Shown: piece by piece, positions 1 through 57,655 of the stretch | Numbering within the stretch: position 1 is the stretch's first letter | Layout of the letters: every line of letters starts with the position of its first letter | IMG/VR virus record: IMGVR_UViG_3300033144_001394 | Coordinates: 1 to 57,655 of that record | Strand: one strand, 5' to 3' | Source: a virus | Lineage: Duplodnaviria > Caudoviricetes | DNA: 57,655 nt | Made by a program: the position numbers and the translations under genes | The notes under the pieces: generated by a model | Databases searched by the model: none | The model's input: the letters and a program-made list of their open reading frames with translations, nothing else | What the model was told of the DNA's origin: nothing

Positions 1-3000
1 TCTGGTCAGATAACCATGAAGGGTGTACCACATCCTGTAATAGGTATAGACGAGTTTGGTAATCAGCAGTACATGATGCCTGGTGGTGAGTACAACTTCC
101 CAGGCAATCAGGTATTTGAATTACCCATACGTCAGGGTGGTGGACCGGCTCCTGTGTTTGTAAGTGACCCGAATGATTATAGATATAAAGCTTACTCAGA
201 TAGTATTCAGTTCAGACATAATTATCCTAGAGCTTTACATTCTGTTAATGCTAATCCAGAAAAATTTGGTAGCCACGCTGCTTATCTAGATGCTCTTTGG
301 AATAATCCTAAATACCCATTGCCAGATACTCTAGGTAGAGTAGCGAAGAAGAATCCTTACGCTCCAGAAAATTTGAAATTTACCATTCCTCCTGGAGTTT
401 GGTCAGATTACCCAGGAGGTACTAATATGTACGATACTGGTAGAAATATTCCAAAACCTAAACAGCCAGTATACTTAGAAGGATCTGACGAAGCAAATAT
501 TATTAAGAAGCAACAAGAACTTAAAGAGGTTGGTTTATATAAAGGTAAGATAGATGGTATCTGGGGAGATAAATCTCAAAAAGCTTGGGATGAACATCAA
601 AAGGATAAAGCTGTTGTTGAAGAACAAACTACAAAACCTATTATAGAAGAACCTATTATAGAAGAATCTGTTAAGAAAGAATCTGTTAAGAAAGAACCTA
701 AAGAACCTGTTGAAGTTATTAATCAAAAACCTGGAGCTTGGTATAAAAACGAGGAAGGTAAATGGGCACAAGCATCTATGCAATCAGGTGGAACCACAGG
801 AATTCCTAACTTTGTAAAAAGGATGCAAGATCCTAATGCTCCAATAGTACATAATAAAGATGGTTCAGTATCATCTCATTTAATGACTTATGGTGAGTCT
901 GATGGAAAATATTATGCGTACCCTACGTTAGTACAACAGGGAGACAGTTTAATGACACCTAATGATCCGTGGCAATACGCTATGGACAACAATAATTATT
1001 TACAATTTGATACAGAAGCTGAGGCTAAAAAGTTTGCCGCAGGTTCATGGAAGAAAAAATACGGAGGAAATATGGCCTATACAGATTTTAACCGCTTTAT
1101 GCGACAGGGAGGAGCACCTATTCAAAGAGGTTCTCAAATTGGATTAGAGGACTATCGTTGTGGTGGTAAACATATGCAAGAAGGCGGTGTTCCAGAAGGA
1201 TTTCATATGATGCCTGATGGAAGACTTATGCAAAATGAAGCTATGGTTGATCAATTTGCAACAGGAGTTCAAAACTATTTCACTAAGCAAGCTAAGCTTC
1301 GTGAGAAAGCGTTAGGTGGTAAAACTGCGACTATGAATCAAGATGTTGATGACATATTAGGAAATAGAAAGAATGCTTTCACTCAATATATTCAAGGTCA
1401 GGTTGGTCTTAATATTGCTTCTGAAACAGATCAAGAAGTACAAGACGCGCTTATTGAAGGTTTTGCTGGAGTTATGCAAATGGGAGGTAATACAAATGCT
1501 AATCAGTTTGCAGCATTTGCCGCTAATCAAACCGATTGGCGTAATGATCGTAATCAGGCTAGTGGTGAACTTTTAGGTGCATTAACTAGCTTAGGGTTAA
1601 ATGCTAATCCATATATCCGTACTAAGATTAAGAATCAGGATACGGGCTATAAGTTCAAGTACGATCGACCATGGGAGGCTGGTTTTGATTTTGCTAGACA
1701 TGGTGGTTCTATGAATAGCGGTTATTTACCTCAACATCAAACTGACGGTCAGCCAAATAAGTGGAAGCTATCAGAAGAAGACTTATTAATCAATTATCCG
1801 CCTGAGCAGTATCCTAGAGATAAGGATGGAAATATTTCTATGGATTCTAGAAAATCTTGGACGGATAAAGAAAATTCAGAGATATTTGGACTTCCCCCAT
1901 CTAATCCAGATGATTTTAGTGAGCATTATCTTAATGAAGATGGTACTCCTTGGACTTATGGTAAGGCGCTTCGAGATAAATATAACAGCGGTGAAGGTAT
2001 TACTGATGAAAGTGGAGTACATTATAAATCAGCTGATTTATATAAAAAATCACCTGCAAATAATATAGATAAAGATCGTTTTGCCGGCCGTAGTTTTAAA
2101 GTTGAACCTGAAGATGACAATCCATTACCTGATCCAAACGAATCAAGTGTTGTTAATCCTAAAGGTTTATATGATCCTGCAGCAACCAATACTAATACCA
2201 CTACTACTACTACTTCAGAAGGAGCTAACAACAACACTACTACTTCAGGTAACCGTGGTAACTATGAAAATACAAATACAGGAACAGGTGATGTGAATTA
2301 TAATATCCCAAATCAAGGTTTAGCAATGTTACCTGGAAACTCAGGTTTCGGTAATCTTTTGTATAACCCTTATAATACTTATCTAGATACATTAGATGAG
2401 AGAGGTCGTTTATTCGGTAAAGGATTGCGACGTAGGAAGAGTACCTTTTCACATGGTCCTTGGGGTGGTATAAATCCTAATACCGGATTACCTATTAATC
2501 CGAATGAGACAGTTGATCAGAATGGACAACCTATTCAAGATCCAACTGCATATGTACCTCCTACTGAAGAAGAGATTAGTCAAGGTCGTGATGCTTATAT
2601 TGAACAACAGATGGAAGGGATGTCACCACAGCTTTATTCACGTAAGGTACATGGTGATATTAGTCCTGAACAAGAAACTGAATATACTCGTTTACATAAT
2701 GAGCTTACTCAGGAGTATGATTCTGATATTGCACGTAAAGAACAAGATAGACTTGATGAGATTGAGCGTAAAGAAAATAGTCGATTTAGCAGAGCACAAA
2801 GTCCTATTACTCCATTTGAGAAACCAGGCTTTGGAACCCGTATTGAAAACTTCATGCAGGAACGTCAGGCGGAACGTGAGAGACAAGGTAAAGGTCGAGG
2901 TCCAAGACAAGAAAGAAGAGTTGGGAGACAAAACGATAGACGCACTACTAATATTCAGCAAGCGAATGATAAGAATAGACGTCGTAGCGATAAAAAAGGA

Positions 3001-3126
3001 GTTACTCACCTCAGACGATGGAACAGATGGATGAATGGCGGAAACAACAATCACAATTACCTATGCAAGAAGGCGGTAAGGTTACAGATATTCCTGCTGA
3101 TTTTCAAGGAGGTTACAGGGACTTAG
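1..3126 (+). CDS. Modular virion-associated protein, 5'-truncated by the window edge; contains a PG_binding_1-like peptidoglycan-binding domain (~511-590) and many xxGG motifs; probably continues into 3018..3986 via a -1 frame change near 2992-3017
   Basis: Frame is open from base 1 (SGQIT-MKGVP). QQELKEVGLYKGKIDGIWGDKSQKAW fits the PGBD DGxxG pattern. The C-terminal ~40 aa look out of frame and overlap the next ORF by 109 nt. Confidence 0.7.
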   Translation, partial: SGQITMKGVPHPVIGIDEFGNQQYMMPGGEYNFPGNQVFELPIRQGGGPAPVFVSDPNDYRYKAYSDSIQFRHNYPRALHSVNANPEKFGSHAAYLDALWNNPKYPLPDTLGRVAKKNPYAPENLKFTIPPGVWSDYPGGTNMYDTGRNIPKPKQPVYLEGSDEANIIKKQQELKEVGLYKGKIDGIWGDKSQKAWDEHQKDKAVVEEQTTKPIIEEPIIEESVKKESVKKEPKEPVEVINQKPGAWYKNEEGKWAQASMQSGGTTGIPNFVKRMQDPNAPIVHNKDGSVSSHLMTYGESDGKYYAYPTLVQQGDSLMTPNDPWQYAMDNNNYLQFDTEAEAKKFAAGSWKKKYGGNMAYTDFNRFMRQGGAPIQRGSQIGLEDYRCGGKHMQEGGVPEGFHMMPDGRLMQNEAMVDQFATGVQNYFTKQAKLREKALGGKTATMNQDVDDILGNRKNAFTQYIQGQVGLNIASETDQEVQDALIEGFAGVMQMGGNTNANQFAAFAANQTDWRNDRNQASGELLGALTSLGLNANPYIRTKIKNQDTGYKFKYDRPWEAGFDFARHGGSMNSGYLPQHQTDGQPNKWKLSEEDLLINYPPEQYPRDKDGNISMDSRKSWTDKENSEIFGLPPSNPDDFSEHYLNEDGTPWTYGKALRDKYNSGEGITDESGVHYKSADLYKKSPANNIDKDRFAGRSFKVEPEDDNPLPDPNESSVVNPKGLYDPAATNTNTTTTTTSEGANNNTTTSGNRGNYENTNTGTGDVNYNIPNQGLAMLPGNSGFGNLLYNPYNTYLDTLDERGRLFGKGLRRRKSTFSHGPWGGINPNTGLPINPNETVDQNGQPIQDPTAYVPPTEEEISQGRDAYIEQQMEGMSPQLYSRKVHGDISPEQETEYTRLHNELTQEYDSDIARKEQDRLDEIERKENSRFSRAQSPITPFEKPGFGTRIENFMQERQAERERQGKGRGPRQERRVGRQNDRRTTNIQQANDKNRRRSDKKGVTHLRRWNRWMNGGNNNHNYLCKKAVRLQIFLLIFKEVTGT
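637..708 (+). repeat. In-frame tandem 15-nt duplications (PIIEE x2, SVKKE x2) in a linker
   Basis: cctattatagaagaa at 637-651 and 652-666; tctgttaagaaagaa at 667-681 and 682-696. Confidence 0.9.
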
Positions 3127-3986
3127 ATGCTAATCAGAGAAAGCTGATGGATTACTATTTGAAGCTTAATAACTCTGCATACAGAGCATTTGAAGGATCA
3201 TCTGCAGCAAGACTTAGGGGTTCTGATGCTGCTGAAGATGCCGCTGGTAATTCATGGATGATGAGTCGACTTCAAGATGAAGCTCATCAAAAAGCAAAGG
3301 CAGACTTTCCAAATATGTTAAGACTGTATTATGATAATACTCAGTCAGATGATGATCCTAATACATTCTTACAGGATGAATGGGTACCTAAATTCCGCAG
3401 AAGCGGTGGAGCATTATATCCACTTGGTGGAGCGATTCCTTATGGTAGTATGCCCTATGCTGATATGGAATATGCTAAGCTGATGTATGCTCTTGGTGGA
3501 AACATCCCTCAGTATATTGGTGGAGGTAGCAACAATTTAGTTGAAACTAATGCCTATGGCAATCCATATTTAGATCCCAATAGTAAAACCGATGTAGATG
3601 AAAAACTAAAGTTTCAGTATAATCCTGAAGAAGTAGTCGGAGCTGGAATAGCTGCTACCAACTGGGGCGCTAACCTTTTAAATTACGATCCAGGATTAAG
3701 TGGGCAACTTTCAGATATGCAAACAGCGGATGCGCTTAATCCAGTGATATCGCGTGAAAATGCTAGAGAAGGTACTTATGACCCATTTGGTAACTTTATT
3801 GATGATGAGAAAGTTGTTGCTCAAAATAAAGGTTATAACATGTTTGGAGATAGAGGTTCTAATCTAAATCAAGGAAGATATGGTGGTACTCCTAATATGC
3901 AGTATAAGCAAGGTGGTGAATATGATTTATCTAAACCTGAGATTGATGCAATAATTAAAGCAGGAGGTGAAGTAGAATACTTATAG
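3018..3986 (+). CDS. Virion-associated protein, or the C-terminal part of the preceding ORF
   Basis: 322-aa ORF sharing the MQEGG/YxxGG motifs of ORF 1..3126; ends YKQGGEYDLSKPEIDAIIKAGGEVEYL. Confidence 0.7.
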   Translation: MEQMDEWRKQQSQLPMQEGGKVTDIPADFQGGYRDLDANQRKLMDYYLKLNNSAYRAFEGSSAARLRGSDAAEDAAGNSWMMSRLQDEAHQKAKADFPNMLRLYYDNTQSDDDPNTFLQDEWVPKFRRSGGALYPLGGAIPYGSMPYADMEYAKLMYALGGNIPQYIGGGSNNLVETNAYGNPYLDPNSKTDVDEKLKFQYNPEEVVGAGIAATNWGANLLNYDPGLSGQLSDMQTADALNPVISRENAREGTYDPFGNFIDDEKVVAQNKGYNMFGDRGSNLNQGRYGGTPNMQYKQGGEYDLSKPEIDAIIKAGGEVEYL

Positions 3987-3995
3987 AATAATATT

Positions 3996-6572
3996 ATGGC
4001 AAGAGTAAGAATAGTAAGAAAGGGAAATACGATGCAAGTCGGAGGATCTGCTCATACAGGCATGCCCGGTATGGGTGATAAGTCTTTATCATATCCTATT
4101 TCAGACCCACTTGGTGGAATGCAAGAGGCGACCAGTGTTAATAAAACTCTCAAGCCAATAGCTCGACAAGGAGCTACATTAGAAGCTGAGAAAGGGGAGA
4201 GTGTTGTTACAGATCTTGCTAAGATTGGTATACCTCAGCACTTTAATATTGGGGGCAAACGTCATTATGATGGCGGTACGCCTCTTAATTTACCTAATGA
4301 TTCATTTATCTTCTCCAGAGATAAGACCATGAAGATTAAGGACGATATGATCTTAGAACAGTTTGGAAAGAAAACACGTAAAGGTAAGCGTTCTTTTACT
4401 CCGGCTGAGATAGCGAAACAGTATCAGAATAATAAGTATTTAAAAATACTTATGGATCCTGACTCAAGTAGAATGCAGAGAGATACGGCTGAGATGATGA
4501 TTGAGAATAACAATCTTAAGTTAGGTGCATTAGCTATGGTACAAGAATCACGAAAAGGTTTTCCAGATGGAATACCCGGTGTTGCTATGCCTTATATGGA
4601 ACGTCTAGGATTAACTCCTGAGCAGTTGGTTCCTCAACAAGAACCACAAGAGGGACAGCAAGGACCACCACAACAAGAACAACCTCCTATGGAAATGCCT
4701 CAGATGGCACAAGGTATGAAAGCTGGTGGTTCTACAGGTAAGACGCGTGTTCGTATTAAGAAGACCGGTGGTTCTATACCTTCATATCAAAAAGGTGGTG
4801 GATTTAGACATCCCATTGGACCAATGCCAGGAATAACTTGGGAACAATGGGATAACATGTCTCCACAAGAAAAAGAAAGAGCAAGTCCTACTGACAACCC
4901 TGTAGAAGTGAACGGAGAAATAGTTCCCTCTACTTCGAATAAAAGCACCAAGCATCAAAACATTCCAGATGATGCTGTTAAGTGGGACATGACTACTGAA
5001 GGATATGACGAAAGTCAGGTTCAGCCAGGTGACTATATCCTTAAGGAGGATGGTAAATGGTATAGGACTACAGGTTATACACAAAAGAACTATGGTTATG
5101 AGGATAGCAGACTAGGTGAACTGCAACCAGCTTACGGTCACCTACAGAATACTATTACTGGTAACGAAGATCTGCAGAATGCAATTTATATCAATTACCA
5201 AAAGCATATCCAGGACAGTAATCTTTCTAAAGAGAAGAAAGACCGCCTCCTTAAGATGCCGAAGGATCAAGTAATCAATACTTTCCTACAGGGTCAGAAA
5301 CAAGTATATGCTATCAGCAACTCTGGTGCACTCTATCAACACAATGAAGATGGAAGCATCAAGGAAGATGTAGATGGCAATCCAATCATGAAATCTGAGA
5401 AAGATCTTAAGGTTTGGGAGAAGCGCGATAGTCCTGAGTATTATAAGCGAATGAAAGAGCTTGGTTTTAGTGAAGATGAGTTATTCTCAGGTGAGATGAC
5501 AGCTGTATTCCAAGCAGCGTATCGCGGACTAGAGGATGCTAGTCTTGATGAGCAATTCACTGAGACACTTGGTAACTTTAATATTACTCCAGTGGGTCTT
5601 AAAGATTCACATGGAATGCATACATATGACGGTAAGGCTATATCTCCAGTAGATGAGATCTTCGGAAATACTACGGCAGGTCAAGCAGTTCTTCCAATAG
5701 ATCTTGATAAAGATCTTACAACAGAAGAAGTTGAGTGGACTCCAGATGGAGTAGTAGATACTCCTGAAGGATTAAAGGTTCCACCACAGGGTGCTCCAAA
5801 TGCAGACTTTTGGTTACAGGACGTAGTCAAGAACTGGGGAGCTTTTAGTGATAGGGCTCGTATTAGTAAGGAAGCACCTTGGCAAGGACAAGCTGCAGTT
5901 AAACTAGCGGATCCTACATTTTTTGATCCAACAAGAGAACTTGCAGCCAATGCTGAGCTAGCTAATATTGCTACTCAAGGAGCTGCCATGTTTGCAGGAC
6001 CTCAAGCATATAATGCTAGATCTTCTCAGATTCAAGGACAGGCTGCTCAGAATGCTGCTAATATTCTTTCTCAATATAATCAGAAGAATGTCGGTACAGC
6101 AAATCAATTTGAGATGGCTAATACTCAGATAATGAATCAAGCTGCACAACAACGTAGTCAATTAGCTACACAGCTTTGGGATAAGAATGCTATTCTTAAC
6201 CAGCAGTATAAGAATTCTAAGAACAAGGCTATCGAGAACCAACGCCAGTCTTATATTGACGCTCTTACTAATAGAGCGCAGACTCAGGCGCTTAACTCTT
6301 TATATCCACAGTATAATGTAGATCCTATGTCAGGAGGCTTCTTAGACTATGATGCAGAAGCAGGTCGTAGAAGAAAACTAGAAGCTACCCAAAGTCAGAA
6401 TAAGACCATAACAGATAGCTTTGCTCGAATTAAAAGAGAGAATGCTGGTATTGATGATGCTACGGCTTATAAGTTAGCTTCTAAAGAAGCAGGTATGCCA
6501 GATGATACACCCTATGGTGCAGAAGCAGCATACTATGGAAACTACTTGGGCAACATGGCAGGGCATGAATAA
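3996..6572 (+). CDS. crAss-like virion structural/cargo protein (858 aa)
   Basis: LEAEKGE...GGKRHYDGGTPLNLP...FIFS block resembles a segment recurrent in Bacteroidota phage virion proteins; Q/N/A-rich helical C-terminus. Confidence 0.65.
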   Translation: MARVRIVRKGNTMQVGGSAHTGMPGMGDKSLSYPISDPLGGMQEATSVNKTLKPIARQGATLEAEKGESVVTDLAKIGIPQHFNIGGKRHYDGGTPLNLPNDSFIFSRDKTMKIKDDMILEQFGKKTRKGKRSFTPAEIAKQYQNNKYLKILMDPDSSRMQRDTAEMMIENNNLKLGALAMVQESRKGFPDGIPGVAMPYMERLGLTPEQLVPQQEPQEGQQGPPQQEQPPMEMPQMAQGMKAGGSTGKTRVRIKKTGGSIPSYQKGGGFRHPIGPMPGITWEQWDNMSPQEKERASPTDNPVEVNGEIVPSTSNKSTKHQNIPDDAVKWDMTTEGYDESQVQPGDYILKEDGKWYRTTGYTQKNYGYEDSRLGELQPAYGHLQNTITGNEDLQNAIYINYQKHIQDSNLSKEKKDRLLKMPKDQVINTFLQGQKQVYAISNSGALYQHNEDGSIKEDVDGNPIMKSEKDLKVWEKRDSPEYYKRMKELGFSEDELFSGEMTAVFQAAYRGLEDASLDEQFTETLGNFNITPVGLKDSHGMHTYDGKAISPVDEIFGNTTAGQAVLPIDLDKDLTTEEVEWTPDGVVDTPEGLKVPPQGAPNADFWLQDVVKNWGAFSDRARISKEAPWQGQAAVKLADPTFFDPTRELAANAELANIATQGAAMFAGPQAYNARSSQIQGQAAQNAANILSQYNQKNVGTANQFEMANTQIMNQAAQQRSQLATQLWDKNAILNQQYKNSKNKAIENQRQSYIDALTNRAQTQALNSLYPQYNVDPMSGGFLDYDAEAGRRRKLEATQSQNKTITDSFARIKRENAGIDDATAYKLASKEAGMPDDTPYGAEAAYYGNYLGNMAGHE

Positions 6573-6629
6573 TAAACCTAAGAGGTTTGTTAAACTTATA
6601 TTATTTTTGAATTAAACTTATAAAGTAAC

Positions 6630-7271
6630 ATGGCAACTTATTTACCAGGTGAATCTGGAATATACCAAATAGTAAACTTAGTATCTCAAAAAAGATATAT
6701 AGGTCTTGCTTCAAATATGAAAACTCGTATGAACGGTCATCTATATGACCTTAGAAGAGGCATCCATGCAAATGCTTATTTACAGAAAGCTTGGAATAAG
6801 TATGGCTCTAAAGCTTTTACCTTTAAATGTTTAGAGAAATGCGCTGTGTCTTCTTTACATTTACGTGAGGATTATTGGGTTCGAGTATTGAAGGTTGATC
6901 AACGATACTATGGTTATAATATTAAACCAACTAATCCTGAAGGTTGTTCTCAACACTCTGAAGAAACTAAGTTTAAGATAAGTAGAGACCATAAGTTTAA
7001 AGGTATAAAACCTGGTATATTATGTCTTAAAAAGAGACAAGAATTAGGAGTTACCGAAAGACAAAGAATTGCTATGCGAGAATCGTTAAAGAAGGTTAAC
7101 TTTTCTAAAGTGCATAGAGAAAAACGAGGAAAGAAGGTTATTAATGTTAAGACTCAAGAAGTATATAGTTCTTTAGCAGAAGTTGCTGAATTACTAGATG
7201 TTCATAAAGGTAGTCTTTCACGTAAACTTTCAGGTAAACGTAATAATAATACACATTATAAATATTTATAG
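6630..7271 (+). mobile_element. Free-standing GIY-YIG homing endonuclease with NUMOD3-like and C-terminal HTH-like DNA-binding motifs
   Basis: GIYQIVNL...YIGLAS...R...H...LQKAWNKYG...E...GYNI; HSEETKFKIS; basic C-terminus. Confidence 0.93.
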
Positions 7272-7273
7272 TT

Positions 7274-10200
7274 ATGGCCACATATTTGCCCGGCGTCACA
7301 GATTATATACCGCAGATTCAACCATTCAAACCAGATTATAATTTTTACTCTGGTGCGCTTCAAATGAAGCAAGGTCAATATGATGCTTCTCATAAGCAGT
7401 TGAGTAACCTTTACGGATCTTTACTTAATGCTCCTATGTTGCGTGATCAAAACATTGAATCTCGTGATCAGTTCTTTAAAGCAATTAATAATGATATACA
7501 GAAGATATCCGGACTTGACCTCTCACTGCGAGAGAACGTTAGTGCAGCTTCCGACCTTTTTACTCAGATCTACGACAACGAAAATATCGTCAAGGACATG
7601 GTCTATACCAAGAACTACCAATCTGAGCTTACCAGAGCCGAAAGTTTCAGGAACTGTGTAGACATTGAGAAGTGTGGTGGGGCTTACTGGGAAGATGGTG
7701 TTAAGGCTTTAAACTATAAAGCAGATGAGTTTCGTAAGGCTTCTGATCAAGATGCATTAGGTATGCAGAACAGTAAATTTGCTTCATATCAAAATGTTAT
7801 GGAGAAGGCGGTTAAGCTTGCTAAAGATGCTGGACTTAACATTGAGATTGATCAGGTAAACGGCAGATACATTTACACAACTAAGAACGGTCCCAATCTT
7901 ATAAGACCACTTTCTGATTTATTTACAGGAGTATTTGCTAATGATCCTTCTATTCAGGAGTATTATAATGCTCAGGCTTATGTTCAACGTAAGGAGTGGA
8001 TCTTTGGAAACGCTAATCAATATGGTGGTGAAGCAGGTGCTGAACAGGCATATGCTGATCAGATGATCCAAGGCATGCAAGCTATGTTTGGTCAAATGGA
8101 GGAGGATATTACTTTTCAGAAAGATATGAATACTGGTCAGAAAAGTAATCTTGAAGATAGAATTACTAAGGAAGGTACTATTCCAAATAGTCCCCTTGCT
8201 AGACAGTATCAAGCACTTAATGAATATGAGCAACAGATTGATGCTACTGGAAAAGTCATAGAGAACACCAATGGTTATATTAAAAATGTACAAGATCCTG
8301 CTTTAAGAAGAGCAATGGGTGCTAACCTAGATAAGGTTATGGCCTCTTTCTTATTACAAGGGGATATTACAGGAGCTGCTGAAACACTTGCTTATAAGGA
8401 TTATTCTGTTAAAATGGAAGCTGATCCATATGCATTAGAAAACGTTAAGCAATCTAATAGATTAGCACTTGCTGAAAGGAAATTCCAATATGATATTGCT
8501 CTTGAAAAGTATAAGCTAGACCCAGAAGCTTGGGAGAAAAAACAGATGGAGATTGGTGATATTGATCAGAATATTCCAAATACGGTAGATGATGTAACCG
8601 GAGCAAGCGAAATTAATTTAGATGACGACGGTGCAGCTGTTGTTTATGAGGATATGATAAAAGAAGGTCGTAATGACTTTAGTAAGTCCGAGAGAGTGTT
8701 GATTAAAGATTATCTTGAACGGGTTAAAGAACAGTCTCGAGGTGAAGAATTTAAGGGTATCGCCTCTGAAGATTTAGTTGCCTTTGGTGAGGCTATGATT
8801 AATGAGATTAATACTGAGGAGAAGTATTCCACTTTTGAAGAGGGCGTTACAAGTACTATAAAAGGACAACGGGCTGAAGGAGGCTTGCGTCTTAAAGAAC
8901 AATGGGATAGTTTATCTAAAGCGGATAAAGTTAAAGCTATGCATACTAAAGATTTTGAGCAATACCTTACTGCTGATTATGGTTCAGGACTTAGTGGTAC
9001 AGCTATTGATAATATATTCGATAGTCAGATTCGACCTATTATACCTAAGAATGAAGATGAAAAAGTACAGAGGGAGTATCTTGGGGCTTGGAATACAGAT
9101 ACAGGTACTCTAAACAACCTTAGCATAATTGATCATAAGGAACAGGTTCTTGATGAGTTGAATAACTGGTTTATGTCAGAGAATGAAGATGTTCTTGGTA
9201 AGATGAAAGGGGATACTGGTTTCTTAGAATATAAACCCTATTTAGATCATTATTTTGATGAGAACTTTAAACCACGTAGTGCTCGAGAATTTGCACATAG
9301 TTATTTAGATGCTAATCCCGAACAAGACCCGGCTGATCCAAAGGTCCTTGAAAGATTAATGGAGGTATATTATGGTGATAGTTACGGAGCAATAAAAGAT
9401 AGTCCTAGTATATATACATGGATGGATTCTAGGGCGCGTGAAGGTCAAGGTGGGTTATCAAATAAGCTATTGGAAACAACCTTAAGTCTTTTGCCTAACC
9501 CTATGGCTAGGAGAACAAGAACAATTTCTGGGCTTATTTCAGAATTACCAGCAGATGAACAGGATGCAGCATGGGAAAAAGCAGAGAAAGAATATGGTAT
9601 TTCTAATCCTAATATGAATAAGTTTATCACACCCACAGGAGCTGGTTTAGATGTGGCATGGAGAAACGGTTTCTCAAAACATGCTACACCGGAAGGTGGA
9701 GCAATGTATCTAGGGCTTATGGGTAACGACAGCTATGCTGCAAGAGGAATAAACTACGCTAGAGTAGATCCCATAGCTATTAAGAGTGGAGCCACTATGA
9801 ATGTTATGAGTTTCTTTAGTGACGTTCTAGGAGCAAGTACCGGTGATATGCGACTTACTTTAGAAGGTCCTCAAGCTGAAATGGAAGATGTTGAGCATAA
9901 GGCAGACCTAATGCCTATATTTAATCAACTCTATCAGGACATGTTTAATATGGCTAGTCCTAAAGAAGGAAATCGACCTGTGTTAAACGTAACCTATCAA
10001 GATATTGCTGGAGGTACTCGTGACTGGACTGCTCTTAATATAAAATTCAATGAGCCTTATATGAAGGAATATTTAGGTAGTGATGCCAACAAAGGTATAT
10101 TTAGAGAGAAGGAGCAACTAACGGTTTTGCTCAGGGTACATCTAAAACTTCTCTTGAAGAAGATTTATATTGGACAGGTCAACATGAAATTAAAGGTTAT

Positions 10201-10312
10201 AATGATATATTTGATAATGTTAGGCTTATTCGGGATAAGGAGAATGGTGGATTCAAGCTTACAGGCAGAATGTATGATGGTCTTAATAAAGAAGGCAAAG
10301 TTAATTGGATAA
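7274..10312 (+). CDS. Large virion cargo/ejection protein; the true C-terminus is probably in the -1 frame ending at 10470
   Basis: 1012-aa ORF between structural genes. The last ~65 aa are atypical, while the -1 frame is open 10105-10470 with normal composition. Confidence 0.7.
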   Translation: MATYLPGVTDYIPQIQPFKPDYNFYSGALQMKQGQYDASHKQLSNLYGSLLNAPMLRDQNIESRDQFFKAINNDIQKISGLDLSLRENVSAASDLFTQIYDNENIVKDMVYTKNYQSELTRAESFRNCVDIEKCGGAYWEDGVKALNYKADEFRKASDQDALGMQNSKFASYQNVMEKAVKLAKDAGLNIEIDQVNGRYIYTTKNGPNLIRPLSDLFTGVFANDPSIQEYYNAQAYVQRKEWIFGNANQYGGEAGAEQAYADQMIQGMQAMFGQMEEDITFQKDMNTGQKSNLEDRITKEGTIPNSPLARQYQALNEYEQQIDATGKVIENTNGYIKNVQDPALRRAMGANLDKVMASFLLQGDITGAAETLAYKDYSVKMEADPYALENVKQSNRLALAERKFQYDIALEKYKLDPEAWEKKQMEIGDIDQNIPNTVDDVTGASEINLDDDGAAVVYEDMIKEGRNDFSKSERVLIKDYLERVKEQSRGEEFKGIASEDLVAFGEAMINEINTEEKYSTFEEGVTSTIKGQRAEGGLRLKEQWDSLSKADKVKAMHTKDFEQYLTADYGSGLSGTAIDNIFDSQIRPIIPKNEDEKVQREYLGAWNTDTGTLNNLSIIDHKEQVLDELNNWFMSENEDVLGKMKGDTGFLEYKPYLDHYFDENFKPRSAREFAHSYLDANPEQDPADPKVLERLMEVYYGDSYGAIKDSPSIYTWMDSRAREGQGGLSNKLLETTLSLLPNPMARRTRTISGLISELPADEQDAAWEKAEKEYGISNPNMNKFITPTGAGLDVAWRNGFSKHATPEGGAMYLGLMGNDSYAARGINYARVDPIAIKSGATMNVMSFFSDVLGASTGDMRLTLEGPQAEMEDVEHKADLMPIFNQLYQDMFNMASPKEGNRPVLNVTYQDIAGGTRDWTALNIKFNEPYMKEYLGSDANKGIFREKEQLTVLLRVHLKLLLKKIYIGQVNMKLKVIMIYLIMLGLFGIRRMVDSSLQAECMMVLIKKAKLIG

Positions 10313-10470
10313 CCCTTAATGAATACTCCCCTCCAGGAACAAGTCCAGACGTAATTAAGAACAGATTTCTTAATGAATTTGCACCTATTATTCAACCTGT
10401 TTATGATGATGAGATGCAATTCTATATGTCTAATCATCCTAATTATACCACCGATCCATCACAACTTTAA
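10105..10470 (+). CDS. Probable frameshifted C-terminal part of the 7274 gene (includes ORF 10270..10470)
   Basis: Open frame REGATNGFAQGTSKTSLEEDLYWTGQHEIKGYNDIFDNVRLIRDKENGGFKLTGR-MYDG...; ends 11 nt before the next ATG. Confidence 0.6.
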   Translation, partial: REGATNGFAQGTSKTSLEEDLYWTGQHEIKGYNDIFDNVRLIRDKENGGFKLTGRMYDGLNKEGKVNWITLNEYSPPGTSPDVIKNRFLNEFAPIIQPVYDDEMQFYMSNHPNYTTDPSQL

Positions 10471-10481
10471 TATTTTAGGTT

Positions 10482-13400
10482 ATGCCAAAATTAGACACCC
10501 ATGCGTTACTTACTCAGAGCCTAGCGGGTATGGATGTTTCTGATCCCTCTACTAGGGATGATATAGATCCATTAAACATGTCAGGTGATGAACTTCTTCA
10601 GGCTATCAATGATATGCCTGGTGATAAGATACCTGGAGTAGAACCAGAACTTCCAACAACACCTGAGACAGGTAATCCTCATAGTAATTATGTAAGAAAG
10701 GCATGGAGTGATTTTAAGTCTACAGCTCCTTCAGCAGCATTTAATCCATTAGCATCAGGTCAACAAGAACTCTTTGGCGCCGGTGTGGATCATCATTTCT
10801 ACGAAAGATATTATGAACATCCTAGCTTTGATAAACTTGGGTTTACACCCTTCCGAGATAACGAATCCTTCTATAACGAAAACTCATCTGCTTTAAGCGA
10901 TCTTCGTAGAACATATGGTGAATGGGCTTCTTTAGGATGGCTTGGTCTAAAAGATGCTGCTGGTTTTGGTAGTCATAGCGATGCTAAAACAGCTAAGGAG
11001 TTTGAGCATCATATGGCAATTGGTTCTAGTACAAGAGGTGGTACTACTGAATTTCTAAATAACTTGTTTCTTAATACAGGACATACTTTTGGTATCTTAG
11101 GTGAGTTAGCTATTGAGGAAATAGGACTAGCTTTAATTACAGGAGCTTCACTGGGTTCAGCTGCTCCTGTAACTGGATCTATTGCAGCTGCTCGTTTTAC
11201 TCGAGCAGCGATGAAGATTAAAGAGGGATTCAAAGTCAGTAGGAAGATAATGAACACTCTTGATAATCTTAAAGACGTTAGTAAGGCTAAGAAGTTTTTC
11301 TTAAATACAAGAAACGCAGCAGGTCGTTTTATAAATCCGTTATCATCAACAACAGCGTTCTACAAAGCAAAGAAAAGCGGTAAACTGACTAACCTAGATG
11401 GTTTAGCTACATCTACTTTAGGCTTTGCTTCTTTTTATCGTGATGTTCGTAATATCCGATTAGCTTATGGAGAATCTGCTCTTGAAGGAGGGCTGGTTCA
11501 GAATCAAATGTCTAAGGAGCTTCTTGCTGAGTTTATAGAAAAAAACGGTCGTCCTCCTACTGATAAAGAAGCGGACGAAATAACAAACACAGCTATTGCG
11601 GCAGGTCATAGTGCGGCATGGCAAAATCTACCTACTATATTCTTTAGCAACAAGATTGTCTTTGATAATATGTTCAAGACTTTTAGTCCCGTTAAAAGAC
11701 TAACTGATGATATTATTGAGGTAGCTAGTAAAGGTAAGTTTTCATTTACCAAAGGAATAGGTTATGGTAAATTAGAGAAAGGTTGGAAAGGTCTTGTACA
11801 GACAGCTAAGAATCCTAAATCATATTTTCGAAGTGGTAGAAATTACTTCAAAGCTAACTTTGCAGAAGGTCTTCAGGAAATTGCTCAGGAAACTATTTCT
11901 GGAGCTACCATGGATTACTATAAGAATAGAGGTTCTAAAGCTAATATACTTACGGGTGGTTATATGAACGTACTAGGGGAGAACTTAGAGCATATGGCTT
12001 CTGCTGAAGGACTCGAGATCTTTGGATCCGGTTTCTTAATGGGAGGTATGGTACAAGGTCCACAAAAACTAATAACAGGAGCTTGGGAAAGTAAAGGTCG
12101 GTTAAGTAAGAAGGGAAGAGAATCATATAAGGAAACTAAAGCTAAAAAAGACGAGCAGCTTAATAAAACAATTAATATTCTTAATGAGTTTTATGAAGAT
12201 CCTAAGAAGTTCTTGGCACCCGATCTTGAGAATATGATGGAGCAACATGAACTTGCTGCTGCTATGATTGAGGCAGATAATGCGGGTGATGAGAAAACAT
12301 TTAGAGATTTAAAGACAGATTCTCATTTTTCACATGCTATGACAGCCCTTGAGATGGGTAGATTTGATAGCATGGTTGAACAACTTAAGGAAGAGTTAAA
12401 CTTAAGTGATGAAGATATTTTAGCAATACCAGGTGTTAAATCAGTTGAGGGATATAAAGCCAGTATTAATAAAGCAGTAAGTCGAGCTAAAGATATCGAG
12501 AAGCGTTATGATGTAATGCAGAAGCAGTTTCCTAATCCAATTAACCCTAATCAATTTTCAGGTGTAGAACGTATAGAAGCTATAAAAGCACATGATGCTT
12601 GGAGTGAGGCTCAGAAGAATGCAATCTTTATGGGACATTCTTTCGATAGAACCTTAGAGCGAATGAATGATATTCTTAAGACAGCTAAGGAGTCATCTGA
12701 CCTTAATAATATTCCTGTAAGCGATTTCAATAAGCTATTCAACTTTGAAGATATTCATATAGAACTTCAGGATATAGAAGCTCAGATGAAGCTTATGGAT
12801 ACTGAAGAAGGCACAGCATCTAAGGAGACTAAGAAAATACGTAAGGATCGAGAAACTACATACAAGTTGCTTCAGAGTTATGAAGAAACTATGGCTGATT
12901 ATGTATCTGTTGGTGAAGATACAGTAGACGCTCCTGGATCGGAAATGACACAGGAAAATAAGGATAAGTTTAATGCTGCAGCTGATGCTTTTGAAAAATA
13001 CATTAAACACTTAGGTCAAAAACACAACCAGCCAATCTTTAATGATAACCTTGCGGAAACGTTTCAGAAAATAGTTGATTACTTCCAGTTAAAAGATGAC
13101 TCTAAAAGACTTACCTCAGCAGTAAATACTTTGATGAACCCTAGGGCTTTTAAAGAACATGTTCAACTTATTGCGGAGATTAATCAATATAACTACGAGA
13201 ATAGGAAGGTAAAAATTGGTATAATGCTTAAGGCATATGCTGATGCTAAAGGAGAGAATAAGTTCCTGAACGAATTATATGATGCAGGGATATTCTTTGA
13301 TCCAGAAGACTGGACTGCATTAAAAGAAAATGGTGATAGACCAGAGACTTTTTATGATGTTAATACAAAGGACGAAATTCAGAGAGGTACTAAGAAATTT

Positions 13401-16214
13401 ACAAAGGCATTAGAGATTGTCAATAAACATATGGAGATCTCTGGTAAGGAGATTCCAGAACATGTTGCTGAAACTACATTCTCTACCAAGAAAAGACGTA
13501 AGAAGTTCAATGATCGACGTACATATAAAGACCTAGCTGAACAATATGGATTCGATCCGAAGGCAGAGTCATCAGATGTTTCTACTATGGATGTATTAGG
13601 AGCCATTACTGATAGCCCTCATGCAACCAAACGAGAAAAAGCACTTGCTCGAGCATATATGAATCATGTTCCACTTGGAGCTACTATTAAATTTGTAAAG
13701 AACCATGATTCACCAGGATCCTATCAACATGATGATGAAGGTGGGGTAGTTACTATTGACGCTAGATATAGTTCTCGTGAGTATAGGTTAGGTTCATCAC
13801 CTATAGAGTTTGTTATTCTACATGAAGAAACGCATAGACTTACTGTAGAAGCTCTTGCTACAGATGAGGCTTATAATGAACAGATCACCGAACTAAGGGA
13901 GAAGACGCTGGCTCATTACGAGTCAGAAGCAGAAGATAAGACGGAAGGTCTTGTGAGAAGACCAGGTAAACCTTATTACGGTTTAATGGATAATGCGGAG
14001 TTCGTGGCTGAGGCCATGTCCAATTATGTATTCCAAAAGTTTTTAGGTAGTATCCCACATGAGCATAATCCTCAGAATAAAACTATTTGGGATAGCTTTG
14101 TTACACGAGTATTACAAATGCTGAAAAATACTTTCGGTAAAAAGAATACTACGGGTACGGTACTTAATGCAGCTATAGATATCATCACGGGTCAGATCGG
14201 TGGCGTAGATGCTCCTATGACGAAGATGGAGTATGAAGATGCCAAGGAGAAAATAAAAGCTCAACGTGATGAAGCTTTACAAGAACTTCAGGAACAAGCA
14301 GCAGGAGAAATTCATGAAATTGTTCAAGATGACGTAAGTTATTATCGAGGACAGATGGGAGAACCTGAAATAGATGTTGATGGTAATTTAGTTATTTATG
14401 GTAAGATAGATCCTTTATATGAAAAAGCGGGAATAAAAGGGTCTGGTGTATCTATGACCGATAATCTTGATTCAGCCGTAGACTATGGACATGGTCAAGT
14501 AGAAGTAGCTAAGAATTTAGCATCTGATGTCCTTGATGCTGAAGAGATGTTAATGGAAATTGATGAACAAGGCTGGACTCTTATTCAGATTTCAAAAGAT
14601 GCTGTAGATGTAAATAATGTAGTTAGAGAAGCAGGTGAAGTTAAAATAAAAGGTGATGTATTAACTATTCCTAAAGGTAAGTTTAAAGTACAACACATTA
14701 AAGAGGATGGTAGTATAACAATTGGAGAAATAAAAGCTCAACCAACACAACAAGATAGTGGAGGTACCCTGACTCAAACTACTCCGTATGAAACACCAGA
14801 TGGTAAAACAATTCAACTTCCAGGTACAAAAGAACGTGAATGGCCAGGAGCACCACTCCTTGGTGAAGAATGGGTAAGTGCTACCGGTAAGGAATATACA
14901 ATTACCGAGGTAACTGAAAAGGAAGTATATGCTAAGGTTGATGGTAAGAAACGCAAGCCTATCAGTAAGAAAAGCTGGTTAGATAGTCTAGATAACGGTA
15001 AGCTTAAACCATGGGAAGGTGAGTTCGAAGGTGGGATTGTTCCTACGGAAGCCGAAGTAGAAGTTCCACAAGAAGAAATTGATGCGATTCATGAGAAGTT
15101 TGATAAGAAGCTTGGTGCATTAGATAAACGTTATGCTGAGTCTAAAGTAAAAGAAGCTACAGAAGAGGCTGAGGTTGGAGACAAAGCTCAAGCATTTGAA
15201 GTAACAAGAGATACTCCTGTAGAGAGAATGCCAGAACTACTTGTTGAAAGACTGGTTGAAGGTTTTATAAACCGTAATAAAGACATGGAGCTTACTAAAG
15301 AAGATCCAATGCTTCCCGGTTTTGCTGAGATGAATCCCTTGCAAATTTCTCAGAGTAATGCATTTAGAAATTGGGTTAGAGATAGCGGTTTCGCTAAACC
15401 AGAGAAGATAATCGAAACATTTTTTGGACCTAAGAAGACTAGTAAAGATAAGATTAAGACAGAGAAAATGCGTCGTGATCTTGTAGCTCTTGGTGGATAT
15501 ACTCGTGAGGATACTAATATCATGAGTTATGCTGAGATAGAAAATGCTATTGATATAGGATTGAGTAAAGAAGAAGCTGAGGCATCATATGAGGCTGAAG
15601 ATTTAAGTACTGAAGCTAACCTTAAGGAGTTAATTAATGAAGCTAAGGTAGAGATTGTTGAGCTGCTTGCTGAACCTATAACTATGGAGGAGTTTAAAAT
15701 AGCCAAAGCTAAAGCTCAATCTATTTTTACTGAACACATTCTTAAGGGGGATGAGTCATTTACTGCAGCATGGTTTGATGAAGTTATTGAGGATACTTTA
15801 GATAGACTGGCTTTCTCATTTACTGCTGATAAGATTAAGAATGGAATGATTGTTCAAATGAAGAGTGGTCATATGATGGAGGTGGTAAATGCTAATCCTA
15901 AGAACAAAACTATACTGCTTGTAAATCCTAAAACTCAGAATGAATTTAGAGTATATCGAGATAAGGTACAGGAGCAGATCAAATACGTACCGAACGAGGC
16001 TATGAAAGAACCTAGTGTAATTAAGAAGATGACTCCTGAGAAAATTACTCCTAACGATTCAGATACTTCAGATGAAAGCATGAAGGAGACTAAAGAGATC
16101 AAAGATACAGCAAGAGAAGATACCGAGGCTGGTAAGAAAGCCGGTGAGACAGATGAAGATGTAGAAGCACAAAAGCAAAAGAGAAAAGACGCTCTTAAAA
16201 AGAACTGTAAATAG
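10482..16214 (+). CDS. Giant virion cargo (polyvalent) protein, 1910 aa: Gly/Ala-rich hydrophobic N-terminal region, zincin-like metallopeptidase, ADP-ribosyltransferase-like domain
   Basis: HEETH (13821-13835) plus EFVAE; YYRG...VSMTD...AVDY...EAGEV (14337-14642); lies directly upstream of the virion RNAP gene. Confidence 0.75.
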   Translation: MPKLDTHALLTQSLAGMDVSDPSTRDDIDPLNMSGDELLQAINDMPGDKIPGVEPELPTTPETGNPHSNYVRKAWSDFKSTAPSAAFNPLASGQQELFGAGVDHHFYERYYEHPSFDKLGFTPFRDNESFYNENSSALSDLRRTYGEWASLGWLGLKDAAGFGSHSDAKTAKEFEHHMAIGSSTRGGTTEFLNNLFLNTGHTFGILGELAIEEIGLALITGASLGSAAPVTGSIAAARFTRAAMKIKEGFKVSRKIMNTLDNLKDVSKAKKFFLNTRNAAGRFINPLSSTTAFYKAKKSGKLTNLDGLATSTLGFASFYRDVRNIRLAYGESALEGGLVQNQMSKELLAEFIEKNGRPPTDKEADEITNTAIAAGHSAAWQNLPTIFFSNKIVFDNMFKTFSPVKRLTDDIIEVASKGKFSFTKGIGYGKLEKGWKGLVQTAKNPKSYFRSGRNYFKANFAEGLQEIAQETISGATMDYYKNRGSKANILTGGYMNVLGENLEHMASAEGLEIFGSGFLMGGMVQGPQKLITGAWESKGRLSKKGRESYKETKAKKDEQLNKTINILNEFYEDPKKFLAPDLENMMEQHELAAAMIEADNAGDEKTFRDLKTDSHFSHAMTALEMGRFDSMVEQLKEELNLSDEDILAIPGVKSVEGYKASINKAVSRAKDIEKRYDVMQKQFPNPINPNQFSGVERIEAIKAHDAWSEAQKNAIFMGHSFDRTLERMNDILKTAKESSDLNNIPVSDFNKLFNFEDIHIELQDIEAQMKLMDTEEGTASKETKKIRKDRETTYKLLQSYEETMADYVSVGEDTVDAPGSEMTQENKDKFNAAADAFEKYIKHLGQKHNQPIFNDNLAETFQKIVDYFQLKDDSKRLTSAVNTLMNPRAFKEHVQLIAEINQYNYENRKVKIGIMLKAYADAKGENKFLNELYDAGIFFDPEDWTALKENGDRPETFYDVNTKDEIQRGTKKFTKALEIVNKHMEISGKEIPEHVAETTFSTKKRRKKFNDRRTYKDLAEQYGFDPKAESSDVSTMDVLGAITDSPHATKREKALARAYMNHVPLGATIKFVKNHDSPGSYQHDDEGGVVTIDARYSSREYRLGSSPIEFVILHEETHRLTVEALATDEAYNEQITELREKTLAHYESEAEDKTEGLVRRPGKPYYGLMDNAEFVAEAMSNYVFQKFLGSIPHEHNPQNKTIWDSFVTRVLQMLKNTFGKKNTTGTVLNAAIDIITGQIGGVDAPMTKMEYEDAKEKIKAQRDEALQELQEQAAGEIHEIVQDDVSYYRGQMGEPEIDVDGNLVIYGKIDPLYEKAGIKGSGVSMTDNLDSAVDYGHGQVEVAKNLASDVLDAEEMLMEIDEQGWTLIQISKDAVDVNNVVREAGEVKIKGDVLTIPKGKFKVQHIKEDGSITIGEIKAQPTQQDSGGTLTQTTPYETPDGKTIQLPGTKEREWPGAPLLGEEWVSATGKEYTITEVTEKEVYAKVDGKKRKPISKKSWLDSLDNGKLKPWEGEFEGGIVPTEAEVEVPQEEIDAIHEKFDKKLGALDKRYAESKVKEATEEAEVGDKAQAFEVTRDTPVERMPELLVERLVEGFINRNKDMELTKEDPMLPGFAEMNPLQISQSNAFRNWVRDSGFAKPEKIIETFFGPKKTSKDKIKTEKMRRDLVALGGYTREDTNIMSYAEIENAIDIGLSKEEAEASYEAEDLSTEANLKELINEAKVEIVELLAEPITMEEFKIAKAKAQSIFTEHILKGDESFTAAWFDEVIEDTLDRLAFSFTADKIKNGMIVQMKSGHMMEVVNANPKNKTILLVNPKTQNEFRVYRDKVQEQIKYVPNEAMKEPSVIKKMTPEKITPNDSDTSDESMKETKEIKDTAREDTEAGKKAGETDEDVEAQKQKRKDALKKNCK

Positions 16215-19200
16215 ATGGCAATAAATTGTAAGTTGGGTCAAGAGGCTCAGAGAGAGATTAGAACAACAGTAGCAGCTGAACTAACGCAAATGTTAAGAAA
16301 AGGAACTCCCTTTGAACTTAAGTCTTTTATAAAAAATGTATATGATGAGATCAAAGAAGACTTTGGTCATGAAATTGCTATTGATGCAGCTCGTCTTACT
16401 CCTATCTTTATTAAGCAGGTTATCAATAACGATACTCAATTACTTAAGACCTTAATTAAAGATAGAGGTCTTGTTGAATCAGATATTACCAACCTAATCT
16501 TCGAAGTAGAGGAGGATGGTGGTGCTGAATACATGGAAGATTATTTAGGTACGTCTGAGAGTGTAGCAGATATACTTGAAATACTTAATGAGGATCAAGA
16601 CTTTAGAACTGAAGAGGAGATTGATAAGGAGAAGGCTGAAAAGATGGCTGAAGGTACAGCTCCACCAACTCGTCCTGCTTTAACGTTTACTGGATCTACA
16701 GGACAAGTTCCTTCAGTTAGAGAAGAAGAAGGAGAGTTCCAAGCATACGCCCCAACTCTTTTATCCGATCTAGGGCAAGAGGCTTTGTCCATGAAGAAGA
16801 ATGATCCTAATTATAATGTCCCAGATAAACAACAGTCTATTTATTATAAAGTAAAAAGAGCCATTATCAAAGGTTTAGGTCTTGCTGACTATGATAGTTC
16901 ACTTATGGATTTTCAAAGCAAAGGACCTATGTTCCTCAAGGCTGTTTCTTTAAGTGAGATAGCTAAAGGAGATAGAAAGCCAGGTACGTTGTCTGATGCG
17001 CAACTTAAATCAGGCGTTGCTATGATGCTTGTAGATAAGAATGGTAAACCTATGAGATTTGATGCGGAAGGTAATGTAGCAGATGTAGGTACATTAATGT
17101 ATTATAATCTACGTAGGGCCAATAAGAAAGAGATTTACGATAAGGACGGTAATATTAAATTAACTAAGAACGATCGTAAAAGAGCAGAGTCTCTAGCTGC
17201 CATGAAAAACATTACTGTAGCAGAGGCCGAGACTACCATTAAACGAGAGATTAAGCTTATTGAGAGCATTCGTAATTATATTAAGGAAGATGCTAATAAT
17301 AGTATCACCTTTAAGATTAACGGAGGATCTTTAGGTTATTCTCCATTTGACTGGAATGTGCATACTCCAATAAGTGATATTACTTTTGATAGTCCTGATG
17401 AGTTTGATCCAGTAACTGTTATTTCTAACTTCGAGGTACCTGGTTTATTAGAAGGTGAAACATACTTTATTTTAGATTCATTACATGGTAATCCTATTGT
17501 AGCTGAGAGACCCGCTCTTAAGGATACACCCTATGGTGAGTTTCTTACTTCATTGCTTATTGATGATGTGGTGGATAAGTTTGGAGTTCCAATAACCAAC
17601 CAACGTAAACGGAAGATCCTGAATGATTATATTAACACTGAGGAAGGTAATTTTAGATTTTATCCGGATACTGGTGATGTTTTATTATATACTGAAAGAC
17701 TTAAGACTAATACTTCTGAACAACGTGAAATTGCCAGAAAGAAGCTTACAGAACATTTTTCTGTGCTCAGCCCTGTTCGTAGAATTACAACTGACCAAAT
17801 TAATGATCGAAGAAAGATCTCCTCTACTACGCCGAGAGATCAATGGAAACTTAATGACATTCTTGTTTATACAGATAAAGATGGAGGTAAGACCTATCGT
17901 GTTATAGAGTACGCTAAGATTCATACAGCCAAATCTCTTATTAGCGGAAAACTCCAAGATATCAAGGCTATGGATAGACTTGATGATGGTACCGTACGTA
18001 TGATTACTGAGCCGGTATCTTATAAGGAATTCATCAAGAAACATTATACGGTACATCATACACTTAATGGTCAAGATAAGATTGTTAGACTTAATGCCTA
18101 CATGACCTTTGAACCTATGGTTGAAGAGTTGAGTAAGATAGAAGCTGAGGATTATGCTGAAAGTATAATAACCAAGTCTCAAGCTAATAAACCACGTCCA
18201 CAATCATTAACTGATGAGTTTAATGATGATCCTATAGCAAAGCTTATTCAGGAGCATAGAGATAATACTAAGCTACATAAGAATCTTGATCGTAAAGTAG
18301 ATGAGATGAAAGCTACATCTACTCAGATGAAAGAAGCTGAGGAATGGTATAAGAATCATCCACTATCAGAACATTTTCCTCTAAAGGTTTTAATGAAGAT
18401 GGTTAATCAGAAAGGTTCCGCAGTAGCGAGCTGGTCTATGGCCGGTATTACTTTATATAAAGGAGCAGATTTCTCTGATGTATATCATGAGGCATGGCAT
18501 GCGTTCACTCAAGCATATCTAACTAAAGAACAGAAGAAAGAACTTTACAGTGAAGCACGTAAGAAAAAAGGAACCTTTAAAGATCATCATAACAATCTAG
18601 TATCTTTTGCATTTGCTACAGAGTTGCAGCTTGAAGAGTATTTGGCTGAGGAATTTAGAACATATATGTTATCTGGAGGTAAAAACATTAAAAATGCTCC
18701 GGTACGTAATAACATATTCCAGAAGATACTTAATGCACTTAAGGCGTTATTCGAAGGAGTTACGGTTACACAGATGGCATTGGATGAACGTGCTAATGTT
18801 AAGATCAAAGAACTATATGATAAACTTCGTGTAGGTAATCTTACTGAATATACCCACTCTGCAGAGAACGTTCAGTTCGGTGAGTTAAATCAAGGTATAC
18901 AACCTTTTGATGCAGAATCAGATATGCAATACCAGTTGGATTATGAAAATTCACAAGGAATTGTTAATATGATTGATGCTTTAGTATCAGAATGGGCTGA
19001 TGTATTAAATGCTATTCCTGGAGTAACTGACGAAGAAGCATTAAGAATAGCAGCACTTAAAGATCAGGTAGCAAATGGTGAATTAAAAGGAGCAGAGCTT
19101 AAGGAAGCTAAAAATACTATAGAGGGGCTTAAAGCTAAGTCAACCTATAAGTATACCTCTACTCTATTTAATACACAAGAGGATACGAAACGTACTTATA

Positions 19201-22200
19201 AGTATGTAAAAGTTCGTATGGCACAGCTGCATAATGAATTAGAAGCTAAGAGAGAAGCAGCAACCACTGGAACAGAGAAAGCACAATTCGATAAGACCAT
19301 ACGAGATATCTGGTATGCTCTTGTACACTTCGGTGATGTAGAGAACTTTTCTAATAATGCTACGGATGATAGTAACAACGTTAAAGGAGTCATGGCGTAT
19401 CACGCTAAGAAGTCTCGTTACATCATTGAGGAAATTGTAGACTTATTCTTTGCTGAAGATAATATGAGTGAGACTGATCTTATGGTTAAAGGTCGTCAAG
19501 CTATGTATGATAAGTCTGGTAATGAGGTCTCTTCACTTGAGCTTGCTTCTCGTGAGATTGTTTATTTGCTTCATGGGTTGTTTGAAGTGAATGAGGATAC
19601 TGGCGAAATAGGGCAGGATAACTTTGGTGCTCCTAAACTAGCGCCTTTTACTGAGGTGTGGAATAGATTGGCACGGTCTCTTTCTAATAAACCAGGGCCG
19701 GAGGCTATGGAAGCCGCGTTACTTGCAGAGGCGGAGGACTATCCTCCATTCAAGCAGCTGCTTAATAAGCTTGGCCCGCTATCTACTTTATCTACTACAG
19801 AAACAGATTTGTGGTCTAAATTCTGGCAGACATTTAACTTGACTAGAGTTCCTCTAATGCAGATGACTGTAGAAAAGGTTGTTGATGATAAGGGTAATGT
19901 AACATATGAGTCAAAGATAGGTGAGGCATCTGCTGATCATAAAAGAATTGGTCGTGACTGGCAGTCACAATTTGCTTCTGTAATTCCTAGTAATACAAAG
20001 GGTGATCCGGGTTATTATATGAAGAATGATGATGAGGGTAATTATCTTGATGTTAAAAGAGTAATAGAAGATTTTCCATTTTCGGCTTTATCCAATAATG
20101 TTTGGGAGTTCTATAATGCTATTGGCATTAAGCTCTCGGATAAGGATGTCATTCGTAAGGGACTTGAAGATAAAGAGATTATAAAATCAGCTATCTTTTA
20201 TCTTAAACGTCTCTATGTTTTTAGAGGTAAAGATGCCAAAGGCGATGAGGGTTGGAAGATTCGCAGTATGGCTGATCTGAATAAAGATTTGGAGATGCCT
20301 AAATCCAAGCAGAAAAAAGAATTGAAAAAAGGTGAGAAAGCTAAAGTAATTCCATATTTGATTCCTAGTACTCCAGGTGTCGAAAAGTTTTATGTTTATG
20401 GAGAAGGACAAGGTAAGATCTATAAAACGCTAATGGAGCTAGAGGCTAGATACTCGAATACTCTTAATAATTTTATGGTGACTAATGCTGAGGGTAATAC
20501 TCAGTTTGAACATAGTCAAAATAATACACTTACCATTACGGTTAATGCTATTAACTACGCTAAGAGCTATCAGGATTTAATAGATATGCCTCATATGGCT
20601 CATCTCGATATAGAGAGGAACCCATTTGCTAAGGCTTCTATCTGGTTGAATTCTATTTTCCATATGGATGCTAATGATCCAGTTTTATTTGGTCAAAAGC
20701 GTGAGGTTAATGGAGAAGAGGTTAAGCTTCGACTAAACAACCTAAGTGGTGTTATGTTGGAACAGGAAGGAAAAGATACAACAGAAGGTGTAGCCTCAGC
20801 TAAAGCTGATAAGTTTGCTAAGCTGATCATGGATTTTCATTTAAATACTGAAGAACATCTCCCTGAGCTGATGAGACACTCTGATAAAGGAACGTCGTTC
20901 TCTGTTTCTTTAACTAAGATATTTCCTCTGAATGGAGAAGGCTCTAATCAATATATTGATAATGTGACATTCCTAGATGAACCATCTTCCTATAACGGAG
21001 CAGCTGCTAATCTTTTGATTCCTCATATTAATGCTGAGTTGCAGAGGATTAGAATAATGGAGCAGATGTATGCTAAACCAGATGGTCCTTTTGATTTTAG
21101 ATATATGGAGCGTGGTCTTAAATTTACTGCCTTTGATGATATTCTTCTGGATAAAACCAAGGAGCTGATTCTTGAGCAGGATGATCTGATTGAGTATCTT
21201 GATACTGCTACTCCAGAGAGTAATGCTTTGAAGGCAAAGATTGTTCAGGATCTATCCAACTATTTTGCAGAGCAGACTGATACTGTTGTTAAGCTGATGG
21301 TTGGTAATGAGTTTATTTCTGATAGCTTGGTTGATAAGATAGAAGGTACTGCTCGGAATCATCTTCTTCAGTTTGATGATGCGAAGACTAAGAAGGCCTT
21401 AATTAATTCTTATGTCTATAATTCTTTTATCCATAATGTTGAGTCCTTAAGTATCATCTATGGAGATCTAGCGCAGTATAACCACATTAAGGAGGAGTTT
21501 CATAAAAGGAATGCTGGTGCTGGTTCTACTGGTCGAATCTTCCGTACTGATGCTGCCATGAAAAATTACGTCAATAAGATTCGAGGTAGGAAATATTCTG
21601 AGGCTTATGGTGGAGAGAATGGATATAAGGATTTTGATGGTACTATGGAGACAGCTATTATTCAGGATAGTGAGGTTGGTTCTGTTTATCATAAGGAATA
21701 TGCTAAAGCTACTGGTAATAAAGAAGCTGATCCATATGCTAAAGGTAATATGAATGAAGCTGATGCCCAAGGGTATATTAGTTTTGACTCTTATCGTATC
21801 TTAAAAACAGCTCAGGGCGCCTGGTCTGATGAGCATGAAGAATTATACAAAGACATTGTTAATGGTCGTGAGTATGACTCGACTAAGGTTTCTGTATTCT
21901 TTTCTAGTTATAAGGTGCAGTATTTCGGTGCATTGAAAACGGAAGGTCTTCCAGTAACTGCACTTCATAAGTTTAACCTCTTTCCTCTTATACCAACAGC
22001 AATCAAGAATACTAAACTTGAGAAGTTACATGAGAAGATGATGGCTGAAGGTATTGATTATACTTTGTTTGAGTCAGGGTCCAAGGTTGGTACTCTGACA
22101 AATCCTTATGTATTAGATGAGAATGGTAATCCTACAACTGAACTTAATGTTGATGCTGAGGGAAACTTTTTAAGAGATGAGGGATATGATAAGGATCGTA

Positions 22201-25200
22201 AGTTAAGTGAAGTTCCTTTTACCAAGAATACAATCTTCCTGGAGTATCTTAAGGATCAACTTGAGATTGCTCCTAAGTATAAGAACAAGGTGATCTTCTC
22301 GACTCAGATGCGTAAGCTTATTGAAGATGGGCTTATGGAGAATGGTGTCCCTACTGACTTCATGGTTGGTAAGAAAGCTGATGATCGTATTGCTGCTTGG
22401 GATAAGTTGGGTAAAGCTAAAGATGGCGAAGCTAAACGTATTGCTAAGTCTGACCGTTATAGAAAGCTTAAGCGTTATGAACGTAATATTCGTCGACTTA
22501 CCCAGTTAAAGAAAGAGGAGTTACTTCGTGATATTAATTGGAAAGAAACTAAGGATGGAGTAACTGGAAACATCTCGGATCTGCTCAAGTTTGTTCAGAA
22601 AGAATTAACCCGTCAGGATCTAGCTGATCATGAGATTAGATTTTTGGATACTGTGAAAGGAAAGATGCAACATGATGTGTCCCTATCACTCAGTGCAGAT
22701 AAAATAGAACGTCTGCTTAATGCTCTTGTAACAAAGAGGTTAGTGAAGCAGAAGGTTACTGGTGAAGGTTTGATCCAGATATCAGGTGCAATGTTTGAGA
22801 ATATTGCTGATGATGAAGGTCGTAACTATAGTAACCCAACGGATGAAGATAAACGTAAATATGGTACTAATGATTTACCTACGTATCATGAAGGTGCTGA
22901 TGGCAAGACTGTCGCTATGAAGGTTAAGGTTGCTCTTCAGGGGGATTTTAAAAAGCTACTTAAGGCTAAAGATAAAGATGGTAATGAGATAGGTTCAATC
23001 GAACGTCTTAATGCTTTGCTTAAAGATGAAGACTGGCTGAACATGGATGACAATCGCAGAATGATCACTATGGTCGGTGTACGTATTCCAGTTCAGGGAC
23101 TTAACTCTATGGAGTTCATGGAGGTATACGAGTTTCTTCCAACCGAGGCTGGTAATATTATTATTCCGCCTGCCGAGATTGTTGCCAAGACAGGATCCGA
23201 TTTTGATGTTGATAAGTTAACTGTTATGATGCCTAACCTAGCTGTGCTTAACGGTACTACAAAACTTATTAAAGAATTGAATACCGGTAAGAGTTATGAG
23301 ACATTGCAAGATGATGTACGGTCTATTAAAAAGAAGATACAAAGTGTTCGTAAAGAGTTTACTAAAAAGTTTAATGATATAGCTTTTGAGAAGGAAGCTG
23401 CTGAAACGTTTAAAAACGATTGGTATCCTCAGAAGAAAGATGTTGATACCAAATTGGATTACTTCTTGGATCTGCAAGCTGAGTTAAATACTAAGCCAGA
23501 AAAGACTATAGAAGATAAGGAACGTCTCGAGAGAGCTACTAGTGCTATTAAAGCTCTTGAGGCTAAGCTTGATTTACTTGAGACTCAGTTTACAGCTTTT
23601 TTCTCTGAGCTAGAGAATGCTAAGATTCATGAGATATCTGCAGAACAGAAACAAGCCTTAAATCCATTTTATGAAGAGCTTGCCGAAGCACAGAATCTGT
23701 TACATGGTGCTGGTGAGAAAGCAATAGAGAATAACCTTATCGACGATATAAGAGGGATTCTTGAGTTGCCTGAGAATTTCTCCAGTTTAGTACGTCCTAA
23801 TAATATAGATATCCTTGAACCTTTGGCTGAGGAGTTGGGTCCATTAGTTATGGATTTTAATCCCAAGGATACCATTACTGGTGAGACAAGAACTGAAATG
23901 GTAAATGGTAAAGAGAAAGAAGTTATCTCCCCTACTCGCGTACTTGAGGTTCATTATAACTTATATAAGCATGCTTCTAATAAAGTAGGTAAGGAAACAC
24001 TTGGATTAGGTGCTGTTGATAATACATACAATGTAGTTTTTAATAGGATTGGGGCTCGTATGGAACCAACTGCAGGTACAACTACTACTGAGTTTGAAAG
24101 GATTAATGCTCAGATAAAGGCGGGTCGTGAGAAAGATTTGTCTAAGGCCGATTTTAAGAAGTGGAAGAAATATCACCGTCAGAAATTATTTTTACCTCAT
24201 CATACAATTACTGTTGGTGATGAACAAGCTATTTCATTGTCTCATACTATGGATGCTGAGGGGGTTCATAAGATTTCAGATGTCATTAACCAGATGATTA
24301 ATGGATGGGTCGATGTTGCGGCTAATGCTTGGATCTTTAATATACAAGGAAACAAGGAAGTATCTCCTACTTTACTATTTATGATTCAAGCAGGAGTCCC
24401 AATTAAGCATGCTGTATATCTTTCATCTATGCCAATGGTACGTGAATATGTTGAGGAAATGCAGATAGCTAAGAGTATTTTTGCTGAACCTCTTGGTAAG
24501 GCTCCAAGTAATCCAAACTTCTTTCAGAATAAAGCCCGAGCTGAGATCTTATCTAATCCTAAGTATGGATTTAACATGAAGAAAAAAGACTTAGATCCTA
24601 AAGTTATAGGTAAGACAATCAATAATGAGGCGAAAGATAAGATTAAAGGTAAGGTCTTAACTGATGGTCATTTAAGTTCTACTAAGATGAAGACCGTTAT
24701 TACCAAATTTGCTAAGGAGCAGGTTGAAGATAAGGTACATAAGTATTCAGAATTTGAGAGAGCTGCTTTCTTACATTTTTTAGAGATCGAGAATATGGGT
24801 AAGGCGGTACGAGATGTTAAGCTTCGTATGAACGTTGATACCTCTAGATCAGGAACTTTGTTTGAAGCTCAGAACAGAACAATGATGATTGAGGAATTGA
24901 AAGACGATGCCCGGATTCCACATACTATTGTTGATGATATCTTGAATGATTCTCCTATTGGTAGTTTCTATATCCAACCTTTTCAGTTAGAGGTCTGGGG
25001 AGAACTATTCGAACTACGTAACCACGAAAAGGTTAATGAAGTACTTTATGATCTAATGAGTTCTTCTGAAGGTAAAACAATCATCAATGAAACCTTTGGT
25101 AATAATGAACAGTTTGCGAATGCTTTTCGTAATGATCTACCGAGTTTTATCTTTCAAAATGCTGTTCGTAGTTTTGATATTAATAAGATGGATTCTTATC

Positions 25201-26969
25201 GTGGATACATTACCAACAGTACCACGCCAATAGAGACCGTTACTTCACTTGAGCATGGTGCTCTTGTAGTAGATGGCGTCCTCTATTTCGACAGGAACCG
25301 TTTGAAGAAAGACTATGCCCTTAAAGGATATACTGGTGGTCAATATATTCGTCAGGGATTATCTACTGTATCAAGTATGGCTTTCGATACACCTGGTCAG
25401 TATTATAACTTCGTGTTTGAACGTGCATATTTACGCAGTACTTTACCTTATTCTGAGATCAAAGATTCTACTGAGTATCGTCAGAAACGTAACGTAGTAG
25501 CTGTTGAGCTGAAGCCACGTGAGAAAGAAACTAAGGCTAAGTTTGCGGATCGAATTAGTAAGGTGGCTTATGAGAATTATCTACGTGATAAAGCGCTCGA
25601 TAACACATTTAACCACTGGAAGATTTTCCAGAGTGATGACAATTTCGCTCAGCAGTTTTTACAACTACGTCAGACTTATGATGCTTTAGGTAAAAAATAT
25701 AGTATTATAAATCAACTGTCTTCTAATTCTAAGCAAGGCTTGGATATGCAGAATCTTAAGTTGGATGTTACATCCATGAATACTGATAAGATGAATGTGT
25801 ATCATGAAAACCTTATGAAGTTATCTAATCCTAATGAAAAGAAGGTGCCAGATCCTGTAGATAATAAAAGAATTAGTGATTTCTTTAAGCGCTTTTCTAT
25901 TGTAGCGTTACTCCAGTCAGGTCTTGATACGAAGAGTCAGTTCTCTATGGTGCGTATTGTACCACAGAAAGCTTACCTGGATATCATGGCTAAGCCTGTT
26001 AAGAAGTTCGTAACACACTTAGATTGGGCTGTCAAGAAAAATATTACGCCGCAAATTCTGTTAGAGTTCATTGAGCAGTTTCATAAAGTAAACAATGTTA
26101 GTGAGAGAGCTGTTCGAATTAGAGGGAAGAACTATATGAAAGATCAGAATGTTGAGCTTACCTTAGATGATTCTATTGAGCTACTTAAAAAACATAAGGT
26201 AGGAATGCCTTGGTTAAGAATTAATGCAGCTCAAGCTAAGGAGTTAACAGAGAATACTAAAAAACCATGGAAAGGAGCATCTGATTTTATTTATAAAGGC
26301 ATACAATATTTTGTAAGTCTTAGCGAAGATGTTTCTGAGACGACGATTTCTGAGATAGCTCCTGATCCAACTACAAATAAGGAGAGTGGTCAACAAGATA
26401 TTGATGGTACACGTATTCATGGTGGTAATGATTTAGCGTATACCTATGTAGAGAAGTATCCTAAGAAGACTTTCATATACAACAAGGCATTTAATGGAAT
26501 GGGCGGTATAAGAGATCACCAGTTCCAGGAAACTCAAGCAAAGAATACTATAGGTATCACTACTCTGAAGAACTATAGTGGTTTGGATATGAACATTAAA
26601 GATGACCGTAAGGATGGTGTAGCTGTGGTTAATCCACAAGCTAAGGAGGCTATTGATAACGCTATAGAGGAAATACATAAACATCTTAGAACAGGTCAGT
26701 CATTAGTCTTTATGAAAGAAGGTTATGGTCAAGCTATGATTGGAGCGGATCCTCAGAAGGCTTCTATGCCGAATGCTGCTAAAGCTACTGCGACTAAAAC
26801 TTTTATATATTTGTCAGATCAGTTGTACCAGAACTTTGGATATGTTAATCCTAATATGTTAAACCATGCTGACGGTAGAACTATTGTACAGAAAGGTAGA
26901 GACGGAAACTCTCAACCAGCTACGGATGAGATGGTACAAAATTTAATGAATGTTTGTAAAACACAATAG
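16215..26969 (+). CDS. Giant virion-packaged DNA-dependent RNA polymerase polyprotein (crAss/phi14:2 gp66-like) with an N-terminal zincin domain, 3584 aa
   Basis: VGVRIPVQGLNSM...GSDFDVDKL (DFDVD at 23199-23213) is the crAss-type two-barrel RNAP catalytic motif; also NEADAQGY, ESGSKVG, NGWVDVA; HEAWH at 18486-18500 plus EEYLAE. Confidence 0.9.
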   Translation: MAINCKLGQEAQREIRTTVAAELTQMLRKGTPFELKSFIKNVYDEIKEDFGHEIAIDAARLTPIFIKQVINNDTQLLKTLIKDRGLVESDITNLIFEVEEDGGAEYMEDYLGTSESVADILEILNEDQDFRTEEEIDKEKAEKMAEGTAPPTRPALTFTGSTGQVPSVREEEGEFQAYAPTLLSDLGQEALSMKKNDPNYNVPDKQQSIYYKVKRAIIKGLGLADYDSSLMDFQSKGPMFLKAVSLSEIAKGDRKPGTLSDAQLKSGVAMMLVDKNGKPMRFDAEGNVADVGTLMYYNLRRANKKEIYDKDGNIKLTKNDRKRAESLAAMKNITVAEAETTIKREIKLIESIRNYIKEDANNSITFKINGGSLGYSPFDWNVHTPISDITFDSPDEFDPVTVISNFEVPGLLEGETYFILDSLHGNPIVAERPALKDTPYGEFLTSLLIDDVVDKFGVPITNQRKRKILNDYINTEEGNFRFYPDTGDVLLYTERLKTNTSEQREIARKKLTEHFSVLSPVRRITTDQINDRRKISSTTPRDQWKLNDILVYTDKDGGKTYRVIEYAKIHTAKSLISGKLQDIKAMDRLDDGTVRMITEPVSYKEFIKKHYTVHHTLNGQDKIVRLNAYMTFEPMVEELSKIEAEDYAESIITKSQANKPRPQSLTDEFNDDPIAKLIQEHRDNTKLHKNLDRKVDEMKATSTQMKEAEEWYKNHPLSEHFPLKVLMKMVNQKGSAVASWSMAGITLYKGADFSDVYHEAWHAFTQAYLTKEQKKELYSEARKKKGTFKDHHNNLVSFAFATELQLEEYLAEEFRTYMLSGGKNIKNAPVRNNIFQKILNALKALFEGVTVTQMALDERANVKIKELYDKLRVGNLTEYTHSAENVQFGELNQGIQPFDAESDMQYQLDYENSQGIVNMIDALVSEWADVLNAIPGVTDEEALRIAALKDQVANGELKGAELKEAKNTIEGLKAKSTYKYTSTLFNTQEDTKRTYKYVKVRMAQLHNELEAKREAATTGTEKAQFDKTIRDIWYALVHFGDVENFSNNATDDSNNVKGVMAYHAKKSRYIIEEIVDLFFAEDNMSETDLMVKGRQAMYDKSGNEVSSLELASREIVYLLHGLFEVNEDTGEIGQDNFGAPKLAPFTEVWNRLARSLSNKPGPEAMEAALLAEAEDYPPFKQLLNKLGPLSTLSTTETDLWSKFWQTFNLTRVPLMQMTVEKVVDDKGNVTYESKIGEASADHKRIGRDWQSQFASVIPSNTKGDPGYYMKNDDEGNYLDVKRVIEDFPFSALSNNVWEFYNAIGIKLSDKDVIRKGLEDKEIIKSAIFYLKRLYVFRGKDAKGDEGWKIRSMADLNKDLEMPKSKQKKELKKGEKAKVIPYLIPSTPGVEKFYVYGEGQGKIYKTLMELEARYSNTLNNFMVTNAEGNTQFEHSQNNTLTITVNAINYAKSYQDLIDMPHMAHLDIERNPFAKASIWLNSIFHMDANDPVLFGQKREVNGEEVKLRLNNLSGVMLEQEGKDTTEGVASAKADKFAKLIMDFHLNTEEHLPELMRHSDKGTSFSVSLTKIFPLNGEGSNQYIDNVTFLDEPSSYNGAAANLLIPHINAELQRIRIMEQMYAKPDGPFDFRYMERGLKFTAFDDILLDKTKELILEQDDLIEYLDTATPESNALKAKIVQDLSNYFAEQTDTVVKLMVGNEFISDSLVDKIEGTARNHLLQFDDAKTKKALINSYVYNSFIHNVESLSIIYGDLAQYNHIKEEFHKRNAGAGSTGRIFRTDAAMKNYVNKIRGRKYSEAYGGENGYKDFDGTMETAIIQDSEVGSVYHKEYAKATGNKEADPYAKGNMNEADAQGYISFDSYRILKTAQGAWSDEHEELYKDIVNGREYDSTKVSVFFSSYKVQYFGALKTEGLPVTALHKFNLFPLIPTAIKNTKLEKLHEKMMAEGIDYTLFESGSKVGTLTNPYVLDENGNPTTELNVDAEGNFLRDEGYDKDRKLSEVPFTKNTIFLEYLKDQLEIAPKYKNKVIFSTQMRKLIEDGLMENGVPTDFMVGKKADDRIAAWDKLGKAKDGEAKRIAKSDRYRKLKRYERNIRRLTQLKKEELLRDINWKETKDGVTGNISDLLKFVQKELTRQDLADHEIRFLDTVKGKMQHDVSLSLSADKIERLLNALVTKRLVKQKVTGEGLIQISGAMFENIADDEGRNYSNPTDEDKRKYGTNDLPTYHEGADGKTVAMKVKVALQGDFKKLLKAKDKDGNEIGSIERLNALLKDEDWLNMDDNRRMITMVGVRIPVQGLNSMEFMEVYEFLPTEAGNIIIPPAEIVAKTGSDFDVDKLTVMMPNLAVLNGTTKLIKELNTGKSYETLQDDVRSIKKKIQSVRKEFTKKFNDIAFEKEAAETFKNDWYPQKKDVDTKLDYFLDLQAELNTKPEKTIEDKERLERATSAIKALEAKLDLLETQFTAFFSELENAKIHEISAEQKQALNPFYEELAEAQNLLHGAGEKAIENNLIDDIRGILELPENFSSLVRPNNIDILEPLAEELGPLVMDFNPKDTITGETRTEMVNGKEKEVISPTRVLEVHYNLYKHASNKVGKETLGLGAVDNTYNVVFNRIGARMEPTAGTTTTEFERINAQIKAGREKDLSKADFKKWKKYHRQKLFLPHHTITVGDEQAISLSHTMDAEGVHKISDVINQMINGWVDVAANAWIFNIQGNKEVSPTLLFMIQAGVPIKHAVYLSSMPMVREYVEEMQIAKSIFAEPLGKAPSNPNFFQNKARAEILSNPKYGFNMKKKDLDPKVIGKTINNEAKDKIKGKVLTDGHLSSTKMKTVITKFAKEQVEDKVHKYSEFERAAFLHFLEIENMGKAVRDVKLRMNVDTSRSGTLFEAQNRTMMIEELKDDARIPHTIVDDILNDSPIGSFYIQPFQLEVWGELFELRNHEKVNEVLYDLMSSSEGKTIINETFGNNEQFANAFRNDLPSFIFQNAVRSFDINKMDSYRGYITNSTTPIETVTSLEHGALVVDGVLYFDRNRLKKDYALKGYTGGQYIRQGLSTVSSMAFDTPGQYYNFVFERAYLRSTLPYSEIKDSTEYRQKRNVVAVELKPREKETKAKFADRISKVAYENYLRDKALDNTFNHWKIFQSDDNFAQQFLQLRQTYDALGKKYSIINQLSSNSKQGLDMQNLKLDVTSMNTDKMNVYHENLMKLSNPNEKKVPDPVDNKRISDFFKRFSIVALLQSGLDTKSQFSMVRIVPQKAYLDIMAKPVKKFVTHLDWAVKKNITPQILLEFIEQFHKVNNVSERAVRIRGKNYMKDQNVELTLDDSIELLKKHKVGMPWLRINAAQAKELTENTKKPWKGASDFIYKGIQYFVSLSEDVSETTISEIAPDPTTNKESGQQDIDGTRIHGGNDLAYTYVEKYPKKTFIYNKAFNGMGGIRDHQFQETQAKNTIGITTLKNYSGLDMNIKDDRKDGVAVVNPQAKEAIDNAIEEIHKHLRTGQSLVFMKEGYGQAMIGADPQKASMPNAAKATATKTFIYLSDQLYQNFGYVNPNMLNHADGRTIVQKGRDGNSQPATDEMVQNLMNVCKTQ

Positions 26970-26972
26970 ATT

Positions 26973-29900
26973 ATGGCAGCAGTATGTCCCAATAAAAATA
27001 CACCAGAGTGGAAATCCTTAGTTAACGAAGTAGGAGAGTTTGAAGCTTATCGAGACTTCTTAGAATACAACGGGGACATTCGAGGTGCTAGAGTCGTTCG
27101 AAAGAAACTTGCTGTCAGGGCTCGTAATATTCCAGAGAGATTACAGAAGGAGCGTACGACCAGCGCAGGGGTTCCTGTTGCTTTAGATATTTTAGAGAAC
27201 TTAGCTAAAGATCTTGCTGCTAAGTTTGGTGATGAGTATGCTTATCGTGTGGAGCCATATCCTAATAAACCTTGGAAAGGGAAGGTAGAGGCAGCCAGTG
27301 TTGAGAATGGTGGTAAACGTACTATTGTTATTAACAGTGCTAAGGCTACTCTTGATACACCACTTCATGAGTTTAGTCATATTCTTTTGGATATGATTAA
27401 GAATGAGAATCAAGTTCTTTATGCTGAGTTACGTCGAACTATTCCTTTAACTAAAGAAGGTCGAGCCGAATTAGCTCAGGTACGTAAGTATTATCCAGAG
27501 CTTAAGGAAGGTGAGGATATTGATGAAACTATTGTTGAATTAATGGGGCGTCATGCCGCAGATCTAATTAGTACTAAATCAAAACTATATACTTTATTAG
27601 AAAGCATATGGAATAGTATTAAAAAGCATATTGCTAAAATTATATCTGAGGGTACAGGACATACAGTTCAGACAGTAGACCTTGAAAAAGATACTACAAT
27701 AGCAGTACTTGCTGAGTTACTTACAATAAAGAATTTAAAGTTTACAGCAGGAACTCAAGTTAAAGAAAAGTTATCTGAAATAGCAGCAAAGAATAATAAG
27801 CAGATTCAAGAAATGGAGAATCAACTTACTATTATGAATTCTTTAGACGTAGATAATCCAGAGACATCTAATGATCCAGAAGCTCTAGTAAGCTATTATT
27901 CCGATTATAGAATACATGCTATTTCTCGAAAGTCTCTTGATGCGATTAGTGATATAGGAAAGGTTTGGCCTATTATTAAAAAGTATCTATCCGCAACTTC
28001 TGATCCAAGTCAGTTTCATCAAGACACAATAAAGCTTACCAATAAAATGATGGAGATGGGTGCTTCACTTACACCTGAAGAAAAGCTTACAACCTTACGT
28101 CTTAATGATGAGTTTGATAATTGGTTTATGGTGTTTAACTCTTTTAAAAATGAGACTAAAGAAAGTTTTATTAAAGATTTAAAAGATGATCCTAAAGCCC
28201 TTTGGCCCGCAGGAAAGTTTATATCATCAGTAAAGAAGCAGACTGATAATTATTCACAACAAACCACTATTGCAGCTATTACAAGTTCTCTTAGAAATGA
28301 TGAAAGATTTATAACTAAGTTATTTCCAAATGTACACAGTACATATTCTATTGAGGAACAGTTAAATGAAAAAACTATTGCCGATATATCTGCAGTATTA
28401 GAATATAACATAGAGGACTTAAAGATCAATATTAGTAAACCAATTCGAGCTAAGGGTGAGTTTGTTATGAATATTGATAATGTAGGAAGAGGTTTTGAAG
28501 GTGATTTTAAAGATGAAACTATTACTGTCAATATTGATTATAAGACAGATGGTAGCCTCTATGTAGGTTTTAAATCATCTGAATGGCTTTATGGAGATCC
28601 GGTTTGGGTTGTAGATTTTGATAAGGATAAAGCTAAAGTAGGTGATAGAGTTATGCTTAAACAACCTCCTGGTGTAGCAGCTGTGCAGAAGAGACATAAG
28701 ATTTATAATCAACCTTTTGGACAAATTGAGGATATATTAGAAGACGGTACTGTTATTATGGAATTGTTGAATATAAATGATCCATATACAATACTCGATA
28801 CATATCTAAAAGATGATTATCAAATAATAGGTGATCAAACTAGTGGTGTTATAGCGATTTCTCCTGATCTACTTAATTCAGTTGTTACTCAGTCGGGTCG
28901 TGCGGCAAGGGTTATGAGGCAAGTTTTAAAAGAGGTTAGTCGGTATGGTTATAATTTTAATTATACAGCTATTACTTTTGCAGCTTCTGAGAGCGATTGG
29001 GGTAATGAGAGTATGATGCGTCAAGCAATATATCAAGGAATGGCTCAACGAATGTTTGGTAAAGATTTTGCATTAGTTTCTCATAATGTAGCAATAAAGT
29101 CACACGCAGAACTTGAGGCTGAGGCTAGAGATAAATGGATTGCTGAAGGTAAAGATCCTGAGAAGTTTAGTATGAAAACTATAGCCGGTTTAATTAAGCG
29201 AGGGGAGATAACTAATATCAATTATGACCTAGATACTATTGTAATTCCTCAGAGTTATCGTGATGGTTTGTTTGTACAAAAGGATGTTTATCAGAAGGAA
29301 CGTATAGATAGTTCTGTACCAGAAGATGCTGTTGATTCTTTGGCAGGTTTATCTACAGCCCAGAATCCTATTAAAGAAAAACCTCTTTCGCCTGAAGAGA
29401 ATAATAAGATTAGGGCTGTTGAGATAGCAAAAAAACTGAGTAATCAGTTGGATGTAGATTATCAGATGGTCACTTCAGATGAAGCTATGGCTATCACGGC
29501 TAATGCAGAGAACCCGTGGAATGGTCAACCTGCTTTCTTCTTTGGAGGTATAGTATATTTTGTTGGAGATAAGTTGGATACGGATCTTGTGTTACATGAG
29601 TTTGCTCATCCACTACTTAGACAAATTAAAGTTACTAACAAAGAATTGTTTGATAACCTTTATATGCAGTTATCTCAGACCAGTGAAGGTCAGAAGATTA
29701 TTAAGATGGTTAGTGAAAAGTATCCTAACCTGACTGAAGATATGGCTAAGGAAGAAGTTTTAGCTCAGGCGTTAGGTGAAGCGGGGGCTCAGCAACTTGA
29801 TGGTTTAAAACCCCAATCTAAGTTTGCAGCATTTATCAAGGAGTTAATGTATCAGATTAAGCAATTATTACGCGGAAATTTCGGTCAGAATATAAAGATA

Positions 29901-32900
29901 TCAAAGCTGAATCCCTCTACTTCGATGAACTCTCTTGCAGAGATTCTAATGAAAGGTGGGAACTTCGACATACAAACAGATCAAATTTCTCAGGAGGATG
30001 TTGTTGCTTATCAACAAGAACAAACGCAATATATAGATGACCTTATTAATGTTGATACCGGTGGTATACAGGCTATGCTTAATAACGCACATAATGCGTC
30101 TTCTCACCAGCTAGAGACACTAATCAAGCAGAAGAAATGGGCTGAGCTAGCCGATCTTCTTACAGATGAGTATGGGTATGGTGATCTTCAGAGGATTAAA
30201 AAGGAGACTGGAGCTTTTCAGAACGCTCTATTAAATGCTGCTAAGGAAGCTAAGAATTCCAGTGAGCATTTACGTAATCAGGCAGGTGCATTGGTGAATG
30301 TTATTTTCCGCCTTGAGAAGATCATGGATAAGATTAACAGACACGTTAAAGATCTTATGACGGATGAGGAGACCGATTCTTTAGAGAACTTAACCAAGCT
30401 TACATACTATGATTCAATAGTTAGTTATTGGGCCCAGTTTGTTGAGGAAGCTAAGGGTGAAATTAACAAGAACGATATTCCACATGACTCAGCTATTGTT
30501 CAATCAATTAATGGTATCAGTACTTTAACAGATCGTTTTCATATCATGAGAGATGAGATTTTTGCTATAGGTGCTAGAGATACTTTATACAATGAGCTCG
30601 AACCTATGGGTCGTGACCTGAAGAAACGTTATGAGTCAATCATAGCTAAGCTTAAGGAAAGAAAAGCTCCTCAAAAGCAGATTGATAAATGGCACATGGA
30701 GTATTATGGAATGACTGAAGAGGAGTTCATAATACTGGACCGTTTACGTAAGGAAAAACGTGCTGGTAAACTTAGACTTAGTGAACAATCAAAATACGAT
30801 GCTTTGATGCTTAAGAATGCACAAGGGATTGAGATCTCTCCAGAGAAGATAGAAGGTCTTCTTAAAGGTCAGATGGGTGATGCCAATTTCTTTAACTCTT
30901 ATCTTGAGGGGTATCTATATAATACAGACCCCGTTATAGGAGGCCTTGCTTTATACGTAAAGAACCACCTGAACCAAGTGATGGTTACAGCGCAGGCTAA
31001 GTTCCAAGACTTTAAGAAAGACATATGGCCTCTGATGGATGCCATTGGAGTTAACCCACATAACATTGGGAAGTTCGGAGAGATGATGGGTTTTGAAGAT
31101 TCTGTTGGTAAGTTTAACAGGGAAACGGGTGAGATTGAAGATCGTAAAGTATGGACCTTACTTAACAAGTTTAAGGACTATCGTTTGGATTTAGCTCGAG
31201 TTAGAGATGCGGTAGATAGAGCTGAGACCGATTATCAAACCTCTGGTAGTGACAAGGACAAACGAGTTCTTATTGCAGCAGTTAATACACGTAAACAACT
31301 ATTACGAGATTATTTCCATCAGGAGTATACGGATAAGTTTTATAATCGAGATCAAGGTCTTGTTAGAAATGATCAGGATACGATTGGTCAAGACGCTACT
31401 TACCTTCGAGATAACATCTATGAAAGAATGAATGCTCTTACGGATAATGCTAAGACAGAATCTGATAATCTAGCATTAACCTCTCAGATGGATAACTTGT
31501 GGTCGGAGTATCATCAGTTACATTCCTTATATACATTAGACGGCAAACCTAAGAATGCTCGCGATACTGAGATTGCTAAGAGATTAAGAGCTTATCGAAA
31601 AGAGTCTAAGCAATATTATGAATGGAAGCTTCGTAAAGGCGTCTTTGAAAATGCCTTGGCTAGATATGAGCAGGAACTGCGTGAGGCTGGTGTTATTGAT
31701 AAAGATATCTTTGATACAGCTCGTGCTGAATGGATCCATAAGAATACACGTTCTGTTATTAAACAGGAATGGTATGATCATAGAGCTGATTTACTTAAGA
31801 AGATTGATAAGATTAATTCTAAGTTATATAAACATCTAACTGCTGCTGAGATAAAAGCCATTAACCAAAATGTAGATTATGAGAAGATCATGGATCTTAC
31901 ATCCCCTTTTAAAGATGATAATAAGCAGACTCGAGCTAATGAGATGAGCATTGAATCTCTTGCTGCTGTAAAAGCATCTGAAGAAGCAATCGCCAAAAAG
32001 AAGAAGAACTATATTACACGAAGCGGTCTTACTCCAATACAATCAGCTAGGCTTTCGGAATTACATAAAATAGATAAGAAGAAACGTACAGTTTCTCAGA
32101 ATCAAGAGATGGCTGATATCTATGCTGATAAAAAGAAGTTCGGCTTAAGTGAAGGAGAAATCTTAGCATTAGATGCTTATTATGCTGAGCTTGCTTCATT
32201 ATCTAATAGAGACGCTAGTGAATATTATGTTGAGGTTATGAACGGTTGGTTATCTATGTTGGATACTACTTACCTGTATGATCAGTATGAAACTAATGAC
32301 ATTACTTCTGAGAGTGCTAATTCTATTCTTGAGCCTAGGATTCTTCAATCTCTTATGGGACAGAATGAAGAGTTTGACAAGTGGTTTAAGGCTAATCATA
32401 TCTTTAAAGAATTTTTCGATAAGACAGCTACACCTCCAGCAATGTCCGGAGCTTGGGAACGTACTAGAGCATGGAGTATAGTTCGACCTAGTGATCCAGC
32501 TCACTATGAATCAATAGAGGTTGTTAATTCTGAAGGTGAAGTGGAAACTATTCCAGGACTTCCTAAGTTAAGTTATTATGCTCGAGTAGTTCGACCTGAG
32601 TTTCGTACTGAACGTATTGTAGGTGAAACTGTTGATAATCAAGGACAGTGGTTACCTAAGACTATTGAACAAAAAGCTAAGGACGGTAAGTACCGTAATC
32701 AAGCATATTACGATATGGCTGAGAATGAGCCAGGTCAGTTTAAAGCATTGATGATGCTTACTAAACATCATCTTGCTAATCAAGAAGGTTTATCTTGGAA
32801 GAACCGTTTATATTTAGATTTTCCTCGTTTTAGAAAGTCTAATCTTGAAACGGTTCAGAGAGGTAATCCGATAACTATTTGGGCTAATCGTGCTAAGGAT

Positions 32901-34733
32901 TTCTTTAGAAAAACTAGAGATGATGCTGAGGATGGTTTCAATTATGATGAAGATGAAGCTAATCTAGTTAGAGCTGATATATTTGATAATGAAGTTACAG
33001 GTGTCCCTATTGCAGGATTATACGATATAGAGAACAACGACGTATCAACTGATATTACTTATACAATGATGAGATATATGTTATCTGCTGAACGTCAAAA
33101 ACAATTGGTTGCTATTTCACCAGTAGCCCGAGCGATACAGAAAGTAGTTAATGATCCTAAACATGAAGTAAAGGATCTAACTAAGAAGCATAGATTCAAT
33201 CTGGTACATAAAGGTATTACAACCTATCTTAATAAGAAGGGTATGAAAGTTCGAGCTAGCGCTGTTAATAACTTTATGGAGCGTGAGTTTGAGGGACAGA
33301 ACATGAAAGGTATTGAAACACCTTGGCTTAACAATGCTGCTAATAAGATGTTTGGTAGAGCCTCATTTGGGTTCTTTGCTTTGAATATTCCTTCAGCTCT
33401 TAAGAACTCATTTGGAGCTAAGTTCCAGGGAATGATTGAAGCTGCTGCAGGTAAGTATATGAATGCTCGATCATTTGCGGCAGGGGATATTTTGGCAGGG
33501 AAAGTTATGATGGAGACGAGTAATCAGATTTATAGACGTACTCCTAAGAGTCTTCATATGCAGATGACTGAGGTATTTGATTTTTCACAAGGAAGATTTG
33601 AGGATCCAACTAAGTTTGGTACAGATCTATCACGTACGATTACTCAAGATATAGCAAGTTTTAGTTGGTTATATAACTTTCGTAAATGGGTAGAATTACA
33701 GGCAACATATCAGATTGGATTTGGTATGTTAAAGTATCAGAAAATAGAGATGGAAGATGGAACTATAATTAATTATGATCAAGCTTGGGAAGTAGTAGAT
33801 GGAAAGATTCAACTTAAGGAAGGTGTTCCAGCGGAATGGGGTATTACTTATAATGAAGAAGGTGAGATTCAAATAGGCAAAGAGTTTATGCGTTGGAAGA
33901 ATAAGATGCAGCAGGTGATGAATAATCTTCAAGGTGCTTATTCTAAGTTTGATCAACCAGAAGCTCAAAGATATTTAGCATTTAGATTTTTGTCTTATTT
34001 ACGTAGATACTTTACTACAATGACGATGAACCGTTGGGGTTACTCAGGTAAATTCTGGAATGCAAAACCTCGTCTTAATCCAGGGCTTGGTGATACACAA
34101 AAAGGTTTCTATGTTGAGTTCCTTAACACATTTAAAAATACAATAACTTCACTTGGTGGTAATCTGCAGTATATGACTAAGGAGGAGAAACGAGCTGCAA
34201 TAAAAGTAATTACTGAGGTAGGTTCTCTTATCTTACTGAACTTTTTAATGGGCGCACTTTTCGGATGGGATGGTGATGATGAGGATCGGTTTAAAAAGTT
34301 ACGTGAGAAAAGTGCATCATTACCATTTCCTTTTGTTTCTGATCAGAAGGGACGTGAGTTTGATGGATGGGGTTTTTTAGAGAATCATGTTCTATTGTTA
34401 TTTATGAATATTCAAGCGGAGAATGAACAATTCTTACCTCTACCTGGAATAGGTTTAGATGATTATACAGCAATGCTTGATTTAAAATCAATAGCATTTG
34501 GACCTACTGTTAAGACGTATCGTCAGATAGTAGATGATCTTTTAGATATAGCGCAGGGTGATGATAGCGCTTATTATAAAAGAGATGTTGGACCTTATAA
34601 TTGGCAACGTAAAGGTGGTGCTAAGATCTGGTCTCATATTGCAAGAACTGTTGGATTAACAGGTTCGTCAATAGCTCCTGAAAAAGCAATTAAAGGTTTA
34701 CAGACATCTAAAGCTGCAGGTAGAGCTGGGTAA
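26973..34733 (+). CDS. Giant virion cargo protein, 2586 aa, with two zincin-like modules and a hydrophobic C-terminal segment
   Basis: HEFSH (27366-27380) and HEFAH (29595-29609) in similar helical contexts; MxxxCPNKNxPEWK start; VITEVGSLILLNFLMGALFGW near the C-terminus. Confidence 0.75.
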   Translation: MAAVCPNKNTPEWKSLVNEVGEFEAYRDFLEYNGDIRGARVVRKKLAVRARNIPERLQKERTTSAGVPVALDILENLAKDLAAKFGDEYAYRVEPYPNKPWKGKVEAASVENGGKRTIVINSAKATLDTPLHEFSHILLDMIKNENQVLYAELRRTIPLTKEGRAELAQVRKYYPELKEGEDIDETIVELMGRHAADLISTKSKLYTLLESIWNSIKKHIAKIISEGTGHTVQTVDLEKDTTIAVLAELLTIKNLKFTAGTQVKEKLSEIAAKNNKQIQEMENQLTIMNSLDVDNPETSNDPEALVSYYSDYRIHAISRKSLDAISDIGKVWPIIKKYLSATSDPSQFHQDTIKLTNKMMEMGASLTPEEKLTTLRLNDEFDNWFMVFNSFKNETKESFIKDLKDDPKALWPAGKFISSVKKQTDNYSQQTTIAAITSSLRNDERFITKLFPNVHSTYSIEEQLNEKTIADISAVLEYNIEDLKINISKPIRAKGEFVMNIDNVGRGFEGDFKDETITVNIDYKTDGSLYVGFKSSEWLYGDPVWVVDFDKDKAKVGDRVMLKQPPGVAAVQKRHKIYNQPFGQIEDILEDGTVIMELLNINDPYTILDTYLKDDYQIIGDQTSGVIAISPDLLNSVVTQSGRAARVMRQVLKEVSRYGYNFNYTAITFAASESDWGNESMMRQAIYQGMAQRMFGKDFALVSHNVAIKSHAELEAEARDKWIAEGKDPEKFSMKTIAGLIKRGEITNINYDLDTIVIPQSYRDGLFVQKDVYQKERIDSSVPEDAVDSLAGLSTAQNPIKEKPLSPEENNKIRAVEIAKKLSNQLDVDYQMVTSDEAMAITANAENPWNGQPAFFFGGIVYFVGDKLDTDLVLHEFAHPLLRQIKVTNKELFDNLYMQLSQTSEGQKIIKMVSEKYPNLTEDMAKEEVLAQALGEAGAQQLDGLKPQSKFAAFIKELMYQIKQLLRGNFGQNIKISKLNPSTSMNSLAEILMKGGNFDIQTDQISQEDVVAYQQEQTQYIDDLINVDTGGIQAMLNNAHNASSHQLETLIKQKKWAELADLLTDEYGYGDLQRIKKETGAFQNALLNAAKEAKNSSEHLRNQAGALVNVIFRLEKIMDKINRHVKDLMTDEETDSLENLTKLTYYDSIVSYWAQFVEEAKGEINKNDIPHDSAIVQSINGISTLTDRFHIMRDEIFAIGARDTLYNELEPMGRDLKKRYESIIAKLKERKAPQKQIDKWHMEYYGMTEEEFIILDRLRKEKRAGKLRLSEQSKYDALMLKNAQGIEISPEKIEGLLKGQMGDANFFNSYLEGYLYNTDPVIGGLALYVKNHLNQVMVTAQAKFQDFKKDIWPLMDAIGVNPHNIGKFGEMMGFEDSVGKFNRETGEIEDRKVWTLLNKFKDYRLDLARVRDAVDRAETDYQTSGSDKDKRVLIAAVNTRKQLLRDYFHQEYTDKFYNRDQGLVRNDQDTIGQDATYLRDNIYERMNALTDNAKTESDNLALTSQMDNLWSEYHQLHSLYTLDGKPKNARDTEIAKRLRAYRKESKQYYEWKLRKGVFENALARYEQELREAGVIDKDIFDTARAEWIHKNTRSVIKQEWYDHRADLLKKIDKINSKLYKHLTAAEIKAINQNVDYEKIMDLTSPFKDDNKQTRANEMSIESLAAVKASEEAIAKKKKNYITRSGLTPIQSARLSELHKIDKKKRTVSQNQEMADIYADKKKFGLSEGEILALDAYYAELASLSNRDASEYYVEVMNGWLSMLDTTYLYDQYETNDITSESANSILEPRILQSLMGQNEEFDKWFKANHIFKEFFDKTATPPAMSGAWERTRAWSIVRPSDPAHYESIEVVNSEGEVETIPGLPKLSYYARVVRPEFRTERIVGETVDNQGQWLPKTIEQKAKDGKYRNQAYYDMAENEPGQFKALMMLTKHHLANQEGLSWKNRLYLDFPRFRKSNLETVQRGNPITIWANRAKDFFRKTRDDAEDGFNYDEDEANLVRADIFDNEVTGVPIAGLYDIENNDVSTDITYTMMRYMLSAERQKQLVAISPVARAIQKVVNDPKHEVKDLTKKHRFNLVHKGITTYLNKKGMKVRASAVNNFMEREFEGQNMKGIETPWLNNAANKMFGRASFGFFALNIPSALKNSFGAKFQGMIEAAAGKYMNARSFAAGDILAGKVMMETSNQIYRRTPKSLHMQMTEVFDFSQGRFEDPTKFGTDLSRTITQDIASFSWLYNFRKWVELQATYQIGFGMLKYQKIEMEDGTIINYDQAWEVVDGKIQLKEGVPAEWGITYNEEGEIQIGKEFMRWKNKMQQVMNNLQGAYSKFDQPEAQRYLAFRFLSYLRRYFTTMTMNRWGYSGKFWNAKPRLNPGLGDTQKGFYVEFLNTFKNTITSLGGNLQYMTKEEKRAAIKVITEVGSLILLNFLMGALFGWDGDDEDRFKKLREKSASLPFPFVSDQKGREFDGWGFLENHVLLLFMNIQAENEQFLPLPGIGLDDYTAMLDLKSIAFGPTVKTYRQIVDDLLDIAQGDDSAYYKRDVGPYNWQRKGGAKIWSHIARTVGLTGSSIAPEKAIKGLQTSKAAGRAG

Positions 34734-34758
34734 TTTAGTATGACAAGGTTGACTGGTG

Positions 34759-34795
34759 AAAAAAAAAAGGAGTACCGAATGGCACTCCTTTTCTT
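34759..34795. terminator. Bidirectional intrinsic terminator between the convergent structural and replication blocks
   Basis: A10 run, then hairpin aggagtacc-gaat-ggcactcct, then tttcttt; on the - strand a 9-bp stem with one G-U pair followed by a U-tract. Confidence 0.85.
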
Positions 34796-36687
34796 TATTC
34801 TACCTCTACCAAGGCTTCCATTAAAACGACCACTTCACCGGTGTTTAATGTAACGTTGTATTGTTTATCCTTCTTCTCAAATGTGAACTCCTTTATGGAG
34901 CCATATATGTCAAGTAGTTCCTCTTGAATCTTCTGACGAATAGGATCCGGATCATCTGCTTTATCTTCTGCAGGTGGTATGATTTCAATCTCATCATGAG
35001 ACATCATAGTTGCAGCTTTCAAACCATCCTCCTCTACGGCATCTACATTAAGTTCTGCAGGTACTTCCTCTTCACTTGATGCTGGAGGTTCTTCCTTAAC
35101 ATCCTCAGCTGTTGCTTGCTTAGGTAAAACAGGTTCAGGTGTCTCCTCCTCTACTTCGACAACTTCCTCTTCAATTTCAACTTCAAGAGTTATAAGAGCA
35201 AAGTTCTTATCATCATGATCGATTACAGTAAGTTCGAAGAAGTCTCCCTCTATCTCTATTATATCACCAGCACCTTGTCCAGGGAATGCATACTCTACAT
35301 CTACCTTAGACATGGTTGGGGTATCGTTGTTAACGGTAACCACAGTTCCTTCAGCTTCAATAACAGATGTTTTCTTGAGTATGTATTCTACAGCTGTCAT
35401 ATCTATAATCTTATAGGATTCTTCATCAATCGTGATAAGAGTCCCTATGTCTGCGTTAGGTTCAAATTGACGAACATCAACTTTACTCATATTAACAGTA
35501 GCTAATTCAGGATCGGTAGAAACAAGTTCTTCACTGCTTGCTGCTCTAAGTTTAGCTACTTCTTCTTCAGTCATATTATCTCCATACTTCTCAATGATTT
35601 CATCTACAGTAAGTTTCTCAGTCTTAACAGTACCATCTGTTAACATAGCTGCTAACTCCTCTTGGGATTTAGGATCTACTCTTTCAGGAGTTACTGATTT
35701 GAATTCATCTGGTGGTACAACCTCTGCAACTTCCTTTTCAACTTGCTCATGATAATCATGTCCGGGTTCCTCCTCCTCTTTCATCTCTACTGGGCTGAAT
35801 GTGTTGGTTGCTTTAACCATCTCTTCAAGCTGATCGATTGGTTCTTCTGAAGGAGTAATTGGTTCACTTCCATCAAGATTAGCTAATGGTGGATAAACAA
35901 TTAGATCTTTAGGATCAGTTTCTAAATCAAGGACTACTTCAGCTACTTCTGTTTCTTCCGAATCAAACTGTTGAAGACCCACATGATCCATGATAAACAT
36001 GTGCACCATTCTCTGCTGGTCCATCCAGTTCTTTGGATTGGATTTAGCAAGAGATACTAAGATGTGATTATAGCATGACCATAGTGAGTCTGATGCTGTG
36101 GTATATTGGAAGCGAGGCTTCTTATATTCCTTCTTAATAACACCCGCCTGTTCTCCACTGATGATACCCAACTCGAAATAGAGGATGCCAACTATCTCAG
36201 CCAACTCTCGTTGAGTTAGCGTCTTTGCTTTCATTTGGTCTTTATCTCGGCATAGTTGTGAGAAGTATGCTTCTGCTGCAGCGATCTGTTCTTGGATTGT
36301 CTTATTAGTCTCCTCATCAGCATTTCCTGTATGTTTCCTGTTGTAGTTGTTTATCGTATCAGAGATAACGGAAGCTCCACTAGCTCTAACGAATCCACCT
36401 ACAGCACATTTAAACTTCATAGATTTATCATACGAGTTTGCCCAGGTAAATAACATACCTAGATCCGGATCGCTTCCGTATTCAATTCTGTATTGTGCAG
36501 TGGCTACTTCACCATTTGCGTTTGCTTTGTATACTTCTTTCTTCACATCAAAGCCCCGCTTTTCTAGCTCAGCTCTTGTTGTATCAATTAAGAATTCATG
36601 TGATATTACAGTATACGTTTTAGTTGCGTTTGGTAATGCTACGTCTATTAGACTAGCTGCATCAACTTTTCCTGCTCTTGTTCCCAT
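34795..36687 (-). CDS. DUF932/DUF945-like N-terminal domain with a long acidic C-terminal extension
   Basis: TYTVISH...WANSYDKSMKF...RKHTG...SLWSCYNH; Glu-rich tail with an internal MSKVDV repeat. Confidence 0.65.
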   Translation of the reverse strand: MGTRAGKVDAASLIDVALPNATKTYTVISHEFLIDTTRAELEKRGFDVKKEVYKANANGEVATAQYRIEYGSDPDLGMLFTWANSYDKSMKFKCAVGGFVRASGASVISDTINNYNRKHTGNADEETNKTIQEQIAAAEAYFSQLCRDKDQMKAKTLTQRELAEIVGILYFELGIISGEQAGVIKKEYKKPRFQYTTASDSLWSCYNHILVSLAKSNPKNWMDQQRMVHMFIMDHVGLQQFDSEETEVAEVVLDLETDPKDLIVYPPLANLDGSEPITPSEEPIDQLEEMVKATNTFSPVEMKEEEEPGHDYHEQVEKEVAEVVPPDEFKSVTPERVDPKSQEELAAMLTDGTVKTEKLTVDEIIEKYGDNMTEEEVAKLRAASSEELVSTDPELATVNMSKVDVRQFEPNADIGTLITIDEESYKIIDMTAVEYILKKTSVIEAEGTVVTVNNDTPTMSKVDVEYAFPGQGAGDIIEIEGDFFELTVIDHDDKNFALITLEVEIEEEVVEVEEETPEPVLPKQATAEDVKEEPPASSEEEVPAELNVDAVEEDGLKAATMMSHDEIEIIPPAEDKADDPDPIRQKIQEELLDIYGSIKEFTFEKKDKQYNVTLNTGEVVVLMEALVEVE

Positions 36688-36698
36688 TTAATAAAGGT

Positions 36699-38714
36699 TT
36701 AGAATAATTTAATTTGATTGTTGAATATTTCTGGTGTTAGCCCTTTGATCTCTGAATAGATCTTGTCTAGGTAGTATCTCTCATTGATATCATACTTCTT
36801 CCAAGGTTTCTCCTCGTAGACATTAAATACTGTGGCTAACCAACCGCCGGCATCAACTTGAATTTCCCGACCGTCGCTAATGTTAATCTTCATTAACTTG
36901 CTACCCTTGTTAGAGACATAGTAGCGTAGTGTCTTTTGAATATCTACTCTTTGTAATATTCCGTCTTCCATATAGAGCTCGATAAACTTCCACATACCTG
37001 TAGCCCTAGTGGCCCCGCAATAGTCGAAGATGTTTCGGTTCTGTTTTAAATAGTCCTCTGGTAGAGTACCATGAACGAAATAGGCGAAGATTGCCTTTCG
37101 CACTACAAGCAAGGATTTATTCTTGTGCAGCGCTAGGTCAACAAAGTCTAACCTTCCTTTACCTTTTGTTGGTGAGTACCAATATTTCTTACCTTCAGTT
37201 GTCTTATCAATACTCAGTGGATAATGTGTATGAGCTTGTGATAGTTCCACAAATTCTTCCTTGGATATTTCTTTCTTCTTGAATATTCCGATATAGTTAT
37301 TCACATCAGGTAAGATGAGCTTGATGTACTCATCATGCTCTAGGTTTAACAGTGTAAGATCTTCCCATTCCTCACAGATCTCCATGTATTGTTTCTCATA
37401 TTCTCGTGGAATCATGGTTTCAATACCATCTGTATTTTGCATGAGCGGCATCGCTCCTGGTATACGTTCAGAGATCATTTCATATAACATCATCAAGGTC
37501 AGCTGTCCATTCACTGTGACACGGATCATAAACTCCGGATCATATAGGAAACTGTTCTTGTCATTACTTTGTCCATAGGCTGCGTTAAGTACAATCTTGT
37601 ACACATAGTTCTTTGGATTCTTTTTCGGAATAGTTTTCCTCTCGTCAAAGAGACCTTCATATACGTCACAAAAATCCTTCTTTGGTAGATGAGCTGGTGC
37701 CCACTTGTTACGAATAGCTAGATTAGGATAGAAGCTGGTAACATCTGATGACATGATGATCATATCATTTTCTGCTACATGTACTCCTTTAGGACGAGCA
37801 CCATGTACTCCTCCAGTCCCAAATGTTGTCTTCACGCCACGATACTTCATCGTATGCTTGAATGTACCTTTCAGGTTGTTTGCGTCCAACTCAAGCTCCG
37901 TAAATGCTTTTAGTAAAGCTTGGAACTCGGGACGTTCGAATTTGATATAAGGCAAGATAAGGTCCTTTACTACGATTTTATCTCTGAATGTACGCATCTT
38001 CTTAAGCTTAGCTTTAGATAGACCAGTCTTCTTACTTATGAAATGCATGAAGACTTCCTTTCCTATTCTAGGTTCAGATGCGCTGTATAGATTAATATCG
38101 TATTCCTTAGTCAATGCACCACGAAGTTCAATCTCCTTAGTATTCCTTTGCATGATAGCCTTGGTAGCGGATACATCATTCCTACAATAGAGAGCAACCT
38201 CCTTGAGCTGCTCCGCTGTCGTGATAAGGGAAGTATGTTTGATAGGCATGTCCATAACGTTATGCCAATCCATACCAACCTCAGCCCATTTCAATGAGCA
38301 TGACTTTGCTCCACTGTCCCAGTGATTTAGTTTGAATAGATCTATCTGTTTAATAGATAGCTTCCATTCGGGGCACTTAGCCCATTCTCGGGCATTACTT
38401 CGTGCTATGGCATCTTGTGCCTCCTGATAGATCATGTTGGCTACCTTCTCACCTTTCACTCGAACCAACTTTGCACCGGCCTTGATGATGAACTGTGTGA
38501 TCTGAGCATCAAACGCAATTCCGTTATAGGAGATGTGCCATTCATTGTTGTTGATATTCTGCTTAAAGAATTGTAGCAGTTCAGGTAGATCATTACGTAA
38601 CTTCCCTATGGTGAATACCTTTACTTCATCTGTCTTGTAGTGTTCGAAGCAACCTAGGAAACAATTACGAAGAGTTTCGTAATCCATGACCCAGTGCGTT
38701 TGTTGATTACTCAT
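36699..38714 (-). CDS. polB: Family B DNA polymerase (crAss-like); likely start at 38714 (MSNQQ)
   Basis: ExoI DYET, ExoII YNGIAFD, ExoIII YCRNDV; polymerase motifs SDVTSFYP, YKIVLNAAYG, NTDG. Confidence 0.93.
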   Translation of the reverse strand: MSNQQTHWVMDYETLRNCFLGCFEHYKTDEVKVFTIGKLRNDLPELLQFFKQNINNNEWHISYNGIAFDAQITQFIIKAGAKLVRVKGEKVANMIYQEAQDAIARSNAREWAKCPEWKLSIKQIDLFKLNHWDSGAKSCSLKWAEVGMDWHNVMDMPIKHTSLITTAEQLKEVALYCRNDVSATKAIMQRNTKEIELRGALTKEYDINLYSASEPRIGKEVFMHFISKKTGLSKAKLKKMRTFRDKIVVKDLILPYIKFERPEFQALLKAFTELELDANNLKGTFKHTMKYRGVKTTFGTGGVHGARPKGVHVAENDMIIMSSDVTSFYPNLAIRNKWAPAHLPKKDFCDVYEGLFDERKTIPKKNPKNYVYKIVLNAAYGQSNDKNSFLYDPEFMIRVTVNGQLTLMMLYEMISERIPGAMPLMQNTDGIETMIPREYEKQYMEICEEWEDLTLLNLEHDEYIKLILPDVNNYIGIFKKKEISKEEFVELSQAHTHYPLSIDKTTEGKKYWYSPTKGKGRLDFVDLALHKNKSLLVVRKAIFAYFVHGTLPEDYLKQNRNIFDYCGATRATGMWKFIELYMEDGILQRVDIQKTLRYYVSNKGSKLMKINISDGREIQVDAGGWLATVFNVYEEKPWKKYDINERYYLDKIYSEIKGLTPEIFNNQIKLF

Positions 38715-38730
38715 AGAAATTAGTTTAGCC

Positions 38731-38756
38731 AAAAAGAGCAGGCTATTGACCTGCTC
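38731..38756 (-). terminator. Intrinsic terminator-like hairpin just upstream of the DNA polymerase gene
   Basis: - strand gagcagg-tcaatag-cctgctc-ttttt. Confidence 0.7.
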
Positions 38757-38787
38757 CATCTGGGTTTGTTATATGAAAAGATTATTC

Positions 38788-39306
38788 TTACGATTTAGGC
38801 ATCGGTATCTTCTTACCCTTCTTAACCTTCTTGGTTAAGTCTGGGTTAATCTCATTTCCATTTTTATCTAAGAGTTTGCCTAATGGACCTTTGATAATAT
38901 TAGCTTCTTCTTTGATGTCTTTATCAATCATGTACTCCTCAAAACTATATTCCAAGTTTATAGCGAAGTTCTTTATGAACGCAATCTGCTCATCCTTCTT
39001 GATGATGTAGTACTCTTGATAGGTCTCAATAATCTTTCGTTCCTTCTTAGCCTTACTTCGATGTCTTTGCGGATCAAAGTTCTTAATAAGCATTGGGTAA
39101 CCATCATCATCAAGCTTCTCGGTCATATGAAAACCGTTCTTCTTATTCTTCCCGATTACAACAAGGAAGTTAATTGAGGGATCATAGATGCATTCCACAT
39201 ATGGACAGTCGTCCGATATGGGAATCATCTTGAATGAATTATTTTCACCGTAATAAGAGGACACTAAAAGCATGCTAGGTTCTCTATATTTTTGTTCTTT
39301 ACTCAT
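38788..39306 (-). CDS. Hypothetical phage protein (172 aa)
   Basis: ORF in the replication operon; SFKMIPISDDCPYVECIYDP motif. Confidence 0.7.
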   Translation of the reverse strand: MSKEQKYREPSMLLVSSYYGENNSFKMIPISDDCPYVECIYDPSINFLVVIGKNKKNGFHMTEKLDDDGYPMLIKNFDPQRHRSKAKKERKIIETYQEYYIIKKDEQIAFIKNFAINLEYSFEEYMIDKDIKEEANIIKGPLGKLLDKNGNEINPDLTKKVKKGKKIPMPKS

Positions 39307-39311
39307 AATAT

Positions 39312-39944
39312 TTAGCTGGTTTTATCAGACAAATCTACAGATTTTATCTCAAAGTTTAAAATCTTTTTCTTAGCGAATAAGGTCTCTTTTTCCAGATCGG
39401 GTTTACTATATAGTTCTCCGACATCTTTTAAAAGTTCATACATTCGTAAGCGTTCTGCTTCTTGTTTTGACTGATCTTTTAAGTCTACAGTGAGCAACCT
39501 TGCATATTGACCATAGTACCTTTCTGGATATAGAAAGCTTTCCATGTATGTATAGTTACTCAGATTTGTTTTATAGAAGTCAAGTATTGTTTCTTTATGG
39601 CGATCACTTATCTTTGAGTACTTTCCACATAAGATACAGACATAGTCTTCATTATAAGACATGTTAAACACGTATGCTCTAAGACTCCCCTCTTCTAGTT
39701 CATAGGACTTATGAAATAGAGGGTTACCAAATAGTTTAACATCTTCAAATACTTTGAATTCGCGGTCATCACGCATATGATACGTACAGATAAACATTTG
39801 CTTATCAATACCATACTCGCTAAACCAACTCATATAGGTATCTTTCGGGGTTATACTTGATCCACGTTTGATACCTAATATAGGATATAAAAATAATCTA
39901 CTCTTTTGATAATAATCTCGATATAGTTCTTCAATCTTTGCCAT
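39312..39944 (-). CDS. Hypothetical phage protein (210 aa)
   Basis: Tightly packed ORF; KSRLFLYP...GKYSKIS...YPERY. Confidence 0.7.
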   Translation of the reverse strand: MAKIEELYRDYYQKSRLFLYPILGIKRGSSITPKDTYMSWFSEYGIDKQMFICTYHMRDDREFKVFEDVKLFGNPLFHKSYELEEGSLRAYVFNMSYNEDYVCILCGKYSKISDRHKETILDFYKTNLSNYTYMESFLYPERYYGQYARLLTVDLKDQSKQEAERLRMYELLKDVGELYSKPDLEKETLFAKKKILNFEIKSVDLSDKTS

Positions 39945-39949
39945 AGTTA

Positions 39950-40999
39950 TTACAGAAGTTTTGTTCCTGTAATAAATTCATAAGGTAGACTGAAGTCTTT
40001 ATTATCGTAGTGATACTGTATCTCATCCATTTTCTTCCACATCTTAGCTGTCCACATAGTCAGACTCGCGTTGCTTACAGCCCACGGGTATATCTGATTA
40101 AACTTATCAACAACTATAAATCGCACTTCAATTTTCCAAGTATCATCTATGACATCCTTAAGGAAGTCCATTACAAGCGTTAAATAAACGGCTGCTTGTA
40201 GCCAGTAGTCCCACATCTCAACTGAGTCGGGGAAATCGGTTACGGACTTTCCGGTTGTCTTTAGATCATTAATACGTATCAGTTTATTTGTTACATCTAC
40301 GGTTACGTTATCTAACACTCCTTTGAGTCCGAAAGGTCTGTCTTTCAGTTCCATCTTCCAAGGCATCTCATTATATACCTGGAAGTTTACTTGATCAGAC
40401 TCTCTGTCCATTCCGAGTAGCTCACGCACCTGTGCATGTTCTTTTAATAACTCTGCTCTTCGACTACATTTATCTAATGTTCCGCTATCAACTATCTCAC
40501 GTCCGTCTTGCGACTGTACTAGAAAGTTGAAATAATTTGTGTATTTCGATTCAAGAATCTTCTCGACTCTCTTTTCATCACCAGTTTTCCAAGGTGCTTT
40601 TTTATCGTCCTTGAGTGACTGGTGTAAATTAATTTCTTGTAGGATCTCCAGTATCTCATCTGGAAAGTCTATAAGTTCTAGATCTGGATCGGCATCACGT
40701 TTTTTCCAAATCTCGAATACTTGTGTTACAACATCTGCTCCACCTCCTGATGGAATTCCTTCTGGAGATACTATAAACTTGTCATCAAAGTTCAACCCAT
40801 CGAGTAGGAGATAATGGATTACCGTTCCCTCGATGAGGTAGGTTTCCCGTTTATCATCCCGCTGACCTAACACATAATCCTTGTAGAAGTTGCGTGGTGC
40901 CTCGAGTAGCTTTCGCTTGCTGCTGTAACTGAAGTAAAAAGGTTTGCTGTAGAACTCAGCTTCTAAGTCGGCTTGTGCTACATCAATTGTGTTTAACAT
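39950..40999 (-). CDS. PD-(D/E)XK exonuclease (RecB/Cas4/exonuclease VIII-like); likely start at 40999
   Basis: FSYSS, GTVIH, E...KGVLD...INDLKTT, YWLQAAVY. Confidence 0.85.
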   Translation of the reverse strand: MLNTIDVAQADLEAEFYSKPFYFSYSSKRKLLEAPRNFYKDYVLGQRDDKRETYLIEGTVIHYLLLDGLNFDDKFIVSPEGIPSGGGADVVTQVFEIWKKRDADPDLELIDFPDEILEILQEINLHQSLKDDKKAPWKTGDEKRVEKILESKYTNYFNFLVQSQDGREIVDSGTLDKCSRRAELLKEHAQVRELLGMDRESDQVNFQVYNEMPWKMELKDRPFGLKGVLDNVTVDVTNKLIRINDLKTTGKSVTDFPDSVEMWDYWLQAAVYLTLVMDFLKDVIDDTWKIEVRFIVVDKFNQIYPWAVSNASLTMWTAKMWKKMDEIQYHYDNKDFSLPYEFITGTKLL

Positions 41000-41009
41000 A
41001 CAGTTCGTA

Positions 41010-42200
41010 TTATTGGTTAATAAATGCGACATCTCCGTCATCTGGGATGTCAATTTCTCCAGCATCCTCAATGATATCTTCATCATCTAACTGGCTGAGG
41101 TATTCTTCTTTTAGCGCATAACCTGGTATAACATATTTGTGTGTACTGTGTAATTCGTACTCTTTTGTAATGGGAAATAGGGCACTTAACTTTTGGAAAT
41201 TACTTTGGGTAAGCTTGCCTAGACGCTCTAAGATACTGATGAGTTTGTCTAGTTCGAGATTCTTTTTAAGAATTTTAACATCAAGCTCGAAGTAGTATAA
41301 TAAACTTTTGAAATTTATGTGGCTTGCTCCCTTCATTGGGGCCATTTCTTTACCATACTTTTGTAGTAGGCACAACAAATATATACAACTTTTATCAAAA
41401 TTGCAATTCGCCATCAACTCCATTACAGTAGATAAGTTATCCTTATCATTTGCTCCAGCCATCAGACACATCTCCTCATACCGCTTATCATCTAGGATGA
41501 GACAGTCTGCATTTACTAATTTAAGCATACAGTTTTGATCATATAGATCACACGTGAGGCGATCGAATATTGAGTCAGCCTGTGACATAAACAAATTAGT
41601 ACGTTCAGGATATACCATCTTCACATTGTCTGATAAACGGTACCCACTAAAATCCAAGCCACGTTGACCTCGGCTATTAGGTTTCCCTAATGGTGGTGGG
41701 TTAGTACTGTTTGGAATTTTAAGTCCTACATGACGTATCTTTTCTACACAGTCATTATGCATGAGGATTAGATCTTCACAGTTGTGTGATAAAGAAGATA
41801 CCTTCACCGTAAACGGGTGGTCTTCTCCATAACAAGTACGGATCCACTTTATGATGGACTTTACATTGTAAGGATACATTCTGGTTATTGAGTCAAAGCC
41901 ATCTTCACTACCCTCCAGTGTTTCAGGAGAGATGAATGCAGCTGTTGCATACTCAGGTTTTATTGTGATGTTGAAACGTTCACGTACCTTGAATCTAGGT
42001 ACACTACATCCAGGAAAGAAGTAAGGTCTTTCTGCTTGACCTGGTGTCCAGTCATCTTTTACATCAAGACTTTCTTTAATGTCTTTATTTAGCATTCCTC
42101 TACGCATTTTGACCTTGAGAGGCGTTGCTTCTATAATAGGTCTTCCGGGTGCACTCTCATCACAGTTTACCTCGATGATCATATAAGTTTTTAGTTTCAT
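41010..42200 (-). CDS. Hypothetical protein of the MoxR/VWA cluster (396 aa)
   Basis: Long ORF directly downstream of the MoxR gene; MELMANCN motif. Confidence 0.65.
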   Translation of the reverse strand: MKLKTYMIIEVNCDESAPGRPIIEATPLKVKMRRGMLNKDIKESLDVKDDWTPGQAERPYFFPGCSVPRFKVRERFNITIKPEYATAAFISPETLEGSEDGFDSITRMYPYNVKSIIKWIRTCYGEDHPFTVKVSSLSHNCEDLILMHNDCVEKIRHVGLKIPNSTNPPPLGKPNSRGQRGLDFSGYRLSDNVKMVYPERTNLFMSQADSIFDRLTCDLYDQNCMLKLVNADCLILDDKRYEEMCLMAGANDKDNLSTVMELMANCNFDKSCIYLLCLLQKYGKEMAPMKGASHINFKSLLYYFELDVKILKKNLELDKLISILERLGKLTQSNFQKLSALFPITKEYELHSTHKYVIPGYALKEEYLSQLDDEDIIEDAGEIDIPDDGDVAFINQ

Positions 42201-42208
42201 ATTTTAAT

Positions 42209-42235
42209 TAAAATGGGGAGACGTTGTGCCTCCCC
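42209..42235 (-). terminator. Terminator-like hairpin after the MoxR gene
   Basis: - strand ggggaggc-acaac-gtctcccc-atttt. Confidence 0.6.
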
Positions 42236-42242
42236 GGTTCCT

Positions 42243-43556
42243 CTATTTCGTAGCTATGTCTTGAATTTCCGTATCTCTAAGGATCTTCTCGAACTTCTTC
42301 TTAGCACCAGCATTAATCTTCTTTACTATATGATATCTAAGATCATCAGTAAAGATGCCATCTTCCTTAATCAGGTTAACTACTCGTTGAACCACCTCGG
42401 GTGGTATAGGATTCTTATCAGCATAAGCTATTGCGAAGTTTACAAGTCGCGAGCAAAGTACCATAGCTATGTCAGAGCGATAATCATTACCGGATCCAAC
42501 AGCTTCTTTCATATCTTCAAATACAGCTTTCTGATCTTCTTTAAGAAGGATCTCTTTAGGTGAGATCAGCCTATCTAACTTCTCCTTAATGAATGTGGTG
42601 AAGGTTACACCAGCTTCTGGTCCTATACATCCTTCAGCAATTTGATGGATGAGAGGTAGACTTTCTTCAAAGTCTTTTATTGAGCTAATTGAGTTAAAGA
42701 ACGTAGTTAAACTTCTAGGGTTTACTCTGTTATTCACTATCTCAGGGTTGAATAGTACGAAATTGATGCATCTACCATCTATCCCCTGAATCTCTGCCCA
42801 TTCTGCCCAACGCTCATGACTCCACTTTAGAACTGAGCTTATAAATCTCGTTCGTTGAGCTACATCAATTGAGTTAACCATGTATTCTCCATCATCTGGA
42901 TTGGCTGTAAGAAGGATTGTCCATCCTGGAGGAAGCTTCCAAGAGATATACTCTTGTCGATCAACCAATTCCATTACGGCTTGGATAAATCGAGGCTCAG
43001 CTCTGTTCCAGTCATCTAATAATAGGATCCCTCCTTTAGTCTTTCCTGCTATCCATTCTGGTGGACAGTAGCTCATTCGTTTCTCTCCGGTGAATCTATA
43101 ACCCTGACGAGCATAGTCTTCTGTAGCTACATCATCTACCCAAAGAGTTTCTGATGTTTGTGCTGCTGGTGTATTTCCTGCAGGTTTCATAACAATCTTA
43201 GCTACGCCATCAACTCCTATAACCTTTGTAGGAACCATCTTTTGTTGCTGTTGATTATCTTGTACTTTGTCTTTTTTACACATCTCGAACTGGCGTACGG
43301 GAAATCCTACTAGATCTCCAAGTTCTTCAATCTGCGCTAAGTTTACCTTCTCGATATTAATACCGAACTCCTTAGCCATCTGAATAGCTACACTCGTTTT
43401 ACCGAGCCCTGATTCTCCTATTACTTCAACAGCTATAGGATTCATTCCTTTGTCCTGAATAAACGCATTGTTTTTCATGATATGACGAAGGAAATCTTTC
43501 ATTTCATTGGTGTCCAACTGTACCTGATGATTTATTTCTTCTGTGTGTGATGCCAT
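42243..43556 (-). CDS. MoxR-like AAA+ ATPase
   Basis: Walker A GESGLGKT, GDLVGFP, Walker B LLLDDWNRA, TANP, RTRF, NPRS. Confidence 0.88.
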   Translation of the reverse strand: MASHTEEINHQVQLDTNEMKDFLRHIMKNNAFIQDKGMNPIAVEVIGESGLGKTSVAIQMAKEFGINIEKVNLAQIEELGDLVGFPVRQFEMCKKDKVQDNQQQQKMVPTKVIGVDGVAKIVMKPAGNTPAAQTSETLWVDDVATEDYARQGYRFTGEKRMSYCPPEWIAGKTKGGILLLDDWNRAEPRFIQAVMELVDRQEYISWKLPPGWTILLTANPDDGEYMVNSIDVAQRTRFISSVLKWSHERWAEWAEIQGIDGRCINFVLFNPEIVNNRVNPRSLTTFFNSISSIKDFEESLPLIHQIAEGCIGPEAGVTFTTFIKEKLDRLISPKEILLKEDQKAVFEDMKEAVGSGNDYRSDIAMVLCSRLVNFAIAYADKNPIPPEVVQRVVNLIKEDGIFTDDLRYHIVKKINAGAKKKFEKILRDTEIQDIATK

Positions 43557-44782
43557 TATAATTCTAGTTTAATTTTAGCCCCTGGTAGAGACTCGTTTAT
43601 ATCGGATACTCCTGAATGTACCCATAGTACATCCCCTCTTACATTATCTGGGGCAGGTGCTTCTCCGTCTGTGAAGTTGATGAAGCAGCTGTAATTCCGC
43701 AGGTGTTCATTATAAAAATTAATTCCCGGCTGAAAGTCTGTTCCGCCTCGTCCCGTGATTTCAAAATGTTCACGGTGGTTGAATCTTTTAACGCTTGAGA
43801 TAGCTGAGTCGTATTGCATGACTGTTATCTCACTACCTGTTTTCTGCATATGGTAGATCTCGTTAAGGAATTCTTTCAGTTCAGGCATACTTACTGAGCC
43901 TGATGTATCTATTCCTATAAGTAAATGCTTTTGTCGTTTGATTCGTAGTCCCGGATTACCTGGCAGTCTTTTGCTAAGCTTTCTTCGAGTCTTTTTAGTG
44001 TAAGTCTTGATTGACTTACCTGCGAAACGTCGGATGTATCCTTTCCAATCAAACTTTGCTGGTTCTATTGTATTAAGGCGCTCGATGATAGTAACCATTT
44101 CACCCGGGATAGTCCCTCTTGACTTGGTGACTTGGTCAGCAATCTCTCTTACTAGGTGCGCTGTATGAGCTTTAAGTAATTTAGCTGTAGCTTCATCTAC
44201 TTGATCACCGTCCCAATCATGTTGAGGTAATACAATAGTCTCTCCATTAACATTGGATGTTTCATTACCAGCAGCCGCATCTTGAAGTATTTGGTCTAGA
44301 GTAGGGGAGCTTCCATCTTCACGCGCTTTTAAAAGAGCTTTGTAATAATAGATGCTACCTGCTTTCTCATCCAGTTCTAATTCAGGATAGGTCGATAGGA
44401 GCTGTCCTCCTGGTGGTAACCAATCAGCATCAATATACTGATTGATCTCAAGGTCCATGGCTATATTCATAATCATTGCTTTCTCTCTATCAACTACTCC
44501 ACCTGTGGTATAGTAGTGATCATAGTCTGTTAGATGAAAGAATCCTATATGCATTAGCTCATGCTTGAGTAGACCTTTCGGATGATGTTCTCCTGGTAAC
44601 TCATCCCAAAACTTAGGATTCAACCGTAGCTGGTAGTTAAGATTTCTCAATCCTACACACGCTGTTGGTATCTGCTCATCCCACATCTTGTTCAAGTTCA
44701 TCAGAAAGAACCCATAGAAAGGCTCTTTTAGCATAAGATCCTTCGAGGCTTTAGCTAAACTTTCTGATCTAGTTCTTTTCAT
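43556..44782 (-). CDS. Metallopeptidase plus VWA-domain protein (DUF2201-like), MoxR partner
   Basis: HELMH, DLEIN; MIDAS DTSGS; GRGGTDF; FTDG. Confidence 0.88.
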   Translation of the reverse strand: MKRTRSESLAKASKDLMLKEPFYGFFLMNLNKMWDEQIPTACVGLRNLNYQLRLNPKFWDELPGEHHPKGLLKHELMHIGFFHLTDYDHYYTTGGVVDREKAMIMNIAMDLEINQYIDADWLPPGGQLLSTYPELELDEKAGSIYYYKALLKAREDGSSPTLDQILQDAAAGNETSNVNGETIVLPQHDWDGDQVDEATAKLLKAHTAHLVREIADQVTKSRGTIPGEMVTIIERLNTIEPAKFDWKGYIRRFAGKSIKTYTKKTRRKLSKRLPGNPGLRIKRQKHLLIGIDTSGSVSMPELKEFLNEIYHMQKTGSEITVMQYDSAISSVKRFNHREHFEITGRGGTDFQPGINFYNEHLRNYSCFINFTDGEAPAPDNVRGDVLWVHSGVSDINESLPGAKIKLEL

Positions 44783-45213
44783 AGTTTAATATCTTTTCCT
44801 GGTTTATACTTCTCAGTGAGTTTGATCTCAACCTTTTCTAAGAAGTCATAGCCGTAGCTTCTGAGTACTTCTAATAGGTGATTACCAAATTCATCCATGA
44901 AGTATTGCATCTGTTGTACATTAACATTATGTGTAGCTGCTACTTCGATTATGAATTGATAGGTAAGATTCGGGTTATCCCCTAGTACGTCCTTTGACAT
45001 CAATGTCTTTGTTGCATTAGGAGCATGCTGTTCCCACATGTCCCAACCAACTAGGCCTTTCTTCTTCAGTAGAATAAAGAACACTAGGTTCTCTAACACA
45101 TCATAGTTATCTATGATATTGAGTGTTAGTATTTGATCCTCCTCTGAGGATTTGAGCTGCGATATTAGATTCTCTAATTTCTCAGCTGTCATTAGCTTTT
45201 CCGATGTTTCCAT
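44779..45213 (-). CDS. Hypothetical protein
   Basis: 144-aa ORF abutting both neighbours. Confidence 0.65.
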   Translation of the reverse strand: METSEKLMTAEKLENLISQLKSSEEDQILTLNIIDNYDVLENLVFFILLKKKGLVGWDMWEQHAPNATKTLMSKDVLGDNPNLTYQFIIEVAATHNVNVQQMQYFMDEFGNHLLEVLRSYGYDFLEKVEIKLTEKYKPGKDIKL

Positions 45214-45555
45214 TTAGTCTTCAATTTTCATTGTTTTTAACATCCAACGCTTAGGTTTCTCGAGGTTATCAATCCACTCCTTAGCTGTTGGTATATAATT
45301 ATTACAGTCTTCTTTGACATGTTGTTCTCCAACATATCTGGTATAGACTGTCTTACCATCTGAGTTCACAAAAGACTCTCCGAATATTGATTCACATTCA
45401 AAGATGCCTTCACTATGGTGTCTAAACATTCTATGTTTACTGTGTGCAACCCATGCCTTTGTTGCATCAAACCAATTGTGAATATCTATGTAGTCCTCAA
45501 CTTTACCTCCGAATTTTCGGACTGAGGACTTAGCATGTATTAAAGGATGTGCCAT
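45214..45555 (-). CDS. DUF6915-like protein
   Basis: MAHPLIHAKSSVRKFGGKVEDYIDIHNWFD...HRMFRHHSEGI...EQHVKED. Confidence 0.75.
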   Translation of the reverse strand: MAHPLIHAKSSVRKFGGKVEDYIDIHNWFDATKAWVAHSKHRMFRHHSEGIFECESIFGESFVNSDGKTVYTRYVGEQHVKEDCNNYIPTAKEWIDNLEKPKRWMLKTMKIED

Positions 45556-46025
45556 TAGATTTCTATTACACCTCCTCCAGATACATTCCAGGTACTATAT
45601 TCAGGTTCATAATCATCATCATCCCAGTTAGCTTCACCTTCATCCTCACCGTTGATCTCATAATGTACATAATAGGTAAAGGTTTTAAGGTTTAAAGCTA
45701 GATAGCCACCTCCTCCTTCATTATTCCACCAATCATATTCAGTATAGTTACCTTCAATAAGGTTATCTAATGTATTCCAGAAATCATCTGAAGTCATAGG
45801 TGCTTTAGCAGCATCTTCTATAAATTCACTCGAGCATAATTCATACGCAAGATCTCCATCTTCATTCATCATTTCTTCTGATACAAGATGTGTATCTGTA
45901 ATCTCACCACTGTCACCACCTCCATGGAATTCAAAGATGGCATGCGTGATATTACTGTCTGATAATATGTCAAGACCTATTGCTAGATCTGCACGTTCTG
46001 CTTTCATTATATGTTTTAGTTCCAT
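45555..46025 (-). CDS. Acidic DUF6878-like protein
   Basis: FHGGGDSG and DWWNNEGGGG motifs; adjacent to the DUF6915-like gene. Confidence 0.6.
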   Translation of the reverse strand: MELKHIMKAERADLAIGLDILSDSNITHAIFEFHGGGDSGEITDTHLVSEEMMNEDGDLAYELCSSEFIEDAAKAPMTSDDFWNTLDNLIEGNYTEYDWWNNEGGGGYLALNLKTFTYYVHYEINGEDEGEANWDDDDYEPEYSTWNVSGGGVIEI

Positions 46026-46550
46026 TTATCTAGGAAATTTACGCCGTAAATATTCGGCTATTAATAATGCGTCAACCAGTCCATCATGTGGAACGGATGA
46101 CTTCTCTGTCATTAGCAGGTTTACTTTTGGGAACAGTCTCTTAGCTGCAATGAGTGCCATCTTCTTGGTATCCTTTGCGCTCTTGGATCCCGTCTTGAGG
46201 ATCACCGTCTGTCCCTGAAATATTTCCGCCTGCCATTTCTTAGCGGGTACCATAGTGTACTGTATAGAATTAGCTATGCACATCATTTCAAATGCGCCTG
46301 CCTGGTATCCCATGGAGAAGGCTGTCTTCTTTGAGGATCCGAAGATCACACCAAGTTTTTCAAAACCTACCATTCCATTAAACCCTTCGTACTGAGAGAT
46401 ACCCTGATTGAACTTATGCCAATCAATCTCCTTACCTACCATAGGCATCTTGCCTCGTGATATCTCACTGCCATCTTCTCCCATTATGTAGTAAGCACCC
46501 AACTTACCGATGTCAATACCTATGTAGAGCCGTTGTTTTTTCTGTTCCAT
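46026..46550 (-). CDS. ruvC: RuvC-like Holliday junction resolvase
   Basis: YIGIDIG, GFE, AFSMG, PAKKWQ, HDGLVDALLIA. Confidence 0.88.
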   Translation of the reverse strand: MEQKKQRLYIGIDIGKLGAYYIMGEDGSEISRGKMPMVGKEIDWHKFNQGISQYEGFNGMVGFEKLGVIFGSSKKTAFSMGYQAGAFEMMCIANSIQYTMVPAKKWQAEIFQGQTVILKTGSKSAKDTKKMALIAAKRLFPKVNLLMTEKSSVPHDGLVDALLIAEYLRRKFPR

Positions 46551-47244
46551 ATTTATCTTTATTAATTTGTGTATTCATACCACCTTTAGTCAGATTATCT
46601 TTAGCCCAAAGTGGTTGTAAGTTACTTAACTGCCAACAAGCTATGAACTCTAAGTCCGTTTTTAGAGTAAAATCAAAAGCAGATACTGGTTTGATATGAT
46701 CTATATGCCATTCACCATAGTTATCCCATGTCATACCTTCTTCAAAGAGAGCCTCGATATGAGATCTAAGTACATTAACGGTGTAACCAAAAGGTTCTAG
46801 CCAGTTATTTGCGGTCTTATCAGAATATTTTGTAATTATTCTTGAGAAGGCTCTAGTATACTGCTTATTTAATTTATACTGAGACAAAGACATTTTGTTT
46901 CTACCTTTATGCTTATAGCAACAGTCTTTTGAACAGTACTTACCTGAATGTTTTTTCGTATCAACGGCATGTTTGGGCACAGTGAATTCTGTTTTACATT
47001 CAAGACAACTGAAACCTAACCCACCACCTTTATAGTTAGGGTTATTACTTCCAGTATAGTCACCACGACTATTAAGGAATTTGGTTTTAGTTTCTAAAGT
47101 ATATGTTCTATTCTTGTTACCATTGGCAACTCGACAAGAGTTAGTGCAAAACTTCTTCTTTAGGTCACTGGCACGGTTGATATCAAAACTATGATTGCAA
47201 TAGTTACAGATTCTTTCTATAGGATAATTGTGTTTCTTATACAT
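46513..47244 (-). mobile_element. Free-standing HNH homing endonuclease with two CxxC...CxxxC zinc ribbons
   Basis: CNYC...FCTNSC; NNPNYKGG; CLEC...YCSKDC; GMTWDNYGEWHIDHIKP...NLQPLWAKDNLTK. Confidence 0.9.
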
Positions 47245-47245
47245 A

Positions 47246-47270
47246 ACTTATATTTTATGTAAATATAAGT
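47246..47270 (-). promoter_or_regulatory. Perfect 10-bp hairpin ending 1 nt before the HNH start codon, containing a TATATTTA (Bacteroidota -7-like) element
   Basis: acttatattt (47246-47255), 5-nt loop, aaatataagt (47261-47270). Confidence 0.65.
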
Positions 47271-47272
47271 AT

Positions 47273-47305
47273 TTATCCTATATCTATTCCGATATATTTT
47301 CTCAT
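47273..47305 (-). pseudogene. Orphan RuvC 5' end (mini-ORF MRKYIGIDIG*)
   Basis: ATG AGA AAA TAT ATC GGA ATA GAT ATA GGA TAA; its ATG overlaps the TGA of the upstream ORF; same YIGIDIG peptide as the ruvC N-terminus. Confidence 0.85.
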
Positions 47306-47532
47306 AGTTGTTTAATTATGTCTTTTGGATGTTCATGATTTCGAGTTAAGCTGCTGCCATTTGACAACCAAGCCATGACACTTAAGGCTCTTCCCGGAAA
47401 CTCATCTACATCTGCTTCAAATTTATAATTGGTACCGTTATTAGCTAATCTTAGTGGTGATGTAACCAGACCGTTTCTTAGCTCATATCTTTCTCCAACT
47501 GAGAGTACTACACTTTCTTCTTCTGTATTCAT
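47302..47532 (-). CDS. Small hypothetical protein
   Basis: 76-aa ORF with ATGA coupling at both ends; VGERYELRNG motif. Confidence 0.65.
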   Translation of the reverse strand: MNTEEESVVLSVGERYELRNGLVTSPLRLANNGTNYKFEADVDEFPGRALSVMAWLSNGSSLTRNHEHPKDIIKQL

Positions 47533-48533
47533 CTGTTTGGTTCTTCAGGCTTAAGCGCCTTGGTTAGTATTGGAAACAGGAATATTCTGGTGTTCTTAAT
47601 ACCATGTTCCTTCACGCATTCTGCGAGATCCTTTTCTACTTTCAAGTGAGCCTTGGGTATACCATATATCTCTTGATACTTGTCCATAGATCTAATACCG
47701 GCCTGATCATTATCAAAGAGCGTACAGATTCCCTGATAGGTTTTCTTGTACTCATTAATCTGAGCTTCTGGTATTATAATATTCTCACTGTCAGGTGCTA
47801 TACATTCAGCGTTAGACACATTCAATGTATCAAACGTCATCATATCTTTAAGACCACTACAGATAACTAGGTAAGGCCTGTCGCCTTGTAGTTGTCCGGA
47901 TCCTTGAACATATGGTTTCACCTTCAGATATTTTCTGTGTCCTGATAAGGGTTGGTAGATTTTATACAATTTCTTTTCCTCTGTGAAGAATCCATATATC
48001 TGGGATCCCTTTACCACGAACTCACTTGTTGGGTCATCTGGTCTACACATGGTATATTCGGATATAGGAACTACTTTTCTAAAAGCTAGTCCACTAGATC
48101 CTACCTGATACGCTTTCCAATAAGTAGAATCAATTATAGTCCATTTACGTGGTTTGATTCCTACTATTTCATAGCGTTCCTGGATCTTCATTATCCTTTC
48201 TCGATATGCATCGGGATTAGATAGCACTTCGCTATTGTAGTCCTCTATGATCATATGAGCAGCTTCTCCTCTGGTAGTCAGGTCATACATCGCCTTAACC
48301 AGGCTAGTACCATCTCCTGAATTATCAGTAGAAAAGTCCTTGAAATAATAGAAACCTTTGTCACGAGATAGGAAGACGAACAACGACGGGTTTTTATCTG
48401 CTGTGTTGAATACAGATTTGATTTGTATGTCCTGTCCAGTAAGTCTCTCTCCTAATTTCAAGTAATGTTCGAATACCCACTCTCTTGGTACATCAGACAG
48501 CCGAGCTGCCATTGCTTTAGTTCTTAGTCCCAT
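47529..48533 (-). CDS. DNA primase (TOPRIM), crAss-like
   Basis: Degenerate N-terminal zinc-binding region (SVFN..DKNPS...FKDFS); KIYQP; KD; APDSEN; LFDNDQAG; KDLAE. Confidence 0.85.
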   Translation of the reverse strand: MGLRTKAMAARLSDVPREWVFEHYLKLGERLTGQDIQIKSVFNTADKNPSLFVFLSRDKGFYYFKDFSTDNSGDGTSLVKAMYDLTTRGEAAHMIIEDYNSEVLSNPDAYRERIMKIQERYEIVGIKPRKWTIIDSTYWKAYQVGSSGLAFRKVVPISEYTMCRPDDPTSEFVVKGSQIYGFFTEEKKLYKIYQPLSGHRKYLKVKPYVQGSGQLQGDRPYLVICSGLKDMMTFDTLNVSNAECIAPDSENIIIPEAQINEYKKTYQGICTLFDNDQAGIRSMDKYQEIYGIPKAHLKVEKDLAECVKEHGIKNTRIFLFPILTKALKPEEPNR

Positions 48534-48543
48534 ATATGTGAAT

Positions 48544-48573
48544 AAAAAAAGGAGAGCTATAGAGCCCTCCTTT
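48544..48573 (-). terminator. Intrinsic terminator after the putative ssb gene
   Basis: - strand aaaggagggct-ctat-agctctcc-ttttttt. Confidence 0.8.
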
Positions 48574-48593
48574 CAAGTTTGTATTATAGTATA

Positions 48594-49316
48594 TTACAAC
48601 GTGAACTCTTCACTTGCCTTACCATCTACGGCTCCTTCACCTTTTGCTTCTGGTGTATCACCCTCTGCTTCAAAACCATTATCCTCTGCAGGACTTAGTC
48701 TCTCTAGCATCTTCTCATCCTCAGCGTCAAACTGAAGAATTCTAGCAGGTGATGCTGTAAGTTCTTCGTAAGGCACTCCTGCTTTACTGAACTTAGGTAA
48801 GAATAAGTCAAGTCCCGTGTATGTATTTTGTTTCATATACTCACGAGCGCAGATACAAAAGTTCATTGGCTTATCTTTAGCCACGTCATCTGCGTTAAAT
48901 GCCTCAACAAGCTGCTCGATCGTGTCGTGCTTATTATCTTGGTCATCAAACCATTTCTCATTATCTAATGCGATACATAAGTTCTTAATAGCTTTCATGA
49001 TATCCATATCACGAGATACTTTAATGCCACTTTTCGTAGTACCGTCTTTATAAGGCCAGCGACTAGTCTTTACTCGACCTACCTGTCCTTTATAACGTGG
49101 TCCAGACTTCTTCTCAGCGTCTATAAAGAATCCTTCAAAACCTTCGCCCATATCTGACCCTTCTAAGTGAAGTAGTACAAAATACCCTTTCTCCTTGGTC
49201 ATATAAGGTGGTTGGTCTAGCTCTATTCTTCCGATAGTAGCTATTGTATTGCCTGCTTGCAACGTTTTCGGTGTACCTCCGCCGGTCTTTACATCTTTAG
49301 TTCCTAATTTTCCCAT
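48594..49316 (-). CDS. Putative single-stranded DNA-binding protein
   Basis: Lies between the AAA_24 and primase genes; beta-rich body; acidic tail ending EEFTL. Confidence 0.55.
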   Translation of the reverse strand: MGKLGTKDVKTGGGTPKTLQAGNTIATIGRIELDQPPYMTKEKGYFVLLHLEGSDMGEGFEGFFIDAEKKSGPRYKGQVGRVKTSRWPYKDGTTKSGIKVSRDMDIMKAIKNLCIALDNEKWFDDQDNKHDTIEQLVEAFNADDVAKDKPMNFCICAREYMKQNTYTGLDLFLPKFSKAGVPYEELTASPARILQFDAEDEKMLERLSPAEDNGFEAEGDTPEAKGEGAVDGKASEEFTL

Positions 49317-49333
49317 TTTACTTTTGTATTTAA

Positions 49334-50110
49334 TTAATCAATATAGATTTTGTCCCAGTGGGTAACCAGGCCATCATCCTTCATTTCCGATATTACTATT
49401 TCCGCATTTCTTAGGTGAGCAGGTCGTGCTCCACAGGTTGTATCATCTGCCGTCTTGAAGGTCATGATATTCTGATTACCTTTTCGGTAAATATAACCAA
49501 TCGCATCTGATTGAGCAGCTGTCGTACGTTTAATGTTCCCTGTTAAATTTAAGTCCATTACATTGAACTCAGCACCATCTTTGTCTAGATATATATCTTT
49601 GACATGGCACACTTGAATGACTCTAGGAGCCCAAGTTTTAATATAACCGATCATCTTTGTAAAGGCCTCTCTTAGAAACGCATATCCAGCTCCATTAGGT
49701 AAGTTGAGAATACTTCCGTATTGTGCCTTACCACTAGCGGTGGATAGCTTACTTGTCTTACCATCTTTCTTAAACCAGTTCTTTCCCATAGGTGTTCGAG
49801 AGTATATTATCTCGCCGTAAGGGATACAGAACTGCTCAAGTGCCGTCATAGTATCTATCGCGACATAATCGTAGGGATGACCAAGCTTGGCGATCTCTTT
49901 CCCTATCGCGTTAATGTCTTCTACCGAAGAGGCTTTCACCTTTAAGGCATCTACATAATCAGATCCTTCCTCCAGGTCAAGTATAAGACAGTTGTCTAGC
50001 TGAGCTAGCAACTCCGTCTTTCCTACCTTGGGCTTGGAAAAGATAATTAAGTTCTTTGGGCTCATATAAGCCGCTTTTACCTTTTGTATAGGTAATTTGA
50101 TTTCCGTCAT
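49334..50110 (-). CDS. AAA_24 / Sak4-like ATPase (single-strand annealing recombinase family)
   Basis: FSKPKVGKT, ILDLEEG, AIDT, LPNGAGY, SDAIGY, CGAR. Confidence 0.85.
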   Translation of the reverse strand: MTEIKLPIQKVKAAYMSPKNLIIFSKPKVGKTELLAQLDNCLILDLEEGSDYVDALKVKASSVEDINAIGKEIAKLGHPYDYVAIDTMTALEQFCIPYGEIIYSRTPMGKNWFKKDGKTSKLSTASGKAQYGSILNLPNGAGYAFLREAFTKMIGYIKTWAPRVIQVCHVKDIYLDKDGAEFNVMDLNLTGNIKRTTAAQSDAIGYIYRKGNQNIMTFKTADDTTCGARPAHLRNAEIVISEMKDDGLVTHWDKIYID

Positions 50111-50676
50111 TCCACTTTCTTATTTTCATTATTAATAATCTCATTGATAAAAGCTTTTGTGCTGCACGGAGTTCGCATATGAATGGCCATATAATCTCGT
50201 ATAGTCATTGTTCCCATAGGCGCATCTTTTGTATTAGTATCTATATCTTCTAGGATACTAAATAGCTGCTCTACTCCTTCTTGTTTTATCTCAATGAGTT
50301 CACCAACAGGAACAAGATAACGACGATGTCCAGAGATAGGATGTGGTTCAGTTTTGTCATACTCATCCTCAAAGTGAGGATTATGTTCTAACTTCCACAA
50401 ACGTCTTTCCGGATCTTCTGATATATAAGTCGAGCCTACAAATTCAGTATATGTATCTGCTTTTTGTTGCATCTCGCTCAAAAAGAAGGCTAAGTGTTTC
50501 TCGGATTTGCCTGTTGGTATGTATGCTAATTTAGGTATAAATAGTGGATTTTCAACACCTTCTTGTTTAAATAATTTAGTGTGATATACCTTTAATTCCG
50601 CGATTCTTTCCTTCTTATCATAAACGTCACTACTTTTTGGTTGAGTAGTGTTTTTTTCTTTAGTTGATAACTTCAT
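50107..50676 (-). CDS. Hypothetical phage protein
   Basis: 189-aa ORF; MTIRDYMAI...P.S.K.FINEII C-terminal motif. Confidence 0.7.
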   Translation of the reverse strand: MKLSTKEKNTTQPKSSDVYDKKERIAELKVYHTKLFKQEGVENPLFIPKLAYIPTGKSEKHLAFFLSEMQQKADTYTEFVGSTYISEDPERRLWKLEHNPHFEDEYDKTEPHPISGHRRYLVPVGELIEIKQEGVEQLFSILEDIDTNTKDAPMGTMTIRDYMAIHMRTPCSTKAFINEIINNENKKVE

Positions 50677-50855
50677 ATGTTATCTGTTTTTAGTAGTTAA
50701 TAATTACTTACTCCTTTGGTTAAGTGTAAGTTTTTGATTATATTATTTAGTGTCAGAAACTAAATAAGATGACTTTTCGATAATATATTTATCAGTTTCT
50801 ATATGCGTTCATTATCAATAACGTAGCGTCATCTTTTTTTTATAAAGATAAAGAT
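50677..50855. promoter_or_regulatory. AT-rich divergent promoter region
   Basis: Intergenic gap between divergent genes, very AT-rich; TTATATTATTT at 50738-50748. Confidence 0.5.
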
Positions 50856-51119
50856 ATGTCAGCATCTAACATAATTAATAAACTTCTCTCAGGTCTTGGT
50901 GATATTATTCGCGAAGACAAAGACGGTAAAGTCTCTTCAAAGAAAATCTGGGGACATATAGTAATGACTCTAGTAGGTCTTACATATGTTGCTGATGGTC
51001 TTCATTGGTATGAAATGAATCTTAGTGCTTTTAACTCTATGTTAATTGCAGGGTGTACTCTTATAGGACTTAAAACCATTAAAGAAGTTTTTAAGAAATC
51101 TACTGTATTAGAGAAGTAA
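50856..51119 (+). CDS. Putative holin (2 TM)
   Basis: SSKK followed by two hydrophobic helices and a basic C-terminus. Confidence 0.65.
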   Translation: MSASNIINKLLSGLGDIIREDKDGKVSSKKIWGHIVMTLVGLTYVADGLHWYEMNLSAFNSMLIAGCTLIGLKTIKEVFKKSTVLEK

Positions 51120-51122
51120 CTC

Positions 51123-51434
51123 ATGTTTACCAAAACCAACATCATCATAGGGGCCCTTTTAATAGGAGTTCTTATCTTAGGATACATAGTCATCTATCGT
51201 AAGTCAGATACAGTTGTTGAGTTGTTTGATGATACCGAACTTCGGGATTCAATCAAGATAGCTCAGCAGAATGCAGTTTACTGGGAAGACTATGCACACG
51301 GTGTTGAACGTGAACGTGATCTGATTAAAGAACAGAAACAAAAAGTACGTTATGTCTATAAGCCTCAATACATCTATATTAACAATACTGCTAATATCGA
51401 TCAGTTGGACTCAGTCATTCGCACAAACTGGTAG
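51123..51434 (+). CDS. Putative inner-membrane spanin-like protein
   Basis: N-terminal TM (IIIGALLIGVLILGYIVIY) followed by coiled coil; follows the holin. Confidence 0.6.
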   Translation: MFTKTNIIIGALLIGVLILGYIVIYRKSDTVVELFDDTELRDSIKIAQQNAVYWEDYAHGVERERDLIKEQKQKVRYVYKPQYIYINNTANIDQLDSVIRTNW

Positions 51435-51762
51435 TGATACTACCAAGTGTTACAACAAGACAGAACTGAAGAAAATTGCTACAGGTCTGGTTCGTGCGAA
51501 TGAATGTGATAGCCTTCTCAAGCTCACTGAACTAGATGTTCAGAAAGCTGATAGTGTCATCATGGCTAAAGATTCGATCATTATACAAGGTATGATTATC
51601 ATAGGTAGCCAAGAAACAATTATTGAAGGCAAGCAGGGTGATATTGATCGGCTGGTTAAACTAGTCAACAAGAACGATCGTCAGAAGAAGTGGCTCAAAG
51701 TGGGCTGGGTTACTACAGCTCTCGCTGAGTTAGCCCTGATCTTCTATCTTATGCTAAACTAA
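51352..51762 (+). CDS. Putative spanin partner: signal peptide, coiled coil, C-terminal TM
   Basis: Overlaps the previous gene by 83 nt; signal-like ...SFA-Q; two Cys; C-terminal hydrophobic helix. Confidence 0.55.
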   Translation: MSISLNTSILTILLISISWTQSFAQTGSDTTKCYNKTELKKIATGLVRANECDSLLKLTELDVQKADSVIMAKDSIIIQGMIIIGSQETIIEGKQGDIDRLVKLVNKNDRQKKWLKVGWVTTALAELALIFYLMLN

Positions 51763-51990
51763 GGGGATTAGTTTTTTAACCCTAGAACAACTCATATGGA
51801 GTAGTGATCCATCTTCTTTTTCTACAATATAGAAGCTTTTATTTCTATAATCAGTAATTCCACTTATTGTACCACCTAATCCACTGGCAATACGTTTGTA
51901 GAAACCTACGGAAGTTTGATATTTGTCAACTATTGTGAGAATACCATCCTTTTCTGTTTGTATTTGTCTACCAATCATAATTTCTACCAA
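51754..51990 (-). CDS. Small hypothetical protein
   Basis: 78-aa ORF in the packed - strand run. Confidence 0.5.
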   Translation of the reverse strand: MVEIMIGRQIQTEKDGILTIVDKYQTSVGFYKRIASGLGGTISGITDYRNKSFYIVEKEDGSLLHMSCSRVKKLIPLV

Positions 51991-52166
51991 TTTGTTTTTT
52001 GCATTAGTTTCATCTTACATTTACCTAGATATATAAATTTAATACCATCTTCTATTACAAGGATGTCTCCAGCTATATAGGGATTATCTTCGAAATTAAT
52101 TCTGACGACCCCTCTACTAAAGTTTCTCATCCACCAGTATTTAAACTGTTCTCTCCATTTTTTCAT
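51984..52166 (-). CDS. Small hypothetical protein
   Basis: 60-aa ORF overlapping the next gene start. Confidence 0.45.
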   Translation of the reverse strand: MKKWREQFKYWWMRNFSRGVVRINFEDNPYIAGDILVIEDGIKFIYLGKCKMKLMQKTNW

Positions 52167-52199
52167 AGCTTAACTAATTTTTTGAATAGACTAATTTAG

Positions 52200-53222
52200 T
52201 TAATCAATCCAGAAAGTTCCACAATCAGCACACTTAGTGCCTGCGGGATATCCGTTTTCATAGCTAGTCTTTCGATGTCTGGTTATATCCATGTCCCCTA
52301 AAGTACACCCACCTTCTTTATGTATTGTGGCATACTTAGCTTTCTGTTTTTCGGTACTGGCTATACTACTCTTTTCTAACTTAGGAACGAGTAGCTCTTC
52401 TGTAATGCTATATGCAGTATCTTCACACCAGCTATTAGACATCCCACATACTTTGTGAGTATATGAATAACCAATGTTTGCACATATAAATACATGATCC
52501 CTCTTAAAAGGAAGTGAGATGTTTCCACCAAACCACATATGATCTCCGGATCCGTTTCCTGTATCAATGATTGCTATGTAACAACCCCTGAATGTAATTA
52601 GGTTACCTTGCATATCCAGATCATTGTGATTTACCCAGTCAGTTAGTATACCTGTGAAGTAGATTACAACTTCTCCTCCATAACTTGCTTGTGAAAGCAT
52701 CGTATGAAAATCATCATCTTGCTCATCGGTAGTAATCTTAAGCTCCTCTTTCAAATCTTTTAGTTTCTCATCTGCATTCATGGACCAGTCCCCTACTTCG
52801 ATCCCTGTGCTATAGAACATAGCCTGGTCTCCAGTGTTTCTTAACAGATCTTGTATCGGAGTAGAGGCATCACGATCGTGAATAATATCACGAAGGTGAT
52901 CTTCATGCTCATCCCACAGCTCCTGTGCCTCATCTTCTTCTATATCAAATGTATTTACCATGGACTTGATCAGTTCTGACTCAGCATGGTCGAGATCTGC
53001 CCACCAATGCTCAAATGCAGTTTCCCATAAAGTACATGATTCAGGATCCTGGATTTCCTCCTGGAGTTCCTTCAGACTATTATCAAGACTATCGCCTCTG
53101 TCTACATAATAGAGATAGTATTTGTCATCGAGAAGCGAAGATATCTGATCAATAGTTATTGTTATTTTAGTTTTCATAAGCGTTGTGTTGATTTGTATAT
53201 ATGATAGTAACAACCTCTCCAT
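52200..53222 (-). CDS. Hypothetical protein with a C-terminal CxxC motif (start may be Met16)
   Basis: YYVDRGDSL N-terminal block; GCTLGDMDITRH...KCADCGTFWID C-terminus. Confidence 0.7.
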   Translation of the reverse strand: MERLLLSYIQINTTLMKTKITITIDQISSLLDDKYYLYYVDRGDSLDNSLKELQEEIQDPESCTLWETAFEHWWADLDHAESELIKSMVNTFDIEEDEAQELWDEHEDHLRDIIHDRDASTPIQDLLRNTGDQAMFYSTGIEVGDWSMNADEKLKDLKEELKITTDEQDDDFHTMLSQASYGGEVVIYFTGILTDWVNHNDLDMQGNLITFRGCYIAIIDTGNGSGDHMWFGGNISLPFKRDHVFICANIGYSYTHKVCGMSNSWCEDTAYSITEELLVPKLEKSSIASTEKQKAKYATIHKEGGCTLGDMDITRHRKTSYENGYPAGTKCADCGTFWID

Positions 53223-53223
53223 A

Positions 53224-53550
53224 CTAGAGAATCTTGACTACCACGGTGGTGGGTTCATGGTCGAATAGTTCCGCTTGGATGTGAGACACTACGAGTGTGT
53301 TGGGCTCATAGCCGTATAGTATCTTGATACCACTTAAATCCTTTAGTGGTAGTTTTATATTCTTAACGGGGAATTCGCTTTTCACAGCACTCATTATAGC
53401 AGGGGACATCCAGATACGGATGTCCTCCTTGTCTATACCCTTTTCTGCCATGAGAGTTAGGGCTCTATTTTGTATAATAGTTAGAGCCTGATTTATGGCA
53501 AATCCCATACCCAAATGGAGGGCACTTAAGGTTGTTACGTCCTTACTCAT
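53224..53550 (-). CDS. Hypothetical protein
   Basis: 108-aa ORF coupled to the helicase stop. Confidence 0.55.
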   Translation of the reverse strand: MSKDVTTLSALHLGMGFAINQALTIIQNRALTLMAEKGIDKEDIRIWMSPAIMSAVKSEFPVKNIKLPLKDLSGIKILYGYEPNTLVVSHIQAELFDHEPTTVVVKIL

Positions 53551-55315
53551 AGTTCTTACGTAATATGTAGAGCTTATCGGTTGGACGTGTGTATGCTGTG
53601 TACTTAATCCTGTTTCTCTCTACGGTTCGTTTGTTTCTATCTACATCCTCCTCGATTAGGAGAACGTTTTTATATGTCGAGCCTTGCGACTTGTGACATG
53701 TAATGGCGTAATTATACCCCACGTTTGCAGACCACTTCTGGATGTTGTAATGTTTTACCCATAGCCTAGATTCTCTCATAGCAAGTGCTTGCTTCTTAGA
53801 TTCTGTTAGCAACTCCTGCCATCTTTCCATAGAATCCTCATGCATAATTCTGATTACGTCCTGATATACAACACCGTTCTCTGGATCTATACATTTTACT
53901 TTACATTGGTATACAGCAGCATTCATAGAGTAACCGCCTTCATGGTATTTATGTTTTACTATATTCACATCAGCGATCTCAAGTTCTTGAGATGTCGTAA
54001 ATTGTATTACCCAGGCGCTGCCAAACTTATTCCGTCCTAGTTCGAAGACAGCCTTGTTACATACTAGCTTCTCTCCAACCATCCAAGGGTCTATATCTTT
54101 TCCGTATAACATTTCACGGATCACGCCGTTCATGTAATTTACAGTAGCATTCCTCCAGGCTAAAACTTTAGCATAGTTTGCATCAGCTTTAAACTCATCT
54201 GTTACAAAGTACTCCTTAAGCATTTCACGTACGAGATGTCTAGTCTTATCTGAGTCAATATGGAATACTCCATGTCCTTCATCAGTAAGCTTAGTCTTGA
54301 TGTTGCGAATAGGTTGCGTTGTTGTCAGATTCTCCCTGAGTATGAATGAGGTTTCCACTATTGGATTACCTTTCTTCTGTCTCATGATCTCATCTAACAT
54401 CACTCGTTTAAACTTATACTCGTCGTCTTCTTTGAATGGAATACAGTCGACTCTGTTTATCGGCGGGATCTGTGCAGGATCACCCATGAATATGATGTTT
54501 ACATTCTTAGAATGTTTCATGATTTCAGTACAGAGGGTATCGTCTAACATAGATACCTCATCAACGATAAGGTACTTGTAGTTACGTAGCTCATTCTTAT
54601 CCTTCTTCTTAGCCTTGAATGTCTGATTACCACTCCCGTCTATACTCTCAGTAAGTCCTAAGAGTTTGTGAATAGTATTGTAAGATACTTTTTGACTACT
54701 GTCGAATAAATCATTGAATACACTGTTGTCAGTTGAGTTAGGAATAAACAATCCACTCTGCATAAGCACCTGGACTGCCTTATTGGTAGGAGCTGTTATA
54801 GCTATTCTACGGTGAGGAAATCGTACAGTGATGTATTCTATTATCTTATTCACTAGGAACGTCTTACCTGTCCCTGCATAGCCTTTGAGTACTAATGCAT
54901 CTTCTTCACGATCTCTAAAGAAACTAGCAATCGATATGAAAGCTGCTGTCTGTCCGTCATTAAGAGGTTCTATTAACTTTTCTTCTATCTTCAGACTAAT
55001 GAGTTCATGAGCTAAGTCAAAGTTTTCATCATCCGGAGAATCAATCATAGCCTTAAGGGTCTTCCCCTCGTCTTCACCTACGATATTTTTATCTACTAAC
55101 TCGTCGGCTCTTTGTTTCAATTTATTTTTGCTCATAATATTTTCTGTTGTTACGGATCCTATTCGTATTACGTCCTGTCGTTTTACAACATGTGTATCGA
55201 AGGCTCCACTCTGAGATATCAGTCTTATCTTTATATCAGAACTATTTACTTCAAGAACAAGACATTGACCTAATGTCTTATGAATACCTACATCGTCAGG
55301 TTCAAGCATCACCAA
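53543..55315 (-). CDS. Dda/RecD2-like SF1B DNA helicase
   Basis: GYAGTGKT, APTNKA, TIHKLL, DEVSM, GDPAQIPPI, MRQ, YAITCHKSQGST, YTAYTR. Confidence 0.92.
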   Translation of the reverse strand: MVMLEPDDVGIHKTLGQCLVLEVNSSDIKIRLISQSGAFDTHVVKRQDVIRIGSVTTENIMSKNKLKQRADELVDKNIVGEDEGKTLKAMIDSPDDENFDLAHELISLKIEEKLIEPLNDGQTAAFISIASFFRDREEDALVLKGYAGTGKTFLVNKIIEYITVRFPHRRIAITAPTNKAVQVLMQSGLFIPNSTDNSVFNDLFDSSQKVSYNTIHKLLGLTESIDGSGNQTFKAKKKDKNELRNYKYLIVDEVSMLDDTLCTEIMKHSKNVNIIFMGDPAQIPPINRVDCIPFKEDDEYKFKRVMLDEIMRQKKGNPIVETSFILRENLTTTQPIRNIKTKLTDEGHGVFHIDSDKTRHLVREMLKEYFVTDEFKADANYAKVLAWRNATVNYMNGVIREMLYGKDIDPWMVGEKLVCNKAVFELGRNKFGSAWVIQFTTSQELEIADVNIVKHKYHEGGYSMNAAVYQCKVKCIDPENGVVYQDVIRIMHEDSMERWQELLTESKKQALAMRESRLWVKHYNIQKWSANVGYNYAITCHKSQGSTYKNVLLIEEDVDRNKRTVERNRIKYTAYTRPTDKLYILRKNYE

Positions 55316-56013
55316 GTAATTTCACAATCGTGCTGTTGCTTAAGAACAACATTTACCTGGTTGAATACATTACCACTATCCCAGCTCTCCTTGTTGTTAT
55401 GAGCAGCTGATGCAGGATCTGTTGTAATAAATTTATAATTGCTTTGGGATACTGATTTAGCCCAGTCTCTTGCCTTAGCTCCCATGAACACATAGATTAA
55501 TCCCATATGTTTGAATGCTAGTTGATCAAGTACATGTGCTAAGAATGGTGCCCATAACTTGTAATGCATGCCGGGTGTACCAACATGTGTTGTGAATGCT
55601 ATATTAAGCATTAATACTCCTTGGTTACTCCACCGTTTAAGGTCTGGATCTTTTTCATATTCTGCCTTATATACGGTTTCTTCTATTTCCTTGAAGATGT
55701 ATTTAAGTGAAGGCTGTGGTTTCTTTGTATTACTGCAGGAAAATGCTATCCCATCAGCTACTCCAGCTTGGGGATACGGATCCTGTCCTAATATTATAAC
55801 CTTTAACTGGTCATAAGGGCACTCTTCAAACGCACGTAGTACCTGCTTAAGTCCTGGTGTAAATCGTTCTCCATTTTGACTCTCGTCCCATAAGGTTTTA
55901 AGAATGTCAAGAAATTCATCACCCATGATGAATGTCTTTAGTACTTCAGCCCAACCTGAAGGCTTAAGCTTTTCATACATTTGTTTTTGGTAATCTTTAA
56001 GATCTACGCTCAT
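55309..56013 (-). CDS. ung: Family 1 uracil-DNA glycosylase (His of the HP motif replaced by Asp); likely start at 56013
   Basis: KVIILGQDPY, GIAFS, PSL, W..QGVLMLN; TDPASAAH in place of HPS/HPA. Confidence 0.88.
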   Translation of the reverse strand: MSVDLKDYQKQMYEKLKPSGWAEVLKTFIMGDEFLDILKTLWDESQNGERFTPGLKQVLRAFEECPYDQLKVIILGQDPYPQAGVADGIAFSCSNTKKPQPSLKYIFKEIEETVYKAEYEKDPDLKRWSNQGVLMLNIAFTTHVGTPGMHYKLWAPFLAHVLDQLAFKHMGLIYVFMGAKARDWAKSVSQSNYKFITTDPASAAHNNKESWDSGNVFNQVNVVLKQQHDCEITW

Positions 56014-56028
56014 ATTAAATAAATTTAG

Positions 56029-56036
56029 TAAGTTTG
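56029..56036 (+). promoter_or_regulatory. Bacteroidota sigma-70 -7 element (TAnnTTTG) just upstream of ORF 56041
   Basis: TAAGTTTG 4 nt before the ATG, in the short divergent gap. Confidence 0.45.
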
Positions 56037-56040
56037 TCTC

Positions 56041-56358
56041 ATGATTAAGCATGAAGTTACTGGTGTTAGAAAAGACGCCATTATTAAAATAGAAGTAAGC
56101 GCCGGATTCTTCTTTAGAATTTCACAACTTCTCCTTGAATATGGTGCAGAACATTTTCCTGGTGCTGAATTAAAAGATGTAATGGAGTTTCTTAAAGAAG
56201 GAAATCCTCGTACTAATTATGAGTACCATCTAATAACACTGCTTTCTTTAGTACACGAGCTTGAGACTCAGGCTAAAGAACAAGATCTTATCATAACTGA
56301 AGAGGTGGAGATTGATCTTGCTGAGTCTGATTCTGATACTCCGGAAACTTCCCCCTAA
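56041..56358 (+). CDS. Hypothetical protein; lone + strand gene
   Basis: 105-aa ORF with normal composition; its 3' end overlaps the NinB-like gene by 68 nt. Confidence 0.65.
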   Translation: MIKHEVTGVRKDAIIKIEVSAGFFFRISQLLLEYGAEHFPGAELKDVMEFLKEGNPRTNYEYHLITLLSLVHELETQAKEQDLIITEEVEIDLAESDSDTPETSP

Positions 56359-56749
56359 AGTTAATTCCTACAAAGTCTCCTATCTGGATAATGGTCTGTA
56401 TGACCAGTCCGAGATCCTCCTTAGATAAATCACCAAAGGACGCGCAGTATTCTGCTCCTCTATTATTGGTCCAACACAACCCAGTCTCCCGTTTAATGTT
56501 CTTCTTCATCTCAGCAAAGGTGGCGCCGCTATCGTTGGCTAGCTCTCTGATACACGGATGTATCTTCGCCAGCTGTAGGTTGGTTCCATCGTCTTTCATT
56601 GCCTGGAAGAAGTATTCCACTTCTTGTCCTTCTGCCAGGTTCTTAATGAACTCATCATAGATAGCCTCGTGGCCTTTACTGATGTGAATCATCTTACCAT
56701 CCTCCTTCTTAAGGCGTACGGCTAGTATGTCGTGTTTATGATCTGTCAT
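56291..56749 (-). CDS. NinB/DUF1367-like recombination protein
   Basis: T..QLAKIH..IRELA...G....EMK...K; SF.DLSKE.L...I. Confidence 0.6.
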   Translation of the reverse strand: MTDHKHDILAVRLKKEDGKMIHISKGHEAIYDEFIKNLAEGQEVEYFFQAMKDDGTNLQLAKIHPCIRELANDSGATFAEMKKNIKRETGLCWTNNRGAEYCASFGDLSKEDLGLVIQTIIQIGDFVGINFRGKFPEYQNQTQQDQSPPLQL

Positions 56750-56754
56750 AATAA

Positions 56755-57655
56755 TTAGGTTGGTCCACAGCTGTCACCATAAGCGCCTGCTGGTATTGTC
56801 CAATGGTTAGTAAATATGCTAAGTTTATAAATCTTAGAGGTTGATACAAACATCCAGAACTGCGTAATAGAGGGATAAGGTTGACCTGATTTAATTAGCG
56901 TCCGTAGATCCTCTGCGCGTTTCATGGTGTATCCAAAGTCATTCTCCAGCTCAATCATTCTCTCCCCTATCTCAGGGCTGATTGAGTATGCGCTAGCGAA
57001 TTGATTCTTGTTACCAAAGATACAAAACTTACAGGACACTCTGCCCCATCCCATGTAATATGCTGGATGTACTTTGATCTTGTATTTTTTAATGATTGTC
57101 CAGACCTGTTCTTCTGTCCAGTCACGGATAGGACGCCACCTTTCTACGTGACGTGTACTACTGGCTGCTTTGTCTGGTTCTAAGATAGCAGAACCCGCTC
57201 GAGCTTTACTTTCCTCACCTCTCTCACCTGATAATGTCAGGGTTCTGATGTTGTCAAAGCGTTTCTGATTTCGCAAGGCAGTTGCTCCTACGTCGATCTT
57301 CAAGTATGAAGAACACCATCTTACTGATAAGTTTGGTGAGATCTGTGGGAACTTGCGTCTGGTAGATTTCTTACCTCGCGTTCCACCCTTGGAGTCTTTA
57401 CCTGTAGGTGTCTCCCAATGCATAGGAGCTGTCTTCTCATCTTCTCGGAGCATCTCCCGTAAGAATCCACCCTCCTTATAGGAGAAGTAGATCGGTACCT
57501 GGAATGCCTCTGCAAATTTCCTGCAGTAATCTGGTGTACATTCCCAGTCCATAAAGGTCTCGCCGTCGCCATCTATATCATGATGCCATAGTTCAATCTT
57601 CTCTCTGTCTACTCCTTCTTCTAATAGATGAAGGAAGCAGGCCATAGAATCTTTA
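56755..57655 (-). CDS. PAPS reductase / DndC-like PP-loop protein, 5'-truncated
   Basis: The window end reads KDS-MAC (tail of SGGKDS); RWCSSYLK, GERGEESKAR, HPAY..GWGRVSCKFC. Confidence 0.85.
   Translation of the reverse strand, partial: KDSMACFLHLLEEGVDREKIELWHHDIDGDGETFMDWECTPDYCRKFAEAFQVPIYFSYKEGGFLREMLREDEKTAPMHWETPTGKDSKGGTRGKKSTRRKFPQISPNLSVRWCSSYLKIDVGATALRNQKRFDNIRTLTLSGERGEESKARAGSAILEPDKAASSTRHVERWRPIRDWTEEQVWTIIKKYKIKVHPAYYMGWGRVSCKFCIFGNKNQFASAYSISPEIGERMIELENDFGYTMKRAEDLRTLIKSGQPYPSITQFWMFVSTSKIYKLSIFTNHWTIPAGAYGDSCGPT

Follow-up and report, generated by a model that had tools for sequence, protein, structure and literature searches.

A putative GIY-YIG homing endonuclease cassette that borrows the start of a conserved phage gene

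In the window, i.e., the whole stretch of 57,655 nucleotides of phage DNA analysed here, a free-standing I-TevI-like GIY-YIG homing endonuclease cassette appears to have settled in a conserved phage gene, about five codons from its 5' end, a reading to which we give a probability of roughly 0.8. The parts of the cassette would be the endonuclease body with its stop codon, a −4 to +3 nt junction, and some 5–15 codons that give the target gene a replacement start. Left upstream would be the resident spacer element, the ATG and the first 5–7 codons, and these would now open the endonuclease ORF. The target gene would be read from the element-borne ATG just past the endonuclease stop, so that no splicing would be needed and the target protein would stay unchanged. 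A selfish endonuclease could in this way enter a coding sequence without an intron or intein, leaving the host protein as it was, and solve its own expression problem by a start borrowed from the host gene. The features are as follows.

3996–6572, plus strand: 858-aa gene, conserved left neighbour and presumed left homology arm, with homologues upstream of the target in relatives.
6573–6629, plus strand: intergenic spacer with a conserved element at 6591–6609 (TAAACTTATATTATTTTTG), 20 nt before the endonuclease ATG.
6630–7271, plus strand: free-standing GIY-YIG homing endonuclease gene, 213 aa, stop TAG at 7269–7271, with Pfam, PHROG and PDB matches.
6630–6650, plus strand: resident start (stub), ATG and six codons (MATYLPG), now endonuclease codons 1–7; the stub proper is the first 15 nt.
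6645–7288, plus strand: 644-nt segment missing from a near-isogenic empty-site contig, i.e., endonuclease codons 6 onwards with the stop, TT, and nt 1–15 of the spare start.
6651–6926, plus strand: I-TevI-like GIY-YIG catalytic domain (residues 8–99), aligning to PDB entries 1MK0 and 1LN0.
7026–7268, plus strand: C-terminal region (residues 133–213), presumed DNA-binding module, from the family alignment.
7274–7294, plus strand: MATYLPG spare start that the element brings for the target gene, with the spelling ATGGCCACATATTTGCCCGGC.
7274–10312, plus strand: target gene, 1012 aa, a conserved phage protein with a predicted all-alpha N-domain.

Two adjacent ORFs on the plus strand, 6630–7271 (213 aa) and 7274–10312 (1012 aa), both start with MATYLPG, and their N-termini read MATYLPGESGIYQ and MATYLPGVTDY, respectively. 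The TAG at 7269–7271 is followed by TT and then by the target ATG at 7274, which places the two genes 2 nt apart. The 21-nt starts at 6630–6650 and 7274–7294 were identical at 16 positions, and all five mismatches were synonymous third positions, in five of the six codons after the ATG. Seven residues common to the starts of two neighbouring ORFs cannot be a matter of chance. The duplicated start with its synonymous differences, already pointed out in the initial annotation, was thus confirmed, and the same layout was present at 22 further distinct loci among the matches listed. The stub is written in codons that are common in this genome; the spare-start codons GCC, TTG, CCC and GGC each account for 7–10% of their own codon family. 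The N-terminal pattern M[ASP][TSIL]Y was found in 114 of 120 listed target homologues, and MATY[LI] in 92. The targets of P0002–P0004 show 80%, 62% and 55% identity. Because those 114 homologues share such a start, the N-terminus is taken as native to the target gene, and MATY[LI]xG is, judging from the protein alignment, the native start of the family.

The proposed identity of the first ORF as a GIY-YIG endonuclease was borne out. It matched GIY-YIG PF01541 in Pfam with E 8e-7 (29.7 bits, cut-off 22.6), the homing-endonuclease families of PHROG with E 2e-21, of which phrog_314 covers residues 9–212, and, with residues 8–99, the I-TevI domain in residues 2–92 of 1MK0/1LN0 (E 2e-11). The Arg and Glu sites mutated in 1MK0/1LN0 are Arg and Glu in the window's endonuclease, and both catalytic positions were invariant in the alignment of 36 family members. 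Like I-TevI, the enzyme would be built of two parts, an N-terminal nuclease and a C-terminal DNA-binding region, the latter being presumed in the window. I-TevI is intron-encoded and starts with MKSGIYQ, whereas the window's endonuclease has seven target-derived residues in place of Met1, and no sequence match was detected between the C-terminal halves of the two proteins. GIY-YIG was the sole family that Pfam called on the window's endonuclease, with no DNA-binding family, and PF07460 was recorded in a few homologues only. Residues 133–213 form a conserved module, which is fused to an HNH-AP2 nuclease in L006 and has been swapped between otherwise close endonucleases. The protein ends in a conserved ..GKRxNxTxxKYL, and the AT-rich codons of this C-terminus lie directly 5' of the target ATG. 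CNNNG is the cleavage motif of I-TevI; in the endonuclease-free alleles it had no conserved position by eye, hence no cut site is proposed.

Homologues of the endonuclease fell into 110 clusters at 90% identity, on contigs of up to 142 kb, and the window's protein was 46–57% identical to every other member among the matches listed. Many of the homologues are called ‘group I intron endonuclease’ in the source annotations. A target-like N-terminal peptide was carried by 79 of 92 homologues of 200–220 aa and was absent from 13 of the 92 clusters. When viral contigs were searched with P0146, a capture-less endonuclease, for close relatives, distant nucleases only were returned; capture-less forms were later seen among the metagenome loci at the same insertion spot (L148, L150).

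The borrowed peptide might be functional for the endonuclease, as a short tag for virion loading or partner binding by which the enzyme is packaged or localised with the target. The first 16 residues of the target are strongly conserved yet predicted to be disordered, as for a docking peptide, and in the 79 endonucleases the amino acids of the peptide are retained despite synonymous changes. In addition, the Atlas lead for the target was ‘crAss cargo protein 2’ with a score of 0.91. However, only five to seven residues are in common, the peptide is absent from close endonuclease relatives at this spot (L148, L150) and from the 13 clusters, and recipient homology together with the translation start would explain its conservation equally well. 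The cargo assignment was not confirmed by the other searches, since the target profile gave nothing below E 0.2 against PDB sequences and the AlphaFold model of residues 1–280 (pLDDT 82) had no Foldseek match in PDB at E ≤ 0.001. We consider a tag function very unlikely. No Pfam or PHROG family was assigned to the target gene, its giant neighbours or the 858-aa upstream gene, and the GenBank phage collection gave neither a DNA match nor a protein match.

Relatives were obtained by scanning viral contigs with an alignment of the target; a query with the single target protein had found none. The viral-contig loci comprise the best 80 of 555 matches, and the metagenome loci the best 80 of 521. 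Exact duplicates (L010, L012, L111, L113, L115, L119, L125, L134, L147, L152, L155, L156 and L160) were left out of the counts, as was L117, the contig of which begins downstream of the gene start; L132, a near-copy of L128, was left out too. The near-copies L016/L022, L023/L025, L110/L123 and L112/L131 were kept among the free loci. Among the matches listed, 38 distinct endonuclease-free IMG/VR loci had a single target start directly after the spacer, as had been anticipated for relatives lacking the enzyme, and the endonuclease occupied the same spot in 25 distinct loci, 23 of them with the borrowed start.

Homologues of the 858-aa gene were located upstream of the target in 27 of 28 related loci, and the exception, L002, had too little upstream DNA. 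The spacer element TAAACTTATATTATTTTTG occurs once in the 57.6-kb window. Allowing up to three mismatches, it was found in 20 of the 38 endonuclease-free loci (among the matches listed), at most 90 nt upstream of the target ATG; exact or near-exact copies in the window's clade lay 17–20 nt before that ATG, and the element is missing upstream of the window's own target ATG at 7274. The element is presumably the target gene's own expression signal, now used by the endonuclease. A scan of 6400–7400 for sigma-70 promoters and terminators gave no more than shuffled sequence. The endonuclease would be translated from the target's own initiation region; translation of the target would rely on re-initiation or on the AT-rich end of the endonuclease ORF.

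Exactly 644 nt are skipped in two public contigs that are otherwise almost identical to the window, and a single start remains in each; its codons 2–5 are spelled as in the endonuclease-fused copy. In the contig from run X2 (record 10), 6096–6644 is joined straight to 7289–8078 with an ambiguity of 2 nt; it had no differences from the window in 6420–6644 and 8 in the 790 nt downstream, with flanks 99–100% identical. The X4 contig shows the 644-nt skip with 1 difference in 157 nt to the left and 13 in 135 nt to the right. The letters of the stub matched the empty sites exactly at codons 1–5 (X2) or 1–7 (X4). Both junctions of the form with the endonuclease are spanned by contigs from X1. The two contigs with an empty site are of limited length and coverage (1327 nt, depth 7.6, and 292 nt, depth 2.7). 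Since no run shared by the two copies of the repeat is longer than 5 nt, an assembler working with 31-letter words would not be expected to create 644-nt skips. Comparison of the window with the empty sites and with a second cassette placed the insertion junction after codon 5 (+15/+16), not after codon 7. The claim that the first seven codons were captured stood as regards the capture itself but not its extent, and the insertion inside the 5' end of the target gene is supported by the native N-terminus of the family and by the empty sites.

The outer limits of the cassette were seen between L034 and L153, in which the endonuclease and the first ~20–45 nt of the target are ~97–100% identical, and both flanks are unrelated or ~55% identical. 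Counted per 20 nt, there were 17–20 matches in the endonuclease and 4–12 in the upstream flank, and along the target the matches numbered 20, 17, 16 and then about 8–13; the stubs differed at +6, +9 and +15. The spare start therefore moves along with the element, and the stub is part of the resident gene. The idea of a recoded replacement N-terminus could accordingly be kept in part: it is supplied by the element, but it is better read as a foreign, element-borne allele than as recoded. Between L017 and L031 the endonuclease was 82% and 74% identical and the target 34%. On the target tree (quick IQ-TREE, short rows L022 and L123 left out), the patchy distribution of the endonuclease called for at least six gains or losses, four of which were forced by supported branches. 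In these comparisons the element was more alike between genomes than its flanks are, which points to horizontal spread. In mixed infections the enzyme would cut alleles that have no insert, close to the start of the gene, and the cassette would be copied in during repair, with a left homology arm made up of the upstream gene, spacer and initial ~15 nt and with the target body as the right arm.

A gene of this kind could also have ceased to move here and be retained, possibly domesticated, e.g., as a DNA-binding protein that regulates the gene downstream or as a weapon against rival phages, with the common N-terminus as a relic. I-TevI is also a repressor, at an operator resembling its homing site, as stated in the available part of PMC2988022, and with 46–57% identity to the other members listed no recent transfer of this copy is documented. 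Such a fate is nevertheless unlikely, as near-identical genomes with and without the endonuclease coexist in public runs, the catalytic positions are intact and the endonuclease family as a whole moves between phages.

Restoration of the gene by splicing, with the endonuclease inside a group I intron or being an intein, is hardly conceivable. The ‘group I intron endonuclease’ labels of the homologues point that way, and removing 644 nt, 6651–7294, would likewise restore the gene. However, no Rfam family at E ≤ 1 and no ribozyme core were found in 6000–8000, the ORF fills the insert and leaves 2 nt of non-coding DNA between the ORFs, the endonuclease ends in the stop codon at 7269–7271, and no Hint domain was called by Pfam. 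Moreover, with a complete second start in frame the gene has no need of splicing, and splicing would leave unexplained why this start matches the family N-terminus at the protein level. The element was on these grounds rightly described at the outset as intron-less and intein-less. For annotation, where a short duplicate of a gene start flanks a ‘group I intron endonuclease’ call, it would be a real feature, not an error.

Compared with the X2 empty site, the spare start has other bases at +6, +9 and +15; since CCC and GGC are found in that empty site as well, only three of the five differences between stub and spare start are element-specific. These three differences in the first 15 nt compare with 8 in the next 790 (binomial P 4e-4). 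Codon 2 stood out among the matches listed: it was GCA in 1 of 25 carriers versus 29 of 38 free loci (Fisher 9e-9) and AGT in 10 of 25 versus none of 38, statistics that ignore shared descent, and since many loci share a cassette type, the independent codon-2 events may number only four to six. L031 was the one listed carrier with GCA in the spare start, and all ten AGT cases carry an endonuclease tail of the ..N[LF][IK]YL type. Stub and spare start had different second codons in 23 of 23 listed loci, as against 38% of random pairs of free loci. Over the first 15 nt the two were alike at 8–13 positions and random free-allele pairs at 12.0 on average; being no less alike than such pairs, they give no sign of general recoding. 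In the carriers L006, L007 and L130, whose HNH-AP2 endonucleases leave no repeat, codon 2 is GCT, GCC and GCT, respectively. L130, with its HNH-AP2 endonuclease at the same spot, differed from the near-identical empty L135 at 11 of the first 60 nt and at none of the next 120.

The scarcity of GCA at codon 2 of the spare start fits self-immunity, and we lean slightly towards the view that the altered spelling, chiefly at this codon, would shield the carrier genome from its own enzyme. A possible but rather doubtful alternative accepts the layout and the mobility and denies the spelling a protective role. The spare start would then be a donor allele carried along in a co-conversion tract, or would be kept different so that the repeats cannot recombine and delete the endonuclease, and self-protection would come solely from the split recognition site. 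As cassette and spare start pass together between diverged phages, foreign origin alone would explain the synonymous differences, and the overall likeness of stub and spare start to random allele pairs agrees with this. In the available part of PMC3630166, the replacement ends of fungal mORFs also differ from the native ones, with 63.5% DNA identity in Glomus atp6, where the native end differs only synonymously from the closest relative. As for repeat avoidance, the longest run shared by stub and spare start was at most 11 nt, and 3–9 nt in 22 of 23 loci, which would hinder deletion. Neither version predicts, however, that the change is concentrated at codon 2 (different in all 23 loci, with GCA in 1 of 25 versus 29 of 38), nor that codon 2 also departs behind the repeat-less HNH-AP2 endonucleases of L006, L007 and L130.

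Set against the closest known systems, the start capture proposed here can be regarded, by analogy, as the mirror image of the mobile endonuclease ORFs (mORFs) of fungal mitochondria, which form gene hybrids in Glomus atp6, atp9, cox2 and nad3 and in Allomyces macrogynus atp6, as the available part of PMC3630166 describes them. In both, an endonuclease ORF without an intron invades one end of a coding gene and brings its own, foreign version of the end that it displaces, in phase with the body of the gene; the native end stays as a duplicate, and the two copies differ far more in DNA than in protein. The mORFs spread by cleaving ORF-less alleles, and the phage cassette would do likewise. They replace the 3' (C-terminal) end, whereas the phage cassette replaces the 5' end; their native remnant is described in that part of the source as unexpressed, whereas in the phage it would be reused as the endonuclease's own start; and their duplicated piece measures 50–280 nt as against 15–45 nt (PMC3630166). 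With the N-terminal end replaced, and in a phage contig, the cassette would work like an mORF without being a member of the described mORF set.

The free-standing GIY-YIG and HNH endonucleases of T4-like phages, Seg and Mob, similarly adjoin conserved genes and vary in presence, their ORFs are tightly packed or overlapping, suggesting coupled translation, and flanking markers are co-converted in intronless homing (PMC2988022, available part). In that part of the source, the T4 genes are intergenic or overlap the 3' end of the ORF before them, and start capture with a spare start is not described. The intron ORFs of PMC8393795 also gain host translation signals, being read in frame from the start of the host gene, but in the part available they belong to self-splicing introns, and RNA splicing restores the host gene; the phage case has no intron and a duplicated start. 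The inserts of PMC7315562 share with the cassette a mobile insert with a diverged host-gene duplicate and the exchange of gene fragments between lineages. They are, however, mitochondrial, are predicted introns and carry long duplicates (72–81% amino-acid similarity over whole exons), and the available part of that source does not link them to start capture by an endonuclease.

Start capture was also found, among the loci fetched, in two other unrelated target genes (L053 and L094/L095), and the mode would for this reason be recurrent and not a one-off. At even odds, it would represent a general, so far undescribed lifestyle of GIY-YIG homing endonucleases inside phage genes, with insertion a few codons in, takeover of the promoter, ATG and opening codons of the host gene, a replacement start that resists cleavage and owes its immunity mainly to codon 2, and a site contested by an unrelated HNH-AP2 enzyme with exchange of DNA-binding modules. 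A full-text literature search gave no published case of 5' start capture in phages; supplements and most subscription journals were outside its scope, and a case may exist. The family offers natural empty sites, near-isogenic pairs of carrier and free genomes, a second endonuclease that competes for the site, and a chimeric enzyme, which makes target recognition, self-immunity and module exchange directly testable. Cassettes of this kind would also put foreign sequence in place of the opening codons of conserved phage genes, a point of importance in phylogeny and recombination mapping.

Two further observations concern the target gene. Endonuclease-free alleles beginning with MST or MSS exist, in L129 and as loose ends in X2 and X4, and these may be resistant empty sites or former carriers. 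The target ORF of the window departs from the homologous frame near 10096–10105, and the homologous C-terminus runs in another frame to 10467; this copy of the gene may be defective or mis-assembled.

The endonuclease gene lies between an intergenic spacer (6573-6629), which follows an upstream ORF of 858 aa (3996-6572, plus strand), and the 1012-aa gene here called the target. The features concerned are:

6591-6609, conserved spacer element TAAACTTATATTATTTTTG, 20 nt before the endonuclease ATG, occurring once in the 57.6-kb window
6630-7271, plus strand, endonuclease ORF of 213 aa, beginning MATYLPGESGIYQIVN, with the stop TAG at 7269-7271
from 7274, plus strand, target ORF of 1012 aa, beginning MATYLPGVTDYIPQ

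The 21-nt starts of the two ORFs were alike at 16 of 21 bases, all five mismatches being synonymous third positions, and the target ATG followed the endonuclease stop after a gap of two bases. The duplicated start around the endonuclease, with its synonymous spelling and closely following second ATG, is thus confirmed as first described. The endonuclease ORF scored above the cut-off for Pfam PF01541 (GIY-YIG), its residues 9-212 matched PHROG homing-endonuclease families (E 2e-21), and residues 8-99 aligned with the I-TevI catalytic domain (PDB 1MK0, 1LN0; E 2e-11). Residue 2 of I-TevI stood opposite endonuclease residue 8, so the seven shared residues appear as an add-on replacing Met1. The catalytic residues are intact: Arg and Glu are present where 1MK0 and 1LN0 carry mutations, and both positions were invariant across 36 members of the endonuclease family. 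No Rfam family was found in window 6000-8000 at E <= 1, which together with only 2 nt of non-coding sequence shows that there is no intron, and an intein was ruled out by the stop codon and the absence of a Hint domain; an insertion of neither kind was also the view of the initial annotation.

Database relatives of the target protein number 675 at E <= 0.001. Among the 120 of these that were listed, 114 start with M[ASP][TSIL]Y and 92 with MATY[LI], which indicates that the peptide is native to the target family and was acquired by the endonuclease, as had been proposed. A target-like peptide opens 79 of 92 endonuclease homologues of 200-220 aa, the other 13 having short starts of their own, and the junction between peptide and endonuclease differs among homologues (MATYLQ|S.., MATYLQG|K.., MATYI|HLPE..). 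Six target homologues (P0049, P0063, P0073, P0077, P0097 and P0110) are called from an internal Met (residue ~55 or ~11), perhaps because the start of the gene was mis-called or is interrupted, possibly by further insertions.

Related IMG/VR loci were collected by an alignment-based scan (28) and with a sequence pattern describing a conserved downstream peptide (26 more), and counted after removal of exact duplicates. Thirty-eight loci had no endonuclease ahead of the target, nine had the GIY-YIG endonuclease (window counted), and in three the place was taken by an HNH-AP2 endonuclease unrelated to it. In the 38 free loci a single start stands right after the spacer, which is what the initial annotation expected of such relatives. 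The element TAAAC.TATA..ATTTTTG was found 17-20 nt ahead of the target ATG in the clade of the window (loci L002-L005, L015, L024, L028 and others), and is conserved among relatives whose proteins are just 30-60% identical. In the window a short inverted repeat, AAACCT..AGGTTT, lies ahead of the element, which was looked for before the target copy of the start and was absent there. The element may be a promoter or another signal.

Near-isogenic empty sites were found when contigs of four public sequencing runs with pieces of this phage were placed on window 5600-8400. Run X1 has the carrier form, with contigs covering 6537-6702 (0 differences) and 6708-7581 (1 difference). In run X2 a 1327-nt contig joins 6644 directly to 7289, with 0 differences from the window in 6420-6644 and 8 in the 790 nt past the joint. 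A 292-nt contig of run X4 joins 6650 directly to 7295; its 157 nt left of the joint contain 1 difference from the window, and its 135 nt right of the joint contain 13. Each of the two contigs skips 644 nt, the exact spacing of the two starts. Since the longest runs common to the two repeat copies of the window are <= 5 nt, an artefact of an assembler using 31-letter words would not be a plausible source of the skips. In both empty alleles ATGGCAACTTATTTA is continued, by CCCGGC in X2 and by CCAGGT in X4, so that codons 2-5 are spelled like the endonuclease-fused copy and unlike the target copy of the window. Against the X2 allele the latter has mismatches at +6, +9 and +15, followed by the 8 in 790 nt (binomial P 4e-4). 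Its codons GCC, TTG, CCC and GGC each make up 7-10% of their codon family in this genome, and a random synonymous spelling would be equally rare or rarer with P 0.003; CCC and GGC are present in the X2 empty site as well. There were also loose ends at 6608 (X2) and 6610 (X4), where related contigs lack the endonuclease and run from the spacer into starts spelled ATGAGTACTTAT and ATGTCTACATAT (MSTY); they may represent empty sites that resist cutting, or alleles that once carried the element.

A metagenome scan gave 16 further distinct carrier loci. Among 25 distinct carriers the capture was present in 23 and absent in two (L148, L150), and in every carrier the distance from endonuclease stop to target ATG was -4 to +3 nt. 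The extent of the moved unit could be read from loci L034 and L153, whose upstream flanks are unrelated (4-12 of 20 nt) while their endonucleases have 17-20 matches per 20 nt throughout. Their stubs, i.e., the resident gene starts now serving as the first endonuclease codons, mismatch at +6, +9 and +15, and their targets match at 20, 17 and 16 of 20 over the first 60 nt, later at about 8-13 of 20. This profile delimits a cassette that begins near codon 6 of the endonuclease, takes in its stop and runs on through roughly a dozen target codons. The five codons ahead of the cassette are resident, consistent with the junction between window and X2. Likewise, L017 compared with L141 and L144 had the first 24 nt 100% identical and a gene body of ~71%. 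The first target codons thus match along with the endonuclease, bearing out the proposal that the element supplies the replacement start.

The spelling of this element-borne spare start (7274-7294 in the window) departs from that of the stub in a way that, judged from sequence comparison, appears specific and not general. Of the 38 free loci, 29 have GCA as target codon 2, against 1 of the 25 carriers (Fisher 9e-9, with no correction for shared descent); AGT stands there in 10 of 25 carriers and in none of the 38 free loci. Codon 2 of stub and spare start was unlike in 23 of 23 loci, compared with 38% for random free pairs. At three loci behind HNH-AP2 endonucleases, with no repeat to protect, codon 2 is likewise not GCA. 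Taken over all of the first 15 nt, the likeness of stub and spare start was no lower than that of random pairs. The pattern makes a fair case for positions +4 to +6 being important for cutting, in which case the spare start may be protective. The spelling might instead be a neutral carry-over of the donor allele, or it might serve to avoid repeat-mediated deletion.

The distribution of the endonuclease is patchy and horizontal. A quick maximum-likelihood tree was built from 48 target proteins, trimmed of their first 7 residues and with 2 short rows omitted; the GIY-YIG endonuclease had to be gained or lost at least 6 times on it, and well-supported branches forced four of these changes. Endonucleases can resemble each other far more than their hosts do: between L017 and L031 identity is 82% for the nuclease half, 74% for the C-terminal half and 34% for the targets. 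The C-terminal half can also be exchanged between close hosts, as in L017 and L033, where the targets (82%) and nuclease halves (81%) are close and the C-terminal halves just 39% identical. The HNH-AP2 endonucleases at the target site have their own start and no capture:

L006:3223-3999, chimera of HNH-AP2 endonuclease and C-terminal module
L007, HNH-AP2 endonuclease, 165-aa ORF ending 3 nt before 4001
L130, HNH-AP2 endonuclease, 163-aa ORF ending 1 nt before the target ATG

In the chimera, an HNH-AP2 nuclease with homologues in L007 and L130 is fused to a C-terminal module from the GIY-YIG family. With both families at the same spot, this points to two endonuclease families competing for a single site and swapping their putative DNA-binding modules. 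The spacer is the same in L135 (empty), L130 (HNH-AP2) and L128 (GIY-YIG), and the targets of L130 and L135 have 11 differences in the first 60 nt and 0 in the next 120.

The testable parts of the start-capture interpretation are supported. In a mixed infection the enzyme would cut the uninterrupted allele near the gene start and repair would copy the cassette from the carrier genome, with the upstream gene, spacer and ~15 nt as left arm and the gene body as right arm. The endonuclease would be translated from the target's own initiation region, and the target from the ATG past the endonuclease stop, by re-initiation or from the AT-rich stretch that closes the endonuclease gene. The arrangement may have originated in a one-sided illegitimate repair event that joined the resident gene start to a spacer endonuclease with its own start; endonucleases of that kind persist in L148, L150 and the HNH-AP2 genes.

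The nearest described system is a mobile endonuclease ORF of fungal mitochondria, where the C-terminal end of atp6, atp9, cox2 or nad3 is replaced by an element-borne foreign copy and the native end remains as a duplicate (PMC3630166). In the phage the arrangement is mirrored: the 5' end is affected, and the native remnant serves as the endonuclease start. Endonuclease ORFs in self-splicing introns are described as reading in frame from the host gene's start, the host gene then being restored by RNA splicing (PMC8393795). Inserts bearing N-terminal duplicates of the host gene are described for Tremella mitochondria (PMC7315562), and for T4 free-standing endonucleases are described as intergenic or overlapping the upstream ORF (PMC2988022). 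Searches of full-text articles, covering few subscription journals and no supplements, found no start capture in a phage. Two more captures were found among 80 loci. Another GIY-YIG endonuclease (L053:2386-3072) begins (V)NINDLKAAGDFALNFGC, and its stop is overlapped by a gene that starts with MNINDLKPANDFASQFGC and continues into a P-loop (GPAGVGKT); this is a second, unrelated start capture, of ~17 codons of a P-loop protein. At L094:2971-4017 and L095:618-1634 a GIY-YIG protein of 338-348 aa begins MRSLRPPIFVTGTARSGTS and the downstream gene, for a protein with an RSGTS motif, begins MSDTTGSLRPPIFVVGCARSGTS, a third capture, of ~17 codons. One base differs in the first 24 nt of this repeat, so the duplication looks recent.

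The importance of the target gene is argued only by its wide conservation. Its residues 1-280 are predicted with confidence as an all-alpha domain (pLDDT 82), for which no match was found among solved folds, and the first 16 residues are highly conserved and disordered in the predicted model. Near 10096-10105, where there is an AGAGAGA run, the target ORF departs from the frame of its homologues: the relatives P0002 and P0003 align with 7274-10105 in one frame and 10063/10096-10467 in another, and ~13 codons of P0002 are missing around the change (10040-10470). Such a change of frame may be genuine, may be programmed, or may stem from an assembly error. The target belongs to a block of very large ORFs (858, 1012, 1910, 3584 and 2586 aa), none with a family match; the last three, giant ORFs in succession at 10482-34733, matched neither Pfam nor PHROG families. 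Taken with the target's Atlas lead, a candidate match to crAss cargo protein 2, they presumably resemble the large virion-protein block of crAss-like phages. In the adjoining replication module, a 408-aa protein (43556-44782, minus strand) matched phrog_1314, annotated as HNH endonuclease, with E 2e-56.

Follow-up and report, generated by a model that had tools for sequence, protein, structure and literature searches.

No phages are more abundant in the human gut than the crassviruses, and how these pack a megadalton protein cargo and eject it through a tail channel of 25–50 Å is an open question (Bayfield 2023; 2026 N4 paper). In this work we have analysed a stretch of viral DNA of 57,655 nucleotides (the window; IMG/VR record IMGVR_UViG_3300033144_001394) that codes for three consecutive giant proteins, P1, P2 and P3. 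Why are these proteins almost devoid of cysteine, and why do the few cysteines that they keep face each other across the gene junctions?

Identity of the three giant proteins

The features on which the analysis is built are the following:

10482..16214, + strand: P1, the first of three predicted giant cargo proteins, 1910 aa with one Cys, residue 1909 (−2)
15984..16211, + strand: C-terminal part of P1 (about residues 1835–1909), predicted by the complex model to co-fold with the P2 N-terminus
16206..16208, + strand: TGT of P1 Cys1909, the C-terminal junction Cys, followed by AAA TAG and then the P2 ATG
16215..26969, + strand: P2, predicted virion RNA polymerase, 3584 aa, Cys only at residues 5 and 3581
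16221..16589, + strand: N-terminal part of P2 (residues 3–125), predicted by the complex model to co-fold with the P1 C-terminus
16227..16229, + strand: TGT of P2 Cys5, the N-terminal junction Cys
23199..23213, + strand: DFDVD at P2 residue 2329, a motif of catalytic type found in crAss-type two-barrel RNA polymerases
26955..26957, + strand: TGT of P2 Cys3581 (−4), the C-terminal junction Cys
26973..34733, + strand: P3, the last of the three predicted giant cargo proteins, 2586 aa with one Cys, residue 5
26985..26987, + strand: TGT of P3 Cys5, the N-terminal junction Cys

P2 is identifiable as a crAss-type virion RNA polymerase from its DFDxD motif, whose meaning we take from the preprint of Drobysheva et al., in a region alignable to gp66: residues 1729–2344 align to residues 859–1376 of phi14:2 g066, which has DFDID at 1361 (E 3.5e-20, the local database searched being small), and tblastn of P2 against phi14:2 gave E 2e-17. 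P2 is flanked by two giant neighbours of the same module, a gp67-like P1 and a gp65/gp49-like P3. Residues 1954–2439 of P3 resemble crAss001 gp49 and phi14:2 g065. P1 had no match in the Pfam or PHROG families; its position, together with similarity through fused forms, assigns it to the family of phi14:2 g067 and crAss001 gp47, a fused protein from one relative (L183) aligning both to P1 residues 185–993 and to crAss001 gp47 residues 51–752. In Pfam, no family, inteins included, reached its curated cut-off in P1, P2 or P3, the sole listing being DUF7831 in P2 (18.2 bits, below its cut-off of 27). These similarities suggest that P1–P3 form the cargo module that a distant crAss-like phage packs into its capsid; virion packaging and ejection of this module are known for phi14:2 and crAss001 only (Bayfield 2023; Drobysheva preprint).

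Four cysteines at two junctions

By computed count, P1–P3 contain four cysteines in 8,080 residues. They lie at −2 in P1 and 5 in P2 at the first junction, and at −4 in P2 and 5 in P3 at the second; the full count over the three proteins finds none at the two outer ends (start of P1, end of P3). The first-pass annotation had claimed just this, four cysteines near termini and at internal junctions only, with cysteine-free outer ends. The count agrees with it exactly, the positions that it gave for the residues are all correct, and the internal cysteines that it might have missed do not exist. Given four cysteines in 8,080 residues, the chance of one falling in each of the four inner-terminal stretches of five residues is 3.5e-12.

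TGY occurs at 4 of the 8,080 codons in the coding frame of P1–P3, against 104 and 427 occurrences in the other two frames of the same DNA and about 230 expected from its base composition. On its minus strand the window has 20 ORFs, with 90 cysteines in 6,536 residues (1.38%). Cysteine is suppressed in P1–P3, where its frequency is 0.05%, as compared with 1.38% in the replication-module ORFs and far less than in the remaining proteome.

Conservation of the junction cysteines

The pattern, which hundreds of related phages keep, was followed in three sets of relatives. In the first (58 lineages, dereplicated at 70% identity), a cysteine was present at 109/110 inner C-ends and 108/110 inner N-ends, while none was seen at 45 outer N-ends or at 51 outer C-ends. 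The three misses are all artefacts, one unrelated ORF in L006 accounting for two of them and a poly-A frameshift in L026, where the true start reads MVNC, for the third. A second set was gathered with a size rule blind to cysteine (160 loci, reduced to 95 dereplicated clusters) and scored for a cysteine within 10 residues of the end; it gave 138/139 inner C-ends and 139/139 inner N-ends, the one miss (L181) having its C-end cysteine at −19, and only 44 internal cysteines in 579,088 residues (0.0076%). A third, gut-biased set of 38 clusters gave 30/31 on each side, with a miss due to a cysteine-rich ORF of 163 aa inserted in L278. In all three sets the breaks are flanked by one cysteine on either side, while the outer ends have none. 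The first-pass annotation had asked for this test of homologous modules, and the outcome is in its favour. The lineages that obey this two-cysteines-per-break rule have an identity of only 15–40%.

In the first set, the offset of the cysteine was 1–10 residues at the C-end and 3–6 residues at the N-end; besides L181, the cysteine lies further inward, at −10, in L008/L057 and L156. These offsets leave no room for intein halves, which take tens to about 100 residues, and a split intein or trans-splicing was rejected. A possible split that lacks cysteines was seen in L196 (2,044 aa without Cys, a gap of 243 nt, and 2,207 aa without an N-end Cys); an assembly error in a fused gene could equally explain it.

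Could the cysteines be a by-product of the DNA or of translation, with TGY forming part of a coupling signal at the gene junctions, or a by-product of stop-codon read-through? The three ORFs of the window do share one frame and are separated by TAG stops only, with spacers of 0 and 3 nt. At 137 junctions of the relatives, however, the three frame offsets occur 47, 32 and 58 times and the stops are TAA (110), TAG (14) and TGA (13), the cysteine pair is kept across spacers of 227–525 nt and across inserted ORFs, its position varies in codon units, and crAss001 gp47 lies on the other strand and not next to gp50. No tRNA was found in the window. The probability that we give to this explanation is practically nil.

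The same arrangement is found in cultured and named phages. Cysteines occur in phi14:2 at −1 of g067, at 3 and −2 of g066 and at 3 of g065, and in crAss001 at −3 of gp47, at 5, −1079 and −9 of gp50 and at 5 of gp49. In crAss002, gp32 has one at −2, and gp33 has an internal start reading MSC, so that its annotated start looks 32 codons too long. In p-crAssphage LMMB, P1 (Cys at −562, −533 and −2) is followed by a fusion of 4,070 aa starting MSC; Flavobacterium phage Fpv2 has a protein of 4,401 aa (−2) followed by one of 1,596 aa (3 and −136), and Leptolyngbya phage Lbo-JY46 has −1 followed by 4. The C-terminal cysteine of crAss001 gp47 is kept although its gene is on the strand opposite to gp50 and gp49 and not adjacent to gp50. 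The first-pass annotation had proposed that the proteins are joined in gene order; the example of gp47 shows that the proposed order would be that of the polyprotein and not that of the genes.

Cysteines follow the chain breaks

Beyond the checks that the first-pass annotation had called for, the comparison shows that the number of terminal cysteines is twice the number of chain breaks, from zero to three breaks. Where additional link proteins of 170–655 aa occur, they match the C-terminus of the unsplit P2 of relatives and have cysteines only at about 3 and about −1; where P3 is split (L294), a new cysteine pair is present. Conversely, P1-P2 fusions of 4,275–4,902 aa lack cysteine at the fused site, and a P1-P2-P3 fusion of 5,642 aa (L262) has none at all. 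The breaks move relative to conserved domains: a zincin landmark lies 670–1,430 residues downstream of the P2 start in the clade of the window, about 210 residues downstream of it in L181 and L191, and 187 residues before the P1 end in crAss001, while a module of about 300 aa is variously free-standing, part of P3 or part of P2. The cysteines therefore track the chain breaks and not a homologous site. The best explanation of these observations is that P1–P3 act together as a single "virtual polyprotein", which has been cut in the course of evolution at places that vary.

HExxH motifs are found in P1 (residue 1114), P2 (HEAWH at 758) and P3 (HEFSH at 132 and HEFAH at 875), and the alignment of the P3 N-terminus (A6) shows the consensus HEFxH some 130 residues away from the cysteine, a setting in which the cysteines might cap the zinc of zincin-like protease domains and keep them latent until ejection. 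We regard such a cysteine switch as very unlikely, since the number of cysteines follows the breaks and not the HExxH motifs: phi14:2 has one HExxH but four terminal cysteines, the middle piece of the split P3 in L294 has two terminal cysteines and no HExxH, and the cysteine-free fusion of L262 keeps an HELVH.

Terminal alignments and the predicted complex

The junction cysteine is the sole invariant column in the last 220 residues of P1 (alignment A2, 45 sequences) and at the P3 N-terminus (A6). At the P2 N-terminus (A3) it is nearly invariant, as are L7, A55, P63 and F98, and at the P2 C-terminus (A5) it is nearly invariant together with G139. Close to each end, the cysteine alone is invariant or nearly so in the four alignments, and none of them has a conserved His, Asp, Glu or second Cys near the end. 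These data bear on a metal bridge, in which the paired thiols would share a Zn, Fe or Cu ion between the chain ends. One cysteine on each side of every break fits any two-thiol bridge, and the first-pass annotation had also allowed for metal links, but a Zn or Fe site usually needs more than two ligands, cysteine is the only conserved potential ligand near each end, and its offset varies (1–10 and 3–6 residues), unlike that of a fixed metal motif. We consider a metal bridge quite unlikely. A zinc-hook-like bridge, which needs at least three to four conserved ligands around the junction, was rejected on the same alignments.

The P1 C-terminus and the P2 N-terminus were modelled together, as the first-pass annotation had suggested. 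The predicted complex obtained a high confidence score, as compared with a score near zero for the best of three controls, and places both junction cysteines in the interface; the mark set for this score is reached by 58/80 solved complexes and 2/110 mismatched pairs, which is a rough guide since our own alignments were used. In the P1 chain the interface consists mostly of residues 145–219 of a 220-residue fragment, including 217–219, and in the P2 chain its residues fall within 3–125, including 3–18; at least 67% of the contacts agree between runs, and the partner pLDDT is at least 64. The model favours a shared interface with both cysteines in it; the Cys219-Cys5 pair is absent from the listed lowest-error contacts, both residues being listed only as interface.

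In L183 and L209, two chains have exactly one cysteine apiece, so that any disulfide must be intermolecular, although a homodimer would formally satisfy this as well. Sequence alone cannot say which thiols pair, and in general one cysteine per chain would permit homodimer disulfides. Together with a transient attachment to a scaffold, a portal or a packaging factor, or a redox-sensing role that would set when the split domains hold together, these make up a group of other thiol roles that we judge improbable, though worth keeping in mind. They leave unexplained the presence of cysteines on both sides of the breaks as opposed to 0/45 and 0/51 at the outer ends, the joint loss of both cysteines in the fusions and the gain of both at new splits, and the model puts two different ends in one interface. 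The putative head-to-tail link put forward in the first-pass annotation is supported by the conservation pattern and by the predicted complex.

A proposed disulfide-linked virtual polyprotein

We propose that inter-chain disulfides make P1-P2-P3 a virtual polyprotein for packaging and ejection, and we hold this to be probably correct. Both ends at each cut would co-fold into a common domain and, when the virion exits the reducing cytoplasm, the two thiols could oxidise to an inter-chain disulfide. The resulting P1-S-S-P2-S-S-P3 would be one covalent, nearly linear thread that sets 1:1:1 packaging and stays continuous while the cargo unfolds through the narrow tail channel, each protein pulling in the next. 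Cysteine would be excluded elsewhere because other disulfides would make unthreadable loops or wrong cross-links. Reduction of the links may follow once the thread is in the host cytoplasm. Release by reduction is possible, but a need for it is not implied: the natural fusions lack breaks, and hence chain separation is not obligatory. Extended to the Crassvirales and their environmental relatives, the proposal is that the virion RNA polymerase and its partners (0.6–1 MDa) are injected as one disulfide-joined thread, in which a redox-cleavable staple replaces the peptide bond at each evolutionary cut of an ancestral polyprotein; we place this wider claim just on the likely side of even.

Virions of crAss001 contain inter-subunit disulfides, and gp47, gp49 and gp50, which are present in them, have to unfold in part to exit (Bayfield 2023). 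Bayfield et al. also ran mass spectrometry on reduced and unreduced virions; the main text of their paper reports no cargo cross-link and does not contain the word cysteine. In the papers on the Crassvirales module, as far as their text was searched, the cysteine pattern is not mentioned, and we found no published description of the terminal-cysteine pattern. Gut crassviruses live without oxygen, and oxidation is less certain there.

The two-cysteines-per-break rule is strict enough for a concrete and cheap test in the cultured phages phi14:2, crAss001 and Fpv2. If true, the proposal would describe the first known covalent head-to-tail concatenation of phage cargo and would explain the free splitting, fusion and reshuffling of the cargo proteins. 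A real link would fix cargo stoichiometry and ejection order, account for the extreme avoidance of cysteine, provide a simple marker by which annotators could recognise module borders and correct start codons, and offer a natural design for redox-released protein delivery.

Comparison with known systems

P1–P3 are the same proteins as those of the Crassvirales virion RNA polymerase module (phi14:2 gp67/gp66/gp65; crAss001 gp47/gp50/gp49), since P2 can be aligned over the DFDxD region to both gp66 and gp50, and P3 aligns to gp49 and gp65. The proteins of this module are giant, are carried in the virion and in some cases occur as fusions (Drobysheva preprint; Bayfield 2023). The phi14:2 and crAss001 modules also show the terminal-cysteine pattern; the proteins of the window differ in being larger (1910, 3584 and 2586 aa), are 22–25% identical to theirs over parts of their length, and have a P1|P2 break that is shifted with respect to the zincin domain.

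In A-B toxins, one inter-chain disulfide joins two chains during unfolded membrane crossing, with cytosolic reduction possible, and the two chains are made by proteolytic nicking of a single precursor rather than encoded by separate genes. The likeness is a functional one only, between unrelated proteins and machineries, and no homology is claimed.

Like the giant RNA polymerase that the Schitoviridae eject together with its companions (N4 gp50/51/52; DEV gp71/72/73), P1–P3 have almost no cysteine. Cysteine suppression has been documented for the ejected proteins of that family, with the avoidance of cross-links during passage as the proposed reason (DEV paper). N4 gp50, gp51 and gp52 contain no cysteine; unlike the crAss-like module, the Schitoviridae lack cysteine altogether and have a single-chain polymerase, whereas here there is exactly one cysteine per break-facing end. 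Finally, the disulfides of the crAss001 virion, in the portal-vertex protein gp57, the tail hub and the ring proteins, show that such bonds do form between crassvirus particle proteins (Bayfield 2023); those bonds fix a static structure, while the links proposed here would join a mobile cargo end to end.

RESULTS

Cysteine in the giant cargo proteins of the window

The first-pass annotation had claimed that the giant ORFs starting at 10482, 16215 and 26973 contain only four Cys, all terminal and all at inner ends, that is, chain ends facing another chain member. All three ORFs were found as described, a script counted exactly 4 Cys in the 8,080 residues of the cargo proteins P1, P2 and P3, the Cys codon coordinates at the junctions were correct, and the outer ends (the P1 N-end and the P3 C-end) carry none.

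Giant cargo proteins of the window (Cys positions are positive from the N-end and negative from the C-end, −1 being the last residue)
10482–16214, + strand: P1, 1910 aa; sole Cys at residue 1909 (−2)
16215–26969, + strand: P2, 3584 aa; Cys only at residue 5 and residue 3581 (−4)
26973–34733, + strand: P3, 2586 aa; sole Cys at residue 5

Given four Cys, the chance of this placement is 3.5e-12. Since TGY triplets are plentiful in the two other frames of the P1–P3 DNA (104 and 427), and about 230 would be expected in-frame from base composition, the depletion of Cys works at the protein level. The Cys content of the 20 minus-strand ORFs is 1.38%. The window is one contig of 57,655 bp, with plus-strand genes up to 34.7 kb followed by a minus-strand replication module (DNA polymerase, primase, helicase and exonuclease), and this 57.6-kb stretch is probably only part of the genome.

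Searches of P1–P3 against Pfam and PHROGs gave no family above threshold, the sole listing being a sub-threshold DUF7831 in P2. P2 aligns with the virion RNA polymerase (RNAP) gp66 of Cellulophaga phage phi14:2 and with crAss001 gp50, over a region containing DFDxD, a motif that reads DFDVD in P2 (residue 2329). P3 aligns with crAss001 gp49 and phi14:2 g065, and P1 with the N-terminal half of natural P1–P2 fusions, which also match crAss001 gp47 and phi14:2 g067. Judged by these alignments, P1–P3 are the virion-packaged RNAP module of a distant crAss-like phage. The text of Bayfield 2023 reports that gp47, gp49 and gp50 are detected in crAss001 virions, where they are thought to occupy the cargo zone of the capsid and to leave through the tail only once partly unfolded, and the Drobysheva preprint describes fusion of the three module proteins in some phages.

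Conservation of the terminal cysteines in relatives

A search with P2 gave a first set of 80 viral-contig loci (30–46% identity), or 58 clusters after dereplication at 70% identity. The first-pass annotation had proposed looking in homologous proteins for terminal Cys at junctions only, and this is the pattern that they show: a Cys lies within 10 residues of the end at 109 of 110 inner C-ends and 108 of 110 inner N-ends, but at none of the outer ends (N, 0/45; C, 0/51). The misses are artefacts, namely an unrelated 219-aa ORF caught by the adjacency rule in locus L006 and a poly-A frameshift in L026, where the true start reads MVNC. On the N-side the Cys occupies position 3, 4, 5 or 6 in 60, 25, 18 and 5 cases, and never position 2; on the C-side it is the last residue in 42, the second-last in 36, the third-last in 17, and deeper in 14.

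A second search, with the RNAP-core alignment, added 79 loci with identity down to 23%; these core scans used the best 80 matches per scan, of about 530 in IMG/VR. Because near-identical loci bring no diversity, 52 distinct but mostly near-identical loci (L082–L133) from a search with crAss001 gp50 were left out. The 160 pooled loci formed 95 clusters, in which chain membership was assigned by a rule blind to Cys: adjacent ORFs, the first of at least 1,400 aa and later ones of at least 1,000 aa, plus small ORFs sandwiched between them. A Cys was found at 138/139 inner C-ends, the lone miss being L181 (C-side Cys at −19), and at all 139 inner N-ends; internal Cys amounted to 44 in 579,088 residues (0.0076%). 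All the apparent outer ends with Cys (11 + 4) were checked. In 14 of these 15 the end has a partner with the matching Cys, but that partner is cut off by the locus edge or set apart by a spacer exceeding 150 nt or by an inserted ORF; for the remaining one, in L145, the partner region falls outside the locus edge.

A third, gut-biased set of 38 clusters, obtained with another alignment, has Cys at 30 of 31 inner ends on each side. The exception is L278, where an inserted 163-aa ORF rich in Cys separates two giants that do keep the pair. ORFs called from the first ATG are too long in three clusters, where the likely start is an internal Met-Ser-Cys. The terminal-Cys pattern is very strongly supported and spans the whole order and beyond.

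Some further features of these loci were recorded. Small Cys-rich ORFs between chain members, the one in L278 and a 261-aa one in L206, leave the junction Cys of the flanking giants in place; at a guess, they might be mobile endonucleases. Internal Cys reaches 0.14% in the gut-associated loci L219–L272, against 0.0076% in the mostly environmental L001–L215, which may reflect an oxygen-poor habitat; the junction pair is kept in the gut lineages too. L196, with a 2,044-aa ORF lacking Cys (2073–8207), a 243-nt gap and a 2,207-aa ORF lacking an N-terminal Cys (8450–15073), is a possible exception; a P1–P2 fusion that is broken or was wrongly assembled could account for it.

Cysteine pairs follow the breaks in the chain

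The key result of the comparison is that the Cys track the breaks. Several lineages with an extra break encode, between P2 and P3, a link protein of 170–655 aa whose only two Cys are at about 3 and about −1 (loci L023, L024, L026, L038, L052, L058, L169–L172, L188, L191 and L192); in L179 they were called at 25 and −3, an offset that probably reflects a mis-called start. The C-terminal ~120 residues of the link protein match the extreme end of the unsplit P2 of relatives, in which the corresponding site lacks Cys. In L294 it is P3 that is split, into proteins of 1,167 aa (Cys at 4 and −2) and 1,193 aa (Cys at 4). The P1–P2 fusions of 4,275–4,902 aa (L166, L183, L195, L200, L201, L209, L215 and phage Fpv2) have a single Cys, at the C-end, while the N-end and the fused site lack one; alignment of those in L166, L183 and L209 identified the N-part as P1 and the C-part as P2. 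P2–P3 fusions (gut lineages, L275) have the N-side Cys and lack the C-end one. In L262, a single ORF of 5,642 aa comprises P1, P2 and P3 and has zero Cys.

The position of the breaks varies. A zincin-like HExxH landmark lies 670–1,430 residues past the P2 start in the clade of the window, about 210 past it in L181 and L191, and 187 residues ahead of the P1 end in crAss001. Likewise, a module of ~300 aa is free-standing in L191, forms the P3 N-terminus in some lineages and lies inside the P2 C-part in others. By these sequence landmarks the breaks are not homologous between lineages, and the Cys are at the chain ends wherever those fall. The HExxH motif also raises the reading that the junction Cys act as a cysteine switch for zincin domains, which we consider very improbable: Cys count does not track HExxH count, and the Cys-free L262 retains HELVH.

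The pattern could also be produced by junction DNA or by read-through. This is vanishingly improbable, since crAss001 gp47 is on the strand opposite to gp50 and gp49, the Cys pair survives spacers of 227–525 nt and inserted ORFs, and across 137 junctions both frame offsets (47, 32 and 58) and stops (TAA 110, TAG 14, TGA 13) vary. We show by these comparisons that there are two Cys per break, that the rule is broad, and that it is independent of gene layout.

In the window itself, P1–P3 share one frame, with only TAG stops (16212–16214 and 26967–26969) and spacers of 0 and 3 nt between them; TAG read-through would yield one protein of ~8,080 aa. This same-frame TAG layout is not kept in relatives, whose frames and stops differ, so read-through of in-frame TAG separators was rejected as a general explanation. 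No tRNA gene was found in the window.

Named phages

Cys positions in named phages
phi14:2: g067 (−1); g066 (3, −2); g065 (3)
crAss001: gp47 (−3); gp50 (5, −1079, −9); gp49 (5)
crAss002: gp32 (−2); gp33 with internal MSC
CrAssphage LMMB: P1 (−562, −533, −2); then 4,070-aa P2–P3 fusion with MSC start
Flavobacterium phage Fpv2: 4,401 aa (−2); then 1,596 aa (3, −136)
Leptolyngbya phage Lbo-JY46: 1,552 aa (−1); then 2,748 aa (4)

For crAss002 gp33 (L136 9270–22007) and the P2–P3 fusions of L220, L223, L228, L232, L239 and others, the start, as annotated or as called from the first ATG, looks 14–32 codons too long; the internal Met-Ser-Cys of this group agrees with the start in close relatives. Lbo-JY46 was considered as a P2–P3 fusion, and this was rejected: its protein f aligns with P3 only and has no DFDxD, and its protein e aligns with the P1 family (crAss001 gp47, phi14:2 g067 and the ORFs that precede P2 in four of the loci), with no match to the P1 of the window. 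Among the 40 of 102 matching tblastn records listed, there was no RNAP-core match in Lbo-JY46. On these alignments we read it as a P1–P3 pair. Orphan terminal Cys occur at −2 in an upstream 861-aa LMMB protein (L217 745–3330) and at position 5 in an upstream 674-aa Lbo-JY46 protein (L135 2626–4650). No matching Cys partner adjoins either protein; both are possibly cargo-like.

The chain ends at the junctions

The terminal 220 residues on either side of the junctions have a mean column identity of only 16–26%. Cys is the only invariant column at the P1 C-end, and likewise at the P3 N-end; it is nearly invariant at the P2 N-end, as are L7, A55, P63 and F98, and at the P2 C-end, as is G139. These alignments bear on the reading that the junction Cys bridge the chain ends through a metal. 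Conserved ligands are too few, with no conserved His, Asp, Glu or second Cys beside the junction Cys in the four terminal alignments, and we regard a metal bridge as improbable.

Modelling of the terminal pairs had also been proposed earlier. A complex of two 220-residue fragments, the P1 C-terminus and the P2 N-terminus (45-row alignment each), was predicted with a score of 0.83, against 0.01 for the best control. Of 80 solved complexes 58 reach the score mark, and of 110 mismatched pairs 2 do, a benchmark that applies only roughly here because our own alignments were used. Runs agreed on at least 67% of contacts, and partner pLDDT was at least 64. The modelled interface comprises P1 fragment residues 145–219 (including 217–219) and P2 residues 3–125 (including 3–18), which would place both junction Cys inside it.

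Upstream genes of the window

Local blastp of the upstream plus-strand ORFs against crAss001 gp43–46, phi14:2 g068–070 and others gave no match.

Upstream ORFs (+ strand)
16–3126: 1,036-aa protein; residues 143–201 match endolysin PHROG phrog_2649 (E 1.6e-5)
6630–7271: GIY-YIG-type homing endonuclease (PHROG 314, 7168)
7274–10312: ~1,000-aa protein starting MATY

The first may be a virion-borne cell-wall hydrolase. The endonuclease ORF and the next gene share their first seven residues, MATYLPG, in synonymous but different codons, which looks like an endonuclease insertion that brought along a recoded duplicate of the 5΄ end of its target gene. The ~1,000-aa protein has few Cys besides a pair at residues 128 and 134, conserved in many relatives (homologues in L001–L027 and others), and is outside the P1–P3 chain.

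DISCUSSION

We propose that the two chain ends at a break co-fold and that their thiols would oxidise to a disulfide once released from the cell. The product would be covalently joined and nearly linear, with stubs just 1–6 residues long; such a chain may hold a 1:1:1 stoichiometry and keep the cargo continuous during threading, while any Cys elsewhere in the cargo would give rise to loops or misplaced cross-links. The parts may be released by reduction in the host, although this would not be essential, because natural fusions exist. That the pair links the ends of neighbouring chains through thiols in some way is very likely; that the link is specifically a disulfide, joining the chain into a virtual polyprotein for packaging and threading, is the reading we moderately favour. 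In their respective texts, Bayfield 2023 describes disulfides between proteins in crAss001 virions, Bayfield 2023 and the 2026 N4 paper hold that cargo must unfold for tail passage, and the DEV paper reports that ejected proteins of Schitoviridae avoid Cys; by our own count, N4 gp50, gp51 and gp52 have zero. Pfam searches of ten minus-strand ORFs of the window gave no thiol oxidase or thioredoxin, which says little because the window is probably only part of the genome.

Other uses of the terminal Cys were considered. A homodimer or another thiol role is rather unlikely, as it would leave unexplained both the presence of Cys on the two sides of each break and their joint gain and loss. Split inteins were ruled out as well: only a few residues separate each Cys from its chain end, and Pfam searches revealed no intein family. 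Self-cyclisation of the middle protein, from its own N-Cys to its own C-Cys, is impossible for chains with only one Cys apiece and less parsimonious elsewhere.

No account of the terminal-Cys pattern was found in the literature searched. Bayfield 2023, the Drobysheva preprint, Yutin 2021 and the 2026 N4 paper do not once use the term "cysteine" in their main texts. Nor do the main texts searched mention a disulfide-stapled virtual polyprotein; the extended disulfide and MS tables of Bayfield 2023, a study that describes data from both reduced and unreduced crAss001 samples, might bear on cargo cross-links. The crAss-type RNAP module, Cys suppression in the ejected proteins of another phage family and virion disulfides were already known. 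What is new relative to this literature is the rule that chain breaks are marked by terminal Cys, together with the concept of a virtual polyprotein stapled by disulfides. The proposed link is testable on a gel with cultured phages. Its nearest functional analogue is found in the two-chain protein toxins, which have a single inter-chain disulfide.

Follow-up and report, generated by a model that had tools for sequence, protein, structure and literature searches.

An intron-less HNH endonuclease gene among the first codons of a phage ruvC gene and two differently spelled copies of the gene's start

How can a phage gene keep its product in one piece when an endonuclease gene lies among its first and most conserved codons, and why should the start of such a gene be present twice, in two spellings? 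These questions are raised by a locus in a virus of the Caudoviricetes (IMG/VR record IMGVR_UViG_3300033144_001394), of which the whole stretch analysed, 57,655 nucleotides long, is called the window below. The start of a ruvC gene is found there once as a remnant before an HNH-type endonuclease gene, and a second time at the head of a complete ruvC gene behind it.

Layout of the locus and its two nuclease genes

All features of this locus lie on the minus strand. The remnant, a 10-codon mini-ORF with the translation MRKYIGIDIG and then a stop (47305-47273; YIGIDIG codons at 47296-47276), shares its ATG with the TGA of a preceding 76-aa ORF without family match (47532-47302) in the form ATGA. 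It is followed by a spacer of 28 nt (47272-47245), the insert's only non-coding DNA, and by a free-standing gene for a 243-aa HNH-type endonuclease (47244-46513). The complete gene for a 174-aa RuvC-like Holliday junction resolvase (46550-46026) begins MEQKKQRLYIGIDIGK within the tail of the HNH gene, its ATG lying in K-Y-G codons of that tail, so that the two genes overlap by 38 nt; its first eight codons, MEQKKQRL (46550-46527), form an extension that reads directly into the working copy of YIGIDIG (46526-46506). This ORF map agrees with what a sequence-only reading of the DNA had described, namely the order of orphan, HNH gene and intact ruvC with ATGA coupling to the upstream gene, the ruvC ATG inside the HNH 3' end, and a third-base difference at all seven YIGIDIG codons, which are the only differences between the copies. 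A scan for promoter- and terminator-like sites found no excess over chance at the locus.

The ruvC product matches PHROG 1770, Holliday junction resolvase (7.5e-20), and a profile of 24 homologues matches the solved RuvC-fold resolvase MOC1 (6kvn, 1.9e-11, positions 3-163). D13 (the aspartate of GID) and E64 do not vary among the homologues and D160 shows a conservation of at least 90%; all three are presumed, by homology, to have a catalytic role. Pfam searches with this product at E <= 0.01 and E <= 1 returned nothing meaningful, and phmmer against the PDB nothing relevant.

The HNH protein matches phrog_28061 (5.8e-11) and PHROG 1035, 'endonuclease VII' (3.6e-10), and carries two FCS-like zinc fingers ahead of a putative HNH domain at its C-terminus. 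Across 16 HNH homologues the residues W179, H180, D182, H183, N208, L209, Q210, P211, L212, W213 and N217 are invariant, giving the pattern WH.DH...N.QPLW...N, which we take to be the HNH catalytic His/Asn motif. When an AF2 model (pLDDT 83.4, pTM 0.55) was compared with solved structures by VIA-align (wide), the top rows, all of low Z and below stand-out level, were an HNH structure (4h9d, Z 4.2, rmsd 6.3, 92 aligned), an FCS finger (2w0t, Z 4.2), the HNH protein of phage GVE2 (5h0o, Z 3.9, rmsd 3.2, 69 aligned) and several further HNH rows at Z 2-3.3. A Foldseek search of pdb with the whole model gave 0 matches at E <= 0.001, Pfam gave no match at E <= 1 for the window's protein and a weak one to HNH PF01844 for 1 of the 16 homologues (E 0.085), and phmmer and profile searches of the PDB gave no HNH match. 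It is on the PHROG match, the motif and the low-Z structural rows that the putative membership in the HNH family is based.

The HNH gene also stands apart in composition, with a GC content of 0.34 versus 0.40-0.43 in its neighbours (ruvC, 0.434). Its nearest full-length homologue is only 51-56% identical, and blastn against phage records aligned the HNH core only, in 16 records (2-5% of the query, 71-86% identity), with no related phage found among them. No second copy of the gene was found within the record. The tail ...N...YG, within which ruvC begins, is present in 7 of the 16 homologues.

An intein was rejected as a candidate because a stop follows the orphan and the HNH frame differs from that of ruvC. 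A group I intron with an endonuclease ORF, or another spliced element, would make the orphan an exon 1 that is joined in RNA to codon 16 of ruvC, as might be suggested by the JGI label 'group I intron endonuclease' on relatives of a second nuclease in the window (see below). However, the HNH ORF takes up all but 28 of the 767 nt that would separate the exons, positions 45000-49000 gave no Rfam intron match at E <= 1, and codon 16 already follows an entire N-terminus, in frame and with an ATG of its own, for which an intron would have no need. Splicing is therefore considered highly improbable.

Related loci without the HNH gene

The HNH gene was absent from all 10 related loci (7 distinct sequences, ruvC 62-77% identical), each of which starts ruvC with a single MRKYIGIDIGK or a near variant, and a short MRKY-type start was also found in 61 of the 66 closest protein clusters. 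A search of viral_contigs with the back-translated MRKYIGIDIGK pattern matched the L001 contig only. HNH-free relatives that keep both copies of the motif, for which the sequence-only reading had proposed a check, were found at 0 of the 10 loci. By comparison with these relatives, the orphan corresponds to the start that ruvC normally has in this phage family, and the HNH gene is evidently an insertion into the ruvC 5' end.

Presence and absence of the HNH gene at the same site was also seen among close relatives, since near-identical contigs from three public runs (X2, X3 and X4) are without it. These are metagenome runs, so the pieces may derive from different strains. The HNH-free X2 and X3 contigs (~97-98% identical) align up to 46526, the first base of the working YIGIDIG, while the X4 contig aligns up to 46523, that is, from the second codon of the working copy. 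In the X2 contig, 106 other letters link 46526 to 47551, and pieces of the X3 contig end at the same two places, 46526 and 47551. The near-identical X2/X3 phages thus lack a 1,024-nt stretch (47550-46527) comprising the end of the primase gene, the 76-aa ORF, the orphan, the HNH gene and the new start, and the 106 letters exceed by ~76 what a simple primase end plus MRK would need. The 76-aa ORF is missing in X2 and X3; X4 has a variant of it that ends ...DIIKQL* and overlaps the MRKY start of the HNH-free ruvC. Measured against an X4-type empty site, the insert would comprise ~770 nt (47293-46524), as estimated from the loose end of X4 at 46523 and from reading of the sequence, with borders that are ambiguous by ~5 nt because TAYAT is present at both ends.

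The HNH-free relatives consequently bear out the proposal of an insertion at the ruvC 5' end that orphaned the old start and left ruvC to restart in the HNH tail. The further wording that the endonuclease gene splits ruvC at its catalytic motif holds for the interruption of the 5' end but not for the motif, which is duplicated rather than split; relative to the nearest empty site, the junction falls at about codon 4/5, just before it.

These comparisons also bear on whether the HNH protein is a domesticated partner of RuvC, forming a two-nuclease module in which the orphan is accidental, rather than the product of a selfish gene. The overlap of HNH and ruvC genes, seen both in the window and in an unrelated phage described below (L004), would fit a partnership, but the association is patchy: all 10 related loci and all 5 relatives of the L004 ruvC are without the HNH gene, and no ruvC adjoins 79 of the 80 retrieved loci with relatives of the window HNH gene. 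Domestication accordingly merits very little credence, and a selfish insertion is the reading that is pursued below.

Other doubled gene starts and the origin of the two spellings

The sequence-only reading had counted the ruvC locus as the second of two cases in this genome, involving unrelated nuclease families, and the other case is real. A GIY-YIG endonuclease gene of 213 aa on the plus strand (6630-7271; Pfam PF01541 at 8.1e-7) is translated from its target's own first seven codons, MATYLPG, and the target, a gene for 1012 aa of no named family (7274-10312, plus strand), restarts at 7274 with a second MATYLPG in which 5 of the 6 variable codons are spelled differently. A MATY start occurs in at least 66 of 108 GIY-YIG homologues and an M[AS][TSN][YF][IL] start in 131 of 150 representatives of the target family; the first 400 residues of the target have no relative in viral_contigs. 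The GIY-YIG gene belongs to a widespread clade fused to the target's first codons. The number of codons identical between the copies varies among its relatives, from 1 of 6 in L100 to 3 of 4 in L101. In the HNH case and in the GIY-YIG case alike, a gene end is present twice around an endonuclease ORF, one copy working and one orphaned.

The arrangement at ruvC is also found in the unrelated phage L004, where a motif orphan is followed by an HNH gene and by a ruvC ATG inside the HNH tail, although its HNH and ruvC products are only 42% and 29% identical to those in the window. In L004 the orphan reads ..YLGIDI.., stands 36 nt ahead of the HNH ATG, lacks a start codon and is preceded by a terminator-like hairpin. 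The L004 ruvC is without an N-terminal extension and the two L004 motif copies are similarly spelled, sharing 10 of 11 nt in the core of the motif, so neither an extension nor a divergent spelling is universal. In addition, one HNH homologue (P0124) has a ruvC-like N-terminus, ...KFYIGIDIG, fused to it in frame. The start of ruvC thus recurs as a target site in unrelated genomes (L004 and, in fused form, P0124), and the other 79 of the 80 HNH-relative loci lie elsewhere. A shared flanking 5-mer peptide was found at 2 of 80 loci with HNH relatives, compared with 0-6 (mean ~2.3) in 20 mismatched-pair controls; on inspection one match looks real (L025) and the other does not (L006), and the exact 5-mer test is too strict, because it missed L004. 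Since the layout occurs in other phages for both nuclease lineages, a recurrent mode is plausible, and to this extent the suggestion of a general, under-described mode of homing can be retained; its recoding component cannot, and the design has precedents in the mORF and WHO elements discussed in the last section.

A 12-mer, GGAATAGATATA, is common to the orphans of the window and of L004, at -46 and -36, respectively, from the HNH ATG, and 3 of 2000 shuffles reach such a length. This similar spacing, together with the intact ATGA coupling to the upstream gene and a peptide that is unbroken even though it lies outside ruvC, raises the possibility that the orphan is kept for a function, either as a translated leader that ends 28 nt before the HNH ATG and sets HNH expression by re-initiation or as a DNA site bound by the HNH protein. 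The 12-mer consists of codons that are common in AT-rich phages and could therefore reflect convergence, while a recent insertion would explain an intact orphan equally well. Moreover, the L004 orphan has no start codon and lies behind a hairpin, and the P0124 counterpart is fused to the HNH protein, so there is no common expression logic for the orphan. A retained function, which would be compatible with the homing explanation given below, is considered unlikely.

The spelling of the two motif copies bears on their origin. Between the YIGIDIG copies there are 7 synonymous and 0 non-synonymous changes, so both would have evolved as working ruvC genes, in different lineages. With the codon usage of this phage, two independent spellings of YIGIDIG would differ at 7 of 7 codons with P = 0.012, and the 12 of 13 codons that differ over both cases (HNH/ruvC and GIY-YIG) correspond to P = 0.007. 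A repeated peptide alone is not rare. Of 7-residue repeats spaced no more than 3 kb apart on the same strand, whatever the frame, the window contains 3, against an average of 0.6 and at most 3 in 60 dinucleotide-preserving shuffles; two of the 3 coincide exactly with the start of a gene that flanks a nuclease gene.

It has been proposed from the sequence that the working copy is a recoded start, such that the N-terminus was duplicated in place and then changed at every wobble base, by which the gene would escape the nuclease or block deletion between the repeats. The completeness of the difference, at 7 of 7 codons in one case and 12 of 13 over both with the low probabilities given above, would suit such a process, as would the L100 copies with 1 of 6 codons identical, and the set of surviving insertions could be biased by selection against direct repeats that are nearly identical. 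Recoding is nevertheless difficult to reconcile with the near-identical HNH-free contigs, which appear to carry the working spelling themselves; because the X2 and X3 alignments reach the first base of the working copy, this spelling would be the lineage's own, as judged from the alignment end points and mismatch counts of X2-X4. The working-copy codons GGT ATT GAC are also used by the HNH-free relative L084, and the orphan is spelled like the distant relatives L087, L090 and L001. The similar copies in L004 (10 of 11 nt) and L101 (3 of 4 codons) speak against recoding as well, and seven separate silent mutations within 21 nt, beside flanks that are 97-98% identical, would be implausible. Recoding is thus rated as slightly less probable still than a retained function of the orphan. 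It appears instead that the working motif codons are native and that the orphan is the odd, foreign-spelt copy, the MEQKKQRL extension being the sole new piece of the ruvC gene. A different evolutionary origin of the two copies is supported by these comparisons, and it is two origins, rather than changes made after insertion, to which the difference in spelling is best ascribed.

A candidate homing route and its known counterparts

We consider it likely that the locus holds a mobile homing-endonuclease element without an intron, placed among the first codons of ruvC and constructed like the mORF and WHO elements, but as their mirror image at the 5' end. The left end of this element would be the foreign-spelt IGIDIG codons that run into a stop, its middle the HNH gene with its own start, and its right end the conserved HNH tail, which holds a new ATG plus eight codons and reads into the resident YIGIDIG. 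The old start, still coupled to the upstream gene, would then yield the 10-residue orphan only, and the whole of RuvC would be made from the new start, without splicing. To spread, the HNH enzyme would nick or cut HNH-free ruvC alleles near codons 4-12, and the break would be repaired from a co-infecting genome that carries the HNH gene, the orphan copy of the donor pairing with the left broken end and its working copy with the right one. Such pairing would join the recipient's ATGAGAAAATAT to the remainder of the donor orphan, and the donor's new start to the recipient's motif codons, and the resulting joints would form the chimera seen in the window. The interrupted site would confer immunity, and the architecture may have arisen first in an earlier host whose ruvC had the orphan-type spelling. 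Among the products encoded by the phage are a Sak4-like annealing protein and an exonuclease VIII-like protein, and proteins of these kinds can recombine over short homology.

This architecture has precedents, in that the closest known counterpart appears to be the mORF/WHO design, of which it would be a 5'-mirrored version in a phage. The mORF gene hybrids of fungal mitochondria are found in Allomyces macrogynus atp6 and in Glomus sp. atp6, atp9, cox2 and nad3, where an endonuclease ORF lies inside a coding gene near its end, the gene end is present twice and flanks the ORF, the copies differ mostly synonymously and have different origins, and there is no intron or intein (PMC3630166). In contrast to the organelle elements, the one in the window resides in a phage, duplicates only 7-10 codons and lies at the 5' end, for which reason it has to bring a start codon, not a stop.

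The WHO elements of the yeasts Torulaspora and Lachancea home into FBA1, where a stray fragment of the gene serves as the homology arm and the replaced gene end gives resistance (Coughlan et al. 2020, PMC7282813). As would hold for the element in the window, one end of an essential gene is replaced with each integration, chimeric alleles result without any need for splicing, and a stray fragment of the gene end is left or is used as a homology arm (PMC7282813). The WHO proteins are intein-like LAGLIDADG-zinc finger proteins that act in meiosis and at the 3' end, whereas HNH and GIY-YIG enzymes, a phage and the 5' end are concerned here; and cleavage and resistance have been demonstrated for WHO (PMC7282813) and are predictions for the element in the window. 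A further difference is that the working copy is foreign in those systems, while here it would be foreign in its first eight codons only and the orphan motif would be the foreign one.

SegF and SegG are among the free-standing homing endonucleases of T4-type phages, whose genes, to our knowledge, sit between other genes, interrupt no reading frame and carry no replacement gene start. Free-standing endonucleases and intron-less homing (SegB, MobE) are treated in reviews (PMC2988022, PMC2790892, PMC2330249). The likeness to the present element lies in an HNH or GIY-YIG gene beside or in a conserved gene, its patchy distribution, and a presumed spread by break repair with co-conversion of flanks.

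In Aeromonas phage Aeh1, mobE is reportedly located in nrdA, which again places an intron-less homing endonuclease gene in a coding gene, with an insert that brings a new stop and a new start. The protein is there split into two working pieces, whereas RuvC stays in one piece because a short N-terminal part is duplicated. An arrangement of this kind is mentioned in PMC10448857. In searches of the openly accessible literature, among them look-ups inside this paper and PMC12724721, no account emerged of a phage in which a homing endonuclease gene is flanked by a duplicated gene start.

It is tempting to go further and to propose a general third way, besides introns and inteins, of living in essential phage genes, although we hold this wider proposal only tentatively and rate it as somewhat more doubtful than not. 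An element of this type would carry a spare gene start. The most conserved first codons of the target, present on either side of it in two spellings, would act as portable homology arms through which it could jump between the targets of unrelated phages (as in ruvC genes 29% identical), and would also let it borrow or replace the target's translation start. The design would have been invented twice independently, once in the HNH/ruvC element and once in the GIY-YIG 'MATY' clade. If the duplicated motif does act as a homology arm, it would provide a route of gene flow between very distant phages and a mechanistic link of phage elements with mitochondrial mORFs and with yeast WHO/HO. The locus suggests that a selfish nuclease gene can occupy conserved phage coding sequence without an intron, an intein or a split protein, and natural pairs of filled and empty sites could be used to map the target specificity of a new zinc-finger HNH enzyme and of a GIY-YIG clade. 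Such insertions would also explain short orphan ORFs and odd N-terminal extensions that are miscalled by annotation pipelines. Extensions of the ME.K.QR.Y type are present on two other ruvC alleles, as MERKTQRRY (P0031) and MENEKHQRKY (P0037).

Layout of the HNH/ruvC locus and identity of its genes

On the minus strand, a 76-aa ORF (47532-47302) ends in a TGA stop that overlaps the ATG of a 10-codon orphan, MRKYIGIDIG* (47305-47273), which is followed after 28 nt by a 243-aa HNH-type ORF (47244-46513) and by a 174-aa ruvC-like ORF (46550-46026) that begins 38 nt ahead of the HNH stop with MEQKKQRLYIGIDIGK. In each of the seven YIGIDIG codons the two copies carry a different third base, and they match at every other position (P = 0.012 for two independent spellings differing at 7/7 codons, given this phage's codon usage). 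The ORFs and the third-base comparison thus confirm the arrangement described in the sequence-only reading, that of an orphan, an HNH gene and a restarted ruvC with a differently spelt motif. Splicing of the orphan to ruvC is very unlikely: the 28 nt are the only non-coding DNA between them, an Rfam search gave no match at the locus, and ruvC has a complete in-frame N-terminus of its own.

The window holds three 7-residue peptides repeated within 3 kb, compared with a mean of 0.6 in 60 shuffles, so a repeat of this length alone is not rare, and the significance of YIGIDIG comes from its position and from comparison with relatives. At the rate given by the shuffles, the third such repeat, RLVLILL (1400-1420 and 1676-1696, plus strand), may have arisen by chance.

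The 174-aa product matches PHROG 1770 (Holliday junction resolvase; 7.5e-20), and a profile built from 24 homologues matches the solved RuvC-fold resolvase MOC1 (6kvn; 1.9e-11); residues G11, D13, G15 and E64 are invariant, and a Pfam search with this product gave no match. The 243-aa protein is predicted to be of the HNH type from its match to PHROG 1035 ('endonuclease VII'; 3.6e-10) and from a motif, WH.DH...N.QPLW...N plus two CxxC...C...C fingers, that is kept by 16 homologues. The top structural rows for its AF2 model (pLDDT 83) include the HNH nucleases 4h9d (Z 4.2) and 5h0o (Z 3.9) and the FCS zinc finger 2w0t (Z 4.2), all with Z too low for proof; Foldseek, Pfam and PDB sequence searches returned nothing firm.

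Filled and empty sites and the origin of the two motif copies

The HNH gene is an insertion: all 10 related loci (L001 and nine metagenome loci; 7 distinct sequences) have a single ruvC start and lack HNH. For example, the L001 ruvC, which is 75% identical to that of the window and lies in the same gene order (primase, small ORF, ruvC, DUF6878, DUF6915), begins with MRKYIGIDIGKLGAYYIMGEDGSEI, equivalent to the orphan followed by the window ruvC from K16. The short start is shared by 61 of the 66 closest ruvC protein clusters; two others (P0031, P0037) carry a long ME.K.QR.Y-type extension, one has a longer called start, and two are truncated. The close clusters P0061 and P0066 start only past the motif (MGEDGSEI.. 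and MLNEDGPE..), and may represent cut contigs or ruvC genes interrupted past the motif without a restart.

Public metagenome runs (X1-X4) were compared at the level of contigs alone. In X2, a contig of 2,906 nt spans window positions 45200-46526 (40 mismatches) and 47551-48600 (65 mismatches), with 106 different letters where the window has 1,024, and X3 contigs end at the same two breakpoints (identity about 98-99%). The X4 contig aligns from 46523 downward and its loose end encodes an ORF end, ...DIIKQL*, overlapping an MRKY start; therefore, X4 is an empty site for HNH alone. X1, perhaps the window's own sample, contains HNH at 100% identity. Contig depth over the HNH core (46682-46795) far exceeds the surroundings in X1 (36) and X3 (220), loose ends are numerous on either side, and these metagenomes contain many further genes with this core.

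The X2 and X3 alignments run as far as 46526, where the working YIGIDIG copy (46526-46506) begins, and that of X4 reaches its second codon. An aligner would not extend across a stretch mismatched in every third position; the spelling of the working copy therefore appears native to the lineage, as judged from alignment ends rather than contig letters; the 106 letters of X2 exceed expectation. The orphan is spelt like the distant relatives L087, L090 and L001. The seven differences are all silent, with no replacements, so each copy has evolved in a functional gene and the two come from separate lineages; the element probably brought in the 3' part of the orphan, and MEQKKQRL would be the only new piece on the working gene. 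A native working spelling combined with an orphan resembling distant relatives argues against recoding in place, and the proposal of a 'recoded' ruvC start is therefore not supported.

The same design elsewhere

Relatives of this HNH number 453; in the 80 of their loci that were fetched, ruvC lies beside the HNH only in L004. The L004 HNH (210 aa) is 42% identical to that of the window, and ..YLGIDI.. stands 36 nt ahead of it, directly after a terminator-like hairpin; the ATG of the L004 ruvC (MKYFIGIDNG; 29% identical to the window's) lies within the HNH tail, K-K-Y-E, and HNH is absent from 5/5 relatives of this ruvC. The two orphans share GGAATAGATATA (12 nt was reached in 3/2000 shuffles). 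Another HNH homologue, P0124, opens with MPQPFNPKKSDIKFYIGIDIG, which reads on in frame into the first zinc finger. An ...N...YG tail occurs in 7/16 homologues, and the ruvC ATG lies within the HNH tail in both cases with DNA. At L025 (2140-2901), a 238-aa HNH relative lies between two copies of a C-terminus: FPELM* closes the 537-aa gene upstream, and a second FPELM*, differing at 4/4 variable codons and in its stop, lies at the HNH 3' end, possibly a 3'-end version of the design, like that of fungal mitochondrial endonuclease ORFs (mORFs).

The window's GIY-YIG gene (6630-7271; PF01541, 8.1e-7) begins MATYLPG, as does its 1012-aa target gene (starting at 7274), in which 5/6 variable codons are changed. 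A MATY start is present in at least 66/108 homologues of this nuclease, and M[AS][TSN][YF][IL] in 131/150 representatives of the target family; the nuclease of nine related loci opens with M[AS]TY[IL]Q, and the target restarts M[AS]TY[IL].GVTD in 8/8 of those with downstream DNA (5 distinct). This arrangement is widespread and stable. Both the HNH and GIY-YIG genes have a GC content below that of their targets. The suggestion of a general homing mode gained support from L004, P0124 and the GIY-YIG clade, with few HNH cases at the DNA level.

Homing model, precedents and genomic setting

Insertion polymorphism, chimeric junctions, a recurrent design and an intact resolvase gene are all observed, and the best fit for the locus is a gene-end-replacing homing element. 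Empty ruvC alleles would be cleaved near codons 4-12; repair would then draw on a donor, whose orphan copy would pair with the broken left end and whose working copy would pair with the right end. The recipient's ATGAGAAAATAT would thereby come to lie ahead of the rest of the donor's orphan, and the new start from the donor ahead of the recipient's motif codons. This model predicts exactly the chimera observed in the window. The same repair model was proposed for the WHO homing elements of yeasts (PMC7282813); these elements and mitochondrial mORF gene hybrids (PMC3630166) follow the same logic at 3' ends, and free GIY genes duplicated together with the atp9 N-terminus are mentioned in PMC7487136. 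No phage description was found in the literature searched; the feature is real and belongs to the ordinary selfish elements, although its design has yet to be described for phages.

The surrounding replication module encodes a primase, a DNA polymerase, a Dda-like helicase and, on the minus strand, exonuclease VIII-like (39950-41086; PHROG 412, 1.4e-16) and Sak4-like annealing (49334-50110; PHROG 124, 2.4e-20) proteins. The latter two indicate a phage-encoded recombination system that could contribute to short-homology repair during homing. The record, a virus fragment in IMG/VR, is about 48% complete. It also contains two very long plus-strand ORFs of 3584 and 2586 aa (16215-26969 and 26973-34733); their 1910-aa neighbour (10482-16214) had no match in a PHROG search.

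A hot spot lies where primase meets ruvC (window 47302-47560, minus strand; L001 3599-3979; L084, L087, L089, L090 and L092). In most relatives the primase end (...KQL* or ...KQV*) is coupled directly to ruvC via ATGA; an extra ORF at the junction has 126 aa in L001 and 76 aa in the window. The window primase ends in ...KPEEPNR*, unlike its relatives, and it is the 76-aa ORF that has the ...KQL* ending seen in their primase. This ORF may itself have inserted into the last primase codons. A second X2 contig matches its 3' part (47308-47380) and diverges from 47308 on, and therefore a relative of the 76-aa ORF exists in another context.
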